DNA of 64,000 nt, from positions 1 through 64,000 of IMG/VR virus record IMGVR_UViG_3300009158_000046, one strand, 5' to 3'. Positions within the stretch are counted from its first letter, which is position 1. The number at the start of each line of letters is the position of its first letter. The notes beneath the pieces are model-generated. The model worked only from the letters and a program-made list of their open reading frames with translations. It did not search any database and had not been told where the DNA came from. The position numbers and the translations under genes were made by a program. Shown here piece after piece: positions 1 through 64,000 of the stretch. The DNA comes from a virus.

Positions 1-352
1 CATTGTGCGCCACCCACATCGCGCCATCCTTGCGGGCGTCGAGCAGCCACCTCAGGTCGCTGGGCTTGAGGGCGTTCTGCCAGTCGGCGTGACCGAAGTT
101 CAGGTAGACGCCTTTGTGAGGCATGTTCTCGGTGTAGAAGCTGGCCCCACACAGGGTCGTGCGGCGGAAATCGAAAATCAGCTTTGAGTTGGACGGCTTC
201 GACCCGTCCTCCCGGTACTTGCAGCGCCGGTTCAGACCCTCGTGCCGGTCAGCGTCGTGGGTCTCAACGTCAAACCCGATGATGTCGGCAGCGGCGATCT
301 AATCGCGCAGGATCGGGCCTTGCTCGGCCCAGTTGCGTTGGTCGATCAGCAT
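1..352 (-). CDS. polA: Family A DNA polymerase, N-terminal 3'-5' exonuclease domain (runs off the window; in-frame TAG at 299-301)
   Basis: Manual translation MLIDQRNWAEQGPILRD*IAAADIIGFDVETHD...MWVAHN contains ExoI (FDVET) and ExoII-proximal (AHN) motifs; GAGG RBS before ATG 352; follows the 5'-3' exonuclease gene. Confidence 0.8.
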
Positions 353-359
353 GTGGACC

Positions 360-1106
360 TCAGTGCAGGAATTGGGAAAGAAGCTCGTCGGCCGCGTAGG
401 GGTTCAAAACCCCGACGACAGTCCCGGCTGAGATCTGAGCGTCGGGCACGTCGTAGAACCCGACGATCTGGTAGAAGGTCCGAACCAGAGCGGTGTTGGC
501 CGGTTCGGAGAGCCAACTCAGGCAGGCGGTCGACATCTCCGGTGGACTACCGTGACCGAAGGCCACGAAGTCCTCCAACCGCCGCTTGTCCACGGCATCG
601 AAAGACTTGGGACCAAATCCCTTGATGCCGGGAATGTTGTCTGAGGGGTCACCGACCGTCGCCTTGTAGAGACGGGTCCAACGCGGATCGCCCTTCATCT
701 CGAACGAGACGGTGACGTTCCGATTGACCAGGAGCTGTCCAAGGTCGCGATCGATGGTCTCGATCCGGATCGGCATCGTCGGGTAGCGCTTCACCAACGT
801 GGCGATGATGTCGTCGGCTTCGTAGTTCGGCACTTCGATCTGCAGCGCAGGGGTGTGCTTCAACCCGTCACGAATGAGCTGCACCATCGGAAAGAAATCC
901 TCCGATGGCTTGGATCGGCCCATCTTGTATTCGGGGTAGAGTTTGCGCCTCAGCGTGCGACAGGTTGGGTGATCGAAAGCCCAGACCACTGTCTTGGGTG
1001 GCCGGATCGCCAACATGTCGTTGATGATCCGGCGAGGTGCCCGCTGGCCGAAGTCCTTCTCGAAGGCCCGGCGGATGTAGGCAAGACCGTCGATGAGGGT
1101 GAGCAT
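360..1106 (-). CDS. 5'-3' exonuclease / flap endonuclease (PolI N-terminal-like)
   Basis: Motifs LIDG, YPEYK.GR, EADDIIATL, DRDL.QL, GDPSDNIPGIKGFGPK. Confidence 0.93.
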   Translation of the reverse strand: MLTLIDGLAYIRRAFEKDFGQRAPRRIINDMLAIRPPKTVVWAFDHPTCRTLRRKLYPEYKMGRSKPSEDFFPMVQLIRDGLKHTPALQIEVPNYEADDIIATLVKRYPTMPIRIETIDRDLGQLLVNRNVTVSFEMKGDPRWTRLYKATVGDPSDNIPGIKGFGPKSFDAVDKRRLEDFVAFGHGSPPEMSTACLSWLSEPANTALVRTFYQIVGFYDVPDAQISAGTVVGVLNPYAADELLSQFLH

Positions 1107-1181
1107 GGTGCCTCCAAAAAGAAGAGGGTGCCGACCGCAGCGGCACTACGGTCGACACCCTCGACTACCCACGGAAGTGGA

Positions 1182-1862
1182 TTAGGAACGCAGCGTCTCG
1201 AAGCCGATGACGCCCCAGTTGTTGGAGCCCTTCTGCTTCGGGATGTGCGAGAGACGAACCGGCACGATCCCCGCCGGGCCGAACTCCTTGAACGCCGCCT
1301 TCAGCCAGTCCATGCACAGCGCATAGCCGGTGTAGGGGGTCGTGTAGCCAAGCTTCGAGCCAGCCTCGACAACGCGCTTGGACTTCTTCAGATCGACATC
1401 TGAAATCAGCTCCATGACCAGCTCGACGCTGTCGTAGGAGCCCTTGCACATCGGATCGATGGACTGTGCGCGAGCGATGCACTCGTGCCAGGACTGACCG
1501 GAACGAGCCTCGCGAACGCCGTCGATCGACTTCAGGTAGATCGTCTGCCCCGCCGAGGTGTAGCGGAGTGAGTAGGGAAATTTCAGATCAGCCAACGCGA
1601 TGCGGACGTCGATCGTCTCGATCACGTCCGGGGTCTTGTCGATGTGCATTCCCGAGTAGTCGACCTGGAGGTAGAGGTCGACCGACTGCGGAGCCGCCTC
1701 GACGGCATCAGCAAGCGTGCGAGCCCGACCGGGGGCGGCAACGGTGGGAAGAGAACCCGACGCAGTCCCGGACAGTGCCGGAGCGGGGGCAGCAGCGGCA
1801 GCAGCAGCGGCAGCCTGAGCAGCGGCAATGGCGGCGTCGATGGCAGAATTGGATGCAGACAT
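1182..1862 (-). CDS. Replication-module protein, possible ssDNA-binding protein
   Basis: 226 aa, Ala-rich N-terminus, beta-rich body, between helicase and exonuclease; function from position only. Confidence 0.45.
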   Translation of the reverse strand: MSASNSAIDAAIAAAQAAAAAAAAAPAPALSGTASGSLPTVAAPGRARTLADAVEAAPQSVDLYLQVDYSGMHIDKTPDVIETIDVRIALADLKFPYSLRYTSAGQTIYLKSIDGVREARSGQSWHECIARAQSIDPMCKGSYDSVELVMELISDVDLKKSKRVVEAGSKLGYTTPYTGYALCMDWLKAAFKEFGPAGIVPVRLSHIPKQKGSNNWGVIGFETLRS

Positions 1863-1958
1863 TTTTAGACTCCAAATGAGGATTGTGGATTGCCATGTAA
1901 GATTAATCCCCTATCCGTCTAAGGATAGAGGTTGAGAGACAAACTATTTAGGAGTTTG

Positions 1959-3338
1959 TCAGAAGCTGAATTCTACCCTGTCCGGATCGACCTTCTTGGC
2001 CTCTCGGGACTTCTTGGCGACGATGCGAGAGATGTGCTCATCGATCGTCTTGCGGTAGAGCATCGTGGTGATGCGAAGAGCAGTCGAACGCTTCTGGCGC
2101 ATGAAGCGCCGGTAGGCCTGAAGGAGGACCGTGTCGACGTAGTGCAGTGTCACAAAGACGACGTGCCCTACTTCCTGGTGCCCACAGAATTGCCAGTTGA
2201 AACCGGTGTCGGCGACTTCTGGTGAGCAGACGAGGATCTTGATGCGACCGGCTCGGAAGTCGGCGTCAATCCCGGCGCGCTCTTCCGGGTTCTCGCCGTT
2301 CATCAGCTTGGCCCTGCCCCCAAGGCTGGCGACCAGTGCCAGGATTTCGTGCTGCTGGGGCCGCATCGAGGAGAAGATGACCAGAGGTGTGTCGTTCTCG
2401 ATCGCATCGGTGATGTGGAATTCGAGACGCTCGATTTTTCCCGCCCGCTGGCCGGGGGACAGGATGTTGATTGGCGGGGCCTTCGGGTCGGTCAAATCGG
2501 GGAAGCAGTTGGGATGCTCCATGATCTGGCGAGCGCGGGTGAAAGCCACGCCGGGGTTCTTGCCCTCGATGAAGAAGCGCTCCAGCTCAAGCACCCCCTC
2601 CTCGTGGAACTTGTGATAGACGACCGCCTGTTCCGGCAGCAGGTCGATCCACTCGGTCTGCATGACCTTGGCCTCGGGGCCATGGATGTCAGTGAACCGT
2701 CGACGTCGACCGTGGCGGATGAAAATCTCCCCCAGGATCTGGTGATCTCGGTAGCCGGTGGTCTTCAGGGTGAAGGTGTCGACGACGTGATGGCACTGCT
2801 TGAAGCCCTCGTAGCTGCCGTAGTAGAGAGGTTCGATGACCTGGATGACCGGGAAGGCGGTATCCAGCTTGCCGTTGATGAGTGTGCCCGTCATCGGCAC
2901 AAACCACTCACCGCGCTTCTTCATGAAGTCCCACATCGCGATCGTTCGCTGGCTCTCATGTCCACCGAACGCCTTGTGGCTCTCGTCGATGTGCAGGGCC
3001 TTGACGGTGTCCGGCAGGTCCTTCCAGACCTTCACGAACCGGGTGAAGCCCATGATGTAGACCCGTGCTCCGGGCCGCACCTCGTTCTCATCGACGATGA
3101 TCACGTCGCCTTCAGACCACCCGCCGAAGCGCATGGCCTCTTCCAGGTTCTTCTGGCGTAGCGAGTTCGGCATCACCCAGACTGTCGCCACGCCGTGCGT
3201 GTCCCAGAGCCACCGCTGTAGGACGCAGACAACCGGGGTCTTGCCGGTTCCTGGATCTGAAAGGAACAGTCCTTTCTTGTTGACCATGAACCAGCCGAGA
3301 TCCTCGATCTGGTCAGGCCGGAGGGTGAATGCCTCCAT
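1959..3338 (-). CDS. SNF2-like superfamily 2 helicase
   Basis: Q motif LRPDQ, Walker A PGTGKT, DESH box, MTGT, TGFNWQ, QAYRR. Confidence 0.92.
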   Translation of the reverse strand: MEAFTLRPDQIEDLGWFMVNKKGLFLSDPGTGKTPVVCVLQRWLWDTHGVATVWVMPNSLRQKNLEEAMRFGGWSEGDVIIVDENEVRPGARVYIMGFTRFVKVWKDLPDTVKALHIDESHKAFGGHESQRTIAMWDFMKKRGEWFVPMTGTLINGKLDTAFPVIQVIEPLYYGSYEGFKQCHHVVDTFTLKTTGYRDHQILGEIFIRHGRRRRFTDIHGPEAKVMQTEWIDLLPEQAVVYHKFHEEGVLELERFFIEGKNPGVAFTRARQIMEHPNCFPDLTDPKAPPINILSPGQRAGKIERLEFHITDAIENDTPLVIFSSMRPQQHEILALVASLGGRAKLMNGENPEERAGIDADFRAGRIKILVCSPEVADTGFNWQFCGHQEVGHVVFVTLHYVDTVLLQAYRRFMRQKRSTALRITTMLYRKTIDEHISRIVAKKSREAKKVDPDRVEFSF

Positions 3339-3673
3339 CAGAAAGGTCCCACCACGGGGTACTTGCAGACGTGTCGAGATCCACCGACAAAATAGACCAG
3401 CCGGGTGTTCTGAAAGACGGCGTCGTAGCTGTTCAACATCAGTCCACCCATCGGGGTCCTTGCACGCAGGGACACGCAGACCGAAGTGGCTGGACGATCA
3501 TTCGCCCGGTCGGCAAAAGGCGCAGTGACACGCATGTCCTGCACCGACCGGGGGTCATGGAAATTCTCGTTGATGTAGGCCCGGATCTGGGACTTCCAGT
3601 TGGACGGAAGCTGCTGAGCCTGAACTGCTGTCGGAGTCAGCAGAAGGGTAGCCATAGCGACGACGAGCTTCAT
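3338..3673 (-). CDS. Small exported protein with signal peptide
   Basis: MKLVVAMATLLLTPTAVQA-QQ signal peptide; stop overlaps helicase ATG. Confidence 0.6.
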   Translation of the reverse strand: MKLVVAMATLLLTPTAVQAQQLPSNWKSQIRAYINENFHDPRSVQDMRVTAPFADRANDRPATSVCVSLRARTPMGGLMLNSYDAVFQNTRLVYFVGGSRHVCKYPVVGPF

Positions 3674-3824
3674 CTTGGAGTTCCTTCCACGTTGTGGCCC
3701 CGGCTGGGGTCCAGTTAGAACACCGACGCCCCAACCACCCCATGTGGCTGGGGTGGCGGGGATCGTTGCAGATGCAATGATCGAGGCGGCAGTCGCCGTA
3801 GTGATCGAGCAGGTAATCACTCAA
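3555..3824 (-). CDS. Small Cys/His-rich hypothetical protein
   Basis: HYGDC..DHCIC..C pattern; start coupled to upstream stop. Confidence 0.5.
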   Translation of the reverse strand: MSDYLLDHYGDCRLDHCICNDPRHPSHMGWLGRRCSNWTPAGATTWKELQDEARRRYGYPSADSDSSSGSAASVQLEVPDPGLHQREFP

Positions 3825-4129
3825 GGCGACCTGAACCCCATCTGGGTCATCCGAACCCGCGTAGCTTCGATCTGATGGACCAGTAGGTGGTGCTGACGCT
3901 CCTTGCGGATCCGGTATGAAAACAGGGCTTTCTGCTCATCCGCATAGGCAAACCGCCTACCGCGAGGGTCACTGAAGACGAACTTCTCTGCAAACCCAAC
4001 CCTGATCCAGACTCCGCACCGGGTGTGTCTGAGAACCGGATAGGAGATCAGCGTCACAATCGGGTTGGATCTATCGTAGCCAGTCCAGTCATCCACGTAG
4101 CGATAGTAGACCTCTTGGTTAGCTGACAT
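3821..4129 (-). CDS. Hypothetical phage protein
   Basis: ORF from MSANQEVYYRY, coupled with neighbours. Confidence 0.7.
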   Translation of the reverse strand: MSANQEVYYRYVDDWTGYDRSNPIVTLISYPVLRHTRCGVWIRVGFAEKFVFSDPRGRRFAYADEQKALFSYRIRKERQHHLLVHQIEATRVRMTQMGFRSP

Positions 4130-4307
4130 CGTAGATCCCGGCCTCGACGCCCGTGACGTAGTTCTTGGCGGTCTCGGGAGCAACGCCGAAACGCTGGCCG
4201 ATCTCCTTGTAGGTGCGACCCTCTCGGCGCAGCTTCAGCAGTCGACGGATCTGGATCTTGTCCAGCTTGAGCTTGTGACCCGGCTTTCCGGGGTGGGAGT
4301 CGGACAT
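4119..4307 (-). CDS. Small helix-turn-helix DNA-binding protein
   Basis: LRREGRTYKEIGQRFGVAPETAKNY HTH pattern. Confidence 0.8.
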   Translation of the reverse strand: MSDSHPGKPGHKLKLDKIQIRRLLKLRREGRTYKEIGQRFGVAPETAKNYVTGVEAGIYDVS

Positions 4308-4308
4308 G

Positions 4309-4503
4309 TCAACGTTCCTGCCAAAGCACGTAGGCGGTCATCACGACAACGACCAAAAGAAACATCACGTAGGCGATGTTCATCGAATAGCCGAAGAACC
4401 AGGAGGCAGCCGCCACTGGCAGGCTAACCACCAAACCTGCAAAGCATCCCATGCCGAGAGCGAGAGGATATTTGAGGCCGGAGAAATCAGGCACTCCCAT
4501 CAC
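4309..4503 (-). CDS. Small two-TM membrane protein
   Basis: Two hydrophobic segments in 64 aa. Confidence 0.6.
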   Translation of the reverse strand: MMGVPDFSGLKYPLALGMGCFAGLVVSLPVAAASWFFGYSMNIAYVMFLLVVVVMTAYVLWQER

Positions 4504-5036
4504 TCACCCCCCTCTCGAACATGCTCGATCGCCTTGTTCGGATCGACCGTGCGCCAGTCCGGCCAATTCCGCTTCTCGTTGATCTCCTGCTTGGCGACCC
4601 AGGCGGTGATGATCTCCTCGGGAGAAAATCCCTCCTTCATCGCGCTCAGCAGGGCGATGGAGACGATGCTGGTCCACGGCTGCAGCTCAGTGCCGTCGCA
4701 CACGACGACATCGTCCAGGTTGGCCTCGATGTCGTGAACGAGGTCAATGTCCTGCGTGTCGGCAACCGAACCGGACAGGACGTTGAGAAAGCCGAGAGGC
4801 ACAAGCCCATGAGTCAGATCGCTGGAGATCTCCTCAGGCGTGAAACCGGCGCGCATTGCGCCGTCGCAGCCCAGGATCACGACGTCGATCCACTCCATGA
4901 GATCCTTGCCCTCGACGGCGCGGATCTCGGCCAGCTCCTTGCGGATGTGGTCGACGACGCCGGTCGTGCGCGGTCCTGGTCCGAAGGCAGAAAGCGAGAA
5001 GCACTTCTGACGATGAAGGTGTTCTGTGAGGTTCAA
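4500..5036 (-). CDS. dATP/dGTP pyrophosphohydrolase (DUF550-like) with internal duplication
   Basis: FS..AFGPG.RT.GVVDHIRKEL.EI, EWIDVVIL..DGA.R, KQEINEKRNWPDWR..DPNKAIEHVR; TTG start with GGAG RBS. Confidence 0.85.
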   Translation of the reverse strand: MNLTEHLHRQKCFSLSAFGPGPRTTGVVDHIRKELAEIRAVEGKDLMEWIDVVILGCDGAMRAGFTPEEISSDLTHGLVPLGFLNVLSGSVADTQDIDLVHDIEANLDDVVVCDGTELQPWTSIVSIALLSAMKEGFSPEEIITAWVAKQEINEKRNWPDWRTVDPNKAIEHVREGGE

Positions 5037-5605
5037 AGCAGGCTCCTGACGTAGGCGTCGAGCAAGGAAAGTCCGACGTTCGGCCATGGGATGGCGTCAG
5101 CGTCGAAGGGGGTGAAGGGCAACTCCTGAGCACCGGGGACGCGAAACCTCGAACAGAGGATCACCGTCCTGACTCTTGGAATGCTGAGCAGGCGCACGAT
5201 GTCGTCCACGTCCTTGAGGGCGTAGTCGACGATGATGAGAGGGGCGGCGTTGGTGCAGTTCAGGTCGCGGGTCAGACTCCTGATCGGGTCAGCCCATGGA
5301 ATGAAGAACACCGGCCGGTTTGGTGAGCAGATCTGGTGAGCGTACCGGAGAACCGAACTGGCCTCCGGTGGCACCCAGTAGGCACCGCCATCGAGGGCGG
5401 GACCTAGCTTGTGGACGATGGGATGATCGGGGATCTCTGCCCGATCTCCACCGCGAGCATAGTCGTGCGGACAGAACCGCGTGGTGACGACTTCGAACGG
5501 GCTCGCCAGCCGTTCCAGACCGGGGGTGAGGCAAACCCCACCCCCGGCCTCGTGAAGGAAGATCAGGTCATCCTGGCGATGGATGCCGTAGTGGTGGACG
5601 ATCAC
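5033..5605 (-). CDS. Hypothetical protein
   Basis: 190-aa ORF with 4-nt overlaps on both sides. Confidence 0.65.
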   Translation of the reverse strand: MIVHHYGIHRQDDLIFLHEAGGGVCLTPGLERLASPFEVVTTRFCPHDYARGGDRAEIPDHPIVHKLGPALDGGAYWVPPEASSVLRYAHQICSPNRPVFFIPWADPIRSLTRDLNCTNAAPLIIVDYALKDVDDIVRLLSIPRVRTVILCSRFRVPGAQELPFTPFDADAIPWPNVGLSLLDAYVRSLL

Positions 5606-5781
5606 TGCCGGTCCCCCTCGAAGAAATCGTCCTTTAAGGCTTCTTCCTCAGCACGAACTCGCAGCTCAGCAAGTGCATCCAGACCTCTGACCAACAGTCT
5701 AAAGTTCGGTATTGTGAGTTCTGCCTGTCGGACAAAGTGCTTCAGCTCATTGTCCGACAGTGTGTGCATTTGCTCAGTCAT
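5602..5781 (-). CDS. Hypothetical protein
   Basis: MTEQMHTL... coupled ORF. Confidence 0.6.
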   Translation of the reverse strand: MTEQMHTLSDNELKHFVRQAELTIPNFRLLVRGLDALAELRVRAEEEALKDDFFEGDRQ

Positions 5782-6140
5782 TATGCCGCCGCCTGTTTCT
5801 CTGTGACAGGCTTCACCGTAATGGCTGGCTTGGAGTTCTTCGACCAAACCTCCTTGAGAGATACGACGCCGATCTCGACCAACATCGTCTTGGTCTCCTC
5901 GGGCAGCGTGGCAAAGACCCCGGTGTTGAGAACCGGCTCCTCGCCCTTCAGCTCGGCGACCGAGCCGCGCTTGGTCTCGACCATGCCCTTGGCGGATGAG
6001 AAGCGAAGAGCCTTGTCGGCCTTGGTCGTGGCATCCCGCAGGACGTCCTTGAGGTGCTCGATGCGCTCAAGGGTCGGCGTGACCTCGACCTGGAGGTCAA
6101 TGATGGTGTCAGCTACGGTCTGAAGGTCGTTGATGCTCAT
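5781..6140 (-). CDS. Hypothetical protein
   Basis: AGGAG RBS, MSINDLQ..., typical codon usage. Confidence 0.75.
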   Translation of the reverse strand: MSINDLQTVADTIIDLQVEVTPTLERIEHLKDVLRDATTKADKALRFSSAKGMVETKRGSVAELKGEEPVLNTGVFATLPEETKTMLVEIGVVSLKEVWSKNSKPAITVKPVTEKQAAA

Positions 6141-6212
6141 TGTCGATCTCCTTGTTGTAGAAGCGCTGCAGTAGCGTTGTTGAGGCGGAAGGCTCTTTCT
6201 CAAAGGCGCATG

Positions 6213-6243
6213 AAAAAAGCCGACCTGTGAGGTCGGCTTTTTT
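6213..6243. terminator. Bidirectional intrinsic terminator downstream of the HTH regulator
   Basis: AAAAAAGCCGACC-tgtga-GGTCGGCTTTTTT. Confidence 0.9.
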
Positions 6244-6293
6244 GATATTCTGGGGCATCTGGTTATAGATGCGAATGTTCATGAAGTATTCGA

Positions 6294-6758
6294 CTAGGTC
6301 GACGACTGTACCTGTACTTTGCATGTGAGCGGCTTCGTCAGCTCCTCAAGCTTCATGTTGGTGATTTCTGCGATTTTCAGGAGTTGCGAGAGTGAGAAGT
6401 CGAACAAGCCATCCTCCATCTCGCCAACCCAGACGCGGTTGGCGAAGTCATGCTTGTCGGCAAACTCTCCGCGCTCCATCCCGAGAGTCACTCGGTGACG
6501 GAGAAGATGAACGCCCACCGCTCGGTGGACGGGAGACAGGGCCTTGCGGGCGGTGCGGGGGGTGTAACCACCAATGCGCTTTCCAGACCGTGGGATTTCA
6601 ATCCCACTCTCATTGGCGTACTGGATAGCCTCCTTGATGTACTCGGTGACGGAGGCTTGCGAGAGGCGGTGCGACAGCCGCTCGTAGATTTCGGGTCGGG
6701 TCAGGCGCTCTTCCAGGAAGAGCGCTCTCACCTGCAGCTTGAGAGTGTTCGTGGTCAT
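6294..6758 (-). CDS. Two-HTH transcription regulator (C-terminal XRE-like), candidate immunity repressor
   Basis: N-terminal LTRPEIYERL..SQASV; C-terminal RHRVTLGMERGEFA...EMEDG.FDFSLSQLLKIAEIT XRE pattern; stand-alone gene between attP and terminator. Confidence 0.7.
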   Translation of the reverse strand: MTTNTLKLQVRALFLEERLTRPEIYERLSHRLSQASVTEYIKEAIQYANESGIEIPRSGKRIGGYTPRTARKALSPVHRAVGVHLLRHRVTLGMERGEFADKHDFANRVWVGEMEDGLFDFSLSQLLKIAEITNMKLEELTKPLTCKVQVQSST

Positions 6759-6844
6759 TGAACCCCCGAGAAAAGTGGGGGGGCGTATGGGAGGAACAAA
6801 ACAGCACCCAGTGCCCCAAGGATGCACAGTGGGCTCTGGGAAAA

Positions 6845-6860
6845 GTTGAAAGCTTTCAAC
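6845..6860. promoter_or_regulatory. Palindrome copy 1, GTTGAAAGCTTTCAAC
   Basis: Perfect 16-bp palindrome upstream of the regulator. Confidence 0.85.
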
Positions 6861-6885
6861 GACTTGGGGGGAGCTGGGGTGGTAA

Positions 6886-6924
6886 TCCCAAAACTTCCGC
6901 GCTACCAGACTGCGCTATACCCCG
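6886..6924 (-). other. attP core region: 5' half of tRNA-Pro(TGG), not a complete tRNA
   Basis: CGGGGTATAGCGCAGTCTGGTAGCGCGGAAGTTTTGGG = acceptor 5' strand, D arm, anticodon 5' stem and TGG loop; pairing breaks after the loop; 60 nt downstream of the integrase. Confidence 0.85.
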
Positions 6925-6984
6925 TTTATACCCAAGCCGTTGAATTTGCAACCTATTCCCAAAGCCTTTGATTGAAGTCAGACT

Positions 6985-8046
6985 CTACAACTTACGCGAC
7001 TGGGGGAGAAGTGAGTGGGGACTGTGTTTCCCCAACAACTCCCTGAGAGTTTGCACGGATCCGGCGGCGTACAGCTCGTGGGCCTCGACCGTGGTGTGAC
7101 CCATGATCGACATCCGGTCCTCTCGGGACATCCCGAGCTGCCGGACCCACGACGCAAACGTATGACGCAGATCGTGAATTCTCGCTTTCGGCAACCCGGC
7201 TCTCTTCCGCAATACGGTCCAGCCTCGATAGATGGATACGTACCTTGTCCGTGTGCCGGGGTTGGTGAAGACGTACTCTGATAGTGGGTCACGGGCAATA
7301 CCTGCCAGTGTGTTCAGACTGTGTGTGGTGAGTGGGATCAGGCGGTCTCTTTTTGCCTTGTCCCGCTCCCGTGACAGCCTGATCGTACCCTTCTCCAAAT
7401 CGACCTCCGACCACATCAGGCCGAGGGCCTCTTCATGACGCATTCCGGTCTCCAAGATCAGCCGGATGTAGGCTGACCAGAAGCGACGGCCTTGCGCTGC
7501 GTCCAGCAGTCTCTGAACCTCATGAGGCTGTAGGAACCGGGCGTGATCCGAAGCTTTTCCTAGGCGCTTCTTGCTCACGAGCCGAACCGGGTTGTGGGTC
7601 GGGGCTCCCGGAAGTTCGTTCTCGACGGCAAATTCCAGCACGGCTGACAGGGCTGTCAGTTCATGGCGCACCTGGATGTCTGACGTCTGTGCCCTTCGGT
7701 CCTTCATATAGGTGCGGACCAGCTCCGGCGTGACAGCACTCAGCGGAATGTTGCCGAGGGTGTTCACGACGATCGCCATTTTGCGGGCGTACAATTTGGC
7801 CGTGCTGTCCTTGATGGTCAGCGACGGGTCTTGGAAGTAGTCATGGAGAGCCTGAATGAGGGTAAGGCTGTCGCGTCTGGTGGCTTCTCTTTCGAGTTCC
7901 TCTCGTCTGTGGTCTGCAACTTCGCGAGCGCGCTTGCGAAATGCTGGACTGGCGGGCACTCGTGTCGAGAAGCGATGAGTTTCTCCACCGACATCGAGTT
8001 CTGCATACCAGTACGGGCTTTCCGACCTTGTGAAGAGTTTGACCAT
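6985..8046 (-). CDS. int: Tyrosine integrase
   Basis: ETGMRHEEA (R), HDLRHTFAS (HxxR), IMGH, YA catalytic Tyr; N-terminal arm-binding-like domain. Confidence 0.96.
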   Translation of the reverse strand: MVKLFTRSESPYWYAELDVGGETHRFSTRVPASPAFRKRAREVADHRREELEREATRRDSLTLIQALHDYFQDPSLTIKDSTAKLYARKMAIVVNTLGNIPLSAVTPELVRTYMKDRRAQTSDIQVRHELTALSAVLEFAVENELPGAPTHNPVRLVSKKRLGKASDHARFLQPHEVQRLLDAAQGRRFWSAYIRLILETGMRHEEALGLMWSEVDLEKGTIRLSRERDKAKRDRLIPLTTHSLNTLAGIARDPLSEYVFTNPGTRTRYVSIYRGWTVLRKRAGLPKARIHDLRHTFASWVRQLGMSREDRMSIMGHTTVEAHELYAAGSVQTLRELLGKHSPHSLLPQSRKL

Positions 8047-8222
8047 CCCTTCTCTCTTTTTTGAGCAAGCCAGAGGCGAAAGGCCTCCTCCTCCCAGAGC
8101 CAGACGCCGTTAAGCTGAAAGGCTCCGGGAAGAAGACCGTGGCGAGCCCAGTAGTAGGCAACCCGCCTGGATACCCCTAGCCGTGGTATGATTTTCGAAA
8201 ACCTAACGTAGGTCTCCTGCAC
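7818..8222 (-). CDS. Excisionase-like wHTH protein overlapping the int 5' end
   Basis: RLGVSRRVAYYWARHGLLPGAFQLNGVWLW pattern; GGAGA RBS before GTG 8222. Confidence 0.7.
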   Translation of the reverse strand: MQETYVRFSKIIPRLGVSRRVAYYWARHGLLPGAFQLNGVWLWEEEAFRLWLAQKREKGWSNSSQGRKARTGMQNSMSVEKLIASRHECPPVQHFASALAKLQTTDERNSKEKPPDATALPSFRLSMTTSKTRR

Positions 8223-8268
8223 GTTTCTCCCCCGTGAAATTCTGAACAGTCTCGTACAATATCGTTCG

Positions 8269-8496
8269 TTAATCTGATTGCGACTCATTATTGAGTCTAA
8301 TTAGTTCTGATACAGAATATGGGATTTGATATTTATTTATTAATAGCAAGTTAACAGCAGTCTCTAGTCTTTTGATTGATTTTCCAAGCTCATGAAATTC
8401 GTCGGTTCTAAACCCCGCCAATAATTCAATGGCGAGGTCCTCACTCACGTCAGATAGGGCTTCAAGCAGCGGTTTGATGTCGGTACTCTCTGTCAT
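8269..8496 (-). CDS. Hypothetical protein (AT-rich)
   Basis: 75-aa ORF with GGAG RBS. Confidence 0.55.
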   Translation of the reverse strand: MTESTDIKPLLEALSDVSEDLAIELLAGFRTDEFHELGKSIKRLETAVNLLLINKYQIPYSVSELIRLNNESQSD

Positions 8497-9187
8497 GCGA
8501 AACTCCCTGAAGGCGTTTGTCTACGACCCCTTTTTGAGTCCCATGAGCCGGAAAAGCTATAATAGCGTCTCTGGTCCTGGGTTTGGTGCAAAGCTGGCAA
8601 TCAAGACACGTCAATCTAGGCACGTAAGTCTCAGGACAAATTGCAACCGGACGACCTGATGGAGTTCTCAACTTGAGAGATCCACCGAGACGCTGTCGAT
8701 ATTCAGACAGACTCTCCATTTTTAGTCTCTTGTATCGAGACTCAATGACCACCACTGTTGGCAAGCCAGTAGCGGCTAACTCGTCGGCCTCCTCCAGAGA
8801 GTCGGCCGACAAATTCACGTTGAACCCCAACTGCGACATCTCCCGAAGGGTGTCGAAGTCGCGATCATGGCTAAAGCAGATAACCGGCCTACCAGCGTTG
8901 GCCTTGGCCAGTTCCAGCTTGTCATTTCGGTTTGGGGGCAAGTCTCCGGCCTGTCCGTAGCGCCAGACGGTGCCACGGCGGAGAAGACGGATCTGGCGGA
9001 GCAGGGCTTTGAAATCGATACCGATTGTCCCCAAGCTCTGCCAGAGAATCCACAGGGGACCCGTCAAGGCATAACAACCTGCATCATACAGAGAACACTT
9101 GAGTGAGCAAGTGTCCCTGGAGGCTGTGACAACGGGCATTGGACCCAGCTTTTTGTTGCGAGTCATAGCTGTGAAATAGAAGCGCAT
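8462..9187 (-). CDS. Cys-rich phage protein, possible Fe-S/radical-SAM-like fold
   Basis: TCSLKCSLYDAGCYA, R...AGDL, VNLSAD, CP..TCLDCQLC..FPAHG. Confidence 0.6.
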   Translation of the reverse strand: MRFYFTAMTRNKKLGPMPVVTASRDTCSLKCSLYDAGCYALTGPLWILWQSLGTIGIDFKALLRQIRLLRRGTVWRYGQAGDLPPNRNDKLELAKANAGRPVICFSHDRDFDTLREMSQLGFNVNLSADSLEEADELAATGLPTVVVIESRYKRLKMESLSEYRQRLGGSLKLRTPSGRPVAICPETYVPRLTCLDCQLCTKPRTRDAIIAFPAHGTQKGVVDKRLQGVSHDREYRHQTAA

Positions 9188-9205
9188 TCGCAGGACTCCA
9201 GAATC

Positions 9206-9234
9206 AAAAAGGCCCGCCGTGAGGCGAGCCTTTT
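9206..9234. terminator. Intrinsic terminator
   Basis: AAAAAGGCCCGCC-gtga-GGCGAGCCTTTT. Confidence 0.8.
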
Positions 9235-9290
9235 GGGATTGATGTCGGGGGATTTAGGGTTAGCTAATCAGTAAAACTGACTGCTAGGGG

Positions 9291-9545
9291 TCAGTGGCAA
9301 TCGTCAATTTTCTTTCGAAGTTCCGATTTATCAGTCACGTTGAAATAGAACCAGTACGGTCGACTATTGCCTTGTTTGACTCTCTGCTTTGCATAATCGA
9401 GAGAGTTGAACGTGCTGCCGCCATCAGATCGCGCACCAATCTTGGAGATTGCGATAATTTCTGATGGGGTGAGGTAGCCGCCAAATTGGCGACCTTCCAT
9501 GTGGACGATTTTCTTGATCGTGGAAGGAGAGATCTGATTTGCCAT
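9291..9545 (-). CDS. Hypothetical protein
   Basis: 84-aa coupled ORF. Confidence 0.55.
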   Translation of the reverse strand: MANQISPSTIKKIVHMEGRQFGGYLTPSEIIAISKIGARSDGGSTFNSLDYAKQRVKQGNSRPYWFYFNVTDKSELRKKIDDCH

Positions 9546-9745
9546 CAGCCGTCTTCCGTCGCGGCGCTCTCACGGCAGTCCGGGCAGGTTTCCCAATCCC
9601 GTACTCCATGCTCGCAAGGTGCCATGCTGCGAAGCCATGACTGGCGCTGTGCTTCCCACATGGCCTGCTGCTGTTCCGGCGTCATGGCGTCGTAACGAGC
9701 TTGCGCGTCAGCAAAGGCGCGCTGCAGTTCATCGCGGTCTTTCAT
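9545..9745 (-). CDS. Small zinc-ribbon protein
   Basis: CEHG...CPDC. Confidence 0.65.
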   Translation of the reverse strand: MKDRDELQRAFADAQARYDAMTPEQQQAMWEAQRQSWLRSMAPCEHGVRDWETCPDCRESAATEDG

Positions 9746-9899
9746 CTGTGGGATGCTCCTGTGCGTGTACGGCCTTGACGTGCTGCTTCACGGCGATGCG
9801 ATCAGCGAACACCTTGTCGCAGTGCGGACAGCGGTGGGTTCTGAGAACGCGCCACCGCCAGCCGCCGTCAAACCAGACGGTTCTGGGCTTGGTGGTCAT
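9729..9899 (-). CDS. 56-aa classical C2H2 zinc-finger protein (absent from ORF track)
   Basis: MTTKPRTVWFDGGWRWRVLRTHRCPHCDKVFADRIAVKQHVKAVHAQEHPTDERPR; ATGA overlap with upstream stop. Confidence 0.75.
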   Translation of the reverse strand: MTTKPRTVWFDGGWRWRVLRTHRCPHCDKVFADRIAVKQHVKAVHAQEHPTDERPR

Positions 9900-10249
9900 G
9901 ATCGCGGCTCCGGCGGGTTGAGTGCGCGGATCATCTGCGGGTAAGGAACCGTTGGCGTTGCCACAAGCACTTCCCAGCCGGGTCCTTTCTGCGCTTGAAC
10001 GTTAACGGTCGGGGCTCTTTCTACGGCTTCCGCCGCCGCGTCCCGGCCTTCAATCCAGCCGTCACGACGGCCACGCCAATAAGCCTTCACACGCTGTTGC
10101 TCGCACAGCCCCCATTCCCGTTCGGCGGCGTCTGCACGGGCCTCCAGTTTAGCAATCCGAACGGCCTGCTGGTCGAGCAGGTCGGCGGCGGCGTCCATGC
10201 TGGGCGTCTGAAACGACCGCAACCACGTTGTCAGTTCCTCGCGCGTCAT
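9896..10249 (-). CDS. Hypothetical protein
   Basis: Coupled ORF. Confidence 0.65.
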   Translation of the reverse strand: MTREELTTWLRSFQTPSMDAAADLLDQQAVRIAKLEARADAAEREWGLCEQQRVKAYWRGRRDGWIEGRDAAAEAVERAPTVNVQAQKGPGWEVLVATPTVPYPQMIRALNPPEPRS

Positions 10250-10533
10250 GGCGTCGGCTCCTTGTCGATCAGGTTTTTGATCGGCCGAACGACCGCGTCC
10301 AAGATGAAAGAGATGTTCCAGGCTGCGCCGCTCGGGCCGTGGAAGTCGGCATGATACCGGATCGCCACTTCGGCTAACTTTGCCGCCTCCGTCAGGGCGG
10401 CGATGCGGGCGGCGTCCCGCTCGGCCTGGATGGTCTCGGCGATGAGAGCGCGCAGCTTATCGTAGCCCATGTCGATGGACGGGATCCCGACCGGCGGCAG
10501 GATCGTCAGTGCGACTTCCTCCGGCGTCTTCAT
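10246..10533 (-). CDS. Hypothetical protein
   Basis: Coupled ORF with GGAG RBS. Confidence 0.65.
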   Translation of the reverse strand: MKTPEEVALTILPPVGIPSIDMGYDKLRALIAETIQAERDAARIAALTEAAKLAEVAIRYHADFHGPSGAAWNISFILDAVVRPIKNLIDKEPTP

Positions 10534-10588
10534 GCTCCATCCTCCTGTGGCTCATCCATGTGAAGGATCTCGTCTGCGGCCCGGTCCA

Positions 10589-10867
10589 TCACTCGCCCTC
10601 CACTCGCAACCACGGGAATGCTTCGCGAACACGGGACTCTGTAGACTCGTCCCAGAACCCAGAGACAAAAATGGATCGGGCCTTTGCCCATTCCTCCCGC
10701 GTCAGCACGACCGTGGGAGGTGGGCGGTGGCGCTCATAGGCCTTGATGGCGGCGTCGGCGGCGCGAAGGACAGTCGGAACGTCGCGCAACACGTCAGCGT
10801 CTAGGCCCCACCCTTCGCAAATAGCCTGCGCCATGACCTGCCGGAGATCGTCTGTCGGTTCGGTCAT
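10589..10867 (-). CDS. Hypothetical protein
   Basis: MTEPTDDLRQ... coupled ORF. Confidence 0.65.
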   Translation of the reverse strand: MTEPTDDLRQVMAQAICEGWGLDADVLRDVPTVLRAADAAIKAYERHRPPPTVVLTREEWAKARSIFVSGFWDESTESRVREAFPWLRVEGE

Positions 10868-11172
10868 GGTGACGGCTCCCCTCCAAACCCCAACTGCTTT
10901 TCGGCTTCCCACGCTCGACGCAAAGCCGATCCGTTCACGCCTTTGAAAACGGGACCTTCCATCGTCACGTCGATGGCCACGGCTTCTCGGTACAAGCAGA
11001 GCAGTCGAAACAAGCTGGCGACACGAATGTCGCCAGCGAGGGTCTCGGGGTGATTGCGGTAGGCCGCGATGGCGGAGTCAGCAAAGTCGATCCAGTTGCG
11101 CCCCGGAGAAGTCATGATCGCATTGGCGACAAAGCGTCGAAGGTCTTCAGACTCGGGAGCATCAGCCCTCAT
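10864..11172 (-). CDS. Hypothetical protein
   Basis: MRADAPESEDL..., GGAGG RBS. Confidence 0.65.
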   Translation of the reverse strand: MRADAPESEDLRRFVANAIMTSPGRNWIDFADSAIAAYRNHPETLAGDIRVASLFRLLCLYREAVAIDVTMEGPVFKGVNGSALRRAWEAEKQLGFGGEPSP

Positions 11173-11581
11173 CAAAGCCTCCAACCTTCTTGGTGATCAG
11201 CGTCACCCGGTCGAACTGGACGTCGACAGCGATAATGGCCACCTCATCGACGCAGCCGTAGCTTGAGACCCACAAGGGAGTTCCCTCATCCATGAGGAAA
11301 TCTCCGCCTTTGTAGCCCTCCAAAGTGGAGTTCAGGATTGTCCGGAGGCAGTCCAGGAACGGGGCCACGGTAGTCGCGAACCCGCGCTCGAAAGCCAGAT
11401 CAGAGTAGTAGCCACGATAGCTGTGAGGCCGAAATGGTGCCGTTCCGTCATCGAAAACCACATCGGCATTCGGAAATGCGATTTCCAGTTTGGCGATGAG
11501 CTGTCCAAGCGTCACATGATAGTTCTGACGGGTGACGCGAGACGTAGCGCTCATCGCATCAAGTAATTTCTGCATGTCCAT
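11162..11581 (-). CDS. Conserved phage hypothetical protein
   Basis: TLGQLI..L, PHSYRGYYSDLAF, GYKGGDFLM..TPLWV motif set recognised from phage proteins. Confidence 0.8.
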   Translation of the reverse strand: MDMQKLLDAMSATSRVTRQNYHVTLGQLIAKLEIAFPNADVVFDDGTAPFRPHSYRGYYSDLAFERGFATTVAPFLDCLRTILNSTLEGYKGGDFLMDEGTPLWVSSYGCVDEVAIIAVDVQFDRVTLITKKVGGFDEG

Positions 11582-11596
11582 GATGATCCCCCTTTG

Positions 11597-11628
11597 AAAA
11601 AGAAAGGGCCGGTCTTTCGACCGGCCCT
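11597..11628 (-). terminator. Intrinsic terminator
   Basis: AGGGCCGGTC-tttc-GACCGGCCCT with U-tract on the minus strand. Confidence 0.75.
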
Positions 11629-11632
11629 GGCT

Positions 11633-11998
11633 TCAGGCCAGCTTGACGAGAAGGGTACTTCCTTCGATCCGGGCTTCCGGGGTCCAGGTCTTCATCGGGT
11701 CGGTGACACCGGGAGGAACGAGGACGCTGGAGGTGTACTTGCCGACGCCGTTGGACTGGACACGCAGGCGAGCCCGGTGCTTTTCGTCCACAGGCGACAG
11801 GGCGTACCAACCCTGGTCGTCGCCGTCTCCGCGAGCCACTGAAAGGCGGTCATCCGCCTTCCAGCCGAGAGCCTGGACGAGGCTGGGCGGCATCTTCAGC
11901 CGCCCGGCAATGCCGTCCGGGACGCGAACCACGGCGAACCGCAGCTCGGTCACAAACGTCCACTGCTTGACCTCACGTTCAATCAACTGAAAGCCCAT
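11633..11998 (-). CDS. Hypothetical protein
   Basis: MGFQLIERE..., AGGAG RBS. Confidence 0.7.
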   Translation of the reverse strand: MGFQLIEREVKQWTFVTELRFAVVRVPDGIAGRLKMPPSLVQALGWKADDRLSVARGDGDDQGWYALSPVDEKHRARLRVQSNGVGKYTSSVLVPPGVTDPMKTWTPEARIEGSTLLVKLA

Positions 11999-12014
11999 CT
12001 TGTATTCTCCTGTG

Positions 12015-12851
12015 TCATTCGAAGTCGTCGTAGTCGTCCGACCCAACATCAACCGTGCCGGTGTCAATGACATCGGCATCGGGGCTGTCGTAAGTCGCCA
12101 CAGTATTCTGATGCTTGCGGACGAACTCATCAATGTACGACTTGGAAATCTCCTCCAGGACTTCGTACTTGCAGACCCGCATCTTTGAGCCGTCGTAGTC
12201 GGTCGGAACCGAAACGACGTCCTCGGGCCAGAAAGCGCAGAGAACGACACGGCGATCGTCCTGCCACAGCCCGAAATTCGGGATGTAGCGATAGGCCCCG
12301 AGATGGAGACCGTGGCTGCAGGTGTTGTCGGGATTGTCGTCCACGTCGCCGCGATCGATCTCGACAACCTTGCCGATCGAGTTGTCGAACTTGCCGCTAT
12401 AGACGTCGGTGAAGTCGTCCCGCACGACCTTGAGAGCGGTCATGCGCCCGTCTGCCAGCCACGGCAGGTCATTGACCTGAGCGAAGATGGGGAAACGGGT
12501 CCGAGCCGAATTGGTCGGATTGCGGTAGAGGCTCTCCAGCACGTTGAGCAGCGGCTGGAACGGCACATTCTCGGCCTGCAGCTTGAGCAGCTTCTCGGTG
12601 AAGTAGTTGTCGATCCGGTTGCCCTTGTAGAGCACCGAGTCGTAGGTCACCTCGAACCGGCCCTGGCTGACAGTCCGCAGAGCCTCGCCGCTGTCGCACC
12701 AGCCGATGAGCTGGTCGACGTCGGCGGTGGAGGTGAGGAGGCGCTCACGCGCCGCCTCGAAGTTGGAGTTGTCCCTGCCGATGTGGTGGGGCTGGCCCTT
12801 GGCGAAGAACGTGATGGAATGGTCAGCGATCGTGAACGGGATGTTCGTCAT
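12015..12851 (-). CDS. rIIB: RIIB-like protein
   Basis: DDNPDNTCSHGLH, VVSVPTDY..SKMRVCKYEVL; follows rIIA. Confidence 0.88.
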   Translation of the reverse strand: MTNIPFTIADHSITFFAKGQPHHIGRDNSNFEAARERLLTSTADVDQLIGWCDSGEALRTVSQGRFEVTYDSVLYKGNRIDNYFTEKLLKLQAENVPFQPLLNVLESLYRNPTNSARTRFPIFAQVNDLPWLADGRMTALKVVRDDFTDVYSGKFDNSIGKVVEIDRGDVDDNPDNTCSHGLHLGAYRYIPNFGLWQDDRRVVLCAFWPEDVVSVPTDYDGSKMRVCKYEVLEEISKSYIDEFVRKHQNTVATYDSPDADVIDTGTVDVGSDDYDDFE

Positions 12852-12876
12852 GGTAGGTCTCCTGTTTTGACGGAAG

Positions 12877-12892
12877 GATGAAAGGTTTCAAC
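12877..12892. promoter_or_regulatory. Palindrome copy 2 (one mismatch), GATGAAAGGTTTCAAC
   Basis: Overlaps the rIIA stop codon. Confidence 0.65.
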
Positions 12893-15005
12893 CGTGCTCA
12901 GCGGCACGAGCTTCAAGATCGAGATAGTAATCAAGATCCTGGACGTTCGAGTTATAGTACCCCAACTCCTGAACGAAGCGATGCAGGAGCTTGTACTTCT
13001 CCCTGAGGAGTTCGTACTCACCACCCAACTCCTGTGCGGGGCTGGGCGTCTCCACCAACTGACGAGCGTCGGCAGTGAATTTGTAGTAGTAGTTGTAGAG
13101 ATTGCGCTCGTCAGACTTGTCTTCGCCAGACTTGTGGAGCATCACCTTGGTGAGAAAGGCTGCGAAGTCGATAGGCTTCCTGCGAACCAACAGGTTAGCC
13201 TTCATCTTGAGGTTCTCGACACTACGGTCGAGAGCGTCGGCCTGCCGCTTACCCCTTGCGACAGCATCGAAGTCCATCTTGCTTTCGACGATCTGCTTGA
13301 GCCAGGGGCCAAACATCGTCCACTTTTGGAACTTCGGGGTCTCATCGAAAATGATGACGTTCGGGACTTCGTCGACGTACCCTGTCAGCTTGAGCAGCCG
13401 CAGGATCTCGCCGACGTGGCCCCGCATCATGTTGGTGTTGTAGGTGTGGTTAGGATCGGTGAGGTAGTTCCGGTTCCGCATCTGGGTGCGGCTGCCGACC
13501 TCCCGGTCGACGACGTAGATGCCGCCTTCCTTGAGAGAGATGGAGACGTCATTGATCTCGCCGTTGGCGAAGATCGACTTCTTCTTGACGGTCAGGCGAG
13601 AACGACCCTCACGGGCGATCTTGGGCAGCTTGACCTTGCCGAGATCGAACACCGCCGGGTCGGTGCGGGTCAGTCCAAAGCGACCGAGGACCGCGTCGAC
13701 GTGGTCGTTGTCCTTGCCGATGCAGCGCAGCCAAAGCACCCGGCCGGTCAGACGGGGCTTGAGGGCCGTGATACGTTCGAACGAGCGACTGGTTGTGGTC
13801 TGAATGATGACGCTGCGAATGCCAGCGCCATAGGAGCCGATGCTCCAGCTCCAATTTGCCTTGCCACGACCCTCTGAGAAGCGGTCGAAGACGGGGCTGT
13901 CCTGATCGCTGTTGAAGACGCAGGCGCTGACCTCGTCATGGTTGGACTTGAAGGTGCTGACGATCGGCGTCTTGCCCCTGTAGAGCACCTTGCTCTCCAG
14001 GTGCTTCGCAGCGCCACTCGGCATCGTGTTGGTTCGGTCGTGGAAGAGGACGCAGGCCTCGAAGAAGTTCTCGGCCGTGTCGATGTGGTCCTGCAGCTCG
14101 ACGACGTAGGCCAGCTCGAAGGCCTTGATCGTCTCCATCAGCGTCTGCTTGGTGGTGGCGTCGTAGCCAAGCTCCTCGTTCGACGTGGTGGGCGTGAGGC
14201 TGCCCAGAGGCACGTCGAACAGGATCGGCACGCGCCGCCATGGCCAGTCGGGCATGTCGAGAGCCGCCATGTCGACCGGGAACAGGATGCAGCCCATCCG
14301 AACCCTGGGACCGCTGAACGGCACAGTGTCCTTCTGGTACTGGACCCAGCCGTCGCCGGAAGCGGCGATGACCTCGCTACCGAAGTCGATCTCCGGATAA
14401 ATCTTCGGCCGGGGGCGAAAGCCCCAATAGGCAGACTGGGCTTCCCACCGGACCTTGTCGATGTCCTCGCGCCGGATCGGGAACGACACCTCCAAGCCGG
14501 TCGGCTCGTCGGTCGGGCTCTCGTCGATCAGGTCCCAGCCGGGCTTGCCGTCTGGCTGGATCGCCATGGTGTAGGTCCGCACCATGCCGTCGAAGAACGA
14601 GCGCACGGTGAAGGAGCCAGCGCCCTGGCCGAGCTGGGTGCCGTTGATCAGGTAGCCGTAGGGGCTCTTGGAGCCGAGGCCACGGTGACCCTGGCTGTCG
14701 GCGTCGTTGTCCTTGGTCGAGTTGCCGAACTCGCAGAAGACGTTGACGACGTCGTCGTGGCTGAGGCCGGGGCCGCAGTCACGGATCCGGAACACCGGCT
14801 TGAAGATGGTGGGCAGGAAGACCTCGAAGCTGGTCTTGGTGTCCCAGGCGTTGGACCCCAGCTCCTGAAGGAAGTATTTGATCTTGTTCTTCGCAATGCC
14901 GGACATGAGAGTGTAGTACATGACCGGAGTTGCACGAATGCCAGCCGTGCCGTGGCTGATCGTCTCAGACGTGATCTTGGTGTAGGTTCCGTAATTCGGT
15001 ATCAT
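12888..15005 (-). CDS. rIIA: RIIA-like protein with N-terminal GHKL ATPase domain
   Basis: ELGSNAWD, IRDCGPGLS, STKD, GLGSKSP, TGLEVSFPI. Confidence 0.88.
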   Translation of the reverse strand: MIPNYGTYTKITSETISHGTAGIRATPVMYYTLMSGIAKNKIKYFLQELGSNAWDTKTSFEVFLPTIFKPVFRIRDCGPGLSHDDVVNVFCEFGNSTKDNDADSQGHRGLGSKSPYGYLINGTQLGQGAGSFTVRSFFDGMVRTYTMAIQPDGKPGWDLIDESPTDEPTGLEVSFPIRREDIDKVRWEAQSAYWGFRPRPKIYPEIDFGSEVIAASGDGWVQYQKDTVPFSGPRVRMGCILFPVDMAALDMPDWPWRRVPILFDVPLGSLTPTTSNEELGYDATTKQTLMETIKAFELAYVVELQDHIDTAENFFEACVLFHDRTNTMPSGAAKHLESKVLYRGKTPIVSTFKSNHDEVSACVFNSDQDSPVFDRFSEGRGKANWSWSIGSYGAGIRSVIIQTTTSRSFERITALKPRLTGRVLWLRCIGKDNDHVDAVLGRFGLTRTDPAVFDLGKVKLPKIAREGRSRLTVKKKSIFANGEINDVSISLKEGGIYVVDREVGSRTQMRNRNYLTDPNHTYNTNMMRGHVGEILRLLKLTGYVDEVPNVIIFDETPKFQKWTMFGPWLKQIVESKMDFDAVARGKRQADALDRSVENLKMKANLLVRRKPIDFAAFLTKVMLHKSGEDKSDERNLYNYYYKFTADARQLVETPSPAQELGGEYELLREKYKLLHRFVQELGYYNSNVQDLDYYLDLEARAAEHG

Positions 15006-15022
15006 TTGTTGCTCCAAAAATG

Positions 15023-15050
15023 AAAAGGCCCGCCAATGGCGAGCCTTTTT
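15023..15050. terminator. Intrinsic terminator with the same stem as 9206-9234
   Basis: AAAAGGCCCGCC-aat-GGCGAGCCTTTTT. Confidence 0.8.
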
Positions 15051-15074
15051 CGATAAAGACGAGGATGGTTAGTG

Positions 15075-15090
15075 GTTGAAAGCTTTCAAC
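15075..15090. promoter_or_regulatory. Palindrome copy 3, GTTGAAAGCTTTCAAC
   Basis: Abuts the stop codon at 15091. Confidence 0.85.
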
Positions 15091-15435
15091 CTACTCGGAG
15101 TTGCTGATCGCGTTCGAAGCCTCCTGGAAGATCACGAAGTGCTTGGAGCGGACGTAGTGGACGAACCGCGTTTCCCAGTCCTTGGAGGCAGTCCTACGCA
15201 ACTCTCCACGCTTGGCCTGCACGAGCTGCAGTGCGAGCTTCTTCATCCGCATCGCCATGCGGGCCTTGCGGAGCCAGACAGCGTCGTCCTGACGTTCGGG
15301 GTCGATGAGGTGGCCCTCGATGACGCCGAGTGCCTGCGTGAGCACGAGCTGGGCGTTGTGGCAGTCGTCGAGAGTCTTGAGATCGTCGATGACCCAATCG
15401 GGGCCGTCGATCTCGATGACAGGTACGGGCTTCAT
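15091..15435 (-). CDS. Hypothetical helical protein
   Basis: 114-aa coupled ORF. Confidence 0.7.
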   Translation of the reverse strand: MKPVPVIEIDGPDWVIDDLKTLDDCHNAQLVLTQALGVIEGHLIDPERQDDAVWLRKARMAMRMKKLALQLVQAKRGELRRTASKDWETRFVHYVRSKHFVIFQEASNAISNSE

Positions 15436-15932
15436 TTCAGGATCTCCTTCAGTTCCTTGAGGGTTCGGGGCCGGTAGCCGATGGCATCGACGCCGACATC
15501 GAGCGAGTTGCCCTCCCCGGTCATCGCGCCGTGGACGTGACCGAAGAGGTGGATGGAGCCATGCCGGTCACGGTTCCAGCTCCGGAGGGGGTAGTGGCAG
15601 AGAACGACCGGCAGTCCGGTGTCCGGGTCGGTCAGCTCTGCCATTGGGAAGTTGGGCTGGATTATCGCGCGGGTGTCGTAGTGATCGTGGTTGCCCTGGA
15701 TGAGGATGATCGTCCCGTTCAGGGTTGAGACGAGATCCCGGATCTGGGACTTCTTCTTGTGAAAGGCGAAGTCGCCCAGGTGGTAGACGACGTCCCTTGG
15801 CTTCACGACCGAGTTCCACGTCTCAATCATGTGCCGGTCCATCTCATCGACAGAGGAGAAGGGCCGCTTGCAGTATTTGATGATGTTGACGTGGCCGAAG
15901 TGGGTGTCAGAGATGAAGAAGGTCTCGCTCAT
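15432..15932 (-). CDS. Calcineurin-like metallophosphoesterase
   Basis: SDTHFGH, HLGDF, GNHD, HYP, FGHVH, DVGVD. Confidence 0.93.
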   Translation of the reverse strand: MSETFFISDTHFGHVNIIKYCKRPFSSVDEMDRHMIETWNSVVKPRDVVYHLGDFAFHKKKSQIRDLVSTLNGTIILIQGNHDHYDTRAIIQPNFPMAELTDPDTGLPVVLCHYPLRSWNRDRHGSIHLFGHVHGAMTGEGNSLDVGVDAIGYRPRTLKELKEILK

Positions 15933-16474
15933 TCTGTCGCCAGTCCTCTGTCGGGAGAAAGCCAGTTCGGGTTCTTGGTGATGCGATAGGCAACTTCGCG
16001 AGTGGCACGCTCGGTCTTGAAGTCGCCGATGGCGAGAGCGAGACCGTCACTGCCTCGGCCGTAGAGGGTCCAGAACGCGGTAGGTCGGCTGTCTCCAACC
16101 CCCACGTAGCCGAAATACAAGTCCTCGATTGCCTGGGTTGCGAGTTCGTAGGTCTGGTATGACCTGATCTCACCCTCCCAGAGCACGCACGGCCTCATCT
16201 CGTAGCTGACAAAGACGGGCGGTGTTGGCTGGGGAGGTTCTGGCCGGTCGAGAACCACGCCAAAAGCTTCCAGCGCCAGCTTGCGCTTTTCGATCTCGGC
16301 CGTCAGGTGATCGAAGGTGAGTTTGCGTAGGTCAGCGGAGAAGTCCTTGGACGGATAGGCGTTGAGAGCCACGGATATGGTAGTAGAGAGCGCCTGTCCG
16401 TCTAACCGGAGATCCTCCAGGCTTTGGATCTCGTCGTTGAGCCGGGTTACGATATTGATGTTCTTGATATTCAA
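15929..16474 (-). CDS. Hypothetical protein
   Basis: Coupled ORF. Confidence 0.65.
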   Translation of the reverse strand: MNIKNINIVTRLNDEIQSLEDLRLDGQALSTTISVALNAYPSKDFSADLRKLTFDHLTAEIEKRKLALEAFGVVLDRPEPPQPTPPVFVSYEMRPCVLWEGEIRSYQTYELATQAIEDLYFGYVGVGDSRPTAFWTLYGRGSDGLALAIGDFKTERATREVAYRITKNPNWLSPDRGLATE

Positions 16475-16686
16475 GAGACTACCCTCGCTTCTGTTGCCTC
16501 GATCCAGACTTTTGCCCCGCAGTCCAGGGGTTTGTCTGGACGGTGGATGACGCGGACGGGGCCGGTGAGTTCGACCTCGTGTGCGTAGATACGTTTCCGC
16601 CCCTGCCGGATGGTCAGGGGCGGATCATTTCGGCCGTGCTTGCGGTTGGCAGCCACGACGCTGCGGTTGACGTGGACTCTAATCAT
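16471..16686 (-). CDS. Conserved phage hypothetical protein
   Basis: HVNR...N.K.G..DPP.T, YAHEV, PDKPL.CGAKVWIE motif set. Confidence 0.8.
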   Translation of the reverse strand: MIRVHVNRSVVAANRKHGRNDPPLTIRQGRKRIYAHEVELTGPVRVIHRPDKPLDCGAKVWIEATEARVVS

Positions 16687-18469
16687 CCAGGCACCACCAC
16701 AACCGGAACTTCGGGGTAGTCGGTCGACTTGATGACGACGGCGATGCTGGCTGTGTGGGGATCGTGCCTGTCCAGCAGCTCGTCATAGTGAGCCTGAGCG
16801 TCTGACAGGCTTTCGTGGGCGTGGTAGTGGTCGTTCAACTTGCTATCCACCCACACGACCAGGAACATGGGCTGCATCATCAGCACTCACCTGAGTTGTC
16901 GGCATCAGTCCCAGCGAGGACTTCTTCCCACTCGGGACGCCCGTTGGTCAGGTAATTGCGGAGAGCCTGGGCAGCCTGCTCGGCCGAGATGTTCTCGTAC
17001 TCCCAGCGATAGGTTCGGCCAGACTCTTGGCCTGGATAGAACAACTCCTTCAGATCTTCGGTTGGGGCGTTGGAAACGAATTTGTCGGCATCGTCCCTGT
17101 CGAAAATCCAAATGCCGTCGATTTTCTTGCCGTTCATGAGGGCGTAGGCCCATCCGCCGATACAGCCGACAGTTCCGCAATGATCAGACTGGGGCTGGGC
17201 CACGACAGACATGTTGAAAAGGCTTGGACTGATGAAGTCTGGATCGTTTGTATCGGGGACGTGACGGAGCTTCCCGCTCTCAAGTCCCTTGAGGACACGG
17301 ATGAGGGAGGCGTGCAGTTCGGTGTCGATGTTGAGCTGTTCGGCGGTCATCATTTGCTGAGGTTCCCTTTGTTGACGGAGAGGACGGTGAGAAGCTGGCC
17401 GTAGACGAGGTCGGTCTTGGGCTGCTCACGGAAGTCTTCGACGGTGTGCTCGGTGAGCCAGTCACCGGTCACATCGACGATGGTCTGGACCTGTTCGGTC
17501 GCCCATCGGGCGGCTTCCGCGTCGGTCTGGATGGAGAGAAGGGGGTGGGTCACAACTCCCTCCCGTAGTGGCAGAGCAAGATCTCGCCCCTGTAGTCTTC
17601 GATTGCCGGATCGAGGCGACCCGTCACGGTGATCAGGTCGAAGTCGAGGATGTCCCCGTCCGGTTGGGGAAAGCCGATGTCGACACCGTGGCGCAGGTAG
17701 AAGTCGCGCCGCTCGTTCAGGTCGACCGAGTGAATGTCGGCGTAATCGGCCCCCTCATGTGAAACGACCCGGCCAGTGACCGGGTCGATTTCGAGGCTTC
17801 CGTAGGTTCCGAATGCGTGGATTGTCATTTGATGTCCTCCTGCACGAGATCGACCAAGTTGGCTGTAAAAGGGCCATGAATAGTCATGGCTGGGGACAGG
17901 CTGAGGTCGGGAAGATCCTCGCTGTCGAATGACAAGTCAGAGATGATGTCTCCTTTCAGCTCCAGACATGTCGAATTCAACTCACAAACGAGGCTGTAGG
18001 CCTCGTCCTTGCTGTTGGCCTTGACGTAGGCGGTGGCGGCGATCTTGATGTCGATTGCGTAGAGGTTCACTGGAGCAACTCCCCCTCTGGAGTTCCGCTG
18101 TGTCGGTTGAGCGTGATCTTGACCTCGACTAGGTAGTTCCAGTCGGGACCAGCCTCGATGAGGTCATGGACCTCCTCGATCTCCTCGACCTGCTCCATTG
18201 CCGTGACGCCGACGCCATTGACGACGTAGGTCCTCAGCACGTTCCAGCGCTTCTCACCCATCCCTGGACCTCATGACGGCCACGACGTTGCGGAGCGGGA
18301 CGTAGACGGGTCGATCGGTCTTCGGCAGGAGGACGACGATGTCCACCTGGGGGACGCGGGGCATGGGTTCCCACAAGCAGTTCACGAGCCAGATGCCGGT
18401 GCTCAAGAGCACGTCGATGTTGGGGCTGTTGATGTCGACAGTGACTGCCTTGAATTCAGCGAGGGTCAT
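16683..18469 (-). other. Run of seven small coupled hypothetical genes (16683-16886, 16880-17353, 17350-17553, 17550-17828, 17825-18070, 18067-18261, 18254-18469)
   Basis: Consecutive minus-strand ORFs with 4-8 nt overlaps; 16880-17353 has an HCGTVGCIGGWA motif. Confidence 0.7.
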
Positions 18470-18607
18470 TGTTCGATCGTCCTTTCAAAAGATCGTGGAT
18501 CAACTTGGCCTCTCGCTTTGAGATGCGACGGCCAGATCGGTTTGATGCGGCGATAGCCTTGTTGACGGCCACCGGGGAGTAGCGGACAGGCGGGGGGCGA
18601 TAGGGCT

Positions 18608-18949
18608 TCATGCTCCCATCCTCCGCTCGGCTTCGACCATGCGGTGGTACTCGGCCTCGTCACGCTGGATGTCGTCCCAACGGGCGAGGAGGTCGGGGGG
18701 AGTGCGGTCGCGGTCCACGACCATGACCTTGCCGGTGCCGCCGCAAGGGTCGCACTCGCGGTCGTAGCGTCCGGCGAAGTAGTCCTCCTCGAACTCTGGT
18801 CCGGCCTCGTCCATCTCGTCGGCCGTGTAGGCACCGAGGTGGAGTGAGTTCTTGCCGTGGCCGTTGCAGGTCGAGCAGATCTCGAACTTGTAGGGGAGAC
18901 GGATGGGCTCTTCGCCCTCGCCGTCGTCGATGATGGGGGGATTAGCCAT
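18608..18949 (-). CDS. DnaJ-type zinc-finger protein
   Basis: CSTCNGHG and CDPCGGTG (two CxxCxGxG). Confidence 0.75.
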   Translation of the reverse strand: MANPPIIDDGEGEEPIRLPYKFEICSTCNGHGKNSLHLGAYTADEMDEAGPEFEEDYFAGRYDRECDPCGGTGKVMVVDRDRTPPDLLARWDDIQRDEAEYHRMVEAERRMGA

Positions 18950-21237
18950 GATCGGGCAGCTCCGGGATGAGGTTGCGGGTGACGTCAAGCCAGACGCGGT
19001 CCTTGCACAGGACGCTCTGGAACACGGGACCATCGAAGGTCCCCTCCCCGATCGTGCATTTGCGCTTGGTCGGGTAGCGCTCGAAGAAGGCCTTGGCGGC
19101 TTGTCGCGGGGTCTTTCCCCGGACGAAGGGCACGCCAGAACGGGTGGCGATGAATTCCTTCACGACAGTCTCTCCTGCATGGCCTCGATGACCCTGCGCT
19201 GCAGGGCGACGATGTCGGCCAGGGTCTGGGGTTCTTCGATGTCGGCGAGTTCGAGCTGCCGGGCCAACGAGACCGGCAGACGGCACTTTTGTTGAAAGCT
19301 TTCAACAGGTTGGCGAGGTGGGGGCGGAGCCGGAGCCGGGATTTCGACCGGCAGTCCAGGGGTCTGGAGACCGGGGAGACCGAACTCCGCCCGCAGCGTG
19401 TCGACGGCTGACTGGAGCTGGTCGACGATCTCCTGGGCCTGCTCGGGCGTGTACTCGTAGGAGTACCGGTTGGTGAGGTGGCCTAGAATGCGAAACGCCT
19501 CCAAAGTGGTTTGGAGGCGTTTCGAGGATAGGCGCTGAAAGTTCTGGGCTTTAGGGCTGTCGTTCAATGGGCACCCCATAAGCGATAGGGACAAGCCGAT
19601 AGTCGTGGTAGCGCAGGTTCTTGACGATCTCGGCCCACACCTTGTGGGCGAGTTCACGGTTGCTCTCGATCACGCCGGAGAAATGCCAGGGTGACGACGG
19701 AGAAGCCTTGAGTTCGACCCTGTAGTTGTAGGTCATGCTGCCAGCTCCGTGGTGAGTTCGAATGTCCGTATGCAGAAAGCAGCCTCGGACATCCAGCGTG
19801 GCTTCTGGGCTTCGACAAACTCGGCGACCGAGGAGTTGGGCTCGACACTCCAAGTGTCCACGAGTGCCCGGACCTCGTCGAAGGTGAGGTGGAACAAGCG
19901 CAGATGGGACCTCAAATTCTCGACGTGCAAGGACTGGAACTGGGGGTAGAACCCGGCCCAATACTTGGCGTTCTCGACAGCGTGCATCGGTACGCCATCG
20001 AAGCTGGAGAGGTGGATCTGGGCCAGCGGTTCAAGGTCAGGCCACTGGGCCACCAGTAGGTGGTGGAGGGTTCCGGCCTGTTCGAGGCGTCCATCCTTGA
20101 ACAGCCGTCCAACCAAGGAGAAGTAGGGAGGCTTGCCCGTGATCTTGGCGTCAGCCACGAGCTTGAGGGTGCCGTCCGGGGACTGGCAGGATCGGATCAC
20201 AGACACTGTAATGCTCGCGATTTGAGGGTTTCGGGGTCCCTGATGCCGTCGAGAAACCAGAGACGGAGGAAAATGGGGACCACGTCGTAGTCCCAGACGT
20301 GGTCGGAGAAGGCGGGCGAGAGCGGATCGACGACCATGGAGAACTTGGTCACGAGGTCGCGGGTCTCTGGCGGGCCGTGCTGCTCAATCAGCGGGCCGTA
20401 GCTCGCGTACTCGATCTCGTGCATGTGCAGCCACGCCGCCTGGGCGGTGTTGCAGATGTCCAGCCAGCGCTGTTCAGCCATAGACCACCTCCCCGAACAC
20501 CCAACCCTGGAAGAACACGTCGGCGTCCTCGGCGTCGTAGTAGTCCATGGTGAAGTCGGGGCGCTGGGCGAGGAGGAGGTTCAGGCCACGCTGGATGTGC
20601 TCGAAGGGCACGCTGGTGGGTTCGTCATCGTCGGGGGTGACGACCAGGATCGTGCTCGCAGGGAGCGTGTAGGTCTCCGGGTTGGAGTAATCGACGGAGG
20701 CCTGATACTTGATCCGGATCTTTTGGCACCAGTAGGACGATCCGCCCTCGACTGCCGTTGTCATGAGTTCGGCAATGTCCTGGGGGCTGAAGGTCCGGGG
20801 GGTGGGGACAATCCAAGTCATTGGGAGATCCTTTCTCAAGAGACGCGGAACCGGCCGGAGGCCGCGAGGCGGATGCTCTGGATTTCCGAGTTGTGGCGCG
20901 AGTAGTTGGCCTGCAAGACACGCACGTCATTGCGGAGATCCGTGACCTCCTTGGTGAGGTTGAGCAGGAGCTGCTGGATCTCGGAGGGGAGCGGAGCCGG
21001 AGGCTGTGCCGGTTTCAGGTTCCCGAACTCGGCCTTTCGCAGATAGGCGACGGTGTTGCTCGACACCGGCACGTTCATGAAGTCAGCCACGAACTTGGCG
21101 ACGTTCTCGTCGTCCCAGCCGGGGTTGAACTCGATGAACTCTGTGTCGGGAACCTTGGACGTGACCTCGGTCAGCTTGTTGTAGATCGAGAGCCGGGTCT
21201 TGAAGTCAGCGTTGGTACGCTTGGAAGTCTGTGCCAT
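18942..21237 (-). other. Run of small coupled hypothetical genes (18942-19163, 19160-19567, 19551-19736, 19733-20206, 20197-20481, 20474-20821, 20836-21237)
   Basis: Consecutive overlapping minus-strand ORFs with RBS-like motifs. Confidence 0.7.
19291..19306. promoter_or_regulatory. Palindrome copy 4, GTTGAAAGCTTTCAAC (intragenic)
   Basis: Perfect palindrome inside the 19160-19567 CDS. Confidence 0.75.
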
Positions 21238-21238
21238 G

Positions 21239-21255
21239 GTTGAAACCCTTTCAGT
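21239..21255. promoter_or_regulatory. Palindrome copy 5 (3-nt spacer, imperfect end)
   Basis: GTTGAAACCCTTTCAGT; contains the upstream stop and the RBS of the next gene. Confidence 0.7.
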
Positions 21256-21436
21256 CGTCACCAAAGTGATTGGTCGCGAAATCTTCGACGATCCGGATAG
21301 CCTCATCGTGTTCGGAAAAGGCTTCTGGCTCTTCGTCTCGATCAGCCATCGCTGAACGAGCGAGATTGACGACGATTTGCAGTGCATCAGCCAGATCGAG
21401 CCGCACACCGTCGTCTTTGTTTTCATTAACGTTCAT
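21251..21436 (-). CDS. Small acidic hypothetical protein bracketed by two palindrome copies
   Basis: 61 aa, D/E-rich. Confidence 0.65.
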   Translation of the reverse strand: MNVNENKDDGVRLDLADALQIVVNLARSAMADRDEEPEAFSEHDEAIRIVEDFATNHFGDD

Positions 21437-21437
21437 G

Positions 21438-21454
21438 GTTGAAACCCTTTCAAC
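21438..21454. promoter_or_regulatory. Palindrome copy 6, GTTGAAACCCTTTCAAC
   Basis: Fills the gap between stop 21457 and ATG 21436. Confidence 0.85.
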
Positions 21455-21456
21455 GG

Positions 21457-22029
21457 TTAGTAGTCCTGGAATGCTTTCAGAAGCTGGGTGATGATCTTGT
21501 CACCCAGACCAGCGCGGAGCTTGAGAGCTGTCGCCATACATGCGTGGTACATGGCGAGTGCTTTGCGGGAGTCCGGGTCGTACCCGAAGTCGGATGCCCA
21601 GTCCTCGAAGGACGAGTGGTTGATGACACTGGCGTCGAGGAGGATGCAGTAGATGACGTCGAGGTCGTTCGGCTTGATTGGCCGGGATCGGTCCAGGGGG
21701 TAGAGGTGCCAGTCCTCGGGATTGGCGGCACCGGAGAGCCACTGCGGTTTCGAGGGAAACCCGGTCTCACACTCCGCCTTGATCCGGCCACGGAGGATGC
21801 GACGGTCCCAGGGTGTCTTCTGGGGCAAGGGCTTGAGCAGTCTGGAAACCGGGCACTGCCCGGATCTTGCGCTGTAGTCCACGTCCACGATGGGGTGCTT
21901 GTCCCTGTGCAGGGTCACGCGCCAGTTGAGGCAGGGGTCCTTGTCCGCGTTGCGAGACTTGGAGTGCGGGACGAAAGCCGAGCTGAGCCACAGGCCCAGC
22001 TCGACCTGCAAAACGGCTGGGTCTGCCAT
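21457..22029 (-). CDS. Conserved phage hypothetical protein
   Basis: DVIYCILLDA..SFEDWASDFGYDPDSRKA..Y.AC motif. Confidence 0.75.
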   Translation of the reverse strand: MADPAVLQVELGLWLSSAFVPHSKSRNADKDPCLNWRVTLHRDKHPIVDVDYSARSGQCPVSRLLKPLPQKTPWDRRILRGRIKAECETGFPSKPQWLSGAANPEDWHLYPLDRSRPIKPNDLDVIYCILLDASVINHSSFEDWASDFGYDPDSRKALAMYHACMATALKLRAGLGDKIITQLLKAFQDY

Positions 22030-22400
22030 CAGACCAACTCGACGATCCGCTTGGTCTCGACGCGGGCGATCAGGACCACCCTTGAGACACGGACGAGTTC
22101 GACGTGCTTCTCTGAGGCCTTCTGCTCGGCGGTTTCGAGTGCGTCCGGGTATTCGTCGTCGTCGAAGTGGACGTGGTGCGAACTCCGGATGCCACCGAAT
22201 GTCTCGTCCCATGTCACCATCCAGCCGTGCTTGGTGTCGGAGGTGTTTCGCTTCACCAAAGCGGCAAAGTTCGATGCCAGTTGGTCGTACAAATCCTTCG
22301 CTTCCTTGAGCGGAAGGTCCGTATGAGCGCGGATCGCCTTGATCGTCTCGATAGGTCCGTTCTTCGACGCACGGATCAGTTCGTTGATTAAGCCAAGCAT
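22029..22400 (-). CDS. Protein with ribosomal L7/L12 C-terminal-like domain
   Basis: IETIKAIRAHTDLPLKEAKDLYD resembles the L7/L12 IK.VR..TGLGLKEAKDLV signature. Confidence 0.7.
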   Translation of the reverse strand: MLGLINELIRASKNGPIETIKAIRAHTDLPLKEAKDLYDQLASNFAALVKRNTSDTKHGWMVTWDETFGGIRSSHHVHFDDDEYPDALETAEQKASEKHVELVRVSRVVLIARVETKRIVELV

Positions 22401-22414
22401 GGAAGTTCTCCAGG

Positions 22415-22795
22415 TTAGTAGGTGACGTAGTGGGGGTGACCGTTCTCGAAGGCTTCGAGAGCGAGATCGCGGGACTCGTAGGGTGTCTCGGCAGCCTCCT
22501 CAGGGGTGATGAGACACCACGACTGGGGGCCTTCAGCGCCGGACTCGAAGTCGTTGCTCCACTTGATCACTGCCATGACGTTGGCTTTGACCGTGGTTGC
22601 CCTGCTGAAGGATGCGCAGTCGCAGTCCATGCCCCAGTAGGAGATGCCGACGACACCGTCGTCACTGAGGGCGGCGATCCTGCGGGAAAGCGACAGACGC
22701 TCGTTGAGCCAGTCCGGGTTGCGGCCGATCCATGTGAGCAACTGACGCCGCAAGGCGGGCTTGGTTTTGTAGATCTCACGAAAGGTCGTGGTCAT
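22415..22795 (-). CDS. Hypothetical protein
   Basis: 126 aa, GMDCDC and SRDLALEAFENGHPH. Confidence 0.7.
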   Translation of the reverse strand: MTTTFREIYKTKPALRRQLLTWIGRNPDWLNERLSLSRRIAALSDDGVVGISYWGMDCDCASFSRATTVKANVMAVIKWSNDFESGAEGPQSWCLITPEEAAETPYESRDLALEAFENGHPHYVTY

Positions 22796-22989
22796 GGCAT
22801 CACCTTGTAGATGCTGTTGCGGGTCTCGAAGACGTTGCGGACGAAGTCAGCCTTCAGCAGACGGCTGGTGACGAGCCGTTCTGCCGATGGAGCCATTGGA
22901 TGGGGGTCGATCGGCGTGACCACGAGGTGCGGGGCGGGGTGGAGCCGGATCTCATGAAGGCGGGCTCGATAGAGTGGTTTACTTGGCAT
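22792..22989 (-). CDS. Hypothetical protein
   Basis: MPSKPLYR...TSRLL...FETRNSIY. Confidence 0.65.
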   Translation of the reverse strand: MPSKPLYRARLHEIRLHPAPHLVVTPIDPHPMAPSAERLVTSRLLKADFVRNVFETRNSIYKVMP

Positions 22990-23005
22990 GTTGAAAGCTT
23001 TCAAA
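22990..23005. promoter_or_regulatory. Palindrome copy 7, GTTGAAAGCTTTCAAA
   Basis: Directly abuts ATG 22989. Confidence 0.8.
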
Positions 23006-23043
23006 GGTTAGAATTGCGGATTTTAGTCCTAGCTTTTGGCCAG

Positions 23044-23077
23044 AAAAGTGCCCGCAGGATCGGGCGAACCTGCGGGC
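23044..23077 (-). terminator. Probable intrinsic terminator
   Basis: GCCCGCAGG...CCTGCGGGC with U-tract on the minus strand. Confidence 0.6.
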
Positions 23078-23146
23078 TAGTGGGGGAGGAACGCCCTGAA
23101 TGGACGACCTGAGAGGATCATATCGCGGGTGCTTGGTGTGCGCTGA

Positions 23147-23653
23147 CTAACTCCTTAGGAGATATTGAGGGAGGTACTCCTCGATGATGGAGTGCTTGAG
23201 GCCCGTCATGCGGGCGATCTCGTCGATCGACTGCCCTGCGTAGGCACCGATGTCCCGGAATTCCCGGAAGTAGTCCTCGGCGGGGTCGTAGGAGCCGTCC
23301 ACGAGGTCCTCCAGCCGGTAGGAGGGGCCAGGGGAGAGCGAGATCACCTGCGAGGGCCTGCCGGTCTCTGTGTGGGCGTGCAGGGGGTTCACACAGGCCG
23401 CGCAGAGGCAGGTTCTCCTGACCAGGGGGGTGTGGTCGTAGAGGTGGTGGTGGAAGGCGTACAGGAGCCTCCTGACGGCCACTCTGCGGCCGAGGAAACT
23501 GACCATGGGGGTTGGCGAGGGGTCAGAACTGCCGACACCCGTCCAGATCCAGTGGATGTGGTTCTCGGGCTCGTCGGGGAAGCCGAGAGGCTCCTCGATG
23601 AACTCGGACATTTTGCGGATGCGGCCACGGAGGAGGTCACGGAGCGATTTCAT
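23147..23653 (-). CDS. Degenerate HNH (zinc-loop) endonuclease-like protein
   Basis: WIWTG, VRRLLY, VRRTCLCAACVNPLH. Confidence 0.65.
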   Translation of the reverse strand: MKSLRDLLRGRIRKMSEFIEEPLGFPDEPENHIHWIWTGVGSSDPSPTPMVSFLGRRVAVRRLLYAFHHHLYDHTPLVRRTCLCAACVNPLHAHTETGRPSQVISLSPGPSYRLEDLVDGSYDPAEDYFREFRDIGAYAGQSIDEIARMTGLKHSIIEEYLPQYLLRS

Positions 23654-23859
23654 GGGGCCTCCTGGTAGGGTGGTAGCTTGAGGTGCCGTGAGGGGCGTCT
23701 GCGGGGCTGCTAGGTGCCATGAAGGTGGCCGTAGCCGTGGGCGTGGGCGTGGGCCTTGTGGCCGTGGCCGTGGGCGGGGGGCTGAGCGTTTTCACACAGT
23801 GTGCGTAAATTCGCGCAGTGTGGAGTCAAACTCCCATAGAGATCTCACGGATTTTTCGC

Positions 23860-24030
23860 GCTCAAATTACTGATAGAAAACGGTTAGGAAATAAAAATGG
23901 ATTTGGGCTTATGATAATACAGCTTTATATCTAGGAGTATTACTTATATATCCTATATATTATTATTTTTCTTTAGTGGGTGATATAAAAAAATTTACTC
24001 CCCCTAAAAACTATCAGGAAACAAAATAGC
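23860..24030. other. Very AT-rich non-coding island, candidate replication origin
   Basis: e.g. TATTACTTATATATCCTATATATTATTATTTTT in a GC-rich genome; no ORF. Confidence 0.5.
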
Positions 24031-24419
24031 AGCGAAGGCGCTTTCTGCGCCTCCGTTGCCAATCACCCGGTCAAAACGCGCTGAAATTGCTGCGTTTTTT
24101 CTTATACTCCCAGGGGGGTTCCAAGATTTGGGAGGATGCGGGGACCCCCCGGCCGGCCAGAATTTTGACCGCCAGTCCATGTCTGCTTGGATCTCTGTAG
24201 GAGATACTGCCGTACCTCCCTACGAGTCTGCCGCTGGCACTCACGGCGCTCTTCCCGCATCTTGTCCTTCCACGGATTGCACATGTTCGACGTCCTTGTC
24301 GTCACCCCTCCCCGGCCACCACCACGGCAACCTCCATGGGAGTATTTGAAACAGCCCAACCCCCGACTCCTTCATAGGAACGAGAAAATAGGACTATTTC
24401 CCTAGATAGCAGGCGCAAC

Positions 24420-24471
24420 TGCTACCTCCTCGCCCACGCACTAGACTGCGCTCGTGGGCGAGGAGGTAGCA
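24420..24471. repeat. Perfect 19-bp inverted repeat
   Basis: TGCTACCTCCTCGCCCACG-14 nt-CGTGGGCGAGGAGGTAGCA. Confidence 0.9.
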
Positions 24472-24513
24472 ACGAACTACGTTGTGGGCGTATATCCGAA
24501 GCTATACTTCGAT

Positions 24514-24591
24514 GTTGAAAGGTTTCAACGCTTCCCTATTGGTTGAAAACTTTCAACCAAGACGAGGCCGGTTGAAAGTTTTCAACCGGCC
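24514..24591. promoter_or_regulatory. Palindrome copies 8-10 in tandem
   Basis: GTTGAAAGGTTTCAAC 24514, GTTGAAAACTTTCAAC 24542, GTTGAAAGTTTTCAAC 24571. Confidence 0.88.
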
Positions 24592-24601
24592 CACGCCCGT
24601 G

Positions 24602-25084
24602 TCAGCACCCACGCTCGCGCCGGGGACGGGGGCGGATGAAACGGAACTTGGGTGGCGTGGAGATGGTTGGCTCGCGTAGCGGAACCGACTTCGGCACCTC
24701 GGGCGGGAGGTTGCGACAGAAGTCGTTGCGAAGCGCGACCTTGGTGTCGTGCTCGATCTGGCGCTTCTGTTCGGCCATCATGGCCTGATAGTAGCGAGCG
24801 ACCTCGGCATCCTCCTCCGCCTCCTCGATGTCGGCGAGACTCCGCAACACCCTGGCCCCGGCTTTGACCGTGGGCTTGGGCTTGGGCTCGGACTCGGGCT
24901 CGGGGGTGGGCTTGGGGCTGACGATGACACCATGCTCGGTCACATGCACACGGGGCGCACGGGGCGAGCGGATGGGTGCGAGCGTGGGCTCGGGTGTGGC
25001 GCGGGTGATGGTCAGCCCGGAGCGCTCTGCGGCCATCTGTGCGGCCGAAAGCTCCCGGTAATTTCTCTTGCCAACTAAGAACAT
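24602..25084 (-). CDS. Pro-rich hypothetical early protein
   Basis: MFLVGKR..., AAGGG RBS, PKPTPEPESEPKPKP. Confidence 0.6.
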   Translation of the reverse strand: MFLVGKRNYRELSAAQMAAERSGLTITRATPEPTLAPIRSPRAPRVHVTEHGVIVSPKPTPEPESEPKPKPTVKAGARVLRSLADIEEAEEDAEVARYYQAMMAEQKRQIEHDTKVALRNDFCRNLPPEVPKSVPLREPTISTPPKFRFIRPRPRRERGC

Positions 25085-25100
25085 TTGGTTTTCCCTTTTG

Positions 25101-25117
25101 GTTGAAAGGCTTTCAAC
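25101..25117. promoter_or_regulatory. Palindrome copy 11, GTTGAAAGGCTTTCAAC
   Basis: 16 nt upstream of ATG 25084. Confidence 0.85.
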
Positions 25118-25124
25118 GTCATGC

Positions 25125-25230
25125 ACACGCACGCTCGGGCGCGCGGGTGCGGGTGGGCGGGTGGGCGGGTGCGCGCGTGGGTGCGCGCCTGCGTGGGCGG
25201 GCGGGTGCGCGCGTAGGCGCGCGAGGGCAG
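25125..25230 (+). repeat. G-tract and alternating GC/GT low-complexity region
   Basis: GGGTGGGCGGGTGGGCGGG at 25151-25169 and GCGCGCGT runs. Confidence 0.75.
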
Positions 25231-25237
25231 GTTACGC

Positions 25238-25455
25238 TACCGTCCGGTATCCTACTTGCCGGTATCGCTACCCTACCGGCAGGTAGGATACCGGCCGGTA
25301 TGGACGACACCGCGCGGCAATGTCCGCTTGCGGACACAAGTGTGGCGTGGCGCACCCTTGTGTCCGAAACCGTACAAAAGCCCGACAAAATGAAACCGGC
25401 CGGAGCGATTGCGCTCCGGCCGGTTGCGCCTTGCGTCACAAGCGACGCAAGGCGC
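25238..25455. repeat. Array of four inverted repeats
   Basis: Stems 25238-25264/25274-25300 (25/27), 25331-25340/25357-25366, 25394-25407/25412-25425, 25426-25437/25444-25455. Confidence 0.85.
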
Positions 25456-25596
25456 GGCGACGATGGCGGCGGCGGATCATGGCGCGGCGTTCCTGTAGCG
25501 TCACGATGACAAGCCAGATGCCGGTTGCGAGGGTGGCGCATAGAAGCGCCACCACGATGCAAAGCCCTAAGGCGTGCAATTCATCAGGGGAAAGCA

Positions 25597-26553
25597 TCAG
25601 GCGGCTTTCCGGTTCTGGACCTTCGCCACAGCCTTGCGCCTCGCCTTCGCCTTGGCGACGTCGCGCACGGTTTCCGCTTCCGCGAATTCCGCCATGCTCG
25701 GCCCGTCCGCTTGCGCCGCCTTGACCGCTTCCGCTTCCGTGCGGATCCGCTCCGCTTCCGCCGTCAGTTCGCGGATTCGGTTCGCCAATGCGTCAATCGC
25801 GGTCTGGCAATCGGCGACGGTTTCCAGCTTGGCAATCGCGGTCAAGGCATTGCCCAATTGCGAAATAGGCGCGGACTTGACCGGAGCGGAAGCCTCCGGA
25901 GCGGGGGCGATTGCATCGGCAAGGCTAGTTTCCGCCTTGGCCAAGGCTTCCGCCGGAGCGGGGACGGGAGCGGGGACGGGAGCGGGGACGTCGTCCGCGT
26001 CGTCCGCGTCGTCCGCGTCGTCCGCGTCGTCTTCCCGCGCTTCCGCTTCCGCCTTGGCGCGCAATTCGGCCGCGTCCTTCGCGTTCTGCTTTTCCGCCTT
26101 ATCGGCCGCTTTGATCTGTGCCGCAGTGCGATAAAGCGGCGAACCGGCGTGACGTTGCAGGGACACGGCCGATGTCATGCCATGGTCCGCAAGCCATGCC
26201 TTCAGCGTGGTTGCGGCGGCGTCCGGTTCGGCATGCGAGATGACGGACGCCACGACGTCCGGGTGACGGGCTTCCATCCCGTCCGCGATCTGGCGCGCCG
26301 CCTTGCGATAGCGGCTCGCGCTCGCCTTATCAATCGTCGGAGCGGCTTCGAGAACCTTGTTTAGTGCGTCGTCGACTTCAGCGTTAACCCGGTTCCGCTT
26401 GTGGGCAATGGCCACAAGCGCCATGGCCAGCGACAAGCCGAACGCTGCGGATTCGTATGCAAGTGCGCTAGCTTTGGCGAAGCCGCATGCTTTGGCGAAG
26501 GACAGGGCCGGAGCGGCCGGAGCGGCGGAAGCGGTGTTTGACTTGCGAGGCAT
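25597..26553 (-). CDS. Ala-rich 318-aa protein with low-complexity linker
   Basis: Long ORF, AAGG RBS inside palindrome; (DDA)n and (VPAP)n repeats encoded at 25955-26031. Confidence 0.75.
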   Translation of the reverse strand: MPRKSNTASAAPAAPALSFAKACGFAKASALAYESAAFGLSLAMALVAIAHKRNRVNAEVDDALNKVLEAAPTIDKASASRYRKAARQIADGMEARHPDVVASVISHAEPDAAATTLKAWLADHGMTSAVSLQRHAGSPLYRTAAQIKAADKAEKQNAKDAAELRAKAEAEAREDDADDADDADDADDVPAPVPAPVPAPAEALAKAETSLADAIAPAPEASAPVKSAPISQLGNALTAIAKLETVADCQTAIDALANRIRELTAEAERIRTEAEAVKAAQADGPSMAEFAEAETVRDVAKAKARRKAVAKVQNRKAA

Positions 26554-26554
26554 G

Positions 26555-26571
26555 GTTGAAAGCCTTTCAAC
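26555..26571. promoter_or_regulatory. Palindrome copy 12, GTTGAAAGCCTTTCAAC
   Basis: 1 nt upstream of ATG 26553; contains its RBS. Confidence 0.85.
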
Positions 26572-26826
26572 TTAGGAAATTATTCCGATACAGCACCATT
26601 GCTATATCGAACACATAGCCTGCGCCTATACTTTGATGACTCCAACTAGACTTAACAAAAAAGTTTTTTTACTTCGCCCAGGACAAGCCGAAGGGGCTAA
26701 GTGCTTGAAATTGCTAGGTTTTTACCCATGGGTAGATGCTTTTACCGCCCGAAATTTTTTTTCCGCGTCCTGCAGTCCGACTTTCACTTCCGCCGAAATT
26801 TTCGGTTTCCAAGTGCTAGCACTAGC

Positions 26827-26854
26827 AAAAAGGCCGGGGAACGGGTCCCCGGCC
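26827..26854 (-). terminator. Intrinsic terminator after primase-helicase
   Basis: GGCCGGGGA-acggg-TCCCCGGCC with TTTTT on the minus strand. Confidence 0.85.
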
Positions 26855-26941
26855 AAGCTCCCTAGGAGTTACGATTCCGCTTCTGAACTTCGTCCCAGAA
26901 CATCGACCTTCGAACAAGATCCCAGAACTCACCGTCTACTT

Positions 26942-29395
26942 CTACGCCACCTTCTTGACCGCAAGTGTGATCGACGTGAACCCGACTATCTCTCCGGTCT
27001 CGCCCACGACCTTCTCGCGAATTCCCTCCTGGGAACCCCTCCACCGAAAGCGTTCGGTGAATTCGCGCAAGTTCACAGGCGACACAAAGGCCCGATTTCT
27101 GCAGAAGTGCCGGTAATCGGAATAGAGGGTGTCGACCAAAGTGAAGGTATTCGTACCGACCGCTGCCCCCACCAACAGGTGTCCCTCTTCGAGGCAGCGG
27201 TCGAAGTAAAAACGGACTGAGTCCGCGCTCCGGGCCATCTCGTTGACGGCCCTCTGAGAGGACGGGGGCATCACGTAGCCCTTCATCGCCCTCAACCCGC
27301 GAATGCCCTGAACTGCCCAGGCGATGATGGCCGGGGCCTCAAGTTCGACAATCAGTTCGGCATAGCGGGGGATGCGAACCCCCTCCTCGATCTTCTTGTG
27401 GAACTCGAAGATGACCCACCGCCGGTCATACCCCCCGTCAGGACTGTCGACCTTGGGGAGCTTGTTGGTCCCGAACCAGTGAGCGCACTTCGGCTCAAGG
27501 GTGAACTTGTCCTTGCCCTTGAACTCGACCCCGATCGGGGCACCCTCGACGACCTGCTTGAACAATGCGCCGTCGATGCGCTTGGTGTCCTTCATCTCGG
27601 CAACGTGGTTCATGAGCTTTCCGGCCATGGCGACCAGCTCGAACCTCTCGCCAAAGACCTCCGGCCTAACCTCGCAACACGTCCCCGGTGGCATCAGGCC
27701 CCGAACAACGTCCATGATGGTCGACTTTCCGGATCCGGGCTCGCCATAGAACAGGAAGGCGCGGTGGTAGGTCGCCGCGACCCCGAACAGCGTGGCAGCC
27801 ATGGCTTGCTGGAGACATTCGACCCGCTGCTCATAGTCGGACTCCTGGCCCCAATATGACTGCAGCATCTCAAGCCACTTCACGCAGTGGCCATTTTCTT
27901 CCGGGTTGTAGATGTACGGGTGGACGTAGACGCACCCAAAGTTCTTGTCGTGAGGAAGAAGCTCAAGGTCCTGGGTCAAATACCCATTGGCAAAGTTGAT
28001 GCCGGGCACCTTGGTCAGGCAAAGAGCCTTCTCACACTTGCCCTGGAGCACCTTGACGATGCCCACATGGTCGGACTTGCGCTTGGCCGCTGGCAACCGG
28101 CCGTAGTTCTCGGAAACGAAGTTCTCAAGCCACTCTCTCCCGACCTTCTGCCAGTGGGTGCCGTGCCACTCCCAGAAGTTCCCGATGTCGAACCGGAACT
28201 CGCCACGCTGTTCCAGGTCCTCAAGAGCCATGGCGGCAATTTCTTCGTGACTGTTCCCCTCCCGGTCACCGCCTTGCAGGCTTTTCAGCCTCTTGCGGAC
28301 GTCAGAGAGAGTGACACGCCGACCAGACCCCTCCACCAGCAGCCGAAGGAGCCTTGTCTGCTCCATCTCGACCATGTCGTCGTTCATGGCGATGCGGGCC
28401 AGAGCTGTCTCAAGAGCCCGCATCACGATGGGGGAGTTGTTGTCGACGGCGATTTCACGCAGAAATTCGGCCTCGATCTCGTTCGGCGGCAGCTTGCGGT
28501 GCTGTCTGCCGATCTCGTCGAGACCAAGATCCTTCTTCAACTCTTCGGAAAGACCCTCGTCCCACCCATCAGGAAGGGCCTTGTTCTTCGCCAAAACGTC
28601 CCGGCGAAGCATTTCGGCGAGCTTTTCGACCGCTTTGTGGGTCGTCACGTCGTCGCCAGCGACCTTTTCGGTGCGCTCTTCGACCCAGGTGACCAGATGC
28701 CCCATGGCCTCGAAGAAGGTGCAGCTCCCGCGCAGAATTTCCCACGCTGCCGTGCCCGCAAGGCGAACGAGCATGTTGTCGCGACCGCCAGACGCCACAT
28801 AGCGCAGAGCGGACGCCTTCTGGGTGACGGCAGACGTCCTGACACCGACGTCAGCCAGCGTCTCCCGCAGCAAACTTTCCCATCCGCGTGGCAGGACAGG
28901 GATCCCTCCCCTCCTGACCCACGCCTCCAGGTCGCACGACGACCGGTACGCCGCCCCGGTGTCGGGATGGATCGATGGTGGAATGACGAACTGCCGCCCG
29001 GAGGACAGAAAGTCCATGATCTGGTTGCCGTCAGCGTCCTTCAGCGTGAAAGACAACTCTCCCGAATAGGCAAAGACCAGCAGCTTGCCCTTGCGGCCCC
29101 ACCTCTCGTAGCCCGAGACCGGCAGGATGCGCTCGATAGCGCCAATGACACGGGGATCATCCGTGTCAATGTCGACACCCACCAACCCGGACTGGCGACC
29201 GCATGCCACCCCGACGTTGTTGCGGCTGTATTGTGACAGCCACGCAGCTCTGGTGTCCTCGTCTGGAAGCTCATTCGCCCATGTCGTCCACGCGCTGACG
29301 ACAGGGCGCTTGCCGATCAGTGGGAGAACCGACACTCCGGCATCCCACAATCCCGGCGCAACTGCCCCGAAAATATCGCCCATTCCGTCCCCCAT
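26942..29395 (-). CDS. Bifunctional primase-polymerase fused to D5-like SF3 helicase
   Basis: NVGVACG...VDID, VIPPSIHPDTG.Y; GEPGSGKST Walker A, FGTNKLP, DGGYDRRW. Confidence 0.92.
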   Translation of the reverse strand: MGDGMGDIFGAVAPGLWDAGVSVLPLIGKRPVVSAWTTWANELPDEDTRAAWLSQYSRNNVGVACGRQSGLVGVDIDTDDPRVIGAIERILPVSGYERWGRKGKLLVFAYSGELSFTLKDADGNQIMDFLSSGRQFVIPPSIHPDTGAAYRSSCDLEAWVRRGGIPVLPRGWESLLRETLADVGVRTSAVTQKASALRYVASGGRDNMLVRLAGTAAWEILRGSCTFFEAMGHLVTWVEERTEKVAGDDVTTHKAVEKLAEMLRRDVLAKNKALPDGWDEGLSEELKKDLGLDEIGRQHRKLPPNEIEAEFLREIAVDNNSPIVMRALETALARIAMNDDMVEMEQTRLLRLLVEGSGRRVTLSDVRKRLKSLQGGDREGNSHEEIAAMALEDLEQRGEFRFDIGNFWEWHGTHWQKVGREWLENFVSENYGRLPAAKRKSDHVGIVKVLQGKCEKALCLTKVPGINFANGYLTQDLELLPHDKNFGCVYVHPYIYNPEENGHCVKWLEMLQSYWGQESDYEQRVECLQQAMAATLFGVAATYHRAFLFYGEPGSGKSTIMDVVRGLMPPGTCCEVRPEVFGERFELVAMAGKLMNHVAEMKDTKRIDGALFKQVVEGAPIGVEFKGKDKFTLEPKCAHWFGTNKLPKVDSPDGGYDRRWVIFEFHKKIEEGVRIPRYAELIVELEAPAIIAWAVQGIRGLRAMKGYVMPPSSQRAVNEMARSADSVRFYFDRCLEEGHLLVGAAVGTNTFTLVDTLYSDYRHFCRNRAFVSPVNLREFTERFRWRGSQEGIREKVVGETGEIVGFTSITLAVKKVA

Positions 29396-29889
29396 TACAC
29401 TCCGGTGGTTTCAGCAACCGACCGCAAGTGCTGCAATCTCTTCATGAACTCATTGCGCTGATCCTTGTTGCAGACGTTGTCTAACGTCTCCAAGATCACG
29501 CTCTGGAATTCGGAAACTTCTTTCAGCGTATAAATACGTTCTTTCAGAGAGGTCCACTTCTCCAAAAGTGCTGTTTTCGCCTTCAAAACGGCCACTCGAT
29601 CGCTGGTTTCAGCACCTACAAGGTCGTTTTCCAGGGCTTTCATCTCTGAGATGGTCTTCTCCACCTCTCGAAGCATGACGTCGAACCGGTCGCCAGCCTC
29701 GTCAATCCAGTCCGTAGAGGCCTCAATCTTGGCCTCCTGGAACAGTAATTTCCTCAGATATTCCTTCTCTTTTGCGGTATAGGGGCACTCTGGAGCCTCT
29801 AAATACTCCTTTCCGATGCCATTTGACGCCAAAAAGACTGCCTGAAGCCGGATTTCAAAGCCATCCGGTAGCTTCGGGTAGGTAGCCAT
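29395..29889 (-). CDS. Helical hypothetical protein, candidate terminase small subunit
   Basis: 164 aa coiled-coil; adjacent but divergent to terL. Confidence 0.4.
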   Translation of the reverse strand: MATYPKLPDGFEIRLQAVFLASNGIGKEYLEAPECPYTAKEKEYLRKLLFQEAKIEASTDWIDEAGDRFDVMLREVEKTISEMKALENDLVGAETSDRVAVLKAKTALLEKWTSLKERIYTLKEVSEFQSVILETLDNVCNKDQRNEFMKRLQHLRSVAETTGV

Positions 29890-30008
29890 GCTTGGATCTC
29901 AAGGATGTGGGGACTCAACCTGACTGATCCCCTACTCGGGCGCAATCAAAGCTCCCAAGGAGTCTGCTCTCCTTTACTTGGTGATGACCTGACCCCACTT
30001 TCAACGCC

Positions 30009-31754
30009 ATGAACAGTTACCTCCGAGAATTCCTCATCACGGCAGAGTCGCGGTTTGATAGCGACAGCTCGACTACGTCGATGTCGGAGTGGATCATCAA
30101 GAATACTCGACATCGGAAGAAGCCATTCTCGTTTGAAGGTTTCGAATTCCAGCGTCGAATTGTCGACGACATGCACCCGGACTTGTGCGTGATCAAGATC
30201 TCGCAGGTCGGCCTGACCGAAGTGCAGCTTCGCAAGAACCTGGGCTTTCTTCGTCGCAATACAGCAGTGACATCGATCTTCACGATGCCCACTGACACGA
30301 TGCGAGACCGCGTCTCGCAGACTCGTGCGAAGCCGCTGATCGACTCCGAACCGGTCTTCAACCCGCCCAACACCGACAAGCCGATCCGGCAGAAGGGCCT
30401 CTACCAGATCGGAGACAGCTTCGGATACTTCACCGGTTCGACGGAGGGTGATGCCACCTCGATCCCGGCAGACATGCTGCTCCACGACGAGATCGACCTG
30501 ACCGACCAGCAGATGATTGGCCTTTTCCAGAGCCGTCTCCAGGCATCGAGGTTCAAGATCAGGCAGGCGTTCTCGACGCCAACCTTCCACGGCTACGGCA
30601 TCGACAGTCTCTACTCGGTGTCGGACCAGCACGAGTATCTCTACCGCTGCCCAGGTTGCCGACAGCACCAGATCCCCGAGTTTGCCCCACGCTTCCTGGC
30701 TCTTCCTGGTCTCAACTCGGACCAGAGCGACCTCTCGCTGCTGAGCCCGGATGAGATCGCGATGATCGACTTCGACAAGGCACACTGGCGGTGCGGAAAC
30801 TGCTCGAAGCCGCTCGATCTCACCGACGCCAGCCTGCGCGAGTGGGTGGCCACCTATCCGGGACGACGTTCACGAGGCTACCGGGTCCGACCAACCTCCG
30901 TCGCCACCATCACGCCGTCCTACATCTTTCAGCAGCTCATCCGCTACCAAGCGGCCGGAAACCTGAAGGGCTTCCACAACACGGTGCTGGGCGAGCCATT
31001 CAACGACAGCAACGCCCGGCTGTCGGAAACCGAGATCCGGGCCGTGATGACAGGACCGGCGGTGCCGGAGATCCCATTCTACGTCCCCTGCTTCCTGGGC
31101 ATCGACGTCGGCATCGTCTGCAGCCTGATCCTGGCTACGGCAGACACAACCGTGCTGTTCGAGCAGGTGCCACAGAACAAGATCCTCGACCGCGTGGCCG
31201 AGCTTCACTCCCGATACACGATCGTGTCGGGCTGCATCGACCGTTACCCCTACACCCCGCTCTCCGAGCAGCTTCGCGATGCCCACCCCGGCATCGTCAT
31301 GCCGATCCACTACGCCACCGCCCCGAACTCGGCCCCCCTCAAGGAGGTGAAGGACGAGTTCGATGTCGTCACGCACTGGTCAGCACATCGAACCAAGACG
31401 CTCGACACGGTTGTCGCAAGGGTCCGCTCCGGAAAGTTCAAGCTGGCTGGCTACGGCAGCCTCCAGAACGTCGTGATCAACCACCTCAGGGACATGGTCC
31501 GTATCGAGCAACCGGACGTTCCACCGGTATGGAACAAGATCAAAGGAGAAGATCACTTTTTCCATGCCATGGGTTACATGTTTCTCTCAAATCGTCTTCG
31601 TGATGCACAGCTTTACAGTTCAGAATCTGAACGTCGTAGCAACATCATACTGTTCGGCGTCAATGCTTTACAGGGAGCTGATCTATCGCCAAATGGTCTG
31701 AACAAGCGCTTAGGCGGTGAGCTGGGCTCGTGGCATTCTTCGACGGTCTTCTGA
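30009..31754 (+). CDS. terL: Terminase large subunit (GpA-like)
   Basis: KISQVGLTE, HDEID, FSTPT, CPGC/CGNC zinc ribbon, FHNTVLGEPF, GIDVG, DHFFHA. Confidence 0.92.
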   Translation: MNSYLREFLITAESRFDSDSSTTSMSEWIIKNTRHRKKPFSFEGFEFQRRIVDDMHPDLCVIKISQVGLTEVQLRKNLGFLRRNTAVTSIFTMPTDTMRDRVSQTRAKPLIDSEPVFNPPNTDKPIRQKGLYQIGDSFGYFTGSTEGDATSIPADMLLHDEIDLTDQQMIGLFQSRLQASRFKIRQAFSTPTFHGYGIDSLYSVSDQHEYLYRCPGCRQHQIPEFAPRFLALPGLNSDQSDLSLLSPDEIAMIDFDKAHWRCGNCSKPLDLTDASLREWVATYPGRRSRGYRVRPTSVATITPSYIFQQLIRYQAAGNLKGFHNTVLGEPFNDSNARLSETEIRAVMTGPAVPEIPFYVPCFLGIDVGIVCSLILATADTTVLFEQVPQNKILDRVAELHSRYTIVSGCIDRYPYTPLSEQLRDAHPGIVMPIHYATAPNSAPLKEVKDEFDVVTHWSAHRTKTLDTVVARVRSGKFKLAGYGSLQNVVINHLRDMVRIEQPDVPPVWNKIKGEDHFFHAMGYMFLSNRLRDAQLYSSESERRSNIILFGVNALQGADLSPNGLNKRLGGELGSWHSSTVF

Positions 31755-33214
31755 ATATCATCCAGCCGAAGAAGAAGTCGAAGGTCGGCGGCAGCACGAT
31801 CACGACCACCTATCAGCCGACGAACGCCGCCCAGAAGCTGGCCATTCCGGCGTATCGCGACCACCTCTCCGACGTCTTCACCACCCGGACATCCAGCGAC
31901 AGCAGGGCACTCCTCAAGAGCCTTTTTCGCAACGACCCGGACATTTCGTCTGCGGTGAATGGCTACCTCACGATGGCGAACACCGAGATGTTCGCCTACG
32001 CCGAGACGGTTGAGGGGACGATCGATCCAGAGGTCTCGAAGTCGCTTCAGGCGATCATCAAGCGCCTCACCCGGCAGGTGGATTACACCCAGGGTTTTCA
32101 GTTTAAGCAGTCGATCTACCAGCTCAACGAGAACCTTCGATACATGCTGCTCCTGCGAGGCGGCATCGGCGGTGAGCTGGTTGTCGACAAGAACGGAAAT
32201 CCTGACGGCGTTCGCAACGTGGACCTCTCCACGATTGAGTGGTTCGAGGCGAAGCCCGGCGAATACAAGCCATCGCAGATCGTCTCGGGCCAGCAGACCA
32301 ACACCAGCCTCGACGTCCCGACCTTCTTCGTCAGCTTCTACCGGCGGGATCCGACAACGATCTACACGGACAGCACGTTCGTCGCGGCCATCAACACGAT
32401 CGCAGCCCGGCAGCAGGTCATCAACGACCTCTACCGGATCATGCAGAAGACCGGATTTCCCCGGATCAACGTCACGCTGCTCGAAAGCGTCGTCATCGAG
32501 AACGCGCCAGCCTCGGTGAAGCTCGACCCGGACAAGTTGAAGACCTGGGTCAACGAGCGTCTCGCAGAGTTGCAGGCGACTTTCGCCAGCATCCAGACGA
32601 ACCAGGACCTCATCCACACCGACGCGATCGAGGTGAAGATCCTGAACGATCGCAACCCCGGCATGGCGATCGACATCTCCAGCGTGATGGAAACGCTGAA
32701 CGCCCAGAACCAAGCGGCCCTCAAGACAATGGCGACGATCCTTGGTCGCGGCACCGCTGGCGTGAACACGGGTTCGGTCGAGGCTCGGATGGCAGCGATG
32801 TTCGCCGACGAGCTGAATGAGCCGTTGGCCGAGTTCTGGGAGAAGCTGCTCAGCTTCTGCCTACACCAGCAGGGCTTCCAGGGTTTCGCTGTGGTCAAGT
32901 TCCGACTTGCGGAGCTGCGTCCCGATCTTGAGTTGGAACCACAGAAGCAGCTTAGAGCTGCTCGTCTACGTCAGGACCTGTCTGACGGCATCATTTCTGA
33001 CACCGAGTACAGCCTGGAAATGTACGGACGTCTGCCAAACGCAGACGCCCCTCCCCTATCGGGAACCAACTTCCTCACTCCGAAACCGACCGTTTCAGAC
33101 GTCAGCCCCAACTCTGATCCGCTTGGACGATCTGTGTCACCGGATGCAAATCCAAAAGCCGCTAATGCCAATCCGAAGAAGAGTTTCGGTGCTCCTTCTG
33201 CACCGAAGAAGTAA
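31730..33214 (+). CDS. Portal protein
   Basis: 494 aa directly after terL; size and position. Confidence 0.8.
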   Translation: MAFFDGLLNIIQPKKKSKVGGSTITTTYQPTNAAQKLAIPAYRDHLSDVFTTRTSSDSRALLKSLFRNDPDISSAVNGYLTMANTEMFAYAETVEGTIDPEVSKSLQAIIKRLTRQVDYTQGFQFKQSIYQLNENLRYMLLLRGGIGGELVVDKNGNPDGVRNVDLSTIEWFEAKPGEYKPSQIVSGQQTNTSLDVPTFFVSFYRRDPTTIYTDSTFVAAINTIAARQQVINDLYRIMQKTGFPRINVTLLESVVIENAPASVKLDPDKLKTWVNERLAELQATFASIQTNQDLIHTDAIEVKILNDRNPGMAIDISSVMETLNAQNQAALKTMATILGRGTAGVNTGSVEARMAAMFADELNEPLAEFWEKLLSFCLHQQGFQGFAVVKFRLAELRPDLELEPQKQLRAARLRQDLSDGIISDTEYSLEMYGRLPNADAPPLSGTNFLTPKPTVSDVSPNSDPLGRSVSPDANPKAANANPKKSFGAPSAPKK

Positions 33215-33261
33215 CAACTTAGATCTACTACCTTCAATTCACGGGACACCACAGCGGTTTT

Positions 33262-33291
33262 CTTGAAACAGAAACCTGTTCTCATTATCTC
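33262..33291 (+). promoter_or_regulatory. Putative late promoter, copy A
   Basis: CTTGAAACAGAAACCTGTTCTCATTATCTC, 25/30 identical to 35181-35210. Confidence 0.65.
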
Positions 33292-33319
33292 AGCCAGAGC
33301 TAAACCGGAGTAGCTACTG

Positions 33320-34984
33320 ATGCCCAGCCAGCTTGTTACCAAGGTGATCGACGGCATCCCCTACCGCATGGTGGATCTCTCGGGCACGAACGACGGTCCC
33401 TACATCCCGGCCGATGCAGCTTTTGACGCAGCCTTTGAAAAGAGCGTCGTCGGCACTTCGCGTGATAAGTTTCGAGACGAGTTTTTCAGCTTCAACAACA
33501 CCACGATTTGGGAGGTGGTTCAGCAGGGTGCAGGCGCTGCTATCACCGTTGCAGGCACTACCGCCGGTTCTCGTTACCTGAATATCGCCACTGGCGTCGG
33601 CATCAACGAAGAGACCATCATTCAGTCCAGGCAGTCTTTCAAGATGCCTGTGAAACTGGCTTTCGGACTGTCGATGTCGCAGCGCATCGTCAACCAGGAA
33701 GTGTTTGTCGAACTCGTCAGCGTCAACTCGTCTGGTGTCATTGAGACTGACGCCACGTTTCCATCTCCAAACGCGAACAATGCGCTCAACGTTGTTTCCT
33801 ACAAGTTCGACTCGACTGTCCCAACGTCTGCCATCTACATCACACGCGGCTTTGGCACACCGGAACTGGTTTCGACCTCGACGGCTCTTGTGTCGACGAC
33901 CGTCGCCACTGGCACAGGCCCCAATTTCCTTCCGGCCGGTGTGTGGGAAATCAACTCTGACATGGAAGAGGCGGTCTTCCAGACCCGCGCCATCGACTCC
34001 GTCGCGGCTGTCAACGCTGCTTTCAAGCGGACCCAGAACCTGCCTGACCCGCTCAAGGAGTACAAGATCCGCATCCGTGTCAAGAATCTGAGCACGGCTC
34101 CTGCATCGACCACCGACGTTCGCTTTCACTTCTTCCGGCTGCTCGACACGACCCGCTTTACGGTCGACTTCGCGCGTCACATGGGGCGCGCGAACGACAT
34201 CTCGGACAGCCTTCCGGTCGCTATTTCGAACACTCCTGCGGTCACGGTCGCTTCGGGCACGCTGACGACACTGACGACCTGCACCACGCTCGCCTCCATG
34301 ACGGCGGGCTGGCTTGGCATTCCCAACACCATTGCGGACGTCGTCTCTGCCGCCCTCACCACGACCACAACCACGGCGGCTATCATTCCGACCGCTGGCA
34401 CCGAGTATGAGGTGAACATTCCGGTCACCGCTGTGTCGGGAACGACGCCGACACTCGATGTGATCATCCAGGAAAGTGATGATACGGCCACCAACTGGTT
34501 TGACGTCTACCATTTCCCCCGCATCACTGCGGTGGGGATTTACCGCTCGCCCAAGCTGGTCCTCAAGGGCAACCGCATTCGCTACGTCCAGACGGTTGCC
34601 GGTACGACCCCGTCTTTCACCCGTGCCGTCAACCGCCTTCAGGGCAACGCAACCGGCATTCTGCCGATGCGGCGCATTCTTGATCGCGCCGTGTCTCTCA
34701 CGACTTTGAATGCCGCTACGGCCAACGTTCAGGCTCAGGAATGCCGAAACGTCCAGCTTGCGATCAACATTGGTGCAGTTACCACCACGGCTCCGGCTCT
34801 TCAGCTCCAAGGGTCTGATGACAACGGAGCAACTTGGTACAGCATCGGAACTGCTCTGACCGCAGTGGCTTCGTCAACGGTTCAGCTTACAGTCAACAAC
34901 GTCAACTCTGAATTAGTTCGAGCCGTAGTCAGCACTGCTGGTGTCGGTGTCACCGCTGGTTATGTATCACTCAAAGTGTTTTGA
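33320..34984 (+). CDS. Thr-rich beta protein, probable virion surface/decoration protein
   Basis: 554 aa; two related segments QESDDTATNW and QGSDDNGATW; lies between portal and protease. Confidence 0.6.
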   Translation: MPSQLVTKVIDGIPYRMVDLSGTNDGPYIPADAAFDAAFEKSVVGTSRDKFRDEFFSFNNTTIWEVVQQGAGAAITVAGTTAGSRYLNIATGVGINEETIIQSRQSFKMPVKLAFGLSMSQRIVNQEVFVELVSVNSSGVIETDATFPSPNANNALNVVSYKFDSTVPTSAIYITRGFGTPELVSTSTALVSTTVATGTGPNFLPAGVWEINSDMEEAVFQTRAIDSVAAVNAAFKRTQNLPDPLKEYKIRIRVKNLSTAPASTTDVRFHFFRLLDTTRFTVDFARHMGRANDISDSLPVAISNTPAVTVASGTLTTLTTCTTLASMTAGWLGIPNTIADVVSAALTTTTTTAAIIPTAGTEYEVNIPVTAVSGTTPTLDVIIQESDDTATNWFDVYHFPRITAVGIYRSPKLVLKGNRIRYVQTVAGTTPSFTRAVNRLQGNATGILPMRRILDRAVSLTTLNAATANVQAQECRNVQLAINIGAVTTTAPALQLQGSDDNGATWYSIGTALTAVASSTVQLTVNNVNSELVRAVVSTAGVGVTAGYVSLKVF

Positions 34985-34986
34985 CC

Positions 34987-35121
34987 ATGTCGAAAACCGG
35001 AGAGTGTTACTGGATAGACCAGTACGAAACTCTCTGGCTTGCAGAGAGCTTCGTCGATAACGACGGAGTCGTGTCTACTACACAGACGATGATCGAAGCT
35101 GCTCCTGAAGTCTATTCTTAA
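34987..35121 (+). CDS. 44-aa hypothetical protein
   Basis: MSKTGECYWIDQYETLWLAESFVDNDGVVSTTQTMIEAAPEVYS, 2 nt after upstream stop. Confidence 0.5.
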   Translation: MSKTGECYWIDQYETLWLAESFVDNDGVVSTTQTMIEAAPEVYS

Positions 35122-35180
35122 ATGCACCTTCATTTTACTGTAGTTAATAACTACAACTCACAAGATATAACAGAACTTTA

Positions 35181-35210
35181 CTTGAAACAGGAACCTCGTC
35201 CCATTATTTC
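35181..35210 (+). promoter_or_regulatory. Putative late promoter, copy B
   Basis: CTTGAAACAGGAACCTCGTCCCATTATTTC upstream of the protease gene. Confidence 0.65.
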
Positions 35211-35240
35211 CGCAAGGCCATAGCCTTGGGTCATTGCGCG

Positions 35241-36311
35241 ATGAAGCAGGTAGCCATTACGTCAGATATTCAGAGCCGACTGCAAGTTGCAGTCGGGTCG
35301 GAAATCGACGTCAGCAACCTCGCAATCTACGAGGCGATCGCCCTCAACACCCGCCCGGTGCGTAAGCAGCACCCGATGTACGTCGGTGGGACGCACACCA
35401 AGCACTTCCTGGAGCAGATGGCGGCTGCGGTCGGCAAGGAAAGCCTGCCTCTCCAGATCCAGCACGACGCAGGACCCCTCCCGGTCGGCCGTATCTTCTA
35501 CGGCGAGGTGATCGACTCCCCGAACGGCATCAGCGAGCTTCGCGTGCTGTTCTGGGTCGACCGGACCAATTCCGACATCGTCAATCTCGTCGACAACGGC
35601 ACCGTCGATCAGGTGTCCGTGTCAGTGCTGCCAGCCAAGGTCACCTGCAACATGTGCGGGTTCAACTTCCTTGGCGATACCGCCACCATCGACAACGTTT
35701 GGACGGGTACGTGCGATCAGGGGCACGTCATGGGCACCGATGGTGCCCACGTCATCATGAACGATCTGAACCGCTGGTTCGAAATGAGCCTCGTCGGCCA
35801 GGGAGGAATCCCCGGTGCTCGGATCGTCCCACGCACCGGGGCTCTGCTCGCGGCAAGTGGGAGTGACCTTCCCTTCCTGACCCTCACGCTCTCGTCCAAT
35901 GAACTGGAGAAGCTGTCCATGGACCTCACCAAGCTCATCTCCGAGCTGACCGACAGCAAGGCCGAAGTGGTCGCCCTCAAGGCGTCTCAGGCCACGCTGA
36001 CCGAGCAGCTCGCCACTGCGGCCTCGTCCATCGCCACGAAGGATGCCGAGATCGAGGCCCTGAAGGCCCAGATCAAGGATCCCGCTGTCGACACCACGGC
36101 TGTCAACGCGCTTTCCGACATCGCCAAGCATGTCCTGGCGCTGACCGGGGATGCCACCGGCACTCCTCCGGCCGAGGCCGACAAGATCGTCGAACTTGTC
36201 AAGACGACGAAGCTTTCGATCGCTCCTGCCTCCTCGAAGGCCGCTGACGGCAGCGAAGACGGCAAGGAAGCTCCCCTGATGCTTGCCGCCTCGGCGTTCA
36301 AGCGGCGCTAA
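35241..36311 (+). CDS. Prohead protease/scaffold protein
   Basis: HD...PVGRIF, VSVS, CNMCG, EMSLV; C-terminal coiled coil. Confidence 0.8.
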   Translation: MKQVAITSDIQSRLQVAVGSEIDVSNLAIYEAIALNTRPVRKQHPMYVGGTHTKHFLEQMAAAVGKESLPLQIQHDAGPLPVGRIFYGEVIDSPNGISELRVLFWVDRTNSDIVNLVDNGTVDQVSVSVLPAKVTCNMCGFNFLGDTATIDNVWTGTCDQGHVMGTDGAHVIMNDLNRWFEMSLVGQGGIPGARIVPRTGALLAASGSDLPFLTLTLSSNELEKLSMDLTKLISELTDSKAEVVALKASQATLTEQLATAASSIATKDAEIEALKAQIKDPAVDTTAVNALSDIAKHVLALTGDATGTPPAEADKIVELVKTTKLSIAPASSKAADGSEDGKEAPLMLAASAFKRR

Positions 36312-36328
36312 CCTGAGAGGTCTGACCC

Positions 36329-36730
36329 ATGCCCACTCTTCCCTTCCACAACATCGTCACCCTCAAGGGTATTCACTTCGATGACTTCGAGGTGACGATG
36401 AACCTTGCCACGACCATCACCAAGTCCGACGAGGGCAAGGCCGTGTCGTTCGACACGGGCGCGGCAAACAAGGCCAAGCTCGCGGCTGACGGCGACGTTC
36501 TACTCGGTCGCCTTGAGCTGGTCGAAGTCCGTTCCAGCTCGCAGGTGCTCGGGACGGTCGCCCTGATGTTCATCAACACCCTCCCGGTCAAGTCGGGCTC
36601 GACGGTCAACATCGGTGACACCGTCGTCGGCGCTGGCTCTGGCGAGGTCAAGGCCGGGACGGCGAACCCTACCGACAACATCGTTGTCGAGAAGATCAGC
36701 TCCACCCAGGTCGTCGTCTTCAAGCGCTAA
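36329..36730 (+). CDS. Capsid cement/decoration protein
   Basis: 133 aa, GKAV...KLAADGD; position before MCP. Confidence 0.7.
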   Translation: MPTLPFHNIVTLKGIHFDDFEVTMNLATTITKSDEGKAVSFDTGAANKAKLAADGDVLLGRLELVEVRSSSQVLGTVALMFINTLPVKSGSTVNIGDTVVGAGSGEVKAGTANPTDNIVVEKISSTQVVVFKR

Positions 36731-36742
36731 GGAGCCCCACAC

Positions 36743-37945
36743 ATGACCGCGCCCCTCAAGTCCCTGACCGCGATCCAGCGTGTTGCGCCCGAGGCGCTTC
36801 TCGCCGGGATCAAGAACGAGTCCCGCAGCGCCTCGGCAGAAGCCGGGCAGAACCTGCTCAGCAATGCCGCTGACTACGGCCTGGAGCTGCGTGACTACCT
36901 GCGCCTCGCCATCGACCCCCGCAAGTCGGAGCGCCGTGGCGACTTTGGCGACCTGAACGGCTACGAGGCAGCTTTGCTGTATCTCGGCCTGCCTTTCAAG
37001 GACGACTTCGACAGTGGCGTCACGCTCGACCTCGCTTCGGACACCTTCCAGACCTTCCCCGGCACCCGCGCGATGTTCCCCGAGGTCATCGACGATCTGG
37101 TGCAGTGGAAGTACCGGCAGGACCAGTTCGAGGTCGTTGCTCCGATGGTCGCCCAGACCCGCACGATCGCCGGGAATGAGCTGCTGACGACGATCGTCAA
37201 CGACAGCCAGGATGACTACACCCTGATGCGTCCGATCGCCGAGCTGGCGACCATCCCTGTCTGGTCGATCCGCACCACCCAGCAGTCCGTCAAGATGTGG
37301 AAGATCGGCGGCGGCTACAAGACCTCCTACGAGTTCTCACGCCGTGCCCGTCTCGACATCCTGACCCCCTACGCCAACCGCATCAACCGCGAGCTGGAGC
37401 GCTCCAAGGTTGCTGTCGGCACCAGCGTGCTGGTCAACGGCGACGGTGTCGTCGGAGCCGCCCCGGTGGTCACCCAGTCGTCGTTCAACAGCACGGCGAT
37501 CGGCACCGCGACCAACAACGTCCTCTCCTACAAGCACCTTCTGGCGTGGCTCGTTGCCCGCGCCCAGGCCGGTACTCCGGTGGACACGGTGGTCGGCAAC
37601 TGGGACGCCTACATCCAGTGGCTGCTCCTGTTCGCGGTTCCGCTGGCGAACGGCGGCGGTGACATGACGGCTGCTGCCAACATGGCCCGCGCTGGCTTCC
37701 AGATGGGCGGCGTGCCGATCCTCCAGGGTCAGGTGAACTTCGCCATCTCCTCGACGGCGACGGCCAACCAGCTCCTGGGCTACTCCAAGGCCGACACCAT
37801 GGAGGAGCTGCAGGAGGCCGGTTCGCTGATCAGCGAGGCGGAGCGCGCGGTCATGAACCAGTCGGTGACCTACACGAAGTCCGAGGTCTCGGGCTTCCGC
37901 CTTGTGTTCCCGGACACCCGCTCGATCTTCAACTTCGGCGCGTGA
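36743..37945 (+). CDS. Major capsid protein
   Basis: 400 aa, IAELATIP, K.GGGYKTSYE, strong codon bias, terminator follows. Confidence 0.85.
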   Translation: MTAPLKSLTAIQRVAPEALLAGIKNESRSASAEAGQNLLSNAADYGLELRDYLRLAIDPRKSERRGDFGDLNGYEAALLYLGLPFKDDFDSGVTLDLASDTFQTFPGTRAMFPEVIDDLVQWKYRQDQFEVVAPMVAQTRTIAGNELLTTIVNDSQDDYTLMRPIAELATIPVWSIRTTQQSVKMWKIGGGYKTSYEFSRRARLDILTPYANRINRELERSKVAVGTSVLVNGDGVVGAAPVVTQSSFNSTAIGTATNNVLSYKHLLAWLVARAQAGTPVDTVVGNWDAYIQWLLLFAVPLANGGGDMTAAANMARAGFQMGGVPILQGQVNFAISSTATANQLLGYSKADTMEELQEAGSLISEAERAVMNQSVTYTKSEVSGFRLVFPDTRSIFNFGA

Positions 37946-37952
37946 TCCACAT

Positions 37953-37984
37953 TGGCTCCAGGGCTTTTGCCCTGGAGCCATTTT
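37953..37984 (+). terminator. Intrinsic terminator after MCP
   Basis: TGGCTCCAGGGC-tttt-GCCCTGGAGCCA-TTTT. Confidence 0.85.
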
Positions 37985-37998
37985 CATGAGGGATCTCC

Positions 37999-38319
37999 AT
38001 GGCCAAGCTGCTTGTTGAAACTCGTGGCGACTATCAGCTCGTCGATTTCGAGAGCAACACACTCGCCCAAGCCCACCGTCCGTCTGTCGTACCGGCAGGC
38101 GGTTTTTTTGATGCCGAAATCCAGAACCGCAGGTTGACTCTTCTGGCCGAGCTTGCCGATACCGCGACTGACGAGGACTGGGTGGAAACCCTGGAAGCGT
38201 CTGGCGAAGTGACATTGGCAATCGAGGCTTTCAAGTCGATGCACGCCCTCGTCATCGTCAAGAAGACCGAGCCGGTGAAGACTGCGCCTGCCTCAAGGCG
38301 TGGCTCGAAGGTTAGCTGA
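37999..38319 (+). CDS. Hypothetical morphogenesis protein
   Basis: GAGG RBS; position after MCP. Confidence 0.65.
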   Translation: MAKLLVETRGDYQLVDFESNTLAQAHRPSVVPAGGFFDAEIQNRRLTLLAELADTATDEDWVETLEASGEVTLAIEAFKSMHALVIVKKTEPVKTAPASRRGSKVS

Positions 38320-38321
38320 TC

Positions 38322-39038
38322 ATGGACGTTCTTGTCGGGACCGCCGCCACCCTGCGTGTGGACTTCAACGGCCCGGTAGGGACGCTTTCTGCCGACGCGA
38401 GTTCAATATCGTGGCGGCTGTTCAATACTGCCGGGGTGCAGATTGGAAGCACGACCTCCGTCGCCAACGCGGCGGGGGTCGGTTCCGTCAGCATCGAGGT
38501 GCTGGCCACCAATCACACGATCGATGCTGCCCGCCGCTTCGAGAAGCGCACTCTCGTCACGACATGGAAGTGCGGCGGCAAGAGCTACGCTGACCGCACG
38601 ACCTACCGCGTCATCCCGCTCCTGAACCACTCGGTCACGGCCGACGATGTGCGGACCCTGCTGGGCCTCAACGAGGACGAGCTTCAAGACACCGAGATCG
38701 ACATCACTGCCGCCTACTTCCGCTTCGAGGAGGACGCCACTCAGGCGGCTCTGGAGACGGCGCTGGCCAGCGGCACCATGAGCGAGGTCCGGGCCAACAG
38801 GGGCATTGCCGCTGATGCTGCCCTTGCGATCATCCCGTCGATGCCTATCCGCACGACGCAGACCCAGGCCAATGGGGAACTCCGCAGCGAACGGTTCCGC
38901 ACACCTCCGGACTTTTCCGCGCTGGAAGCCACTATCCGCAATCAGCGGTCTGAGGCTCTCACCGCAGTGGCGTCGACCGAAACCATTGTTCCCAGTCTGC
39001 TGGTTCTCACATCGCCCACAGACGTCATCACGGGGTAA
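38322..39038 (+). CDS. Probable head-tail adaptor
   Basis: TADDVRTLLG..EDEL.D; position. Confidence 0.6.
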   Translation: MDVLVGTAATLRVDFNGPVGTLSADASSISWRLFNTAGVQIGSTTSVANAAGVGSVSIEVLATNHTIDAARRFEKRTLVTTWKCGGKSYADRTTYRVIPLLNHSVTADDVRTLLGLNEDELQDTEIDITAAYFRFEEDATQAALETALASGTMSEVRANRGIAADAALAIIPSMPIRTTQTQANGELRSERFRTPPDFSALEATIRNQRSEALTAVASTETIVPSLLVLTSPTDVITG

Positions 39039-39041
39039 GCC

Positions 39042-39572
39042 GTGTTCACGCTTCAGCGGACCAGCAAGCGGTTTTCCGATTGGCTCAAGACTCAGGACGG
39101 TCGCGAGTTTCGAGGCACCATTCAGCCGCTCAAAGAGGGCAGCGTATCGGCATCGACCTTTGCCGAGGGGCGCTACATGCTCCACGTCGCCGTCAACGAG
39201 CCGGTCACCGCCGGTACGGTCATCTTTGATCGCTGGAACAGGCCGTTCCTGGTCGGCAGCCATGACATTCGCAGGGACGCCCGGTCGCACAAGCTGTTCG
39301 TGATGACCGACTACGTCTCGTGGACACGCTCCGTTCCGCAGACCGACCTCGTCACCGGCTTGAAGAAGAGCGAGCAGGAAGTTGAACTGGGTCCGATCTG
39401 GTGCGCGATCGAAATCTTCGGCCGCGAGGAGGTTGATCGCGCTGTCCACGTCGGCTTTGACCGATCCAAGGTTCTGACCGGTTCCCCGATCTTGCTCAAT
39501 GACAAGATCGACGGTCGCATGGTGCGTCGTCTCTTCAACGTGTTCGGGGTGTGGAGTGGCGAAATCCAGTAG
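39042..39572 (+). CDS. Probable head closure/stopper protein
   Basis: Beta-rich; position. Confidence 0.5.
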   Translation: MFTLQRTSKRFSDWLKTQDGREFRGTIQPLKEGSVSASTFAEGRYMLHVAVNEPVTAGTVIFDRWNRPFLVGSHDIRRDARSHKLFVMTDYVSWTRSVPQTDLVTGLKKSEQEVELGPIWCAIEIFGREEVDRAVHVGFDRSKVLTGSPILLNDKIDGRMVRRLFNVFGVWSGEIQ

Positions 39573-40467
39573 GCCGGGTCCACCCGTCCGAGGGTCAAGC
39601 ACCCTCCCCGACATTGTCCGTGTCAAATTCCGCATCGGTGATACGCGAGCCGGTGGGCGGCAGTCGGACGTCCAGGGCGGGCTGCTGAATGAGCCTCAGG
39701 TCCAGGCGTTTCAGAAAACCATGCTGGACGTCATCAAGGTGCGCGCCTCTGGCCGCATCCAGGCGGCGTTTCGCAGATCGCTTGACAAGATCGAAGACGA
39801 CATCCGTCAAGATCTTGATGACTTTGCCCAGATCGCCCTGAGGTTCGCGACCAGTCAGGAAAGTCCCGAGCGTGGAACCCTGAAAATCGCCCCTCCCCCG
39901 GTTGCGCGCACATCGGGAACGGCCACTTTCAAGTCGTTCATTCGAACATCGAATGCTGACTTGCGGGCTGCGGCTTTGGACTGGCCATCCCTGACCAAGC
40001 GCTGGATGGATCAGAAGAAGAACAGAACCTTCTTCGTCGGCAAGGGTGCGGCTCTAGGCCGAAGAGGAGGTCTCAAGGGCTTTCTTGGTCGAGAGCTGGG
40101 AAACGCCTACCAAGAGCTTTTTGATCCTCGCATCGTGCTTCGAACAGAGAACGAGAGAACTGACAAGGGCACCGTGCGGGAACGGGTTGCTCGCATCACC
40201 GTGTCATTTTCGCAGAAGAACCCGGCTCTCGCGAGAGAGATCCAGGGTCTTGGCAAGACCGGCGTGGATGACTCCGGCATTCTGGAGTCGCTGTTCGCCG
40301 GTCGCGATGACGTCATCCGCAAGCTGGAAAACCGAGGCAAGGGACGTCGCCCAAAGCGTCCATGGGTCGGGGCCTTTGCCCGCTTTTGGCTGGTGAACCG
40401 CATGCCGGAAGTGGCAAACAGCTCTCTCAGCCAAAACATCGCCCGCCTCAAGAGAAGCGAGTTCTGA
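39556..40467 (+). CDS. Basic neck/tail-completion protein
   Basis: Arg/Lys-rich, WPSLT, PKRPW; position. Confidence 0.55.
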   Translation: MAKSSRPGPPVRGSSTLPDIVRVKFRIGDTRAGGRQSDVQGGLLNEPQVQAFQKTMLDVIKVRASGRIQAAFRRSLDKIEDDIRQDLDDFAQIALRFATSQESPERGTLKIAPPPVARTSGTATFKSFIRTSNADLRAAALDWPSLTKRWMDQKKNRTFFVGKGAALGRRGGLKGFLGRELGNAYQELFDPRIVLRTENERTDKGTVRERVARITVSFSQKNPALAREIQGLGKTGVDDSGILESLFAGRDDVIRKLENRGKGRRPKRPWVGAFARFWLVNRMPEVANSSLSQNIARLKRSEF

Positions 40468-40470
40468 CCC

Positions 40471-40905
40471 ATGTTCAACGTTTCGCGGATCGCGGTCATC
40501 AAGTTGATCAACGACACTATGCAGAGTCTGACGCCACCCACCGGCATCGGACTTCAGTACATTGACTGGGATGATGCTTCGGACATCCAGGATGTGCCGC
40601 CCACTGACCTGATCGGTCTGAACGGCTTCGCCATGACGGACCTGGACAGGGTCCATGACGTGATGTTTGGCGTCTCGGTGGCCAGCTACAACGACCCGAA
40701 CCTGTTTCGCGTCAGTCGCTACGCTGACCTCTTTTACCGGACTTTGAAGACCGGCTCTTACTTCTCTGTTTGGAATGCTGACACGGCGCAGAAGATCGGC
40801 AACATCACGCTCTATGCCGGAACTTCTGTCTCTCCGATCACGCGAGCTGAAAATCGCGCGATGCAGAACATTGTTGCTAAGGGACGTCTGGTTCTGACGA
40901 CTTGA
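40471..40905 (+). CDS. Probable tail terminator
   Basis: 144 aa before tail tube gene. Confidence 0.55.
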   Translation: MFNVSRIAVIKLINDTMQSLTPPTGIGLQYIDWDDASDIQDVPPTDLIGLNGFAMTDLDRVHDVMFGVSVASYNDPNLFRVSRYADLFYRTLKTGSYFSVWNADTAQKIGNITLYAGTSVSPITRAENRAMQNIVAKGRLVLTT

Positions 40906-41104
40906 GGTCCAGCGTCGGCCCTCCTCCTGCTCGATAGAGGAAGTGTAGGAGATCTCGGGTCCCTTGGTTTTGTTCGGACAGCCCAACTTCAACCAAGTAT
41001 GTGACTTCGGCTGAAAGACTGCGGTGATTGAATTCGGCTCTCTTTTTCAGAATGTCGTACATCGCATCTGAAACTGAGATCGAAAAAGTCCTCTTCTGCA
41101 TCAC
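40877..41104 (-). CDS. Arc-like ribbon-helix-helix DNA-binding protein
   Basis: TFSISVSDAMYDILKKRAEFNHRSLSAEVTYLV. Confidence 0.85.
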   Translation of the reverse strand: MMQKRTFSISVSDAMYDILKKRAEFNHRSLSAEVTYLVEVGLSEQNQGTRDLLHFLYRAGGGPTLDLKSSEPDVP

Positions 41105-41201
41105 GACATCCCACTAATGCTAACAGCCTACTTGTTGAACAAGTGGGATTTGATGCCGATATTGCAAGCGCACAAGTTTCATTCCTGCCTTGGAGATCCC
41201 T

Positions 41202-41999
41202 ATGCCCGGCAGCGCAAAGACTTCCCAGTTTTTCTTCTCCACCGCCACGGTTCTGGTGGGAACCCAGTCCGAGCAGCTCACGCTGAACACGGCAGCCAAC
41301 AGCATCGGCCTCGTGAAGAACGTGGCGGTCGAGGCCGATCCCGGCACCGTCGACCTGACCCAGGGCATCATGAACGATCTCGTGATGACCATGGTCAACT
41401 CGATGAACATCAAGGTGAGCATGGAAGTGTACGAGTACACCGCCAAGAACCTCGCCTACGGCCTCTCGCTCGACGGCACGGGCTCCAACTACGCGGCCAA
41501 CGCCAGCTCCTACACTCTGGCTGCTGCCGTCGCAGCAGCAGCGACCACCCTGACTGTCGCCACGGACTTGACGACCACGTTCACCGCCGGTTCGTGGATC
41601 TTCATCCAGGAAGGCACGGACGACGTCATTCATCTTGCCCGCGTGGTTTCCTCGGCTTTCTCCTCGCCGAACACCACGATCACCTTCACCGGTATGCCCG
41701 TTCCGACCGGCATGTCGTTCACGACCGCTGGCCGCGTCGGCAAGCTGAACAAGATCGACTTCGACCCGAACGCCGCCATGGTCTCGCTGTCGGTTCGCAT
41801 CCTCGGCACGCTCGCCACCGACAAGCGCCCGATTGGTCTGCACTTCCCGAAGGTGAAGGTGACCAAGGGCTTCTCGATGCGCTTTGCTGCCGACAACTTC
41901 GGCAATCTGCCCTTCGAGTTCATGCCCTACTCGCCCATCTCCACCGACCCCGGCTACAACGCGCAGTACAATCAGCGCATGCACGTCTTCGTGCCGTGA
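41202..41999 (+). CDS. Major tail (tube) protein
   Basis: IGLVKNV.V, VYEYTAKNL, FPKVKV..F...NFGNLPFEF; terminator follows. Confidence 0.8.
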   Translation: MPGSAKTSQFFFSTATVLVGTQSEQLTLNTAANSIGLVKNVAVEADPGTVDLTQGIMNDLVMTMVNSMNIKVSMEVYEYTAKNLAYGLSLDGTGSNYAANASSYTLAAAVAAAATTLTVATDLTTTFTAGSWIFIQEGTDDVIHLARVVSSAFSSPNTTITFTGMPVPTGMSFTTAGRVGKLNKIDFDPNAAMVSLSVRILGTLATDKRPIGLHFPKVKVTKGFSMRFAADNFGNLPFEFMPYSPISTDPGYNAQYNQRMHVFVP

Positions 42000-42044
42000 T
42001 GATCTTCAAGTAGCGGCTCTGCCCTCGGTCGTTACTTGTGATAG

Positions 42045-42083
42045 ACTGCCCTCGCGATTATATCGCGAGGGCAGTTTTATTTT
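42045..42083 (+). terminator. Intrinsic terminator after tail tube gene
   Basis: ACTGCCCTCGCGAT-tat-ATCGCGAGGGCAGT-TTTATTTT. Confidence 0.88.
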
Positions 42084-42092
42084 GAGGGCACC

Positions 42093-42500
42093 ATGGAAGA
42101 CAAACTCGAAATACAGGTTCTTACTTCAGACAGTACCTCAGAGACACGAACCGTGTTCATGAGCTACGGGCTTCTGAACAGCCTTACGGGGCTCATTGGA
42201 GATCCTGACAGAGCAGTGATGTTGGAGACGGATCCGGAACTCTGCAGCACCATCGTGACGGCTGTGTTTGTTCCTCGGACTCCATCCGGAAAGATCAACG
42301 TCAAGCTCGAAGATTACGACCCCCCTGGTCTCACCACCACGGAAGCAGAGAAGCTGTTCGACTGGGTGAAAGGGCATGTGGTCGATTTTTTTACGCGAAG
42401 GCTCCGCAGCTCCCTAAAGCTGATGGAGGACCGAAAGGACGAGCTGAAAGCAATCGGGTCCTCACTGGTTGGCTTGAGTCCCGCACCTTCGAAGACATGA
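42093..42500 (+). CDS. Tail assembly chaperone (lambda G-like)
   Basis: Between tail tube and TMP; T7 slippery run at 42386-42392. Confidence 0.75.
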   Translation: MEDKLEIQVLTSDSTSETRTVFMSYGLLNSLTGLIGDPDRAVMLETDPELCSTIVTAVFVPRTPSGKINVKLEDYDPPGLTTTEAEKLFDWVKGHVVDFFTRRLRSSLKLMEDRKDELKAIGSSLVGLSPAPSKT

Positions 42501-42754
42501 TCGTGTTCACGCTTGGAGTAAGGCCCAGTGCTCTTATCGACATTTACTGGTCCCACTCCCTGCGTGATCTACAGACTATCACTCGGTTGCGTATGGAATA
42601 CGAGATGGTGAAGGCCTCATCCTTCACCGAAAGTCTCGCTGAGATCGCAAAGGCATTATTCCCGAGCGATGAGAGCAAGCGAGCTAGTGGGAACGTCATC
42701 AGCAGCGTCGATGACGCTATGGCTCTAGCAGCGGAGATCAACGCCAGTGGCTGA
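42386..42754 (+). CDS. Frameshifted chaperone extension (lambda T-like, -1 frame)
   Basis: -1 frame is open from the slippery site through ATG 42497 to stop 42754. Confidence 0.65.
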   Translation, partial: FFYAKAPQLPKADGGPKGRAESNRVLTGWLESRTFEDMIVFTLGVRPSALIDIYWSHSLRDLQTITRLRMEYEMVKASSFTESLAEIAKALFPSDESKRASGNVISSVDDAMALAAEINASG

Positions 42755-45700
42755 CGACATCGAAATTGGCATTGGCGCAGATGCCACTTCCGCAGTCTCT
42801 GGCATCAACAAGATGGTGCAGGGCCTCAACGACGCCGTCAGGGCGGCGGGGAGGCTGGAGCAGGTCTATCGAAGCATCAGTGCTCAGGCAGCGCGGGGCA
42901 ACGAGGACGCCATTGCTCGTCTGAAAGACCTTCGCGACCAGATCAAGCTGGAAAGCGAAGCTCTGCAGGTCCGCAAGTCAAAGGTCATGCAGACGGAGAG
43001 TGTTCGCGGACGCGGCCGGACACTTGCCGATGACAGTCTCGCAGACTTCACCGTCCAGGCCTACACCAAGGGCTTCAACGTCAACAACAAGCAGATCGAG
43101 GCCCGCATCCGGCAGGCCGCGAGCAAGGCTGCAGAGCGCCTCGTAACCGCCACCGCCGAGGCGCTGGAGGCGCAGCTCAACTCGACGAAGATCGCCACCT
43201 ACGCCAAGCAGCTCCGCAACAGCACTCCGGAAGCGCGCAACGCCTCGATCATCCAGATCCAGGACCGAGAGTCCCGGCGCGTGCAGCAGTACGGCGGCTA
43301 TTCCTCGCTCGCCGAATATCAGGCTGCCAAGGATGCCGAGCGGAATGCAAGGTATCTTGAGCGCGTTCGGACTGCCACACTGGCGAAGCAGGATGCTGAG
43401 TACAACCGGGCGGCAGCCGCCCGGATGCGTGAAGAGGCGCGTGTTAATCAGCAGGAAGAGAAAGGCAGCTTTTCCAACCAGAGCCTGAGGAAGGGAGAGC
43501 TGCTTCGCGATCGTGCGGACCGCTTCTTCGACTATGGTGGTCTTGGCGCTGCGGTCCTGGCCGTGACTAGCATGACTAAGAACTTGCTTGATCTTGACGA
43601 CGCAATGCTGCGGTTCCAGGCGATCACCCAGACTTCCAACCTGGAGATGGTGACCTTCAAAAAGAACATTCTGGAGATGGGGCAATCTAGCCGCTACTCT
43701 ATCAAGGATCTGACGGAAGCCGCCATCACGCTGGGCCAGACCGGTCTGTCCGGCAGTGCCGTCACCACGGCACTTGCTCCGATTGTTCAGCTCGCCACGG
43801 CGTCGGGGTCGAACATCGGTCAGTCGGTGGAAGTCGTCACTGCCGCCATGGGTGCCTACAACATGGAGGCGTCTCGCGCAGGCGAGGTCGCCAATACCAT
43901 GACGGCAGCCCTGAACCTGACCAAGCTGACGATGCAGCAGCTCTCGCTGGGCATCCAGTACGCCGCCAACGTGGCGCGCGAGAGCGACATCTCCTTCACC
44001 GAACTGACGGCGGTCATTGGCGGTCTCGCACAGGCCGGTATCCGCAGCGGTTCGACACTCGGCACCGGCACCCGGCAGCTCATCCAGGAGCTGTCCGCAC
44101 CCGGCGACAAGTTGAAGAACATCCTGAAAGAGCTGAACATTCAGCTCGGCGACATCGACATTCGGGGCAACACTTTCACCGGGGTTCTGGAGAACCTGCG
44201 GAGCAAGGGCTTCGGCACTGCAGAGGCTCTTCGTGCCCTTGACCTGCGTGCTGCTTCTGCCTTCTCCGCACTGGCTGGCCAGACCGACACGGTCAAGCGC
44301 CTTCAGGAAAGTCTGCTGTTGACCAATGCGGCTGCTGAAGGGTCAGCGACAGCCAACCAGAGCCTTTCGGCGTCCTTCACCCGGCTCAACAACACGATGG
44401 TCGGATTGGCTGACAAGGCGTTTGGCCCCGTCATGACGGCCATGAAGGGCGCTACGGACGGTGCAAATGCCCTGTTCTCGGCTCTTGGATCAAGCGAGTC
44501 TGTGAACAAGATCGTGGCGTTCGGCGCGTCGGCTGCAGTGGGTGCCATCGCTATCTCGCAGTTGGCTCGTGGCATGAGCGTTCTCAGTGCTGCGATCTTT
44601 GGTCTTGGGACTGCCGGAACTGCCCTAGCCTTTGTGAATACGGGTCTCGCCGCTATCGCCACCAACCCCCTGGTCGTCGGTGGTGGTCTTGCCGCCGTTG
44701 GTCTTGCCGCCGTGTTGCTGAGCGGATCCAGCGCGGCCGAGAAGCTGGCAGAACGCCTCGACCGTGTGAAGAAGAGCCTCAACGATCTGCAGTCCAGCCA
44801 GATCCAGACACAGGCCTCGCTGCAGACCCTTGAGACCATGCTCGACAGCATCATCCGCCGCCGGGACAAACTCAATGAGGACCCTCTGCTGCGCCGCACG
44901 GCCATCATCGAGGCCCAGAAGGCATTCGAACAGTGGGGCCTCACTGTTGATGCCACCTCAACCAGCGTCGACAGCCTGATCAAGGCTCTTCAGAGCCTGC
45001 GCGGCGTCATGCAAGAGGACATGACCCGAAACCTCAGTCAGCAGCTCATTGACCTTGAGATCAAGTTCAAGTTGCTCAAGCAACAAATGGCTGAAGACAA
45101 GGTTGGAACGGTCAAGAACCTGTTTTCTGCTGCTGGCGGAAACATGTTCAGCGGAGACCGTAGGACTTTCCTCAGCTCGCAGTTCGGTAGGCTTGGTGTC
45201 ACGAACGGCGAAGACATCATGAATTTCATGATGCAGAACCCTGACAACATGAACATCGGAGACGTCAGGGGAACGTCGAACAAATACTTCACGTCTCTGC
45301 GCGATGAGCTGGACAGGGTTAAGGGAAACATCCGCAACATCGAGCGCAAGGATGTCATCGACGCACCCACCCAGGCCGAGCTGGACCGCCTTCGTCAGGC
45401 CGAAGTCCTGATCACTGCCCTCATCAAGGAGCTGGGAGATTTCGTCAGCCGGGCCACGAACCTGCAGGGCAACATTCGCCAGCGGGAAGAGGCCAGCCTT
45501 GCCGGACGCGCTTCTACCATCCAGGACGGTGCGACCTACAAGGGTCTGATTGCTCGTCGTGACGAGTTGTTTGGACAGGTCACCTCCGGAGAGCGCGTCA
45601 TTCTCTCCAACGAGAACCTTTCGGCTGGTCAAAAGGCGAATGCAATCCGTGACCTTCGCGCGAGCGTGGCACAGGAAGTTGAAGCAGTAACAAAAGAACT

Positions 45701-48461
45701 GAACACCTACACCGACGAGTTGAAGAAGTCTGGAGTTAACGAAGAGGTCATTCGACGTGCATTCGATGCCTTGACTGCACAGCTCAAGGCCCTTGCCGAT
45801 GGCGTTACTGGAGCTATCGACCTCAAGAAGACGGAAATCAGTGAAGGTTTGCTTGCCAATCGTCAGCAGAAGTCCAGGCTGGACCGTGAGCTGCAGCAGA
45901 ATATGCGGATTCTGCAGACCACGACAGACAAGGCAATTTTCGATGCCGTCGATCAGCGAATTCAGCAGATCCTGAAAGAGATGGCTGCCAACTCCGCATC
46001 GACCCTCAGGTTCGAGATGGGGCTTCCCCGCAAGCTCAGCGCTGAGCAAGAGCTGGCGGTGCAGGAAAACGCGGATGCCTCGATCCGCCGTGAACTAGAC
46101 TATCTGGAAAAGCGCAACGAGATCGAGAAGCGCCGCATCGATCAGTCCCTCGCTGCTGAAGACCGGATGCTGGCCGCTCAGCGTGCCGAGATCGATAAGC
46201 AGATAGCGTCGATGCAGAAGGAGCTGAACGACCCGCGCACGACCGAGGAAAAGGCCAAGAAGCTCAAGAGCGCGATCGAGGCGTTGATCGAGAAGGGCAT
46301 CCAGATCCTGGAGCGCCAAGGTGAGATCGACGTTCGCCGAAGCGTGTCGAAAACCCCCGAAGGCTACAACCTCGTGCCCGGCGTGATCGACAAAGGCACG
46401 GTTGCCGGACAGATCGTCGATGCGCTTCGTGGCCTGCGCCGTGAAGACCTAGCCGGAGTTGCGCTGGGCTTTGGAGCTGCCGAAAGCGGCTTTGACCCCA
46501 GCGCACGCAACAAAAGCGGAGCGACGGGTCTTTTCCAGTTCATGCCCCAGACATGGGATCGGTTCGGACGTGGTGGAAACATCAACAAGGTCGAGGATCA
46601 GGTCCGGGCCTTTGTCGAGTACGTCGACATTCTCGGCAAGGTCTTTACCGACAAGACCGGAAGGATAGCCACGCCTCGTGAGCTTTACGCCCTGTGGCAG
46701 CAGGGGGAAGGCGGAGCTGGTCGCCTCTTTTCTGCGAACCCGAATGCCAGTGCGTTCGAGACCCTCGCTCCAGCCTATCGGGATCGCAACACTGCGGCCA
46801 AGGCCATCACCGGCAACGGTGGCACTCTCGACATGACGGTCTCTCAGTTCCTCGAAGTGGTCATGGGTCACTTCGACAAGTCGGTTGCGAAAAACGGCGG
46901 CAAGATCGTCAAGACGACAAACGATGTCGCCACTGAAGAGGCTCGTGCTCGTACCGAAGCTGGTCGAACCGGCTACGGCCAGAAGGCGGCAGACGCTGAG
47001 AAAGGTGTGTCTGACAAGATCTGGGAAAATCTGAAGAAAAAAGCTTCTGAGGAAGACAAGGTCGACATGCGAAACATCGAGAGCAAGCGCAAGCTGCTCT
47101 CCCAGTCGTTCGACCCTGGCGAGGCTCAGAAGACTCTCAAGGAGATCCTTGATCTCTATAAGCAGATGGCTGAACGCGCCGTCGAGACCCTGAAAAAGAG
47201 CCCCGAGTTTCAGGGTCTTTCTGCAGACCAGCAGAAGGAACGCATCAGTGAGATCCGCTCCAAGTACCGCGAGATGGCGGAGAGAGAAGCCCTTGGTGGA
47301 GCGGCAACGGCGGGAAAGACTGTCTCAACCAAGGACAAGCAGGAACTCGATCGGCTGAAGAAGCAGAAAGAGCTGATGGATGAAAATCGCTCCGGCTATT
47401 CGGCCGAGGAGTACCGGTCTGTCGAGAAGGCTTTGGAAGCACAGCAAAAGAAGGTCGATTTCGCTGATCGTGAGTTGAAGCTCACCCAGGAGTTGGCGAC
47501 CGTCAACCAGACGATCAAGCAGATCACGGAAAGCGGTCTCGGCACGGAAAGGGAGCTGACTGATTTGACAGCTCGAAAGGCCGCGCTGGAACGTGAAGTC
47601 GGAGAGGCCAAAAAGACGTCTGCAATCGTCTCTGACTCTGAGGCCCGGAAGGCAAGCGGCGGCAACATCGGCAATGCCCTTTCCGCAGGAGCGGACAAGT
47701 TCTTCAAGGGCAACGGCATGAAGACTGCCACTGGCGAATGGAAGTCCATGACCGAGCAGATGTCCGACATGTGGGGACAGGCCCTGGGTTCGATGGACAG
47801 CTCTTTGTCCACGCTGTTCGTGAACCTCGCCAGCGGCACCATGAAGGCCAAGGACGCCTTCAAGCAGTTCGCCATGTCGGTCATCCAGGACATGATGAAG
47901 ATCGTGTCCCAGGCCCTCTCCAAGCAGATCCTGGCGGCACTCTTCGGTGGAGCTGACAGCAAGGGCAATTCGATCTTCGGTAGCCTTGGAAACCTTTTTG
48001 GTGGTGGCGGTGGTGAAGCTGCGGCTGAAGGCGGTGGCGGGTTCTTCAGCGGGATTGGGAGCTGGTTCTCTGGCCTCTTTTCCTACAACGGCGGAGCAAT
48101 GCGCTTTGCCGGAGGCGGCATGATTCCCCACTACGCCGGAGGGGGAGCAGCGTCGAACCGGGATAGCCAAATGATCATGGCTCAGCCGGGTGAGTACATG
48201 GTCCGCAAGACCGCTGTCGACGCCGTGGGTCGCGACACGTTGGATCAGATCAACAACCTCGGCCCCAACAAGGTGTCGAAACCCGGCCCGATGCCGCAGC
48301 CGAAGCAGCCAAAGCCGAGCAACGTCAACGTCTGGGTGGTGTCGCCTGAGCAGGTTCCGCCGCCCAGTCCCCGCGACATCATCGCCACCGTCGCCCAGGA
48401 CATTCAGAACCGGGGCACCATTCGCCAGCTCGTCAAGCAGGTTTCAGTGGGTCACGTTTGA
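42747..48461 (+). CDS. Tape measure protein with lytic transglycosylase domain
   Basis: 1904 aa helical; TMP core region; AESGFDPSARNKSGATGLFQFMPQTW SLT motif; PGEYMVRK.AV C-terminus. Confidence 0.92.
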   Translation: MADDIEIGIGADATSAVSGINKMVQGLNDAVRAAGRLEQVYRSISAQAARGNEDAIARLKDLRDQIKLESEALQVRKSKVMQTESVRGRGRTLADDSLADFTVQAYTKGFNVNNKQIEARIRQAASKAAERLVTATAEALEAQLNSTKIATYAKQLRNSTPEARNASIIQIQDRESRRVQQYGGYSSLAEYQAAKDAERNARYLERVRTATLAKQDAEYNRAAAARMREEARVNQQEEKGSFSNQSLRKGELLRDRADRFFDYGGLGAAVLAVTSMTKNLLDLDDAMLRFQAITQTSNLEMVTFKKNILEMGQSSRYSIKDLTEAAITLGQTGLSGSAVTTALAPIVQLATASGSNIGQSVEVVTAAMGAYNMEASRAGEVANTMTAALNLTKLTMQQLSLGIQYAANVARESDISFTELTAVIGGLAQAGIRSGSTLGTGTRQLIQELSAPGDKLKNILKELNIQLGDIDIRGNTFTGVLENLRSKGFGTAEALRALDLRAASAFSALAGQTDTVKRLQESLLLTNAAAEGSATANQSLSASFTRLNNTMVGLADKAFGPVMTAMKGATDGANALFSALGSSESVNKIVAFGASAAVGAIAISQLARGMSVLSAAIFGLGTAGTALAFVNTGLAAIATNPLVVGGGLAAVGLAAVLLSGSSAAEKLAERLDRVKKSLNDLQSSQIQTQASLQTLETMLDSIIRRRDKLNEDPLLRRTAIIEAQKAFEQWGLTVDATSTSVDSLIKALQSLRGVMQEDMTRNLSQQLIDLEIKFKLLKQQMAEDKVGTVKNLFSAAGGNMFSGDRRTFLSSQFGRLGVTNGEDIMNFMMQNPDNMNIGDVRGTSNKYFTSLRDELDRVKGNIRNIERKDVIDAPTQAELDRLRQAEVLITALIKELGDFVSRATNLQGNIRQREEASLAGRASTIQDGATYKGLIARRDELFGQVTSGERVILSNENLSAGQKANAIRDLRASVAQEVEAVTKELNTYTDELKKSGVNEEVIRRAFDALTAQLKALADGVTGAIDLKKTEISEGLLANRQQKSRLDRELQQNMRILQTTTDKAIFDAVDQRIQQILKEMAANSASTLRFEMGLPRKLSAEQELAVQENADASIRRELDYLEKRNEIEKRRIDQSLAAEDRMLAAQRAEIDKQIASMQKELNDPRTTEEKAKKLKSAIEALIEKGIQILERQGEIDVRRSVSKTPEGYNLVPGVIDKGTVAGQIVDALRGLRREDLAGVALGFGAAESGFDPSARNKSGATGLFQFMPQTWDRFGRGGNINKVEDQVRAFVEYVDILGKVFTDKTGRIATPRELYALWQQGEGGAGRLFSANPNASAFETLAPAYRDRNTAAKAITGNGGTLDMTVSQFLEVVMGHFDKSVAKNGGKIVKTTNDVATEEARARTEAGRTGYGQKAADAEKGVSDKIWENLKKKASEEDKVDMRNIESKRKLLSQSFDPGEAQKTLKEILDLYKQMAERAVETLKKSPEFQGLSADQQKERISEIRSKYREMAEREALGGAATAGKTVSTKDKQELDRLKKQKELMDENRSGYSAEEYRSVEKALEAQQKKVDFADRELKLTQELATVNQTIKQITESGLGTERELTDLTARKAALEREVGEAKKTSAIVSDSEARKASGGNIGNALSAGADKFFKGNGMKTATGEWKSMTEQMSDMWGQALGSMDSSLSTLFVNLASGTMKAKDAFKQFAMSVIQDMMKIVSQALSKQILAALFGGADSKGNSIFGSLGNLFGGGGGEAAAEGGGGFFSGIGSWFSGLFSYNGGAMRFAGGGMIPHYAGGGAASNRDSQMIMAQPGEYMVRKTAVDAVGRDTLDQINNLGPNKVSKPGPMPQPKQPKPSNVNVWVVSPEQVPPPSPRDIIATVAQDIQNRGTIRQLVKQVSVGHV

Positions 48462-48871
48462 TGCCGAATTTTGATTTTCCCTACCACAAGGTCACGGATG
48501 AATACCCGGAGAGCAGCATCATTCTGCGCTTCGGTCGTGGCTACCAGTTTGCATCGAAGCCGCGTGGGCCTGACCAGCTCATTTTCCATCTCGAATTCCC
48601 GGTGATGTACTGGTACTTCAACGGCACAACAATAGATCGCACTGTCAAACCTCAATTCAACTTTGCATTCTTGCAGGACTTTTATGAGTCAGTGAGGATG
48701 TACGACACGTTCACCTACACCCACCCATCCCGTGGGGTGCAGACCGTGCGGTTCCAGAAACCACTTCCGCCGGTCAAAGGGATCAGCAACGCGGTGATCT
48801 ACGAGCCAACGATCTCCCGCACCCGGCACGCCATTGACGCCTTCAACATCGATCTGATCCAGCAGCCATGA
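48461..48871 (+). CDS. Minor tail protein (lambda M / distal-tail-like)
   Basis: FGRGYQ, DFYE....TFTYTHP; position after TMP. Confidence 0.75.
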   Translation: MPNFDFPYHKVTDEYPESSIILRFGRGYQFASKPRGPDQLIFHLEFPVMYWYFNGTTIDRTVKPQFNFAFLQDFYESVRMYDTFTYTHPSRGVQTVRFQKPLPPVKGISNAVIYEPTISRTRHAIDAFNIDLIQQP

Positions 48872-49359
48872 CAGCTCCCAACGCACAGCTTGTTGAAGCC
48901 CAGAAGCTCACCTCAGACGCTCTTGTCGACCTGTTCGAGGTGTTCCTGGTGGGCGCTCCGAATGGGACCTACGTGCGGTTCACGAACGGCAAGAGCGTGA
49001 CGTGGCAGAGCAAGACCTACGAGGCGCTGGGTTGCAAGTTCTCGACCGTCAGCCGCACTGCGGAGCCAGAGCGCAGCCGCCCGACACTCACCGTGATCAA
49101 CCCCTTGGGCATCTTCAACAGCTATGCCTTCAAGGGGTATTTCGAGCAGGCGACGGTGATCCGAAAGCGCGTGCTGTTGCAGCACATCACCAGCAACACA
49201 GCTTTGAGTGACGACACCTATTTCTACATTTCCAAAGTCAAGGAAATGATCGCCGACCAGTCGGTCTCGTTCGAGCTTAGAGCCCTCAGCGACGGTCCGG
49301 ACCTGATGATCCCGGCTCGTGTTTTCATTCCGCCAGACTTTCCGTTTGTCACTCTCTAG
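48868..49359 (+). CDS. Minor tail protein (lambda L-like)
   Basis: VDLFE, VTWQ...YEA, RPTLTV.N, VIRKRV, FEL....IPAR. Confidence 0.8.
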   Translation: MTAPNAQLVEAQKLTSDALVDLFEVFLVGAPNGTYVRFTNGKSVTWQSKTYEALGCKFSTVSRTAEPERSRPTLTVINPLGIFNSYAFKGYFEQATVIRKRVLLQHITSNTALSDDTYFYISKVKEMIADQSVSFELRALSDGPDLMIPARVFIPPDFPFVTL

Positions 49360-49375
49360 GTTGAAAGCTTTCAAC
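49360..49375. promoter_or_regulatory. Palindrome copy 13, GTTGAAAGCTTTCAAC
   Basis: Fills the gap between TAG 49359 and ATG 49377. Confidence 0.85.
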
Positions 49376-49376
49376 G

Positions 49377-49862
49377 ATGCTGAAGTACGATCACCTTCTT
49401 GGACGTCCTTTCAAGCATGGAAGCAAGGACTGCTACGGATTGATACGCGACTTCTATCTCGACAATTTCGGGATCCCGCTTCGCAACTATGCCCGACCCG
49501 ACGACCACTGGGACAATGGTCTGAACCTCTACATGGAGTTGTTTCATGCCGAGGGGTTCCGCCCTCTCGACTGCCTTCCCATGTTCTGGAGGCCGGGAGA
49601 CGCGCTGCTGATGGCCATCCGGTCGTCTGTTGCAAATCATGCGGCAGTCATTGTCGAGGACGGCCTGATCCTGCACCACCTCTACGGTGGACTGTCGCGG
49701 GCCGAGCCCTACAGGGGCTTCTTTCGCGACACGACAGTGGCGGTGCTTCGGCACAAGGACGTGACCTACGAACCCGAAGAAAAGACCCTCGACCTGCTGG
49801 AGAGCCTGCCAGATGCTTTGCGACGTAAACTTGCTGACTTCCTTCCTGACCGGGGAGAATGA
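49377..49862 (+). CDS. NlpC/P60 tail protein (lambda K C-terminal-like)
   Basis: GRPF.HG..DCYGLIRDFY, PGD, NHAAV...ILHH. Confidence 0.88.
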   Translation: MLKYDHLLGRPFKHGSKDCYGLIRDFYLDNFGIPLRNYARPDDHWDNGLNLYMELFHAEGFRPLDCLPMFWRPGDALLMAIRSSVANHAAVIVEDGLILHHLYGGLSRAEPYRGFFRDTTVAVLRHKDVTYEPEEKTLDLLESLPDALRRKLADFLPDRGE

Positions 49863-50196
49863 GCGCGTTGGCCTCGTGCTCAAGGACGGCACGGTCGTCG
49901 AGCTGGAGAACATCTGCCACGACCCAAAGAATGGTTTCGAGGTCGATGCCGCCGAACTCGTCAAATACTACAGTGACGCTGTGGCAACATGGCATACACA
50001 TCCTGATGCCACATCCAATCTCTCTGTGGGGGATTTGCAAAGCTATCTGAACTATCCGGAGTTGACGCACTACTTAGTTGGAACAGACGGCGTTGCGACG
50101 TATTTCGTCGAGAATGGCCGCGTTCTGAGGGCCGAGGATGCTGCGTCGGATCCACCTGCACGGATCGCTCAAGAAGATCCATCCCGAAGTCATTGA
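49813..50196 (+). CDS. JAB/MPN metalloprotease (lambda K N-terminal-like)
   Basis: ERVGL, WHTHP....LSVGD. Confidence 0.85.
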   Translation: MLCDVNLLTSFLTGENERVGLVLKDGTVVELENICHDPKNGFEVDAAELVKYYSDAVATWHTHPDATSNLSVGDLQSYLNYPELTHYLVGTDGVATYFVENGRVLRAEDAASDPPARIAQEDPSRSH

Positions 50197-50692
50197 GGTT
50201 GAGGCTGACAACGTCGGAGAGGCTCTCCGCGTCGTCACCACACAGCTCCCCGGCTTCAAGCCCAACGCCATCGAGGGCTACAAACGCATCCAGGTTGCCG
50301 GTTGCCGCACCGTCGAGGACTTGTTCTCCGAGACGGACATGGTGGACATCCACGTCTTCCCGCAGCTCAACGGCGGCAAGAGCGGCGGCTTTATCCAGAT
50401 CCTGCTTGGTGTCGTCCTGATCGCCGCCGCTTTCGCCATCGGCGCTGCTGGCTTCCTGGGTGGGCTGCTGCTCAAGGTCGGGGCGATGATGCTGCTGGGC
50501 GGCATCCTACAGCTCATCTCTGCACCGAAGCGGGACAAGGACGACAAGCAGCAGCAGAAGAGCCACTACCTCGGACCGCCGCAGAACACGGTCGAAATCG
50601 GAACCCGCATTCCGATCCTCTACGGCCGGAGGAAGGTCGGTGGCCACTACCTGTCCTTCAACGTGTCGGCTGTTGAGGGGAGCGTCGGCTAA
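50138..50692 (+). CDS. Tail assembly protein (lambda I-like, ubiquitin-like N-terminus)
   Basis: IHLHGSL, IHVFPQLNGG, hydrophobic stretch, NT...G..IPILYG. Confidence 0.88.
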   Translation: MLRRIHLHGSLKKIHPEVIEVEADNVGEALRVVTTQLPGFKPNAIEGYKRIQVAGCRTVEDLFSETDMVDIHVFPQLNGGKSGGFIQILLGVVLIAAAFAIGAAGFLGGLLLKVGAMMLLGGILQLISAPKRDKDDKQQQKSHYLGPPQNTVEIGTRIPILYGRRKVGGHYLSFNVSAVEGSVG

Positions 50693-53600
50693 TGGGTCTC
50701 TTCGGCAGCTCCACCAAGCAGCAGCACACCCAGCCGGATACGCTGTTTTCCGACGACATCATGGAGGTCGTGCTGGCGGTCTCGGAGGGGCCGATCGTCG
50801 GTCTCGACACGCCAAGGGACTTCTTCATCAACGACACGCCGTTGGTGAATTCGAGCTACACGCCGAACATCGGCAATTTCGATCTGCGAATTCACAAGGG
50901 CAACAACCCCGGCGAGGTTTTCAAGACGAACCTCGGCGGCGCTGGATCCACGGTCAACCTGAACGTCAACCTGGAGACCAACCTTCCTGTCGTCGGTAGC
51001 GGAACCAAAAGGAACATCGATTTTCTGGAAGTCCGCATCGTCATTCAGCGGCTCTACGCAACCAACTCGCGTGGCGAGTGGCCGTGGTGGGCTGACTTCA
51101 AGGTTGAAGTCAAACCGCACTCCTCTGGGACGTGGGCGGCGGGAATTGACTTTTCGACCCCTCCCCCGGCGGTCACCACGACGACCAACTACGTTCAATA
51201 CACAGGCCAGAACCAGAACCCCGGAGAAGACTACAACGCCTATTATCGGCTGACGAAGATCGACTCGGCTGCCCCATCAGCGCCGACCGACTTCTCGTTG
51301 ATTTGGTTCAACAGCGCATCCAACTACACACCCAAGATCTGGAACGGGACGGCATGGGTCGCCCCTCCGGGCCTCGTGTACACCTACGTGGCCCTTCCAG
51401 ATTACAGCTATTACACATGGAACGACGGCAATTACGTTCCCAATGGCAGTGGGGGCTATAACTTCGCCGCCACGGGTTCAACCGTCAAAGCCATCATCGG
51501 CTGGAATGGCGCTCCTCCGGTCTTCGGAAACCCCCAGGATCTGTGGGTCACTCCGTCGAATGTCTTGGATCAGACGTCCCCCACTGTCTATTCGTGGAAC
51601 GGCTCGACCTGGGTCGACTACATGGATTGGGCAGAGATCCCATCCGCAAGCCCAGGCACGTTCTCGGTCTACGGAAAGACAACCTCAAACTATGTAAAAG
51701 AGTATCGGATCCCAGTTCCTCGGATCAACGATACCTTTGATGTACGAGTCACGAAGCTCAGCGCTCCCAACACGGGAAGCGAGTTTTCGGACATCATGTT
51801 TGAGAGCTTTCAGGAAGTCACCACTGATCCCCTGCAGTTTAACGATATTGCCATTGCTCATCTGACCGTTAGGGCTTCTGAGCAGTTCAGCTCCATTCCG
51901 ACCTTCACGGGTATCTACAAGGGCCGCATGGTGCGGGTCCCTTCCAACTACAATCCTGTCACCAAGGTCTATACCGGCCTATGGGACGGCGTGACGTTCA
52001 ACATCGCCTGGACCGACAACCCGGCCTGGATTGTCTACGACCTCGTCACGAACACCCGCTACGGCATGGCGGCGTATTACACGGTCAACCTTGACCGGAT
52101 GTCGATCTATGAGTTCGGCAAGCACTGCGACCTTCACGGCTTCACCTACAATGAGCTGATCCAGGAGCCCCGCAATCTCGTCGAAGCGATCGACTATGTC
52201 TGCGGCATCGCGGGCGGTCGCTTCATCGACCTTGGCAATGGCTACGCGACGATCCTGTTCGACGCTGACGATCAGGCTGCCGTGGCGCTCTTCACGCCGG
52301 AGAACGTCGTCGACGGTGTCTTCACCTACGGCTTCACGGACATCACCAGCCGCAAGAACGACATCACTGTCTCGTTCATCAATCCTGATCTGAACTGGCG
52401 CGAAGATCGCCGTCGCATCTACGACCAAACGGTCATCAACACCTATGGTCGCAACCCCGAAGAGTTCATCGCTGTCGGATGCATCAGCGAGACTGAGGCC
52501 ATCAAGCGTGGTCGCCTACGCCTCATCATGGCCCAGACGGAACGCGCGGTGGTCACCTTCAAGACCAACCGCCTGGGCCTTTACCTGAGGCCTTTCGACG
52601 TCATCCTGATTGCGGACGACGCCAGCGGGTTCGGCATTCATGGCCGAGTGAAGACGGTCAACTCGACGACGAGCCTGACGCTGCGAGACTCCGTCTATTT
52701 CGAGGCGGGGTTTACTTACAAGATTTCATTCCAGGTGCCGGACGGAAACGGCAACAACCAGCTCGTCAAACACAATCTGGTCACCAGCTCGGGGTCGACA
52801 ACCAGTCTCACACTGGCGACCCCTCTGACCGTCACGCTACCGACCAGCGCTGCGTTCTCGATTGAGTGCTCCACAACGACGACAGGGACGCCGAAAGCGT
52901 TCCGTGTGACCTCCATTGAAGAGTCGGACGGTGATGCCGACGTGGTCACCGTTTCGGCCATGGAGGTCAACAGGACCAAGTGGGCCTACGTCGATGGCAC
53001 CATCACAGTCATCAGTGTCGGAGATGGTGGACGCCCGACGCGCTTTGTCGACCCGCCCGCAAACCCGATTGCAGTGGGTCGATCGGTCTCTGCGACCCGC
53101 CAGGAAATTCACATCTCTTGGGATACCAGCCCGAACAGGTTCGTTCGCAGCTACAACCTCTATTGGTCGTTCAACACCGGACAGACCGAACTTTTCGGAA
53201 CAAGCCGGACGCCAGCCTACGTCATCGAGGACGCAAAGGAAGGCTTCTACAGCTTTGCCTTGACGGCTGTTTCGATCGACGGTGTGGAGTCCCCTCCTGT
53301 TTATTTTGAGCACCGCGTGCTGGGGATTTCCGGGACGAGCCGAGCTGTCGCTCCTCCCTCTTTCATCCAGCTCACGAACGGCAGCAGCGCCACCGAATTC
53401 AGAGGGCGCGAGCCCTCAATCTCGTGGGGCAACAGCGGAGATCCGTTCTTTCTGAATTTCAACGTCAGGGTCTTGCACCCGTCGACGTCGGTGACGTTGC
53501 GCGAGTTCAACACGCGCGGCAACACCTACACCTACCCCTATCTGGACAACCAGACTGACTTTGGAGGAACGGCTTCAAGGTCGATGATCTTTGAGGTTCG

Positions 53601-56600
53601 AGCGCTCGACTCGACAGGCATGTATTCCATGCCAGTTCGGCTGACCGCGTCGAACCCTTCTCCCGGCCTCGTATCGCCGTCCATTGTCTCCAACACCAAT
53701 GGCATCACGATTTCGTTCAGCGCACCGGCTGATGCCGATGTCTTGGGATCGGTGATTTGGTGCTCTACCACAAACGGTTTCAATCCTCTCACCACTACCC
53801 CTGATTACGAAGGCCCAAACACCTCGGTCTTTTTGGATAAGGCTGCTGGAACCTACTACATCCGTGTCGGATGCTATGACGCATTCGGCCGGACAGGCAT
53901 GAACATCACCTCTCAAGTGACAATCGGAGTGTCCGATGAGGTCGATCTCACGCCTCCAGCCACACCCACTGGCCTGACGCTGACGCCCTCCACGGTTGTG
54001 AAGGCTGATGGCACGCTCGACAGCGTCATCACTCTCACCTGGACGGCAAACAATGAGCCCGATCTTGCTGGCTACCTGATCCAGATCAAGGAAGGGGCAA
54101 GTGGTAATTTCATCGAGTTCGATACCTCTTTGACGAGGTATGAATTCCACAACCTGACGCCTGCAGTTTCCTACACCGCAAAGATCGCGGCATTTGACAA
54201 GGTCAATAACAAATCGTCGTTCACAACCACTGTGTCGGCCACGGCGGGCTTGAACACCACCCCACCGGGGTCGGCCACCGCTTTCAGTGCGACGTCGTCG
54301 CTGCAGACCAACTTCCTCACCTGGACCAATCCGACCAATTCGGATCTGGCATATGTGGAAGTCTGGATGGCCACGACGAACAACCGGGCATCTGCGGCCA
54401 TTGTCGCAAAGGTCAATGGCACGTCGTTCACCCACTCTGGCCTGACGACGAACCAGAGCTATTTCTACTGGCTACGGCCGGTCAACACGTCGGGAACGGT
54501 TGCGGCTGCCTATACCCCAACCTCGGCAACTGGTGGTCTATCGGCAACGCCGGGCACCTTGTCCGGAGTGGAATTCAACACCTCGCTCCGTCCGGTAGAG
54601 TCCGTCAGCGCACTCCCCACAACAGGGAACTTCGATGGTCGCATCGCCTATCTGACCACTGACAAGAAGATCTATCGCTACAACGGCACCACGTGGGTCT
54701 CGACCGTCCCGACGACGGACCTGACAGGCTTTGTCGCCAACACTCAAATCAATGATCGAACCATCAGCGGCACCAAACTTGTCACTGGAGCGATCACCTC
54801 TGCGGAAATGCTGGCTGGTGCGGTCACGGCATCAAAGATTGCCGCATCGACCATTCATAGCCTGCTGCCAAATCCGACATTTGAAGATGGGGTTATGTAC
54901 CCCTGGACCACTGCCTTTGGCACCAACTATGTCGAGGCAGCGACAGACAATGCCTCGGGCCTCTACCGTATGGTTCTGCAAAGAACTTACGACATTGGCG
55001 GTGGACAGCTTGCGGCATATGTCTATGCGAACGCATTTTCAGTAACTGCTGGAGATGTTCTTCAAGCAGAGTTCCGCATCAAAGGAACGTCCAATTCCTC
55101 CGGCGGTGCTTATCTGCGCCTTACTTGGCTTGACAGTGCCAAGTCTAATGTCGGTTACAGCGACGCAGTTTCAAGCGGTGCCTTTACAACCACTTGGACC
55201 GTATATGGTGGGCAGGTAACAGTACCGGCCAACGCTCGATATGCTTCGGTTGAGATCTACCACTACGTCCAGTCCAGCAGCACTTACATGCTTGTGGATC
55301 AGGTGGTTGTTCGACCCACCTTTGGTGCAAATGCCATTGGCAATTCTGCCATTTCAACGGCCAAGATCCAGGACAGCGCCATCACGGCTGCCCAGATTGC
55401 TTCAGCAGCAATCTCCACGGCAAAGATCCAGGACAGCGCCATCACTCCGGCCCAGATTGCGGCTGGAGCCATTACGTCGGTTAAGCTTGTCGACTCGGCA
55501 GTTACAAACGCCAAACTGGCAGATAGCACCGTCAGTACGGCCAAGATCATCGATGCTGCAATCACAAATGCCAAAATTGCAGATAATACAATCAACACCA
55601 AAAAACTTATTATTGCCGATTTTGAAAATCTTGTTGAAAATCCGCATTTTGGAGATGGTGACGTTGGTTGGGTTCGCGGTACTGGCGTCACTATTGTAAA
55701 TGACTCCGCCAATGCTTTTACTGGTAATTGGTTACTCAAAATTGGTATTGGAGCAACAGGCATTGCGGTAAGAAATGAACTTATTTTCCCTGTTGTTTCC
55801 GGCCAGGAATTTTATGTTGAAGCTAGGGCAAAATGTGTCGGTGCGGATGTCGGTATTAATCTTCGTATTCGATTTTTAGCTGCCGACAAATCCTCATTTG
55901 TTGCTGCTTCTGGGGTGGCCTTTTACACAACAGATACGTCTTATATTTTACGGTCTGCCACTATTACAACTCCAGCCGGGGCAATATACGCTTGGGTAGA
56001 TTTTAATCCCATAGGTACTATAACAACTGGACGTTGGGACGTTGGCTATGTTCGCTGTCAAAGGCGCAATGCCAGTGAACTGATAGTTGATGGCGCAATC
56101 ACAGCGTCCAAAATTCAGGCTGCCTCTATCACGGGCGACCGTCTTGTCGCGAACACCATCACTGCTGGTCAGATCGCCACCAACGCCGTCACGGCTGACA
56201 AGATCGCCGCAAACTCGGTGAGTGCCGACAAGATCGCGGCAAACACGATCACCGCTGGTCAGCTTGCTGCCAACGCCGTCACGGCCGACAAGATTGCCGC
56301 AAACTCGATCACTGCCACCAAACTGGTGTTGGTCGACAACACCATTCTCGGGCCTGATCCTGGTTTCTACGATCTGGCTTGGTGGTCTCTTTCTGGAATT
56401 TCCGGCTATAACGCTTATTCCGGCAGTACATCTCCGCAACCTCAGCGATTTTTGGGTGTCACTCGTTTAGGTGACAGCGACTACATCAGTAACACTTTTC
56501 AGATTGAACAGGGAGCTTACTACCGACTTAAACTTCGCATCTGGATTAGCACAGACGCAGCCGGGTGGATTGGACTTGCAGTTCATATTCCGTGGACTGC

Positions 56601-59523
56601 CTGGGCTATTCCCTATCCTTATTCTTTTTTGGCAAGCGTGGACTCAAGCGGCTATCCCCTGATTAATTTGTCGACAACGACAATCACGAAGGGACAGTGG
56701 GTCGAATTTGAGAGTATCTATCAGGCATCTGCCGCCCAAGCGACTTACCTTCAATTCCGGACAAGGCATAACCTTTCGGCTGGAAGCTTCCAATTTAAGT
56801 GGGAAGTGACCCGCGCCGTGTCTGCGGGCTTGGTGGTAGATGGATCTATTATCACCAGCAAGCTGTCAGCCAACGCCGTCACGGCCGACAAAATCGCCGC
56901 TAACACGATCACGGGCGACCGCATTGCGGCCAACACGATCAACGCCGACAGGATTATTGCCAACACGATCACCGCGACACAGATCGCCGCCGCCACCATC
57001 ACGGGCGACCGTCTTGTCGCGAACACGATCACCGCTGGCCAGATCGCCGCGAACACCATCACCGCGACCCAGATCGCCGCAAACACCATCACCGCCAGTC
57101 AGATTGCCGCGAACACCATCACCGCGACCCAGATCGCCGCCGACACCATCACCGCTGGTCAGATTGCAGCAGGCGCAATCACGGCCTCAGAACTTGCAGC
57201 AGGCTCAGTCCTGGCATCAAAGATTGGCGTCGGTATCAGCCAGAATATGGCTCTCAACTCTGACACGGCTGCTGGACTTATCCATTACGAGCTGGGCTGG
57301 CGTTCATGGGCTGGAAGTCCGACCCCACAGTACACTGTAAGCTCGGATCCGTGGCAGCCTTTGGGAATGAAGGCTATTGCTCTGTATGTGCCAGGAACCC
57401 CCAACGGAATTCAAGACATCTACCATAAGCCAAAAACAGTAGGTAATAGCTATCAGCTTTTTCCAGTTGTTGCTGGACAGCGTTACGAGTTTTCTTATTA
57501 CGTTTCAGTTCACCGTTGCGATGCTTATGCGGGACTGCTCTTCTTCGGAGACGATGGATCAACTCAGCTTCTTTACGTTGGTGGCAATGCCGTTCCTTCC
57601 AACGGCGTATCAGGACGGCTTGCAAGCTGGACTAGGGCCAGCGTGTTTGCCACTGCCCCATCCAATGCCGCCTATGTGATGCCGATTATTCGTGCTTCAT
57701 TTTCTGGTACACAATCCGACCCATACATCTTTTTCACTGCTGTTCATTTTGGCGATGCAACTCCAAACCAGACCGAGCTGACGCCTTGGTCACCGGCTGG
57801 TGGCACCATCATCGATGGCACCAGGATTGTCACCGGCACACTCAATGCCGACAAGATCATCGCCGGAACGATCACGGGTGACCGTTTCAATACCGGCACG
57901 TCGCTGCCCGGCACGATCACGGTTGGCTCTACGGGCGTGTCAATTGACACCGTGCAGTCCAGGTCGAGCGACCCGGCGGCGCGCATCAACGCCGTTGGCA
58001 CCACCATCGACCCAGGCAGGATCCTCATCTCGGGCGGAACGACGCTGGCAAGCTGGCGCAATGGCTCCGACGCTACCAAGATTGAAGGTGGTGCGATCTA
58101 CGCCAACACCATCACGGCCAACAAGCTGCGGATTGGCAGCCGCGCAATCAGCACTGTTGCTGTGGAATTTGAAACTGAAAAGTCTACCAACGGTAGTGGC
58201 CGTGTAAAGTGGACCTCTGGCTATGTGTTGTATGAAGCTGATGATGGAACTCAAACCGCAACGTTGATTAGCGCTGGTTATGCTGACTATGCCAACTTCA
58301 ACTCATGGACATACATATACTGGACAAAGGGAGGCTCTTCTTTAGCTGCTACAACTGATTGGGCAACAGCTCAATCTGCAAATAACGTGATATTGGCAAG
58401 CTACACCGCCTATGCCGGACTGGCGGTGAACTACGGCGGAGTGATCATCGACGGAACCCGCATCACTGCCGGGACCATCACCGCCGACCGCATCGCTGCC
58501 AACAGCATCACGGCAGGACAGATCGCTGCTGAGACGATTACCGGCACGCAGCTCGCGCCGCTGACCATCAAAGCGTCCAACCTTCTGGTGACCGGCGAAA
58601 ACAAGGTGCTCGACCCCTTCTTCGATAGCGACGAGTGGGTGATCGACAGCGGCCTCTATTTTGAAAACAACTCCCAGTGGGGCAGCATCGGCACTCGCCG
58701 ATACGCGGTGTGGTGGTCCGGTGCTGGCGGTGGCCCAGGAGGTGCTCGCAAGCACCTTTATTCCCGCAACTACATTCGCGTTTCGCCGGATCAAAAGTAT
58801 CGCATCCGCGCTAAAATGTACAACGGCGGAAGCTGTGGCTTCTACCTTGGAATTAATTTCTACAATTCGGCTGGCGGCTATCTAGGTGGAAATTTCAATA
58901 GTGTATCACCTGGTTTCAGCGGCTATTTCTCATTTGGAAACATTGTCCCTCCAGCCAATACTGCCTACGGTCTGATCTACATCTTCAATGATACCAATAT
59001 GTCCGGCATCATGCTGGCGTCTGACATTTCCTTCGGTCAGATGGTCGGCACGGCATTCATCGAAGATGCGGCAATCAGCAATGCCAAAATCGGCAATCTG
59101 GAAGTCGACAATATCAAACTTGCCAACGGTTCGGTGACCACGGTCGTGGCTGCTGGAACTGCTTCATCTTTAGACGCAGTTGCTACGGTCACGATTACCG
59201 TTCGTGCAAATGCAAAAATACTTCTAATTGCAACTGCTGGAGGCATTTTTGCTGGCTCAACTAATGGTGCAGGATCTGTTACAACAAAATTCTTAGACAT
59301 ATTAGACAGCTCTCTTACAACTCTGTATTCAAGGGTTTCCCAGTATGCACTTCTCAATTCTGTAGGAAACACTGGTGGAGATACTGGTGTTGATATTTAT
59401 TATTACTATCACGCTCCAGTATCTACACAGTACATATATGTAGCATCCACGTCTGGAACCCTCACGTTCAAAGCACGAGGCCAGGGTGTGACAGTCCTTA
59501 CCGCTGTCGAACTGGCAAAGTAG
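50692..59523 (+). CDS. Tail tip / host-specificity protein (lambda J-like), 2943 aa, with FN3 domains and several CBM-like modules
   Basis: AVSEGPIVG, WTDNPAWIVYDL, FN3-like repeats, 10-aa ITADKIAAN linkers separating NPxF-started beta modules. Confidence 0.9.
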   Translation: MGLFGSSTKQQHTQPDTLFSDDIMEVVLAVSEGPIVGLDTPRDFFINDTPLVNSSYTPNIGNFDLRIHKGNNPGEVFKTNLGGAGSTVNLNVNLETNLPVVGSGTKRNIDFLEVRIVIQRLYATNSRGEWPWWADFKVEVKPHSSGTWAAGIDFSTPPPAVTTTTNYVQYTGQNQNPGEDYNAYYRLTKIDSAAPSAPTDFSLIWFNSASNYTPKIWNGTAWVAPPGLVYTYVALPDYSYYTWNDGNYVPNGSGGYNFAATGSTVKAIIGWNGAPPVFGNPQDLWVTPSNVLDQTSPTVYSWNGSTWVDYMDWAEIPSASPGTFSVYGKTTSNYVKEYRIPVPRINDTFDVRVTKLSAPNTGSEFSDIMFESFQEVTTDPLQFNDIAIAHLTVRASEQFSSIPTFTGIYKGRMVRVPSNYNPVTKVYTGLWDGVTFNIAWTDNPAWIVYDLVTNTRYGMAAYYTVNLDRMSIYEFGKHCDLHGFTYNELIQEPRNLVEAIDYVCGIAGGRFIDLGNGYATILFDADDQAAVALFTPENVVDGVFTYGFTDITSRKNDITVSFINPDLNWREDRRRIYDQTVINTYGRNPEEFIAVGCISETEAIKRGRLRLIMAQTERAVVTFKTNRLGLYLRPFDVILIADDASGFGIHGRVKTVNSTTSLTLRDSVYFEAGFTYKISFQVPDGNGNNQLVKHNLVTSSGSTTSLTLATPLTVTLPTSAAFSIECSTTTTGTPKAFRVTSIEESDGDADVVTVSAMEVNRTKWAYVDGTITVISVGDGGRPTRFVDPPANPIAVGRSVSATRQEIHISWDTSPNRFVRSYNLYWSFNTGQTELFGTSRTPAYVIEDAKEGFYSFALTAVSIDGVESPPVYFEHRVLGISGTSRAVAPPSFIQLTNGSSATEFRGREPSISWGNSGDPFFLNFNVRVLHPSTSVTLREFNTRGNTYTYPYLDNQTDFGGTASRSMIFEVRALDSTGMYSMPVRLTASNPSPGLVSPSIVSNTNGITISFSAPADADVLGSVIWCSTTNGFNPLTTTPDYEGPNTSVFLDKAAGTYYIRVGCYDAFGRTGMNITSQVTIGVSDEVDLTPPATPTGLTLTPSTVVKADGTLDSVITLTWTANNEPDLAGYLIQIKEGASGNFIEFDTSLTRYEFHNLTPAVSYTAKIAAFDKVNNKSSFTTTVSATAGLNTTPPGSATAFSATSSLQTNFLTWTNPTNSDLAYVEVWMATTNNRASAAIVAKVNGTSFTHSGLTTNQSYFYWLRPVNTSGTVAAAYTPTSATGGLSATPGTLSGVEFNTSLRPVESVSALPTTGNFDGRIAYLTTDKKIYRYNGTTWVSTVPTTDLTGFVANTQINDRTISGTKLVTGAITSAEMLAGAVTASKIAASTIHSLLPNPTFEDGVMYPWTTAFGTNYVEAATDNASGLYRMVLQRTYDIGGGQLAAYVYANAFSVTAGDVLQAEFRIKGTSNSSGGAYLRLTWLDSAKSNVGYSDAVSSGAFTTTWTVYGGQVTVPANARYASVEIYHYVQSSSTYMLVDQVVVRPTFGANAIGNSAISTAKIQDSAITAAQIASAAISTAKIQDSAITPAQIAAGAITSVKLVDSAVTNAKLADSTVSTAKIIDAAITNAKIADNTINTKKLIIADFENLVENPHFGDGDVGWVRGTGVTIVNDSANAFTGNWLLKIGIGATGIAVRNELIFPVVSGQEFYVEARAKCVGADVGINLRIRFLAADKSSFVAASGVAFYTTDTSYILRSATITTPAGAIYAWVDFNPIGTITTGRWDVGYVRCQRRNASELIVDGAITASKIQAASITGDRLVANTITAGQIATNAVTADKIAANSVSADKIAANTITAGQLAANAVTADKIAANSITATKLVLVDNTILGPDPGFYDLAWWSLSGISGYNAYSGSTSPQPQRFLGVTRLGDSDYISNTFQIEQGAYYRLKLRIWISTDAAGWIGLAVHIPWTAWAIPYPYSFLASVDSSGYPLINLSTTTITKGQWVEFESIYQASAAQATYLQFRTRHNLSAGSFQFKWEVTRAVSAGLVVDGSIITSKLSANAVTADKIAANTITGDRIAANTINADRIIANTITATQIAAATITGDRLVANTITAGQIAANTITATQIAANTITASQIAANTITATQIAADTITAGQIAAGAITASELAAGSVLASKIGVGISQNMALNSDTAAGLIHYELGWRSWAGSPTPQYTVSSDPWQPLGMKAIALYVPGTPNGIQDIYHKPKTVGNSYQLFPVVAGQRYEFSYYVSVHRCDAYAGLLFFGDDGSTQLLYVGGNAVPSNGVSGRLASWTRASVFATAPSNAAYVMPIIRASFSGTQSDPYIFFTAVHFGDATPNQTELTPWSPAGGTIIDGTRIVTGTLNADKIIAGTITGDRFNTGTSLPGTITVGSTGVSIDTVQSRSSDPAARINAVGTTIDPGRILISGGTTLASWRNGSDATKIEGGAIYANTITANKLRIGSRAISTVAVEFETEKSTNGSGRVKWTSGYVLYEADDGTQTATLISAGYADYANFNSWTYIYWTKGGSSLAATTDWATAQSANNVILASYTAYAGLAVNYGGVIIDGTRITAGTITADRIAANSITAGQIAAETITGTQLAPLTIKASNLLVTGENKVLDPFFDSDEWVIDSGLYFENNSQWGSIGTRRYAVWWSGAGGGPGGARKHLYSRNYIRVSPDQKYRIRAKMYNGGSCGFYLGINFYNSAGGYLGGNFNSVSPGFSGYFSFGNIVPPANTAYGLIYIFNDTNMSGIMLASDISFGQMVGTAFIEDAAISNAKIGNLEVDNIKLANGSVTTVVAAGTASSLDAVATVTITVRANAKILLIATAGGIFAGSTNGAGSVTTKFLDILDSSLTTLYSRVSQYALLNSVGNTGGDTGVDIYYYYHAPVSTQYIYVASTSGTLTFKARGQGVTVLTAVELAK

Positions 59524-59532
59524 GAGACACCA

Positions 59533-60036
59533 ATGTCTGACGTCTTGATCCCGCCATCCGATGCCCAACTGCCACCTGCGGTGATCTTACCCTCGATCTC
59601 AGAACCAATGTCGTCAATCAACGATCCAAGTGCATTACTTCCGTTCGTACAGTACGACCTTGCAGACGGGCGTATTCTGGTACGCGGCCAGATGCAGAAG
59701 ACGGTTGTCGAAAGTCTACTCGATCAGAACTACGCTGTTGGGGTTGGAGATCCAGAACTGAACTACGTAAATCTGGATGACAAGACAATCATGGAACGTG
59801 AATTTGTTCAATTCAACGTTGACAACCCCAGCGTGCCAGCCGGTGAGGTTGTGACAATCACCGACCTCCCGTCCGGAACTGCCGTTTTCTTGAACGGCAA
59901 CAACGTCGGCGCTTCCGAAGGGGAATGTGAATTCACACCCAACGAACCCGGCACCTACCGCTTCGAGTTTGTGCCGCCCCATCCCCGCTGGCGCAAAACC
60001 CTTCTGACCATCACAGCAACGGACACTTCGCCATGA
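59533..60036 (+). CDS. Tail-associated protein
   Basis: AGGAG RBS; C-terminal Ig-like PGTY.F segment. Confidence 0.6.
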   Translation: MSDVLIPPSDAQLPPAVILPSISEPMSSINDPSALLPFVQYDLADGRILVRGQMQKTVVESLLDQNYAVGVGDPELNYVNLDDKTIMEREFVQFNVDNPSVPAGEVVTITDLPSGTAVFLNGNNVGASEGECEFTPNEPGTYRFEFVPPHPRWRKTLLTITATDTSP

Positions 60037-60434
60037 TCATCAGCGCAGGACGATCGTTAGATCGATACAAGACAGAACTGAAGAAGAAGGTCGACGCTGG
60101 CGCTGAAACGACACGGCTTCGTTTCATCACTCCAGGATCTGGTCAGGCCATGGTCTACCAGGAAAAGCTTCGGCAAGCTTACGCCTATCTGGTGGATGAA
60201 ACTTCAGAAGCGTTTAGTCACATTCATCTTGAAGCTGCGGCAGCCGGAGTGACTCCGCAGGTGATGGCACAAATCATCATCCAAAAGGCCGAGATGTGGC
60301 GTGAGGTTTCTGCCGTTATCGAAGCCACTCGATTCAGTGCCAAAGCTGCTGTCGACTCTGCCACCAATTTTGCAGGGGCAGATGCGGCTGCCTCTGTGAA
60401 TTGGGATCAAGTTCTTTCTGCTTTTGGATCCTGA
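60033..60434 (+). CDS. Tail fibre assembly-like protein
   Basis: AETTR.RFITPG.GQAMVYQEK..A, IEATRFSAK pattern. Confidence 0.7.
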   Translation: MIISAGRSLDRYKTELKKKVDAGAETTRLRFITPGSGQAMVYQEKLRQAYAYLVDETSEAFSHIHLEAAAAGVTPQVMAQIIIQKAEMWREVSAVIEATRFSAKAAVDSATNFAGADAAASVNWDQVLSAFGS

Positions 60435-60497
60435 TTCAAAGTTCTCAAGTAATTAGTCATCTCGTTTGCTAGCACGGCGCACCCCCATATTGGGGGC

Positions 60498-60683
60498 ATG
60501 GACGATATTACGCTCACGCTCTCCGTGGCCGAGGCCAACATGGTTCTCGCAGCCCTTGAAAAACACCAGATCCAGCTCGCTGAGCTGCACACGAAAGTGA
60601 AGGTCAATGCCGAACGACAGCTTGCCCCTTCCCTCGCCGTCCAGTCAGCCGAACCCGAAGGCAAAGTACGCTTGGACCTTTGA
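60498..60683 (+). CDS. Small hypothetical protein
   Basis: ITLTLSVAEANMVLAAL pattern. Confidence 0.55.
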   Translation: MDDITLTLSVAEANMVLAALEKHQIQLAELHTKVKVNAERQLAPSLAVQSAEPEGKVRLDL

Positions 60684-60885
60684 GCAGCACCCCGAGGGGG
60701 AGCCCGGAAAGGTCTTCAAGTTTCGTCTGACGGCCACGATGCCCGGCCGGGATCCGATCTCGATCACCGGATCTTTCGCACCCCCGGAAGGTGTCACCGA
60801 AGATCAGCTTCAGGCGTCGGCAGAAAGCACCCTGCCGATGGACCACTTCTACAGCTTCCTCAATAGCGCGTTTCTGCCGGAATGA
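60607..60885 (+). CDS. Hypothetical protein
   Basis: AAGG RBS; ATGA overlap downstream. Confidence 0.55.
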   Translation: MPNDSLPLPSPSSQPNPKAKYAWTFEQHPEGEPGKVFKFRLTATMPGRDPISITGSFAPPEGVTEDQLQASAESTLPMDHFYSFLNSAFLPE

Positions 60886-61070
60886 GCCGCTCGGTCGCCA
60901 TCATGGGTTACGGGACCCAGGACGATCGACGCAGGGTCGAGGCCTTGGCTCGTCTCCAGAACATCTCGGTCAGCCAGTGGCTGATCGCCACCATCAGGCG
61001 GGAATACACGGCAGTCTATGGGGACGCCAAGCCCGCCCCTGCCCTCAAGGAGTCCTCCAATGTTCGATAG
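60882..61070 (+). CDS. Ribbon-helix-helix-like small protein
   Basis: RRRVEALARLQNISVSQWLIATI. Confidence 0.6.
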   Translation: MSRSVAIMGYGTQDDRRRVEALARLQNISVSQWLIATIRREYTAVYGDAKPAPALKESSNVR

Positions 61071-61551
61071 CATGCCGCCATGGATGCGCTGGGCTATGGC
61101 CGAGATCGGCGTCAAGGAAACCCCCGGCCGCGACAAGAGCACCCCGCGCATTCTGGCCTATCGAAAGATGGCCAAGATTCCTCTTACCGGGGATGACGGC
61201 GACGTGCCGTGGTGCGCCATTTTCGCGAACGCCAGCCTTGAGATGAATGGCAAGCGTGGAACGCGCAACGGCCTCGCCCGATCCTTCATGGATCGGCCGA
61301 TGCAGCGCATGAAGGGTCCCGCCCTCGGCTGCTTCGTCGTCCTCTCCCGTGGCCGCAACAAGAGCCTTGGCCACGTCGGCATCTATCGGGGTGAGACCGA
61401 CACGCTCGTCTATCTGGTCGATGGCAACGCCAATGACAGCGTCGGCGTCCACGCCTACCCGAAGGACAAGGTGCTCGGCTACTTCTGGCCCGGCGGAGGT
61501 CCTATCCCGCCTGCCGCCCCCGTCAAGATCAAGGCTGGGGCTCGGCTCTGA
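61060..61551 (+). CDS. Endolysin, NlpC/P60-CHAP type (TIGR02594-like)
   Basis: PWM..A..EIGVKE.PG, DVPWCAIF, ARSF, GHVGI, GNANDSV. Confidence 0.85.
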   Translation: MFDSMPPWMRWAMAEIGVKETPGRDKSTPRILAYRKMAKIPLTGDDGDVPWCAIFANASLEMNGKRGTRNGLARSFMDRPMQRMKGPALGCFVVLSRGRNKSLGHVGIYRGETDTLVYLVDGNANDSVGVHAYPKDKVLGYFWPGGGPIPPAAPVKIKAGARL

Positions 61552-61688
61552 TGAAATGGGTGCTGATCGCGGTGTCAATCTTCCTGGCTGGGTGTGTTCC
61601 CAGCCCGCCCACTCGTGAGCAGTACAGGATCCTGTTTTCCGACATTGCCAAAGACCTTTCCACCCCTCCGAAGGAGTCACCAAAATGA
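61551..61688 (+). CDS. 45-aa lipoprotein (absent from ORF track)
   Basis: MKWVLIAVSIFLAG-C lipobox; overlaps with both neighbours. Confidence 0.65.
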   Translation: MKWVLIAVSIFLAGCVPSPPTREQYRILFSDIAKDLSTPPKESPK

Positions 61689-61888
61689 AGAGCCTTTTCA
61701 CCAGTCCCGGCATCATCACCGGCTTTCTGTCGATGATCGGCGCGTTCTCCGTCGCCATGGGCAAGCCTGCCCTCGGCTCATTCTTCCAGGATCCGAACAC
61801 CGCACAGGCAGTCACGGGTCTTGTGAGCGGCTGTATGGCGCTCACCGCCGGTTTCCTGGATGGTTGGAAGAAGTTGCCCACTCAGTGA
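61685..61888 (+). CDS. Probable holin
   Basis: 67 aa, two hydrophobic segments, AAGGAG RBS. Confidence 0.6.
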   Translation: MKSLFTSPGIITGFLSMIGAFSVAMGKPALGSFFQDPNTAQAVTGLVSGCMALTAGFLDGWKKLPTQ

Positions 61889-62127
61889 GCGCGGCCACTT
61901 TGGCGGGAATCATTCTCGCCATCCTGAAGTTCGCCGGGAGTTTGATGGCCTTCGCCCAGGAGAAGAAGCTCCTGAGCGAGGGTCGGAAGCTGGAGATTGC
62001 TGATGAACTATCTCGTCAGATTTCCGCGCTCCGCCGAGCGGATGGCATCCGCAACCGTGCTGTTGATGATGCTCGTCGCGTGCCAGCAGACCAGCCACTT
62101 CCAGACGACGGCTACCGCCGCGATTAG
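61885..62127 (+). CDS. i-spanin (Rz-like)
   Basis: N-terminal TM, helical body, DDGYRRD end. Confidence 0.7.
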   Translation: MSAATLAGIILAILKFAGSLMAFAQEKKLLSEGRKLEIADELSRQISALRRADGIRNRAVDDARRVPADQPLPDDGYRRD

Positions 62128-62245
62128 CCCGCTGCTGTTTTGCGATGGCTACAGGCCCGTCCGCTGGTCTGTGAAGGACACGAGGGAAACCCAGAACCAG
62201 ATCGTTCCCAACAACCGCATCTTCAAAGAGGAATGTCAGAAGTGA
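62042..62245 (+). CDS. o-spanin (Rz1-like) lipoprotein overlapping the i-spanin
   Basis: LLMMLVA-C lipobox, C...P..WS..DT.ET..Q...NN....C. Confidence 0.75.
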   Translation: MASATVLLMMLVACQQTSHFQTTATAAISPLLFCDGYRPVRWSVKDTRETQNQIVPNNRIFKEECQK

Positions 62246-62592
62246 GCGACGATGACGCGGATGATGCGGGAAAGAACGACTGGCACCTTGAGAAAAAGGT
62301 GACCATCTCCCTGATCGTGTCCATCCTGCTGCAGACCTGCGCGATCGTGTGGTGGGGCAGCAAGCTCGACAGCCGGGTTGGCTTTCTTGAAGAGAAAGTC
62401 ACCATGGAGCACAGCAGGATCGACAATCAAGAGAAAGAGTTCAAAGACGCAGCATCGCGACTGGCCCGCGTTGAAGAGCGGACTGCCGCGATGCTCGACA
62501 TCCTTCGGCGGATTGAAGTGCGGATAGACGCCATTCCGAGCCGGAGAACCCAGGTCGACATCCCCATCCCCCTCCCCACGACACTGCGCTAG
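62242..62592 (+). CDS. Membrane-anchored coiled-coil protein
   Basis: WHLEKKVTISLI..ILLQT..IVWW, RLARVEER. Confidence 0.7.
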   Translation: MSDDDADDAGKNDWHLEKKVTISLIVSILLQTCAIVWWGSKLDSRVGFLEEKVTMEHSRIDNQEKEFKDAASRLARVEERTAAMLDILRRIEVRIDAIPSRRTQVDIPIPLPTTLR

Positions 62593-62601
62593 GAGAAGAA
62601 G

Positions 62602-62718
62602 ATGCTGCTTTTCGCATTCCTGCTGATGGCGTCACTGCTTCCCGCAATCCTGACCTCGGCGTCCACGATCTGGCCCGATATGTTCTTGTTTCACCTTTTT
62701 GATCCTCCGAGTCTTTAA
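62602..62718 (+). CDS. 38-aa hydrophobic peptide
   Basis: AGGAG RBS; MLLFAFLLMASLLPAILT... Confidence 0.35.
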   Translation: MLLFAFLLMASLLPAILTSASTIWPDMFLFHLFDPPSL

Positions 62719-62741
62719 CGCTCCCGGTCTGCCCGAATGAG

Positions 62742-62764
62742 AAAGAGGCCCCGATTGGGGCCTC
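62742..62764. terminator. Hairpin between convergent transcription units
   Basis: GAGGCCCC-gatt-GGGGCCTC. Confidence 0.6.
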
Positions 62765-62768
62765 GATC

Positions 62769-63128
62769 TCATTCTGACGGCTTTGGCGGAGGATTGAATT
62801 TCAGGACCTTGCCGGGGGGGACCTTGAACCGGTCGTCGGTCCCCAGGTCCTTGTCGAAATGCTCGATGAGGAAGGCCACGTTGCAACCGATCAGACAGAG
62901 GTGCGGCAGTCCACTCTCCTCGTCGATGTCTTCTCCATCCTTCACAGCATCGATATGCCGCTGAAGACTGTCGAGCAAGGAAGACCAATTGAAGCCCTTG
63001 CGCCAGTTGTGGCGGTCGTACTTCAAAGCCCCGTAGGTCATCCCCATTCCGACATACCGGTTGAGAGATGACGGAACCAAAGACAGAAGGGGTTTGTTCG
63101 AGTTGTATCGAAGAGCCTTGTTGGTCAT
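62769..63128 (-). CDS. dATP/dGTP diphosphohydrolase (DUF5664-like)
   Basis: KP.LSLVP, YGA.KY..HNWRKG, SLQRH, GEDIDEESGLPHL...CN..FL. Confidence 0.88.
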   Translation of the reverse strand: MTNKALRYNSNKPLLSLVPSSLNRYVGMGMTYGALKYDRHNWRKGFNWSSLLDSLQRHIDAVKDGEDIDEESGLPHLCLIGCNVAFLIEHFDKDLGTDDRFKVPPGKVLKFNPPPKPSE

Positions 63129-63634
63129 GGAACGCTCGTGAATAGAAAGTGGAACCTGTCGAGCCATCGGGATGCCGCCTCCTGGTGAGTCCAGGGGTAG
63201 ACCTCGACTCCAAGGAGCTGCTCTTCGGGGTAGGTCGTGTCGAACAGCGCCGACATCTCGTCCTTGCGGATCTGCTTGTCCCAAGGTGTGACCCTCAAGA
63301 AATCCGCGTACTCGATCTTGAGCAGCCGTCCAATCCGGCGCAGGACCTTCTCCTCGTACTCGATGATCTGAGGACACATCGACTTGAGAAGGGCGTTGAT
63401 GTCGCCGATGAAAACCTCGGGACAGTCATGGATCAGGGCAGCTTTGGCCAGCTCCTCCGGCACGATGTCGGAAAGCAGGACTGAGTGCTGAGCCACGCTG
63501 TAGGGGAACTTGCCATTCCCGCAGTAGCGGTTGATGCGCGACAGAGACAGCGCAAAGACCCAAGGCCTGAATTCATTGTAGTCGAGCCGGATGGGGTCGA
63601 CCAACTGGTTGGTTCCCAACCATGACTTGATCAT
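63125..63634 (-). CDS. HD-domain 5'-deoxynucleotidase (YfbR/YfdR-like)
   Basis: LSRINRYCG, YSVAQHS, ALIHDCPEVFIGDI. Confidence 0.9.
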   Translation of the reverse strand: MIKSWLGTNQLVDPIRLDYNEFRPWVFALSLSRINRYCGNGKFPYSVAQHSVLLSDIVPEELAKAALIHDCPEVFIGDINALLKSMCPQIIEYEEKVLRRIGRLLKIEYADFLRVTPWDKQIRKDEMSALFDTTYPEEQLLGVEVYPWTHQEAASRWLDRFHFLFTSVP

Positions 63635-63999
63635 CGGACTTCCCACAGCCAGCGAAAGTACGGCCCGCGCTTCGTGTCGGGAACCTTGCGGGGAATGAGG
63701 TAGAGAACGACCCACCCGTCAGGGCGCTTCTGCTGGCACATCTCATGGGTGCCAGCGTCGTACTTGACCCTCGCCCGGCTGATCTCGTTGAAGAACTCGA
63801 CAGGCCAGTTGGGTTCGATGTTCGACCGAACGGCGACCACCCACTGCTCCATGCCCGGCTTTCCGAGAGAAGAGATGTCCTTGGGACGTGGACCTGACGG
63901 TGCCAGCACCGGACCGGTTGGTTGCGGTCCGTACTCATCCTTCAGGAGCTTGTAGTTAATTCCCAGATCGCGAGACACTTTCGAAATGTTGTTGTGTCG
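63631..63999 (-). CDS. Hypothetical protein with N-terminal HTH-like segment (5' truncated)
   Basis: Frame open to the window edge: HNNISKVSRDLGINY... Confidence 0.6.
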   Translation of the reverse strand, partial: RHNNISKVSRDLGINYKLLKDEYGPQPTGPVLAPSGPRPKDISSLGKPGMEQWVVAVRSNIEPNWPVEFFNEISRARVKYDAGTHEMCQQKRPDGWVVLYLIPRKVPDTKRGPYFRWLWEVR

Positions 64000-64000
64000 T

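Follow-up and report, generated by a model that had tools for sequence, protein, structure and literature searches.

The temperate phage described here most likely integrates into a host tRNA-Pro(UGG) gene in reversed orientation, through an attP carrying the 5' half of that gene, and integration would cause a two-way exchange of upstream transcription signals between the rebuilt tRNA and a phage regulator. We consider this the best explanation of the data and assign it a probability of about 0.75. In the proposed scheme, the crossover catalysed by Int would fall at the anticodon loop of the host gene or immediately beyond it. The attR junction would then consist of xis-int, a 60-nt spacer, the phage 5' half and the host 3' half, that is, an intact tRNA gene cut off from its own promoter. 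The attL junction would begin with the host promoter, its leader and the 5' half displaced from the host gene, followed by a 127-nt P' arm, the regulator gene and its terminator. Because it is the 5' part that travels with the element, integration would point the host tRNA promoter at the regulator and leave the rebuilt tRNA behind int. This geometry was observed in integrated relatives and would presumably apply to the phage itself.

Attachment core and its transcription unit

The source is a complete temperate phage of ~73 kb (a record of 72,977 bases), and the window is the whole stretch analysed, positions 1 to 64,000 of that record. Its hosts are probably Beijerinckiaceae-type alphaproteobacteria. 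The sequence-only reading had listed five features on the minus strand, namely int, a 5' half of tRNA-Pro(TGG) ending in the anticodon loop, a palindrome, a regulator with two helix-turn-helix (HTH) domains and a terminator, and all five were found in this order exactly where it had placed them.

The presumed attP core (6886-6924, minus strand) is an exact copy of the beginning of tRNA-Pro(TGG), as established by 39-mer matches, ARAGORN and alignment. All 39 bases are identical to the tRNA start in 11 of 11 matches from genome_contigs, mostly Beijerinckiaceae, and each of the 11 matched stretches is the 5' end of a tRNA-Pro(tgg) gene called by ARAGORN. In the alignment, the first base of the identity block corresponds to tRNA base 1 and the last one to the final base of the anticodon loop (tRNA bases 1-38), as had been claimed for this segment. 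The sequence past the core is unrelated to the 3' half of the tRNA, so the 3' part by which such sites are classically recognised is missing here. ARAGORN called no tRNA in the window and comparison of the whole 72,977-base record with the Rfam tRNA model gave only a sub-threshold match (13.2 bits, 6837-6924); therefore, the core is half a gene and not a gene. A further Rfam search of 6200-7100 at E values up to 10 returned no tRNA, just terminator-like partial matches. We are thus highly confident that 6886-6924 represents an attP in reversed orientation at tRNA-Pro, whose tRNA segment is the 5' part and not the customary 3' part, and a crossover at the anticodon loop or just beyond is supported.

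The core is embedded in a single-strand unit of the order DUF7227-orf75-xis-int-attP-regulator, bounded by two strong intrinsic terminators on the minus strand. The upstream one (9206-9234; -24.4 kcal/mol, z = -4.4, equalled by 0 of 200 shuffles) lies just before the start codon of the first gene, DUF7227 (8462-9187, minus strand; Pfam PF23872, 1e-56). The downstream one (6213-6243; -20.5 kcal/mol, z = -4.8, 0 of 200 shuffles equal), which is also matched by terminator parts of Rfam leader models, closes the unit behind the regulator. An excisionase-like HTH_17 ORF (8047-8288, minus strand) matches PF12728 at 8.4e-6, just under the cut-off, and phrog_66, labelled 'excisionase and transcriptional regulator', at 1.5e-7; its open frame continues to 7818, overlapping int. 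The tyrosine integrase itself (8046-6985, minus strand; 353 aa) matches PF00589 over residues 171-328 (1.7e-22) and phrog_1 (1.7e-56). Alignment with its relatives places the motifs GMR at 201-203, KAKR from 230, HDLRH at 291-295 and HELY at 323-326, which we take to be the conserved catalytic R...K...HxxR...H...Y residues. The int stop codon is separated from tRNA base 1 by a P-arm spacer of 60 nt (6925-6984, minus strand), in which the scans detected neither a terminator-like site nor an E. coli-type promoter; no terminator was found by scanning between int and the core.

On the other side, 127 nt separate the end of the core from the regulator ATG, and the whole regulator ORF (6758-6294, minus strand; 154 aa) falls within the P' arm. 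A GGGGG Shine-Dalgarno-like run stands just upstream of this ATG. The regulator protein has no Pfam match at E 0.01 or better and no PHROG match, and a word-index protein search returned the query alone; its assignment comes from an AlphaFold model, a family profile and Foldseek. The model (pLDDT 80) contains two helical domains, an N-terminal three-helix domain resembling sigma-70 region 4 or LuxR and a C-terminal HTH that may be of XRE/Cro-C1 type. Among 40 members of the family, HTH_3 occurs in 22 and Sigma70_r4_2 in 5, and the family profile matches SinR over residues 79-148 (2.2e-5). The top Foldseek matches of the model are C.AhdI, SinR and the N-terminal domain of lambda cI, to which the five C-terminal helices align with TM scores (target) of ~0.6-0.76, at E values of just 4e-3 or weaker. 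No divergent cro-like gene is present beside the regulator, the neighbouring genes being on the same strand.

Integrated and free relatives

Homologues of int were detected in 5 of 401 genomes of the family, with 37-52% identity, and an order-level search returned one of them, G010, alone again (1 of 401 genomes). Two of the five int-bearing genomes, G010 (50% identity) and G144 (41%), have a full tRNA-Pro(tgg) gene directly downstream of the int homologue, on the same strand. Both of these elements, together with a third one in genome G227, are bounded by direct repeats of the tRNA 5' part, and in all three ARAGORN calls an intact tRNA regenerated at one junction; these are relatives of the window phage and not the phage itself. 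The second copy of the 5' part is not called as a tRNA in G010 and G144. The displaced half retains the host upstream region with its promoter in the integrated relatives, and it faces a regulator homologue at attL in G010 and G227. These relatives thus bear out the proposal that, upon integration, the host tRNA promoter and the displaced half come to stand upstream of the regulator, with the rebuilt tRNA behind int. A 21-mer pattern finds a single full tRNA-Pro(TGG) gene per genome in five of five genomes.

The G010 element has matches to window ORFs to either side of attP (360-6827 and 6985-15932), and both of its junctions are on one 4.3-Mb contig, with the repeats ~23.7 kb apart; the junctions of G144 and of G227 are each distributed over two contigs. 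The displaced half of G010, which is the upstream repeat, is preceded by a host-type, promoter-like CTTGTG-N17-GGTAGC and followed by the P' arm and a regulator homologue of 36% identity. The sole full tRNA-Pro(TGG) gene found by pattern in this genome lies 36 nt behind int, ~23.7 kb from its native promoter. A third attL, again with a regulator homologue, comes from G227, where the full tRNA at attR is on a different contig. This 2.8-Mb assembly yielded no int of the clade, and its attR contig ends 600 nt before the tRNA.

In G144, the P arm holds a diverged version of the region upstream of the host tRNA, in which CTTGCC-N16-CATATA is included (z = 19 in local alignment). A P arm of this kind would be one way for these elements to supply a promoter to the tRNA. 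The P arm of G144 is the only one of four with such a resemblance, and that of the window resembles no host upstream region in the shuffle test (best z = 0.9). An apparent similarity of the window P arm to the tRNA upstream region of another genome, G324, was dropped after the same kind of test (z = 0.2). No regulator is found within 1.9 kb of attL in G144. A hairpin followed by T8 behind its half tRNA was considered as a terminator and set aside as a weak hint, with z = -0.8 against shuffles and no flag from the scan.

The same type of attP occurs in a second free viral contig, L036, whose int is 46% identical to that of the window. Here, 11 nt separate the int stop codon from the tRNA-Pro 5' half, and a P' arm of 130 nt then leads to a regulator homologue. 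The spacers between the int stop codon and the tRNA are thus 60 nt in the window, 36 nt in G010 and 11 nt in L036, and no promoter was recognised in any of these three. Overall, the regulator faces the side of the displaced host promoter in four of the five elements carrying the tRNA-Pro 5' half.

Other searches were less productive. INPHARED phages gave no blastn match to window positions 5000-12000, the 39-mer had no match in viral_contigs (from which the window's own record is possibly excluded), and a single-protein int scan of viral_contigs revealed no relative. A scan of metagenomes with the int alignment kept 80 loci, which are distant, mostly at 23-36% identity, with one at 48% over 61 residues.

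Contigs from all four sequencing runs inspected, two of which come from other studies, span the attP of the window unbroken. Mapping attL and attR through prophages, as the sequence-only reading had suggested, worked for the direct repeats of the three relatives but not for the phage itself: run contigs contained its attP form only, along with an unoccupied tRNA-Pro carrying one mismatch. The lack of a lysogen of the exact phage among these contigs would fit a tRNA half that is not an attachment site but a phage tRNA gene in decay, or else a remnant left by chance or by assembly. Such an origin is scarcely credible for a 39/39 match that runs from tRNA base 1 to the anticodon loop right behind int, forms the direct repeats around three integrated relatives, recurs in L036 and is present in independent assemblies from other studies.

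Transcription signals exchanged at integration

Integration would split at attP what appears to be one leftward transcription unit, extending from the terminator at 9206-9234 to that at 6213-6243. Before integration, the regulator would be readable as the last gene behind int, since xis-int precede it on the same strand and just a weak 6-bp hairpin intervenes. After integration, its transcription could come only from the tRNA-Pro promoter of the host or from a P' arm promoter that has escaped recognition. The rebuilt tRNA would, in turn, depend on transcription of phage origin, whether read-through from xis-int or initiation at a promoter within or close to the 3' end of int. The proposed effect on transcription is an exchange of upstream signals and does not extend to an on-switch.

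The sequence-only reading had gone further, with the regulator as an immunity repressor that is silent in the free phage and turned on only once the host tRNA promoter stands upstream. The geometry of the relatives agrees with such a switch, as do the lack of a recognised promoter in the P' arm, the prediction of a DNA-binding protein with an XRE-type HTH, and the existence of a different integration-dependent immunity mechanism in mycobacteriophages, as described in PMC3694055. However, the expected read-through from xis-int before integration argues against a regulator that is off until then, and neither a divergent cro-like gene nor an enriched operator motif is found near it. Moreover, two relatives retain the regulator without a tRNA site, which speaks against a layout dependent on the tRNA promoter. 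In G324, the prophage is integrated at a non-tRNA site, with int at one end and the regulator at the other, adjoining a chemotaxis-receptor-like host gene; the lack of a shared 11-mer at its junctions precluded mapping of its att core. In G306, DUF7227 is immediately followed by the regulator, without int or att in between; the latter overlaps the DUF7227 stop codon (ATGA) and is apparently read from upstream. On this evidence, we regard the strict switch as improbable.

The distance of about 130 nt given for the host promoter holds as the distance from the junction to the start codon (127 nt). The promoter itself would lie roughly 190-230 nt upstream of the regulator, because the 39-nt half and host leaders of 25-45 nt have to be added. 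Similarly, the tRNA would be tied to the prophage for its transcription only, since precise excision restores the host gene.

The P' arm contains several elements that could control transcription arriving from the host side. It starts with a C-rich, G-poor segment (6861-6885, minus strand), recognised by base counts and a shared motif, TTACC, which directly follows the core in the window and in the attL of G010 and G144. The first 70 nt of the window P' arm include 27 C and 10 G, and a similar bias is present in three of the four regulator-bearing elements (C/G 27/10, 27/6 and 20/8). This region could act as a Rho loading site, stopping untranslated transcripts from the tRNA promoter. Next comes a perfect 16-bp palindrome, GTTGAAAGCTTTCAAC (6845-6860), which has nine matches in the window at three mismatches or fewer, compared with 0.26 expected. 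Its family, GTTGAA-N4/5-TTCAAC, has 11 exact sites in the whole record and is thus phage-wide; it is absent from the L036 record and from G010, where no comparable repeated palindrome is found. As RNA, the palindrome would form the weak, AT-rich 6-bp hairpin mentioned above (the stretch folds at -9.8 kcal/mol, z = -1.0), and it could serve as a protein roadblock or operator. Further downstream, a 27-nt block read by eye as conserved with the P' arm of G010 (6793-6819, minus strand), within which the scan notes a weak 5-bp hairpin at 6803-6815, is a candidate for Int arm-type sites, an operator or a promoter element.

These elements would also fit an insulated layout, in which the same reversed attP is combined with a regulator expressed from its own autoregulated P' promoter, and transcripts from the host tRNA promoter are halted before reaching it, either by Rho acting on the C-rich untranslated leader or by a palindrome-bound protein. 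In that case, integration would be without consequence for control of the regulator, and the int-attP-regulator order would simply be the genome architecture of the group. The C-rich start of the P' arm in three of four elements and the membership of the palindrome in a candidate phage-wide family of at least 11 binding sites are consistent with this layout. The 27-nt block and inverted repeats, recognised by eye 40-70 nt before the start codon in the window, G010, L036, G227 and G324, may mark the regulator's own promoter, but they could equally be Int arm-type sites. The position of the G324 regulator beside a chemotaxis-receptor-like gene and not a tRNA points in the same direction, as does the argument, made in PMC3603311, that transcriptional spill-over into prophages is selected against. 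On the other hand, no promoter is recognisable and no canonical terminator is found between core and regulator in any of the four regulator-bearing P' arms, and the overlap of the G306 regulator with the upstream stop codon leaves no intergenic space for a promoter. A half-site TGTGC/GCACA, tried as an operator motif, was rejected, since it is not enriched elsewhere in the window (72 occurrences versus ~125 expected). The scan for E. coli-type promoters was blank in the att regions of the window, L036, G010, G144 and G227, and carries little weight because it also missed evident host tRNA promoters. A TTGTTC-like -35 element of the P' arms was likewise dropped, its spacing of 14-16 nt (by eye) to a shared -10-like element being inconsistent. 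Collectively, these observations make the insulated layout a possibility to be taken seriously, though a doubtful one.

Within the exchange of upstream signals that we prefer, it is plausible, if somewhat short of an even chance, that the host tRNA promoter contributes materially to expression of the regulator in a lysogen. This promoter is presumably under growth-rate and stringent-response control. The fullest version of the exchange is more tentative and, in our view, rather unlikely: the host tRNA-Pro promoter would maintain the regulator, with the palindrome or other P' sites as an autoregulatory brake, the single tRNA-Pro(UGG) would ride on the xis-int transcript, and lysogeny would be wired to host growth.

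Relation to known integration systems

Reversed-orientation integration at tRNA genes was reportedly described by Zhao and Williams in 2002 (J Bacteriol 184:859), a work that reportedly concerns a Mesorhizobium element. As in those cases, recombination here would involve a tRNA 5' part carried by the element, with the native promoter parted from the rebuilt gene. The present group adds a complete free phage with its attP, a second free contig, three integrated relatives and a crossover at the anticodon loop. A regulator facing the displaced host promoter in four of five tRNA-Pro 5'-half elements is a further distinction, as far as the earlier cases are portrayed in the text citing them. Integration into the 5' part is called 'considerably less frequent' than 3' integration in PMC6563490, and archaeal reversed-orientation cases are listed in Krupovic et al. 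2019. Carriage of the 5' part is thus, by these accounts, rare and already in print.

At tRNA sites, the norm according to PMC1635311 is a 5' end of bacterial and a 3' end of phage origin, which agrees, together with PMC6563490, with the earlier statement that elements normally carry the 3' part. The group shares with classical tRNA attP sites a tyrosine integrase beside an identity block, an anticodon-loop crossover and an intact tRNA at one junction, but the identity in the window extends from the crossover back to tRNA base 1 and not forward to the 3' end. [quoted passage not shown]

A regulatory parallel is offered by the mycobacteriophages BPs, Brujita and Charlie, whose attP, as described in PMC3694055, is located inside the repressor coding sequence, so that integration removes a C-terminal degradation tag; the cassette has a divergent cro and no xis (Broussard and Hatfull; PMC3694055). 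As far as that account goes, int, attP and a repressor-like gene are adjacent in both systems, and integration alters what is joined to the regulator gene. Unlike in the BPs type, the window core lies 127 nt upstream of the start codon, leaving the protein unchanged and exchanging upstream DNA alone, and the window has an xis-like HTH_17 ORF and no divergent gene beside the regulator. In tRNA-dependent lysogeny, as presented by Guerrero-Bustamante and Hatfull (2024, PMC10865867), the host tRNA is lost through recombination at a core of ~10 bp, and the phage brings a complete tRNA gene of the same isotype. By that description, a lysogen relies on phage DNA for an essential host tRNA function in both cases, whereas here the tRNA would be rebuilt from a 39-base phage copy, the window phage having no complete tRNA. 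Finally, Panis et al. (2010, PMC2951348) raise the idea that an element might gain from a growth-rate-regulated tRNA promoter, for elements located 3' of an intact tRNA; in the form given there, it differs from the present case, where the promoter and a truncated tRNA half are aimed at a specific regulator gene.

The reversed orientation poses two problems that are absent from the usual one, namely the source of transcription for the rebuilt tRNA and the fate of a strong host promoter aimed into the prophage. With two free attP forms, three integrated forms, unoccupied sites and a copy of the host promoter region in one relative, this phage group constitutes a clean natural system for both. 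Prophage finders that search just for duplications of tRNA 3' ends will set the boundaries of these elements wrongly. If the two-way swap in its fullest version is true, the host's need for its tRNA would hold expression of the int operon on. If the host promoter drives the regulator, lysogeny would here be under integration-dependent control of a second kind, with a mechanism different from that of the BPs type, and host growth control would be linked directly to prophage maintenance.

Organization of the attachment site in the free phage

The IMG/VR virus record (72,977 bases, of which the window covers 1-64000) has direct terminal repeats and a completeness estimate of 100%, so the finding concerns a free phage genome and not a prophage. 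Around attP, all features lie on the minus strand. An excisionase-like (xis-like) HTH_17 ORF precedes the gene of a 353-aa tyrosine integrase (int, 8046..6985; PF00589 1.7e-22, phrog_1 1.7e-56, catalytic-type motifs), which is followed by a 60-nt spacer and the 39-base tRNA half (6924..6886). Then come a C-rich stretch of 25 bases, the perfect palindrome GTTGAAAGCTTTCAAC (6860..6845, minus-strand reading), a gap of 86 bases, the 154-aa regulator ORF (6758..6294) and a strong terminator (6243..6213; -20.5 kcal/mol, z -4.8). No relatives were detected among deposited phages when window 5000-12000 was compared with INPHARED by blastn. The xis-like open frame (7818-8288) overlaps int by about 230 nt in another frame, and in the integrated relative G010 the overlap between the xis-like homologue and its own int amounts to about 160 nt. 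This temperate phage carries rIIA-like and rIIB-like genes (12015-15017, minus strand; phrog_612 6e-67, phrog_609 4e-56) immediately upstream of its lysogeny module, and the 23.7-kb G010 element has them too.

The 39-base block matches exactly 11 stretches of the genome collection, nine of them from Methylocella, Methylocapsa, Beijerinckia or 'Beijerinckiaceae' and the remaining two from a Methylobacteriaceae MAG and a MAG labelled Spirochaetota. Every one of the 11 matches coincides with the 5' end of a tRNA-Pro(tgg) gene called by ARAGORN, and identity extends from exactly tRNA base 1 through the last base of the anticodon loop. Hence the features listed in the sequence-only reading, including a tRNA-Pro 5' half between int and the regulator, are indeed present. 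ARAGORN called no tRNA gene in the phage, and the sole match of the Rfam tRNA model in the whole record is a sub-threshold one (13.2 bits) at the half tRNA. The Spirochaetota-labelled MAG (contig CAVZVX010000126.1) has the tRNA-Pro/tRNA-Arg(TCT) locus and upstream promoter pattern of Beijerinckiaceae genomes, and its label is possibly a binning error.

Contigs cross the attP site unbroken in all four public runs, two of which may be the source of the virus record and two of which belong to different studies; of the contigs from these other studies, one shows 1 difference and the other 54 differences over 1,591 bases. Furthermore, run X2 yielded a 761-base contig in which the core, with one mismatch, is set between non-phage flanks, one continuing as a tRNA 3' half; it looks like an unoccupied site.

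Integration geometry in relatives

Homologues of int (37-52% identity) were found in five of 401 genomes from the family of the Methylocella match, and an order-level sample of 401 genomes yielded only one, already among these five. A full tRNA-Pro(tgg) follows int directly, on the same strand, in G010 (50% identity) and G144 (41%), and in each of these genomes the tRNA 5' part occurs a second time, in a copy that does not form a tRNA gene. In G010, both copies share one 4.3-Mb contig, the second about 23.7 kb upstream. Ordinary host sequence with CTTGTG-N17-GGTAGC, the pattern seen before tRNA-Pro in uninfected relatives, lies ahead of this second copy, and the P' arm (regulator side) and a regulator homologue of 36% identity come after it. 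The direct repeat begins at tRNA base 1 and reaches about base 40, and the ORFs of the element match window ORFs on either side of attP (360-6827 and 6985-15932). This element (G010:C6, ~835,100-858,900) measures only 23.7 kb versus 73 kb for the phage, matches early-region window ORFs only (360-15932 and 23147-23653) and has perfect 40-base flanking repeats; it is a shortened prophage or satellite-like element.

A search with the regulator found homologues in four of the 401 family genomes, among them G227, which provides a third attL of this kind, with the attR and full tRNA on a separate contig. In the second free viral contig, L036 (int 46%), 11 nt separate the int stop codon from the tRNA-Pro 5' half, and a regulator homologue follows after a P' arm of 130 nt. 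In G144, ORFs that presumably resemble IS66-family accessory proteins (G144:C16, 1-1146) are situated some 1.1-1.5 kb away from attL, and these may explain the absence of the regulator there. The int homologues of G126 (52%) and G324 (45%; same locus as viral record L035) are not at tRNA-Pro. That of G275 (degenerate, 37%) faces the 3' end of a tRNA-Gly, an arrangement consistent with the usual orientation. At this tRNA-Gly(ccc) locus (G275:C63), the int alignment is lost past the HxxR region and the C-terminal Tyr segment is missing, so that the gene probably encodes a decayed integrase.

In the integrated relatives, the host promoter and displaced 5' half thus point at the regulator and the rebuilt tRNA lies behind int, which bears out the proposed geometry; the window phage itself would be expected to integrate in the same way. 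A pattern search, which a more diverged second copy could escape, found one full tRNA-Pro(TGG) in each of five genomes, so the single such gene of the G010 lysogen appears to be the one 36 nt behind int. This spacer, from the int stop codon to tRNA base 1, is 60 nt in the window and 11 nt in L036, and the G144 int ORF extends to 5 nt before the tRNA. The phage-side arm of G144 carries a diverged copy of the host upstream region, with CTTGCC-N16-CATATA (z 19); the same comparison revealed no such likeness in the other three P arms (int side). The P-arm comparison suggests that, in the lysogen, the rebuilt tRNA would be transcribed from a captured or embedded promoter, or jointly with int.

The regulator and its transcription

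Pfam and PHROG searches with the window regulator gave no match. Combined with two homologues into a profile, it collected 230 proteins at E <= 0.001. Among 40 aligned family members, 22 match HTH_3 and five match Sigma70_r4_2. The profile matches SinR (2.2e-5, residues 79-148), and its N-terminal part weakly matches the GerE/DesR type. The AlphaFold model (pLDDT 80) comprises a three-helix N-terminal and a five-helix C-terminal domain, with C.AhdI, C.BclI, SinR and the lambda cI N-terminal domain as best Foldseek matches (E 4e-3 or weaker). Judging from these family matches, profile and predicted structure, putative two-HTH regulator is a fair description; its role as an immunity repressor is a proposal.

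The DUF7227 gene, orf75, the xis-like gene and int overlap or abut, attP and the regulator come next, and the whole unit is bounded by strong terminators at 9206-9234 (-24.4 kcal/mol, z -4.4) and 6213-6243. Terminator scanning and folding detected no canonical terminator between int and the regulator in the window, only the palindrome as a 6-bp RNA hairpin (stretch -9.8 kcal/mol, z -1.0) and a weak 5-bp match. The free phage can therefore read the regulator as the last gene behind int, which argues against the claim that it stays off until integration. Integration would remove this upstream unit from the regulator, whose transcription in the lysogen would have to start either at the host tRNA promoter or at one inside the 127-nt P' arm. 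None of the four regulator-bearing P' arms examined has a canonical terminator or an E. coli-type promoter in a scan that also misses the host tRNA promoters.

Alternatively, the regulator could be expressed independently of upstream transcription. Over its first 70 nt the P' arm is C-rich, G-poor and Rho-site-like in three of four elements; by eye, a 27-nt block is common to the window and G010, and inverted repeats are visible upstream of every regulator homologue. Moreover, int and the regulator of G324 occupy the two ends of the prophage, about 78 kb from each other, beside a chemotaxis-receptor-like gene and not a tRNA. On the other hand, in G306 (contig C76), which carries a regulator homologue, the xis-int-attP module is absent between DUF7227 and the regulator, and the latter overlaps the DUF7227 stop codon, with a homologue of window ORF 5033-5605 next. 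Being read from upstream, the G306 regulator favours dependence on upstream transcription, and this gene order suggests an integration module that can be inserted as a cassette.

The palindrome is not peculiar to attP, since nine matches with <=3 mismatches occur in the window versus 0.26 expected. The whole record contains 11 exact GTTGAA-N4/5-TTCAAC sites and two near-matches (window 6845, 12877, 15075, 19291, 21438, 22990, 24514, 24542, 24571, 25101, 26555 and 49360; record 72337). Most occupy short gaps just 5' of minus-strand start codons, from 6.8 to 26.6 kb, some abutting the ATG, and three stand in tandem at 24514-24586 with a spacing of 28-29 bp. The motif was absent from the L036 record and G010, both searched. 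Conserved arms and a variable centre are expected of sites bound by a protein dimer or of an RNA hairpin, and the family looks like a candidate, stoperator-like site set of one phage regulator or an RNA hairpin operator. The location of the palindrome, with the half tRNA on one side and the regulator on the other, suggests control of passage or of initiation at this point. The tandem sites end a stretch of about 950 bases without convincing ORF (23654-24600), a candidate main control region or origin. Terminators 15023-15049 and 9206-9234 are both strong, with nearly identical stems; others lie at 11605-11628, 11014-11037, 6213-6243 and 1124-1162, so that the leftward early region appears punctuated by terminators, as in antitermination-controlled operons.

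Relation to known systems

According to PMC1635311, tRNA-targeting elements carry the tRNA 3' part by rule. Integration-dependent immunity of the BPs type, as outlined in PMC3694055, involves an attP inside rep, tag removal, a divergent cro and no xis, and the window phage differs in every defining feature tested. It is also unlike tRNA-dependent lysogeny as described in PMC10865867, where the tRNA is left unrestored and the phage brings a complete one. The literature searched, which mostly excludes subscription journals, contains no description of a prophage regulator driven by a host tRNA promoter, a weak indication that the idea is absent from print.

An integration-dependent functional switch, as proposed in the sequence-only reading, is possible; in its strict form it is unlikely. 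The anatomy itself is real and rare, with examples documented both free and integrated, and it belongs to a little-known class of reversed orientation. To this class it adds a regulator that faces the displaced host promoter in four of the five tRNA-Pro elements seen.

Follow-up and report, generated by a model that had tools for sequence, protein, structure and literature searches.

The question raised by this locus is what reads a short palindrome, GTTGAAA-N2/3-TTTCAAC, that recurs at the gene junctions of an uncultured temperate phage, and whether it is read as double-stranded DNA or as a hairpin. We analysed a window of 64,000 nt, meaning the whole stretch of DNA under study, from a record of 72,977 bp. 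Caulobacter phage Seuss and Achromobacter phage JWF are relatives of this temperate phage, whose own host is probably a member of the Beijerinckiaceae. Two stretches compared by megablast with the phage collection gave no close relative, nor did a primase search of viral and metagenome contigs. The first-pass annotation had opposed repressor sites to hairpins acting on RNA or ssDNA and had preferred the hairpin. This alternative was well framed; the preference was not supported by most of our tests. The reading we favour, to which we give a little less than an even chance, is that the palindrome is recognised by one sequence-specific protein, a symmetric (dimeric) and most likely phage-encoded binder that would read it as duplex DNA.

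The palindrome itself is far from a chance feature. The exact motif with a spacer of two or three bases occurred ten times in the window and not at all in 100 dinucleotide shuffles. Allowing up to two mismatches, nine copies of the N2 form and four of the N3 form were found, and these 13 are exactly the copies listed in the first-pass annotation. The shuffle mean was 0.13 per form (about 0.26 in total), with a largest shuffle count of 2. Three of the copies are degenerate, with one mismatch at 12877 and 22990 and two at 21239. A fourteenth, exact copy lies at 72337 of the record, within the family-A DNA polymerase gene. Isolated half-sites were not enriched (6 and 3 outside the palindromes, 3.6 and 4.1 expected). 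Twelve of the 14 copies are situated in gaps of the early block or in one tail-gene gap, outside clear coding sequence. A palindromic operator network would show such a set of many dyad sites, far above chance and mostly non-coding. The exact 16-mer was present elsewhere as a single occurrence in each of 17 other IMG/VR contigs. The copies in the window and two genes discussed below are the following:

6294..6758, minus strand: two-HTH regulator, 154 aa from ATG 6758, Seuss gp077 homologue with an XRE-type C-terminal HTH
6845..6860, no strand assigned: 16-bp exact copy, centre GC, in the integrase/regulator gap
12877..12892, no strand assigned: 16-bp copy with one mismatch, arm TGA forming the rIIA stop
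15075..15090, no strand assigned: 16-bp exact copy adjoining the TAG stop of ORF 15091-15435
19291..19306, no strand assigned: 16-bp exact copy within the mechanically called ORF 19160-19657, whose gene boundaries are uncertain
21239..21255, no strand assigned: 17-bp copy with two mismatches, GAAAGGG on the coding strand
21438..21454, no strand assigned: 17-bp exact copy, GAAAGGG on the coding strand
22990..23005, no strand assigned: 16-bp copy with one mismatch, adjoining ATG 22989 of a 65-aa ORF
24514..24586, no strand assigned: three tandem exact copies (24514, 24542, 24571) spaced by 28-29 bp
25101..25117, no strand assigned: 17-bp exact copy, coding-strand centre GCC
25597..26553, minus strand: first early gene, 318 aa; its position alone makes it a candidate reader
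26555..26571, no strand assigned: 17-bp exact copy, GAAAGGC on the coding strand
49360..49375, no strand assigned: 16-bp exact copy in the late operon

The placement of these copies relative to codons was close to what had been described from the first reading. Seven of the 13 (12877, 15075, 21239, 21438, 22990, 26555 and 49360) lie within 2 nt of a stop or start codon. The left-arm TGA serves as the stop codon of rIIA at 12877 and of the 61-aa ORF 21251-21436 at 21239. Between copy 12877 and the rIIB ATG (12851) there are 25 nt containing AGGAG, and copy 15075 precedes the rIIA start (15017) by 57 nt. Copy 21239 ends 1 nt before ATG 21237, copy 21438 fills the interval between the TAA stop of 21457-22212 and ATG 21436 (gap 1 nt), and copy 26555 stands 1 nt before ATG 26553, where the first early gene to follow the primase starts. 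As proposed, these three 17-bp copies contain a Shine-Dalgarno sequence, coding-strand GAAAGG(G/C), located 8 nt before the ATG. Five of the 13 copies are 0-1 nt from an ATG; the others are 16-86 nt away or belong to non-coding clusters. The orientation of the centre tracked Shine-Dalgarno use only.

Copy 6845 lies where 226 nt separate the integrase stop (6985) from the regulator ATG, 86 nt upstream of this ATG and 25 nt from an attP-like tRNA-Pro fragment. Copy 19291 has a 7-bp GC-rich hairpin next to it on its downstream side. The tandem copies are in non-coding DNA downstream of ORF 24602-25084, and beyond them follow a hairpin with an 18-bp stem and an AT-rich stretch; copy 25101 is 16 nt upstream of ATG 25084, with AAGGGA in between. 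The copy in the late tail operon is indeed solitary: it stands between a lambda L-like minor tail gene (48868-49359), which ends in TAG, and a K-like gene starting at ATG 49377, in the arrangement TAG-motif-g-ATG. The flanks had been thought to extend the pairing at several copies. This holds for 24542 (TTG..CAA) and for 24571 (GGCCG..CGGCC), where the stem reaches 12 bp; the one-base extensions were at chance level.

Every relative that was examined in detail had an over-represented palindrome of its own in the same early block: TTTACC-N2/3-GGTAAA in Seuss (9 copies), GTTCGT-N-ACGAAC in JWF (12), TTACT-N5-AGTAA in Lumi (21) and GGGGTAAC/GTTACCCC in KB12-38 (10). Further loci contained 13 (L105), 10 (L051), 10 (L098) and 11 copies (L067, a dyad with 5-nt arms). 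In a survey of IMG/VR, 18 of 80 loci had a palindrome with 6-nt arms in at least four copies, above all ten shuffles; two of these were TATATA low complexity, and in the other 16, 95 of 98 copies were downstream of the primase. A local palindrome preceded the first early gene in all seven phages viewed, and relatives had clusters of two to three copies located 1.5-2.5 kb downstream of the primase. The main text of the Lumi and TCUP2199 papers mentions no palindromes, inverted repeats, promoters or hairpins. One orthologous gene is followed, after its stop, by GGTTCGTAACGAACC in JWF and by GGTTCAACTTGAACC in its close relative G006, a symmetric change of both arms. Phage-specific palindromes in relatives, together with this concerted change, strongly imply a sequence-specific reader.

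Whether such a reader would contact DNA or RNA was the main point to settle, and most evidence favours recognition as double-stranded DNA. Invariant arms around a variable centre are the usual pattern of dimeric DNA binders, as in HTH operators. As isolated RNAs, the motif hairpins had minimum free energies of only −1.4 to −5.0 kcal/mol at five of seven sites; site 15075 reached −9.9 kcal/mol, and the −4.6 kcal/mol obtained for site 26555 belonged to a fold other than the motif hairpin. At five of the seven sites at least 70 of 200 shuffles folded equally well or better. Pairing was kept in none of the three degenerate copies of the window. Among the 16 single-mismatch copies of 18 families, one was G-U compatible on the sense strand, five were A-C and ten other mismatches. 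A search for compensatory arm pairs among the mismatched copies gave none, a search for flank covariation no general signal and an Rfam search of the sites no matching family. Neither conserved pairing nor stability above background, the marks of a structured cis-RNA, was observed. In Lumi, the A/T-rich 5-bp arms around a non-palindromic N5 centre kept their spacing among the 21 copies listed; these arms are one helical turn apart and allow no stable hairpin.

The spacer had been the argument for a hairpin. A variation of ±1 does recur, in eight of 18 tabulated families (G000, Seuss, L051, L053, L075, L089, L098 and L105); most other tests pointed the other way. Such a variation would be unusual for a rigid dimer, and a hairpin would tolerate it as a change in loop size. 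In the remaining relatives considered for spacing (JWF, Lumi, KB12, L049, L060 and L087) the half-sites were at fixed distance. An element acting on RNA is possible, if on balance unlikely: the transcribed palindrome would form a small hairpin directly 5' of or around the ribosome-binding site, and a phage-specific RNA-binding protein or endoribonuclease would recognise it. Such a hairpin could work as an operator of translation, enforce the coupling of translation between genes, or be a site between cistrons for processing or stabilisation. The five window copies that practically touch an ATG, three of them with the Shine-Dalgarno in the centre, are consistent with this, as are Seuss and some Lumi copies with a coding-strand Shine-Dalgarno in the centre (one reversed Seuss copy has its own downstream Shine-Dalgarno). 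Within families the distance to the start codon clustered at about 37 nt in KB12, 13-15 nt in JWF and 13-15 or 2-3 nt in Lumi; a roadblock does not need such clustering, whereas an RNA leader or a module for translation initiation would fit it. Moreover, 61 of 139 sites were within 30 nt after the stop of a long ORF, against 17.7% of random positions. A weak lead came from the first early protein, which had an ESM Atlas feature hit to a RegA-type translational repressor cluster (score 0.87, below the 0.9 bar). Against an RNA element stand the weakness of the hairpins, the near-neutral energy roughly estimated for Lumi stems of five A/U pairs around N5, and the results reported above, with wobble pairing kept in one of 16 mismatched copies and with neither compensatory changes nor general flank covariation nor Rfam matches. 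In addition, stems are invariant and loops variable here, the reverse of most known protein-hairpin recognition (MS2 coat, lambda N-boxB).

A role as a box for a host regulator, as a replication iteron or as an intrinsic terminator is very unlikely. The 16-bp form does match the CRP/FNR-type consensus TTGA-N6-TCAA; the 17-bp form, however, breaks this spacing, with N7 between TTGA and TCAA in four copies. Four Beijerinckiaceae genomes of 3.4-4.3 Mb hold zero or one copy of the 12-nt core, against 12 in the 73-kb phage, and related phages of related hosts have unrelated palindromes. Origin iterons read by the primase-helicase would account for the tandem copies 2.4 kb downstream of the primase, with an AT-rich stretch about 500 bp further, and for the similar clusters in relatives. 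They would leave the dispersed copies at gene starts unexplained, and the primase C-terminus is almost unchanged between phages with different palindromes. As for intrinsic terminators, the extended copy 24571 and two KB12 copies passed a terminator-like scan, whereas the stems are A/T-rich and 12 of the 13 window copies lack a GC-rich stem followed by a T run. Promoter scans beside the sites revealed no promoter-like sequence. Hairpin promoters of the N4 type are used by a phage-encoded or virion RNA polymerase and place the transcription start downstream of the hairpin. The copies adjoining an ATG leave no space for such a start, no RNA polymerase family was found among 78 ORFs (PHROGs or Pfam), and the protein of 2943 aa belongs to the lambda J-like tail fibres.

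The sites also coincide with gains and losses of genes. In variant X6, known from DNA contigs of other runs, 21248-21454 is missing, that is, the 61-aa ORF and one motif copy, and a single perfect 16-bp copy is left at the position of copy 21239. Variants X3 and X6 both lack the 65-aa ORF that starts at copy 22990. None of the 40 substitutions listed (of 923) fell inside a motif copy. Almost no genes of the early block are common with relatives, yet palindrome sites persist there. We nevertheless give very little weight to a primary role as recombination boundary, in which repeats would promote exchange, insertion or loss of cassettes and be kept alike by gene conversion with no dedicated reader. 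Consistent with such exchange, gene 14 of mycobacteriophage Corndog has a 17-bp direct repeat at both flanks, of which its relatives have a single copy (PMC4351075). However, exchange is expected as a side effect at any dispersed repeat, and recombination leaves unexplained the dyad symmetry, the confinement to the early block, the orientation of the centres, which is compatible with a Shine-Dalgarno, and the symmetric change between close relatives. A conserved recombinase is absent as well; the integrase found here was not seen by BLASTP in Seuss, JWF or Lumi.

With the palindrome taken as an operator, a coherent mechanism may be proposed. From the primase to the integrase/regulator module, the short intervals that separate the accessory early genes are where the sites are concentrated, and a bound protein would block or modulate transcription through this block. 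We infer that such an operator or roadblock network would serve the shut-off of early genes and possibly, in this temperate member, immunity. It is because the gaps are so short that copies would come to adjoin start codons and that the variable centre of the 17-bp form would double as a Shine-Dalgarno sequence. The repeated identical sequence would, as a by-product, offer a break point for the gain and loss of cassettes.

The search for the reader of these putative operators among the two-HTH regulator, the primase C-terminus and the first early protein did not find it. The regulator, proposed on first reading, exists as a gene, and its variation does not follow that of the palindrome: the presumed recognition helices are nearly identical in JWF, L051 and L054 despite different palindromes. 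The idea that its presence tracks the palindromes was dropped, as no regulator was detected in KB12-38 or in L067 (11 copies), both of which bear palindromes. For the Arc/RHH proteins named as further candidates, no Arc/RHH family was obtained at E ≤ 0.5. The C2H2 ORF (9729-9899) scored 25.4 bits, just below the Pfam threshold of 27. The primase does not covary with the palindrome, and its C-terminus is much the same in phages whose palindromes differ. In the JWF/L051/L054/L098 subgroup, which has four different dyads, the primase is 65-95% identical over most of its length, only the last approximately 30 alignment columns varying more.

In position, the first early gene product corresponds to a fast-evolving all-alpha protein encoded behind the clustered palindromes of relatives. 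Homology between the JWF-subgroup family and the window's own protein is weak (hhalign probability 6.6%), a word-index search found no homologue of the window's gene, and only 21 representatives of the subgroup family were present among 1.84 billion proteins. Foldseek with the whole family model (pLDDT 82.8) gave nothing at E ≤ 0.001, and the best VIA match (Z = 7.2) was a generic helical hairpin, so no recognisable DNA-binding fold emerged from either search. None of 54 early ORFs from three relatives matched a DNA-binding Pfam family at E ≤ 0.01. Pfam searches for ParB, RHH and RNA polymerase were negative. BLASTP clusters of sense-strand ORFs from 58 genomes or loci contained no conserved early family except primase shadows. 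A 164-aa coiled-coil protein beside the primase has ORF matches in 31 other genomes or loci and gave no family or DNA-binding signal.

It is quite unlikely, if attractive, that this fold-orphan first early protein itself reads the dyad as a private "address label" with which the Seuss/JWF-like siphovirus clade would tag its early cassettes. Were this so, one label would combine regulation, part of the ribosome-binding site and a recombination joint, and the gene of the reader would itself stand behind a label cluster. The tagged cassettes would be of a host-takeover or anti-defence-like kind and the label rapidly re-coded in each phage, so that cassettes could be swapped under the control of the resident phage, a functional analogue of integron cassettes.

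Should the sites prove to be operators, they would delineate the early regulon of this phage and of a wider group including cultured phages of Caulobacter, Achromobacter and Xylophilus. JWF, L051, L054 and L098 are close relatives in which the dyad has been re-coded in nature, and this series is suited to finding the DNA-binding protein and to studying how the specificities of site and reader evolve in parallel. The association of cassette indels with the sites is relevant to the persistence of early-region mosaicism in phages.

Comparison with known systems places the palindrome in familiar company. The CIRs of the phiC31 repressor and the KorA and KorB operators of RK2 are cases where one regulator serves a dozen or more palindromic sites on a mobile genome, many of them intergenic among early or backbone genes. 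There, the reader is known and binding was demonstrated, whereas the present system is known from its sites alone; sites and proteins are unrelated in sequence, so that the palindrome cannot be assigned to either. Cluster A stoperators are bound by a monomeric immunity repressor (L5 gp71). They too repeat a single short site many times, in the narrow intergenic gaps among the lytic genes of temperate phages, and are proposed to stop transcription through the block. Two papers describe them as 13 bp long, asymmetric and oriented with transcription (PMC4351075, PMC3203893). The site found here is, in contrast, a perfect 7+7 dyad, and apparently lytic relatives have sites as well. No immunity repressor was identified here, the only clear XRE-type HTH protein being the regulator that does not covary with the palindrome.

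The SAS and ESAS of Cluster K share several features with the present sites: they are confined to the non-structural half, 3-7 bp from start codons, with the Shine-Dalgarno core inside (PMC3203893). As there, the stop codon of the upstream gene may fall within the repeat. The SAS is a 13-bp, non-palindromic sequence in a single orientation; in the inverted repeats of the ESAS the spacer varies and the consensus differs by subcluster, and the authors see little support for RNA hairpins (PMC3203893). The element described here differs from SAS in its perfect dyad and in an association with starts that concerns some copies only, five of 13 being within 1 nt of an ATG.

There is also a close likeness to Cluster O mycobacteriophages such as Corndog and their 17-bp palindromic repeats, 5'-TGTTCGGNNNCCGAACA (PMC4351075). 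In that paper's account of the repeats, 7-bp invariant inverted arms enclose a variable 3-bp centre whose orientation has no meaning, each genome holds over 30 copies, with a higher density in the non-structural arm, and many copies are intergenic and some intragenic. The lineage and host are unrelated (Actinobacteria there, Proteobacteria here), the spacing is fixed at N3 there and is N2 or N3 here, and the relatives we examined in detail each have a different palindrome, unlike Cluster O. According to the same account, the sites of Cluster O have no close link with starts of translation (PMC4351075), whereas five of 13 copies adjoin an ATG here. The principle is not new, as palindromes scattered over phage genomes, with a repressor function or with none known, have been published before, and the palindrome of this phage belongs to a known kind of feature, that of the Cluster O palindromes and the stoperators.

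The palindrome GTTGAAA-N2/3-TTTCAAC forms a real set and is part of a clade-wide pattern, which we did not find mentioned in the Lumi and TCUP2199 papers. Its exact form occurred ten times in the window, against no match in any of 100 shuffles. With up to two mismatches, nine copies with a 2-base centre and four with a 3-base centre were recovered where 0.13 was expected per form, and these are exactly the 13 coordinates that a first-pass annotation had listed. A further exact copy lies at 72337, within the family-A DNA polymerase gene in the remainder of the viral record, which is 72,977 bp long with a terminal overlap of 123 bp and of which the window covers bases 1-64000. Single half-sites were not enriched, indicating that the unit is the dyad.

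Features of the record
29889 to 360, continuing over the record's end to about 63125, leftward: block opening with a PrimPol/D5-type primase-helicase
30009 to about 62600, rightward: terminase, portal, capsid, tape measure and a lambda J-like fibre of 2943 aa
6294-6758: two-HTH regulator, ATG at 6758 with GGGGG 7 nt upstream
6886-6924, minus strand: 5' portion (39 bases) of a tRNA-Pro(UGG) gene, running through the anticodon loop
6985-8046: integrase, adjoined by the tRNA-Pro fragment
24514-24586: three exact tandem copies, 28-29 bp apart, in non-coding DNA
25597-26553, minus strand: first early gene, 318 aa

The primase-helicase is followed by about 20 kb of small genes, mostly without family but including rIIA/rIIB, the integrase and the regulator, and beyond these by helicase, exonuclease, polymerase and nucleotide-metabolism genes. 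Gaps of this early stretch, between 26571 and 6845, account for eleven of the 14 copies; the others are within a mechanically called ORF (19291), between two tail genes and in the polymerase gene. The earlier remark that most copies touch a stop or start codon held for seven, which have one within 2 nt on the coding strand. Both rIIA and a 61-aa ORF end at the TGA within the arm, and ATG follows 0-1 nt after the end of five copies. Three 17-bp copies indeed contain a Shine-Dalgarno (SD) sequence, as had been claimed, their centre reading GAAAGG(G/C) on the coding strand, 8 nt before ATG.

Downstream of the tandem copies, window 23880-24480, within about 950 nt of non-coding DNA, holds a perfect hairpin with an 18-bp stem (about 24425-24476) and a strongly AT-rich stretch (about 23880-24010). 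This region could be a replication origin, or it could mark the physical ends of the genome, by analogy with relatives in which terminal repeats occur some 2 kb beyond the primase.

The nearest named phages share 31-43% protein identity in primase and terminase: Caulobacter phage Seuss, Achromobacter phages JWF and 2-1, Xylophilus phage Lumi, EAb13-type Acinetobacter phages and, for the terminase only, Pseudoalteromonas phage KB12-38 (KB12). The tRNA-Pro fragment matched exactly in 11 genome records, ten from Methylocella, Methylocapsa, Beijerinckia or other Beijerinckiaceae/Methylobacteriaceae and one labelled Spirochaetota; ARAGORN found no whole tRNA. Judged by sequence, the fragment is probably the attP core, which would make the phage temperate, with a host probably among the Beijerinckiaceae. 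The core 12-mer of the palindrome occurred 0-1 times in each of four candidate-host genomes (3.4-4.3 Mb), so a host regulon motif is unlikely. The rIIA- and rIIB-like genes (12015-15017) sit in a probably temperate siphovirus, and one palindrome copy incorporates the stop codon of rIIA; in Seuss, too, a dyad lies just upstream of rIIA. Nucleotide-metabolism genes (window 4500-5087 and 63125-63715; related locus L043, 6091-6606 and 7181-8110) encode a PF04447 dATP/dGTP pyrophosphohydrolase, a dNMP phosphatase or dATPase-like HD protein, a dCMP deaminase and a weak ThyX-like protein, a set that may point to modified DNA or a changed nucleotide pool. DUF7227, RadC-like JAB and LPD29 domains appeared amid family-less early ORFs (window 8462-9187; locus L105, 15701-16189, 19163-19870 and 20265-20663). 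Proteins of these types are frequent in anti-defence or leading regions, which suggests a host-takeover or anti-defence role for the cassettes that carry the palindrome.

A de novo count of perfect palindromes, with 5-7-base arms and 0-6 bases in the centre, covered 13 genomes and gave shuffle maxima of 2-6. GTTGAAA..TTTCAAC ranked first in this genome, and a different dyad ranked first in each of four named relatives. The relatives, where the first-pass annotation had proposed to look, carry dyads of their own whose sequences differ between phages; EAb13 had no palindrome exceeding shuffle level.

Top-ranking dyads of named relatives, copies, and distance to the next start
Seuss: TTTACC-N2/3-GGTAAA; 9 copies, terminal-repeat duplicates included; 1-6 nt, GAGG in the centre on the coding strand
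JWF: GTTCGT-N-ACGAAC; 12 copies; 13-15 nt, SD in between
Lumi: TTACT-N5-AGTAA; 21 copies; 13-15 nt, or 2-3 nt with AGGAG in the centre
KB12-38: GGGGTAAC/GTTACCCC; 10 copies; about 37 nt, conserved AT-rich leader

A primase profile search yielded 80 IMG/VR loci, and a locus was flagged when a 6-base-arm palindrome had at least four copies and exceeded each of 10 shuffles. Eighteen loci were flagged, two of them for TATATA runs; many of the others were short or only distantly related. By manual listing, about 30 loci matched the primase over its full length and had 4.3 kb or more downstream of it; 13 of them were flagged. Several further loci had three copies or a 5-base-arm dyad, such as L067 with ATCCCTGAGAGGGA 11 times, which the 6-base-arm scan missed, so that the share of relatives with a dyad family is underestimated. 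In the L067 record, the eleven copies, read as CCATCCCTGAGAGGGAC with an SD-like centre, lie at 59287-80071 and 734. Leaving aside the TATATA runs, the 16 flagged loci have 98 copies, of which 95 were downstream of the primase, on the early side (manual count), and clusters of two to three copies lay 1.5-2.5 kb downstream of it in L051, L089, L049, L098, Lumi and KB12. Over 18 families, 61 of 139 sites lay within 30 nt after a long-ORF stop, against 17.7% of random positions in the same regions. The distance to the next start was clustered inside each family, and the sole reversed Seuss copy has its own AGGAG downstream.

JWF, L051, L054/L066 and L098 are close relatives, their primases 65-95% identical across most of their length, with the following dyads.

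Dyads in the JWF subgroup
JWF: GGTTCGT-N-ACGAACC
L051: AAGTGCGAC-G-GTCGCACTT
L054/L066: GGTTCAA-N-TTGAACC
L098: GTGCAG-N2/3-CTGCAC

Immediately behind the stop codon of one orthologous gene, the sequence is GGTTCGTAACGAACC in JWF and GGTTCAACTTGAACC in L054, both arms being changed. Within a genome, all copies changed jointly and symmetrically, which implies either a sequence-specific reader or homogenisation of the copies. Upstream of the first early gene of the L054 record (40330-40480), two copies have unlike halves, GGTGCAA(C)GTTGAACC, one arm being the phage's own GGTTCAA and the other resembling the GTGC-type arm of L051 and L098; they may represent an intermediate step of dyad re-coding or a hetero-site within it.

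The dyad is probably read as duplex DNA, and an RNA hairpin, preferred in the first-pass annotation because of the variable spacer, is the less probable reading. The spacer variation did recur, by ±1 in 8 of 18 tabulated families, and the start-codon distance fixed inside families and the SD embedded in some copies also suit an RNA role. The folds themselves, however, were weak. At six of seven isolated sites the motif hairpin was the minimum free energy structure, with -1.4 to -5.0 kcal/mol in five and -9.9 at 15075, whereas at 26555 the minimum (-4.6 kcal/mol) was a different fold; at five of the seven, 70-125 of 200 shuffles folded at least equally well. All three degenerate copies in the window have broken base pairs, and among 16 one-mismatch copies in the 18 families, one was G-U compatible on the sense strand, five gave A-C and ten other mismatches. 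Flank-extended pairing, also put forward earlier, exceeded its permutation null just slightly, owing to a few copies mostly in clustered regions. Lumi has five A/T-rich arm pairs around a mostly non-palindromic N5 with fixed spacing, and no Rfam family matches the palindrome.

As for the protein that would read duplex DNA, the two-HTH regulator proposed earlier is present and has homologues in Seuss (gp077), JWF, Lumi, L051, L054, L066, L044, L053 and, weakly, L060. Its C-terminal half matches HTH repressors of the XRE type, among them CylR2, C.AhdI and SinR. Yet the stretch aligned to what we take, from family knowledge, to be the recognition helix reads WTTHKL in JWF, WTVHKV in L054 and WTTHKI in L051, and the N-terminal HTH is likewise similar in L054 and L051 despite different dyads. 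No such regulator was detected in KB12, L067, L056 and EAb13, two of which bear palindromes. The primase C-terminus hardly varied in the JWF subgroup. The first sizeable gene after the primase had the local dyad ahead of it in all seven phages viewed, and its product was 30% identical between records G005 and G006 (L054), where core genes reach 55-80%. This first early gene is a candidate by position only. Its family in the JWF subgroup comprises 21 representatives among 1.84 billion proteins; in the model, an all-alpha N-terminal domain predicted with confidence is followed by a disordered linker and a helical hairpin, and no solved fold matches. Similarity to the window's 318-aa protein was weak (hhalign probability 6.6%; common motifs KRY..K...IA and AWL...G.TS). 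The linker of the latter contains DDA repeats encoded by four copies of a 9-bp tandem repeat of GACGCGGAC type (25989-26025), near which variant strain X3 has a 21-base insertion (26074).

Palindrome copies are joints of gene gain and loss, as indels in X3 and X6, variant strains in DNA contigs of other sequencing runs, coincide with them. X6 has swapped 21248-21454, the 61-aa ORF and one copy, for 36 other letters completing one perfect 16-bp copy, and shows several small indels across the third tandem copy. Both variants skip 22782/22771-22981, and with it the 65-aa ORF beginning at the 22990 copy. We regard this role as following from the repeats, not as the reason they exist.

The conserved inverted repeats of the phiC31 repressor and the KorA/KorB sites of RK2 are further close systems. 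Cluster A stoperators, which are asymmetric, are among the closest things described. To these can be added the start-associated sequences of Cluster K (PMC3203893) and the 17-bp palindromes of 7-N3-7 form in Cluster O mycobacteriophages (PMC4351075).
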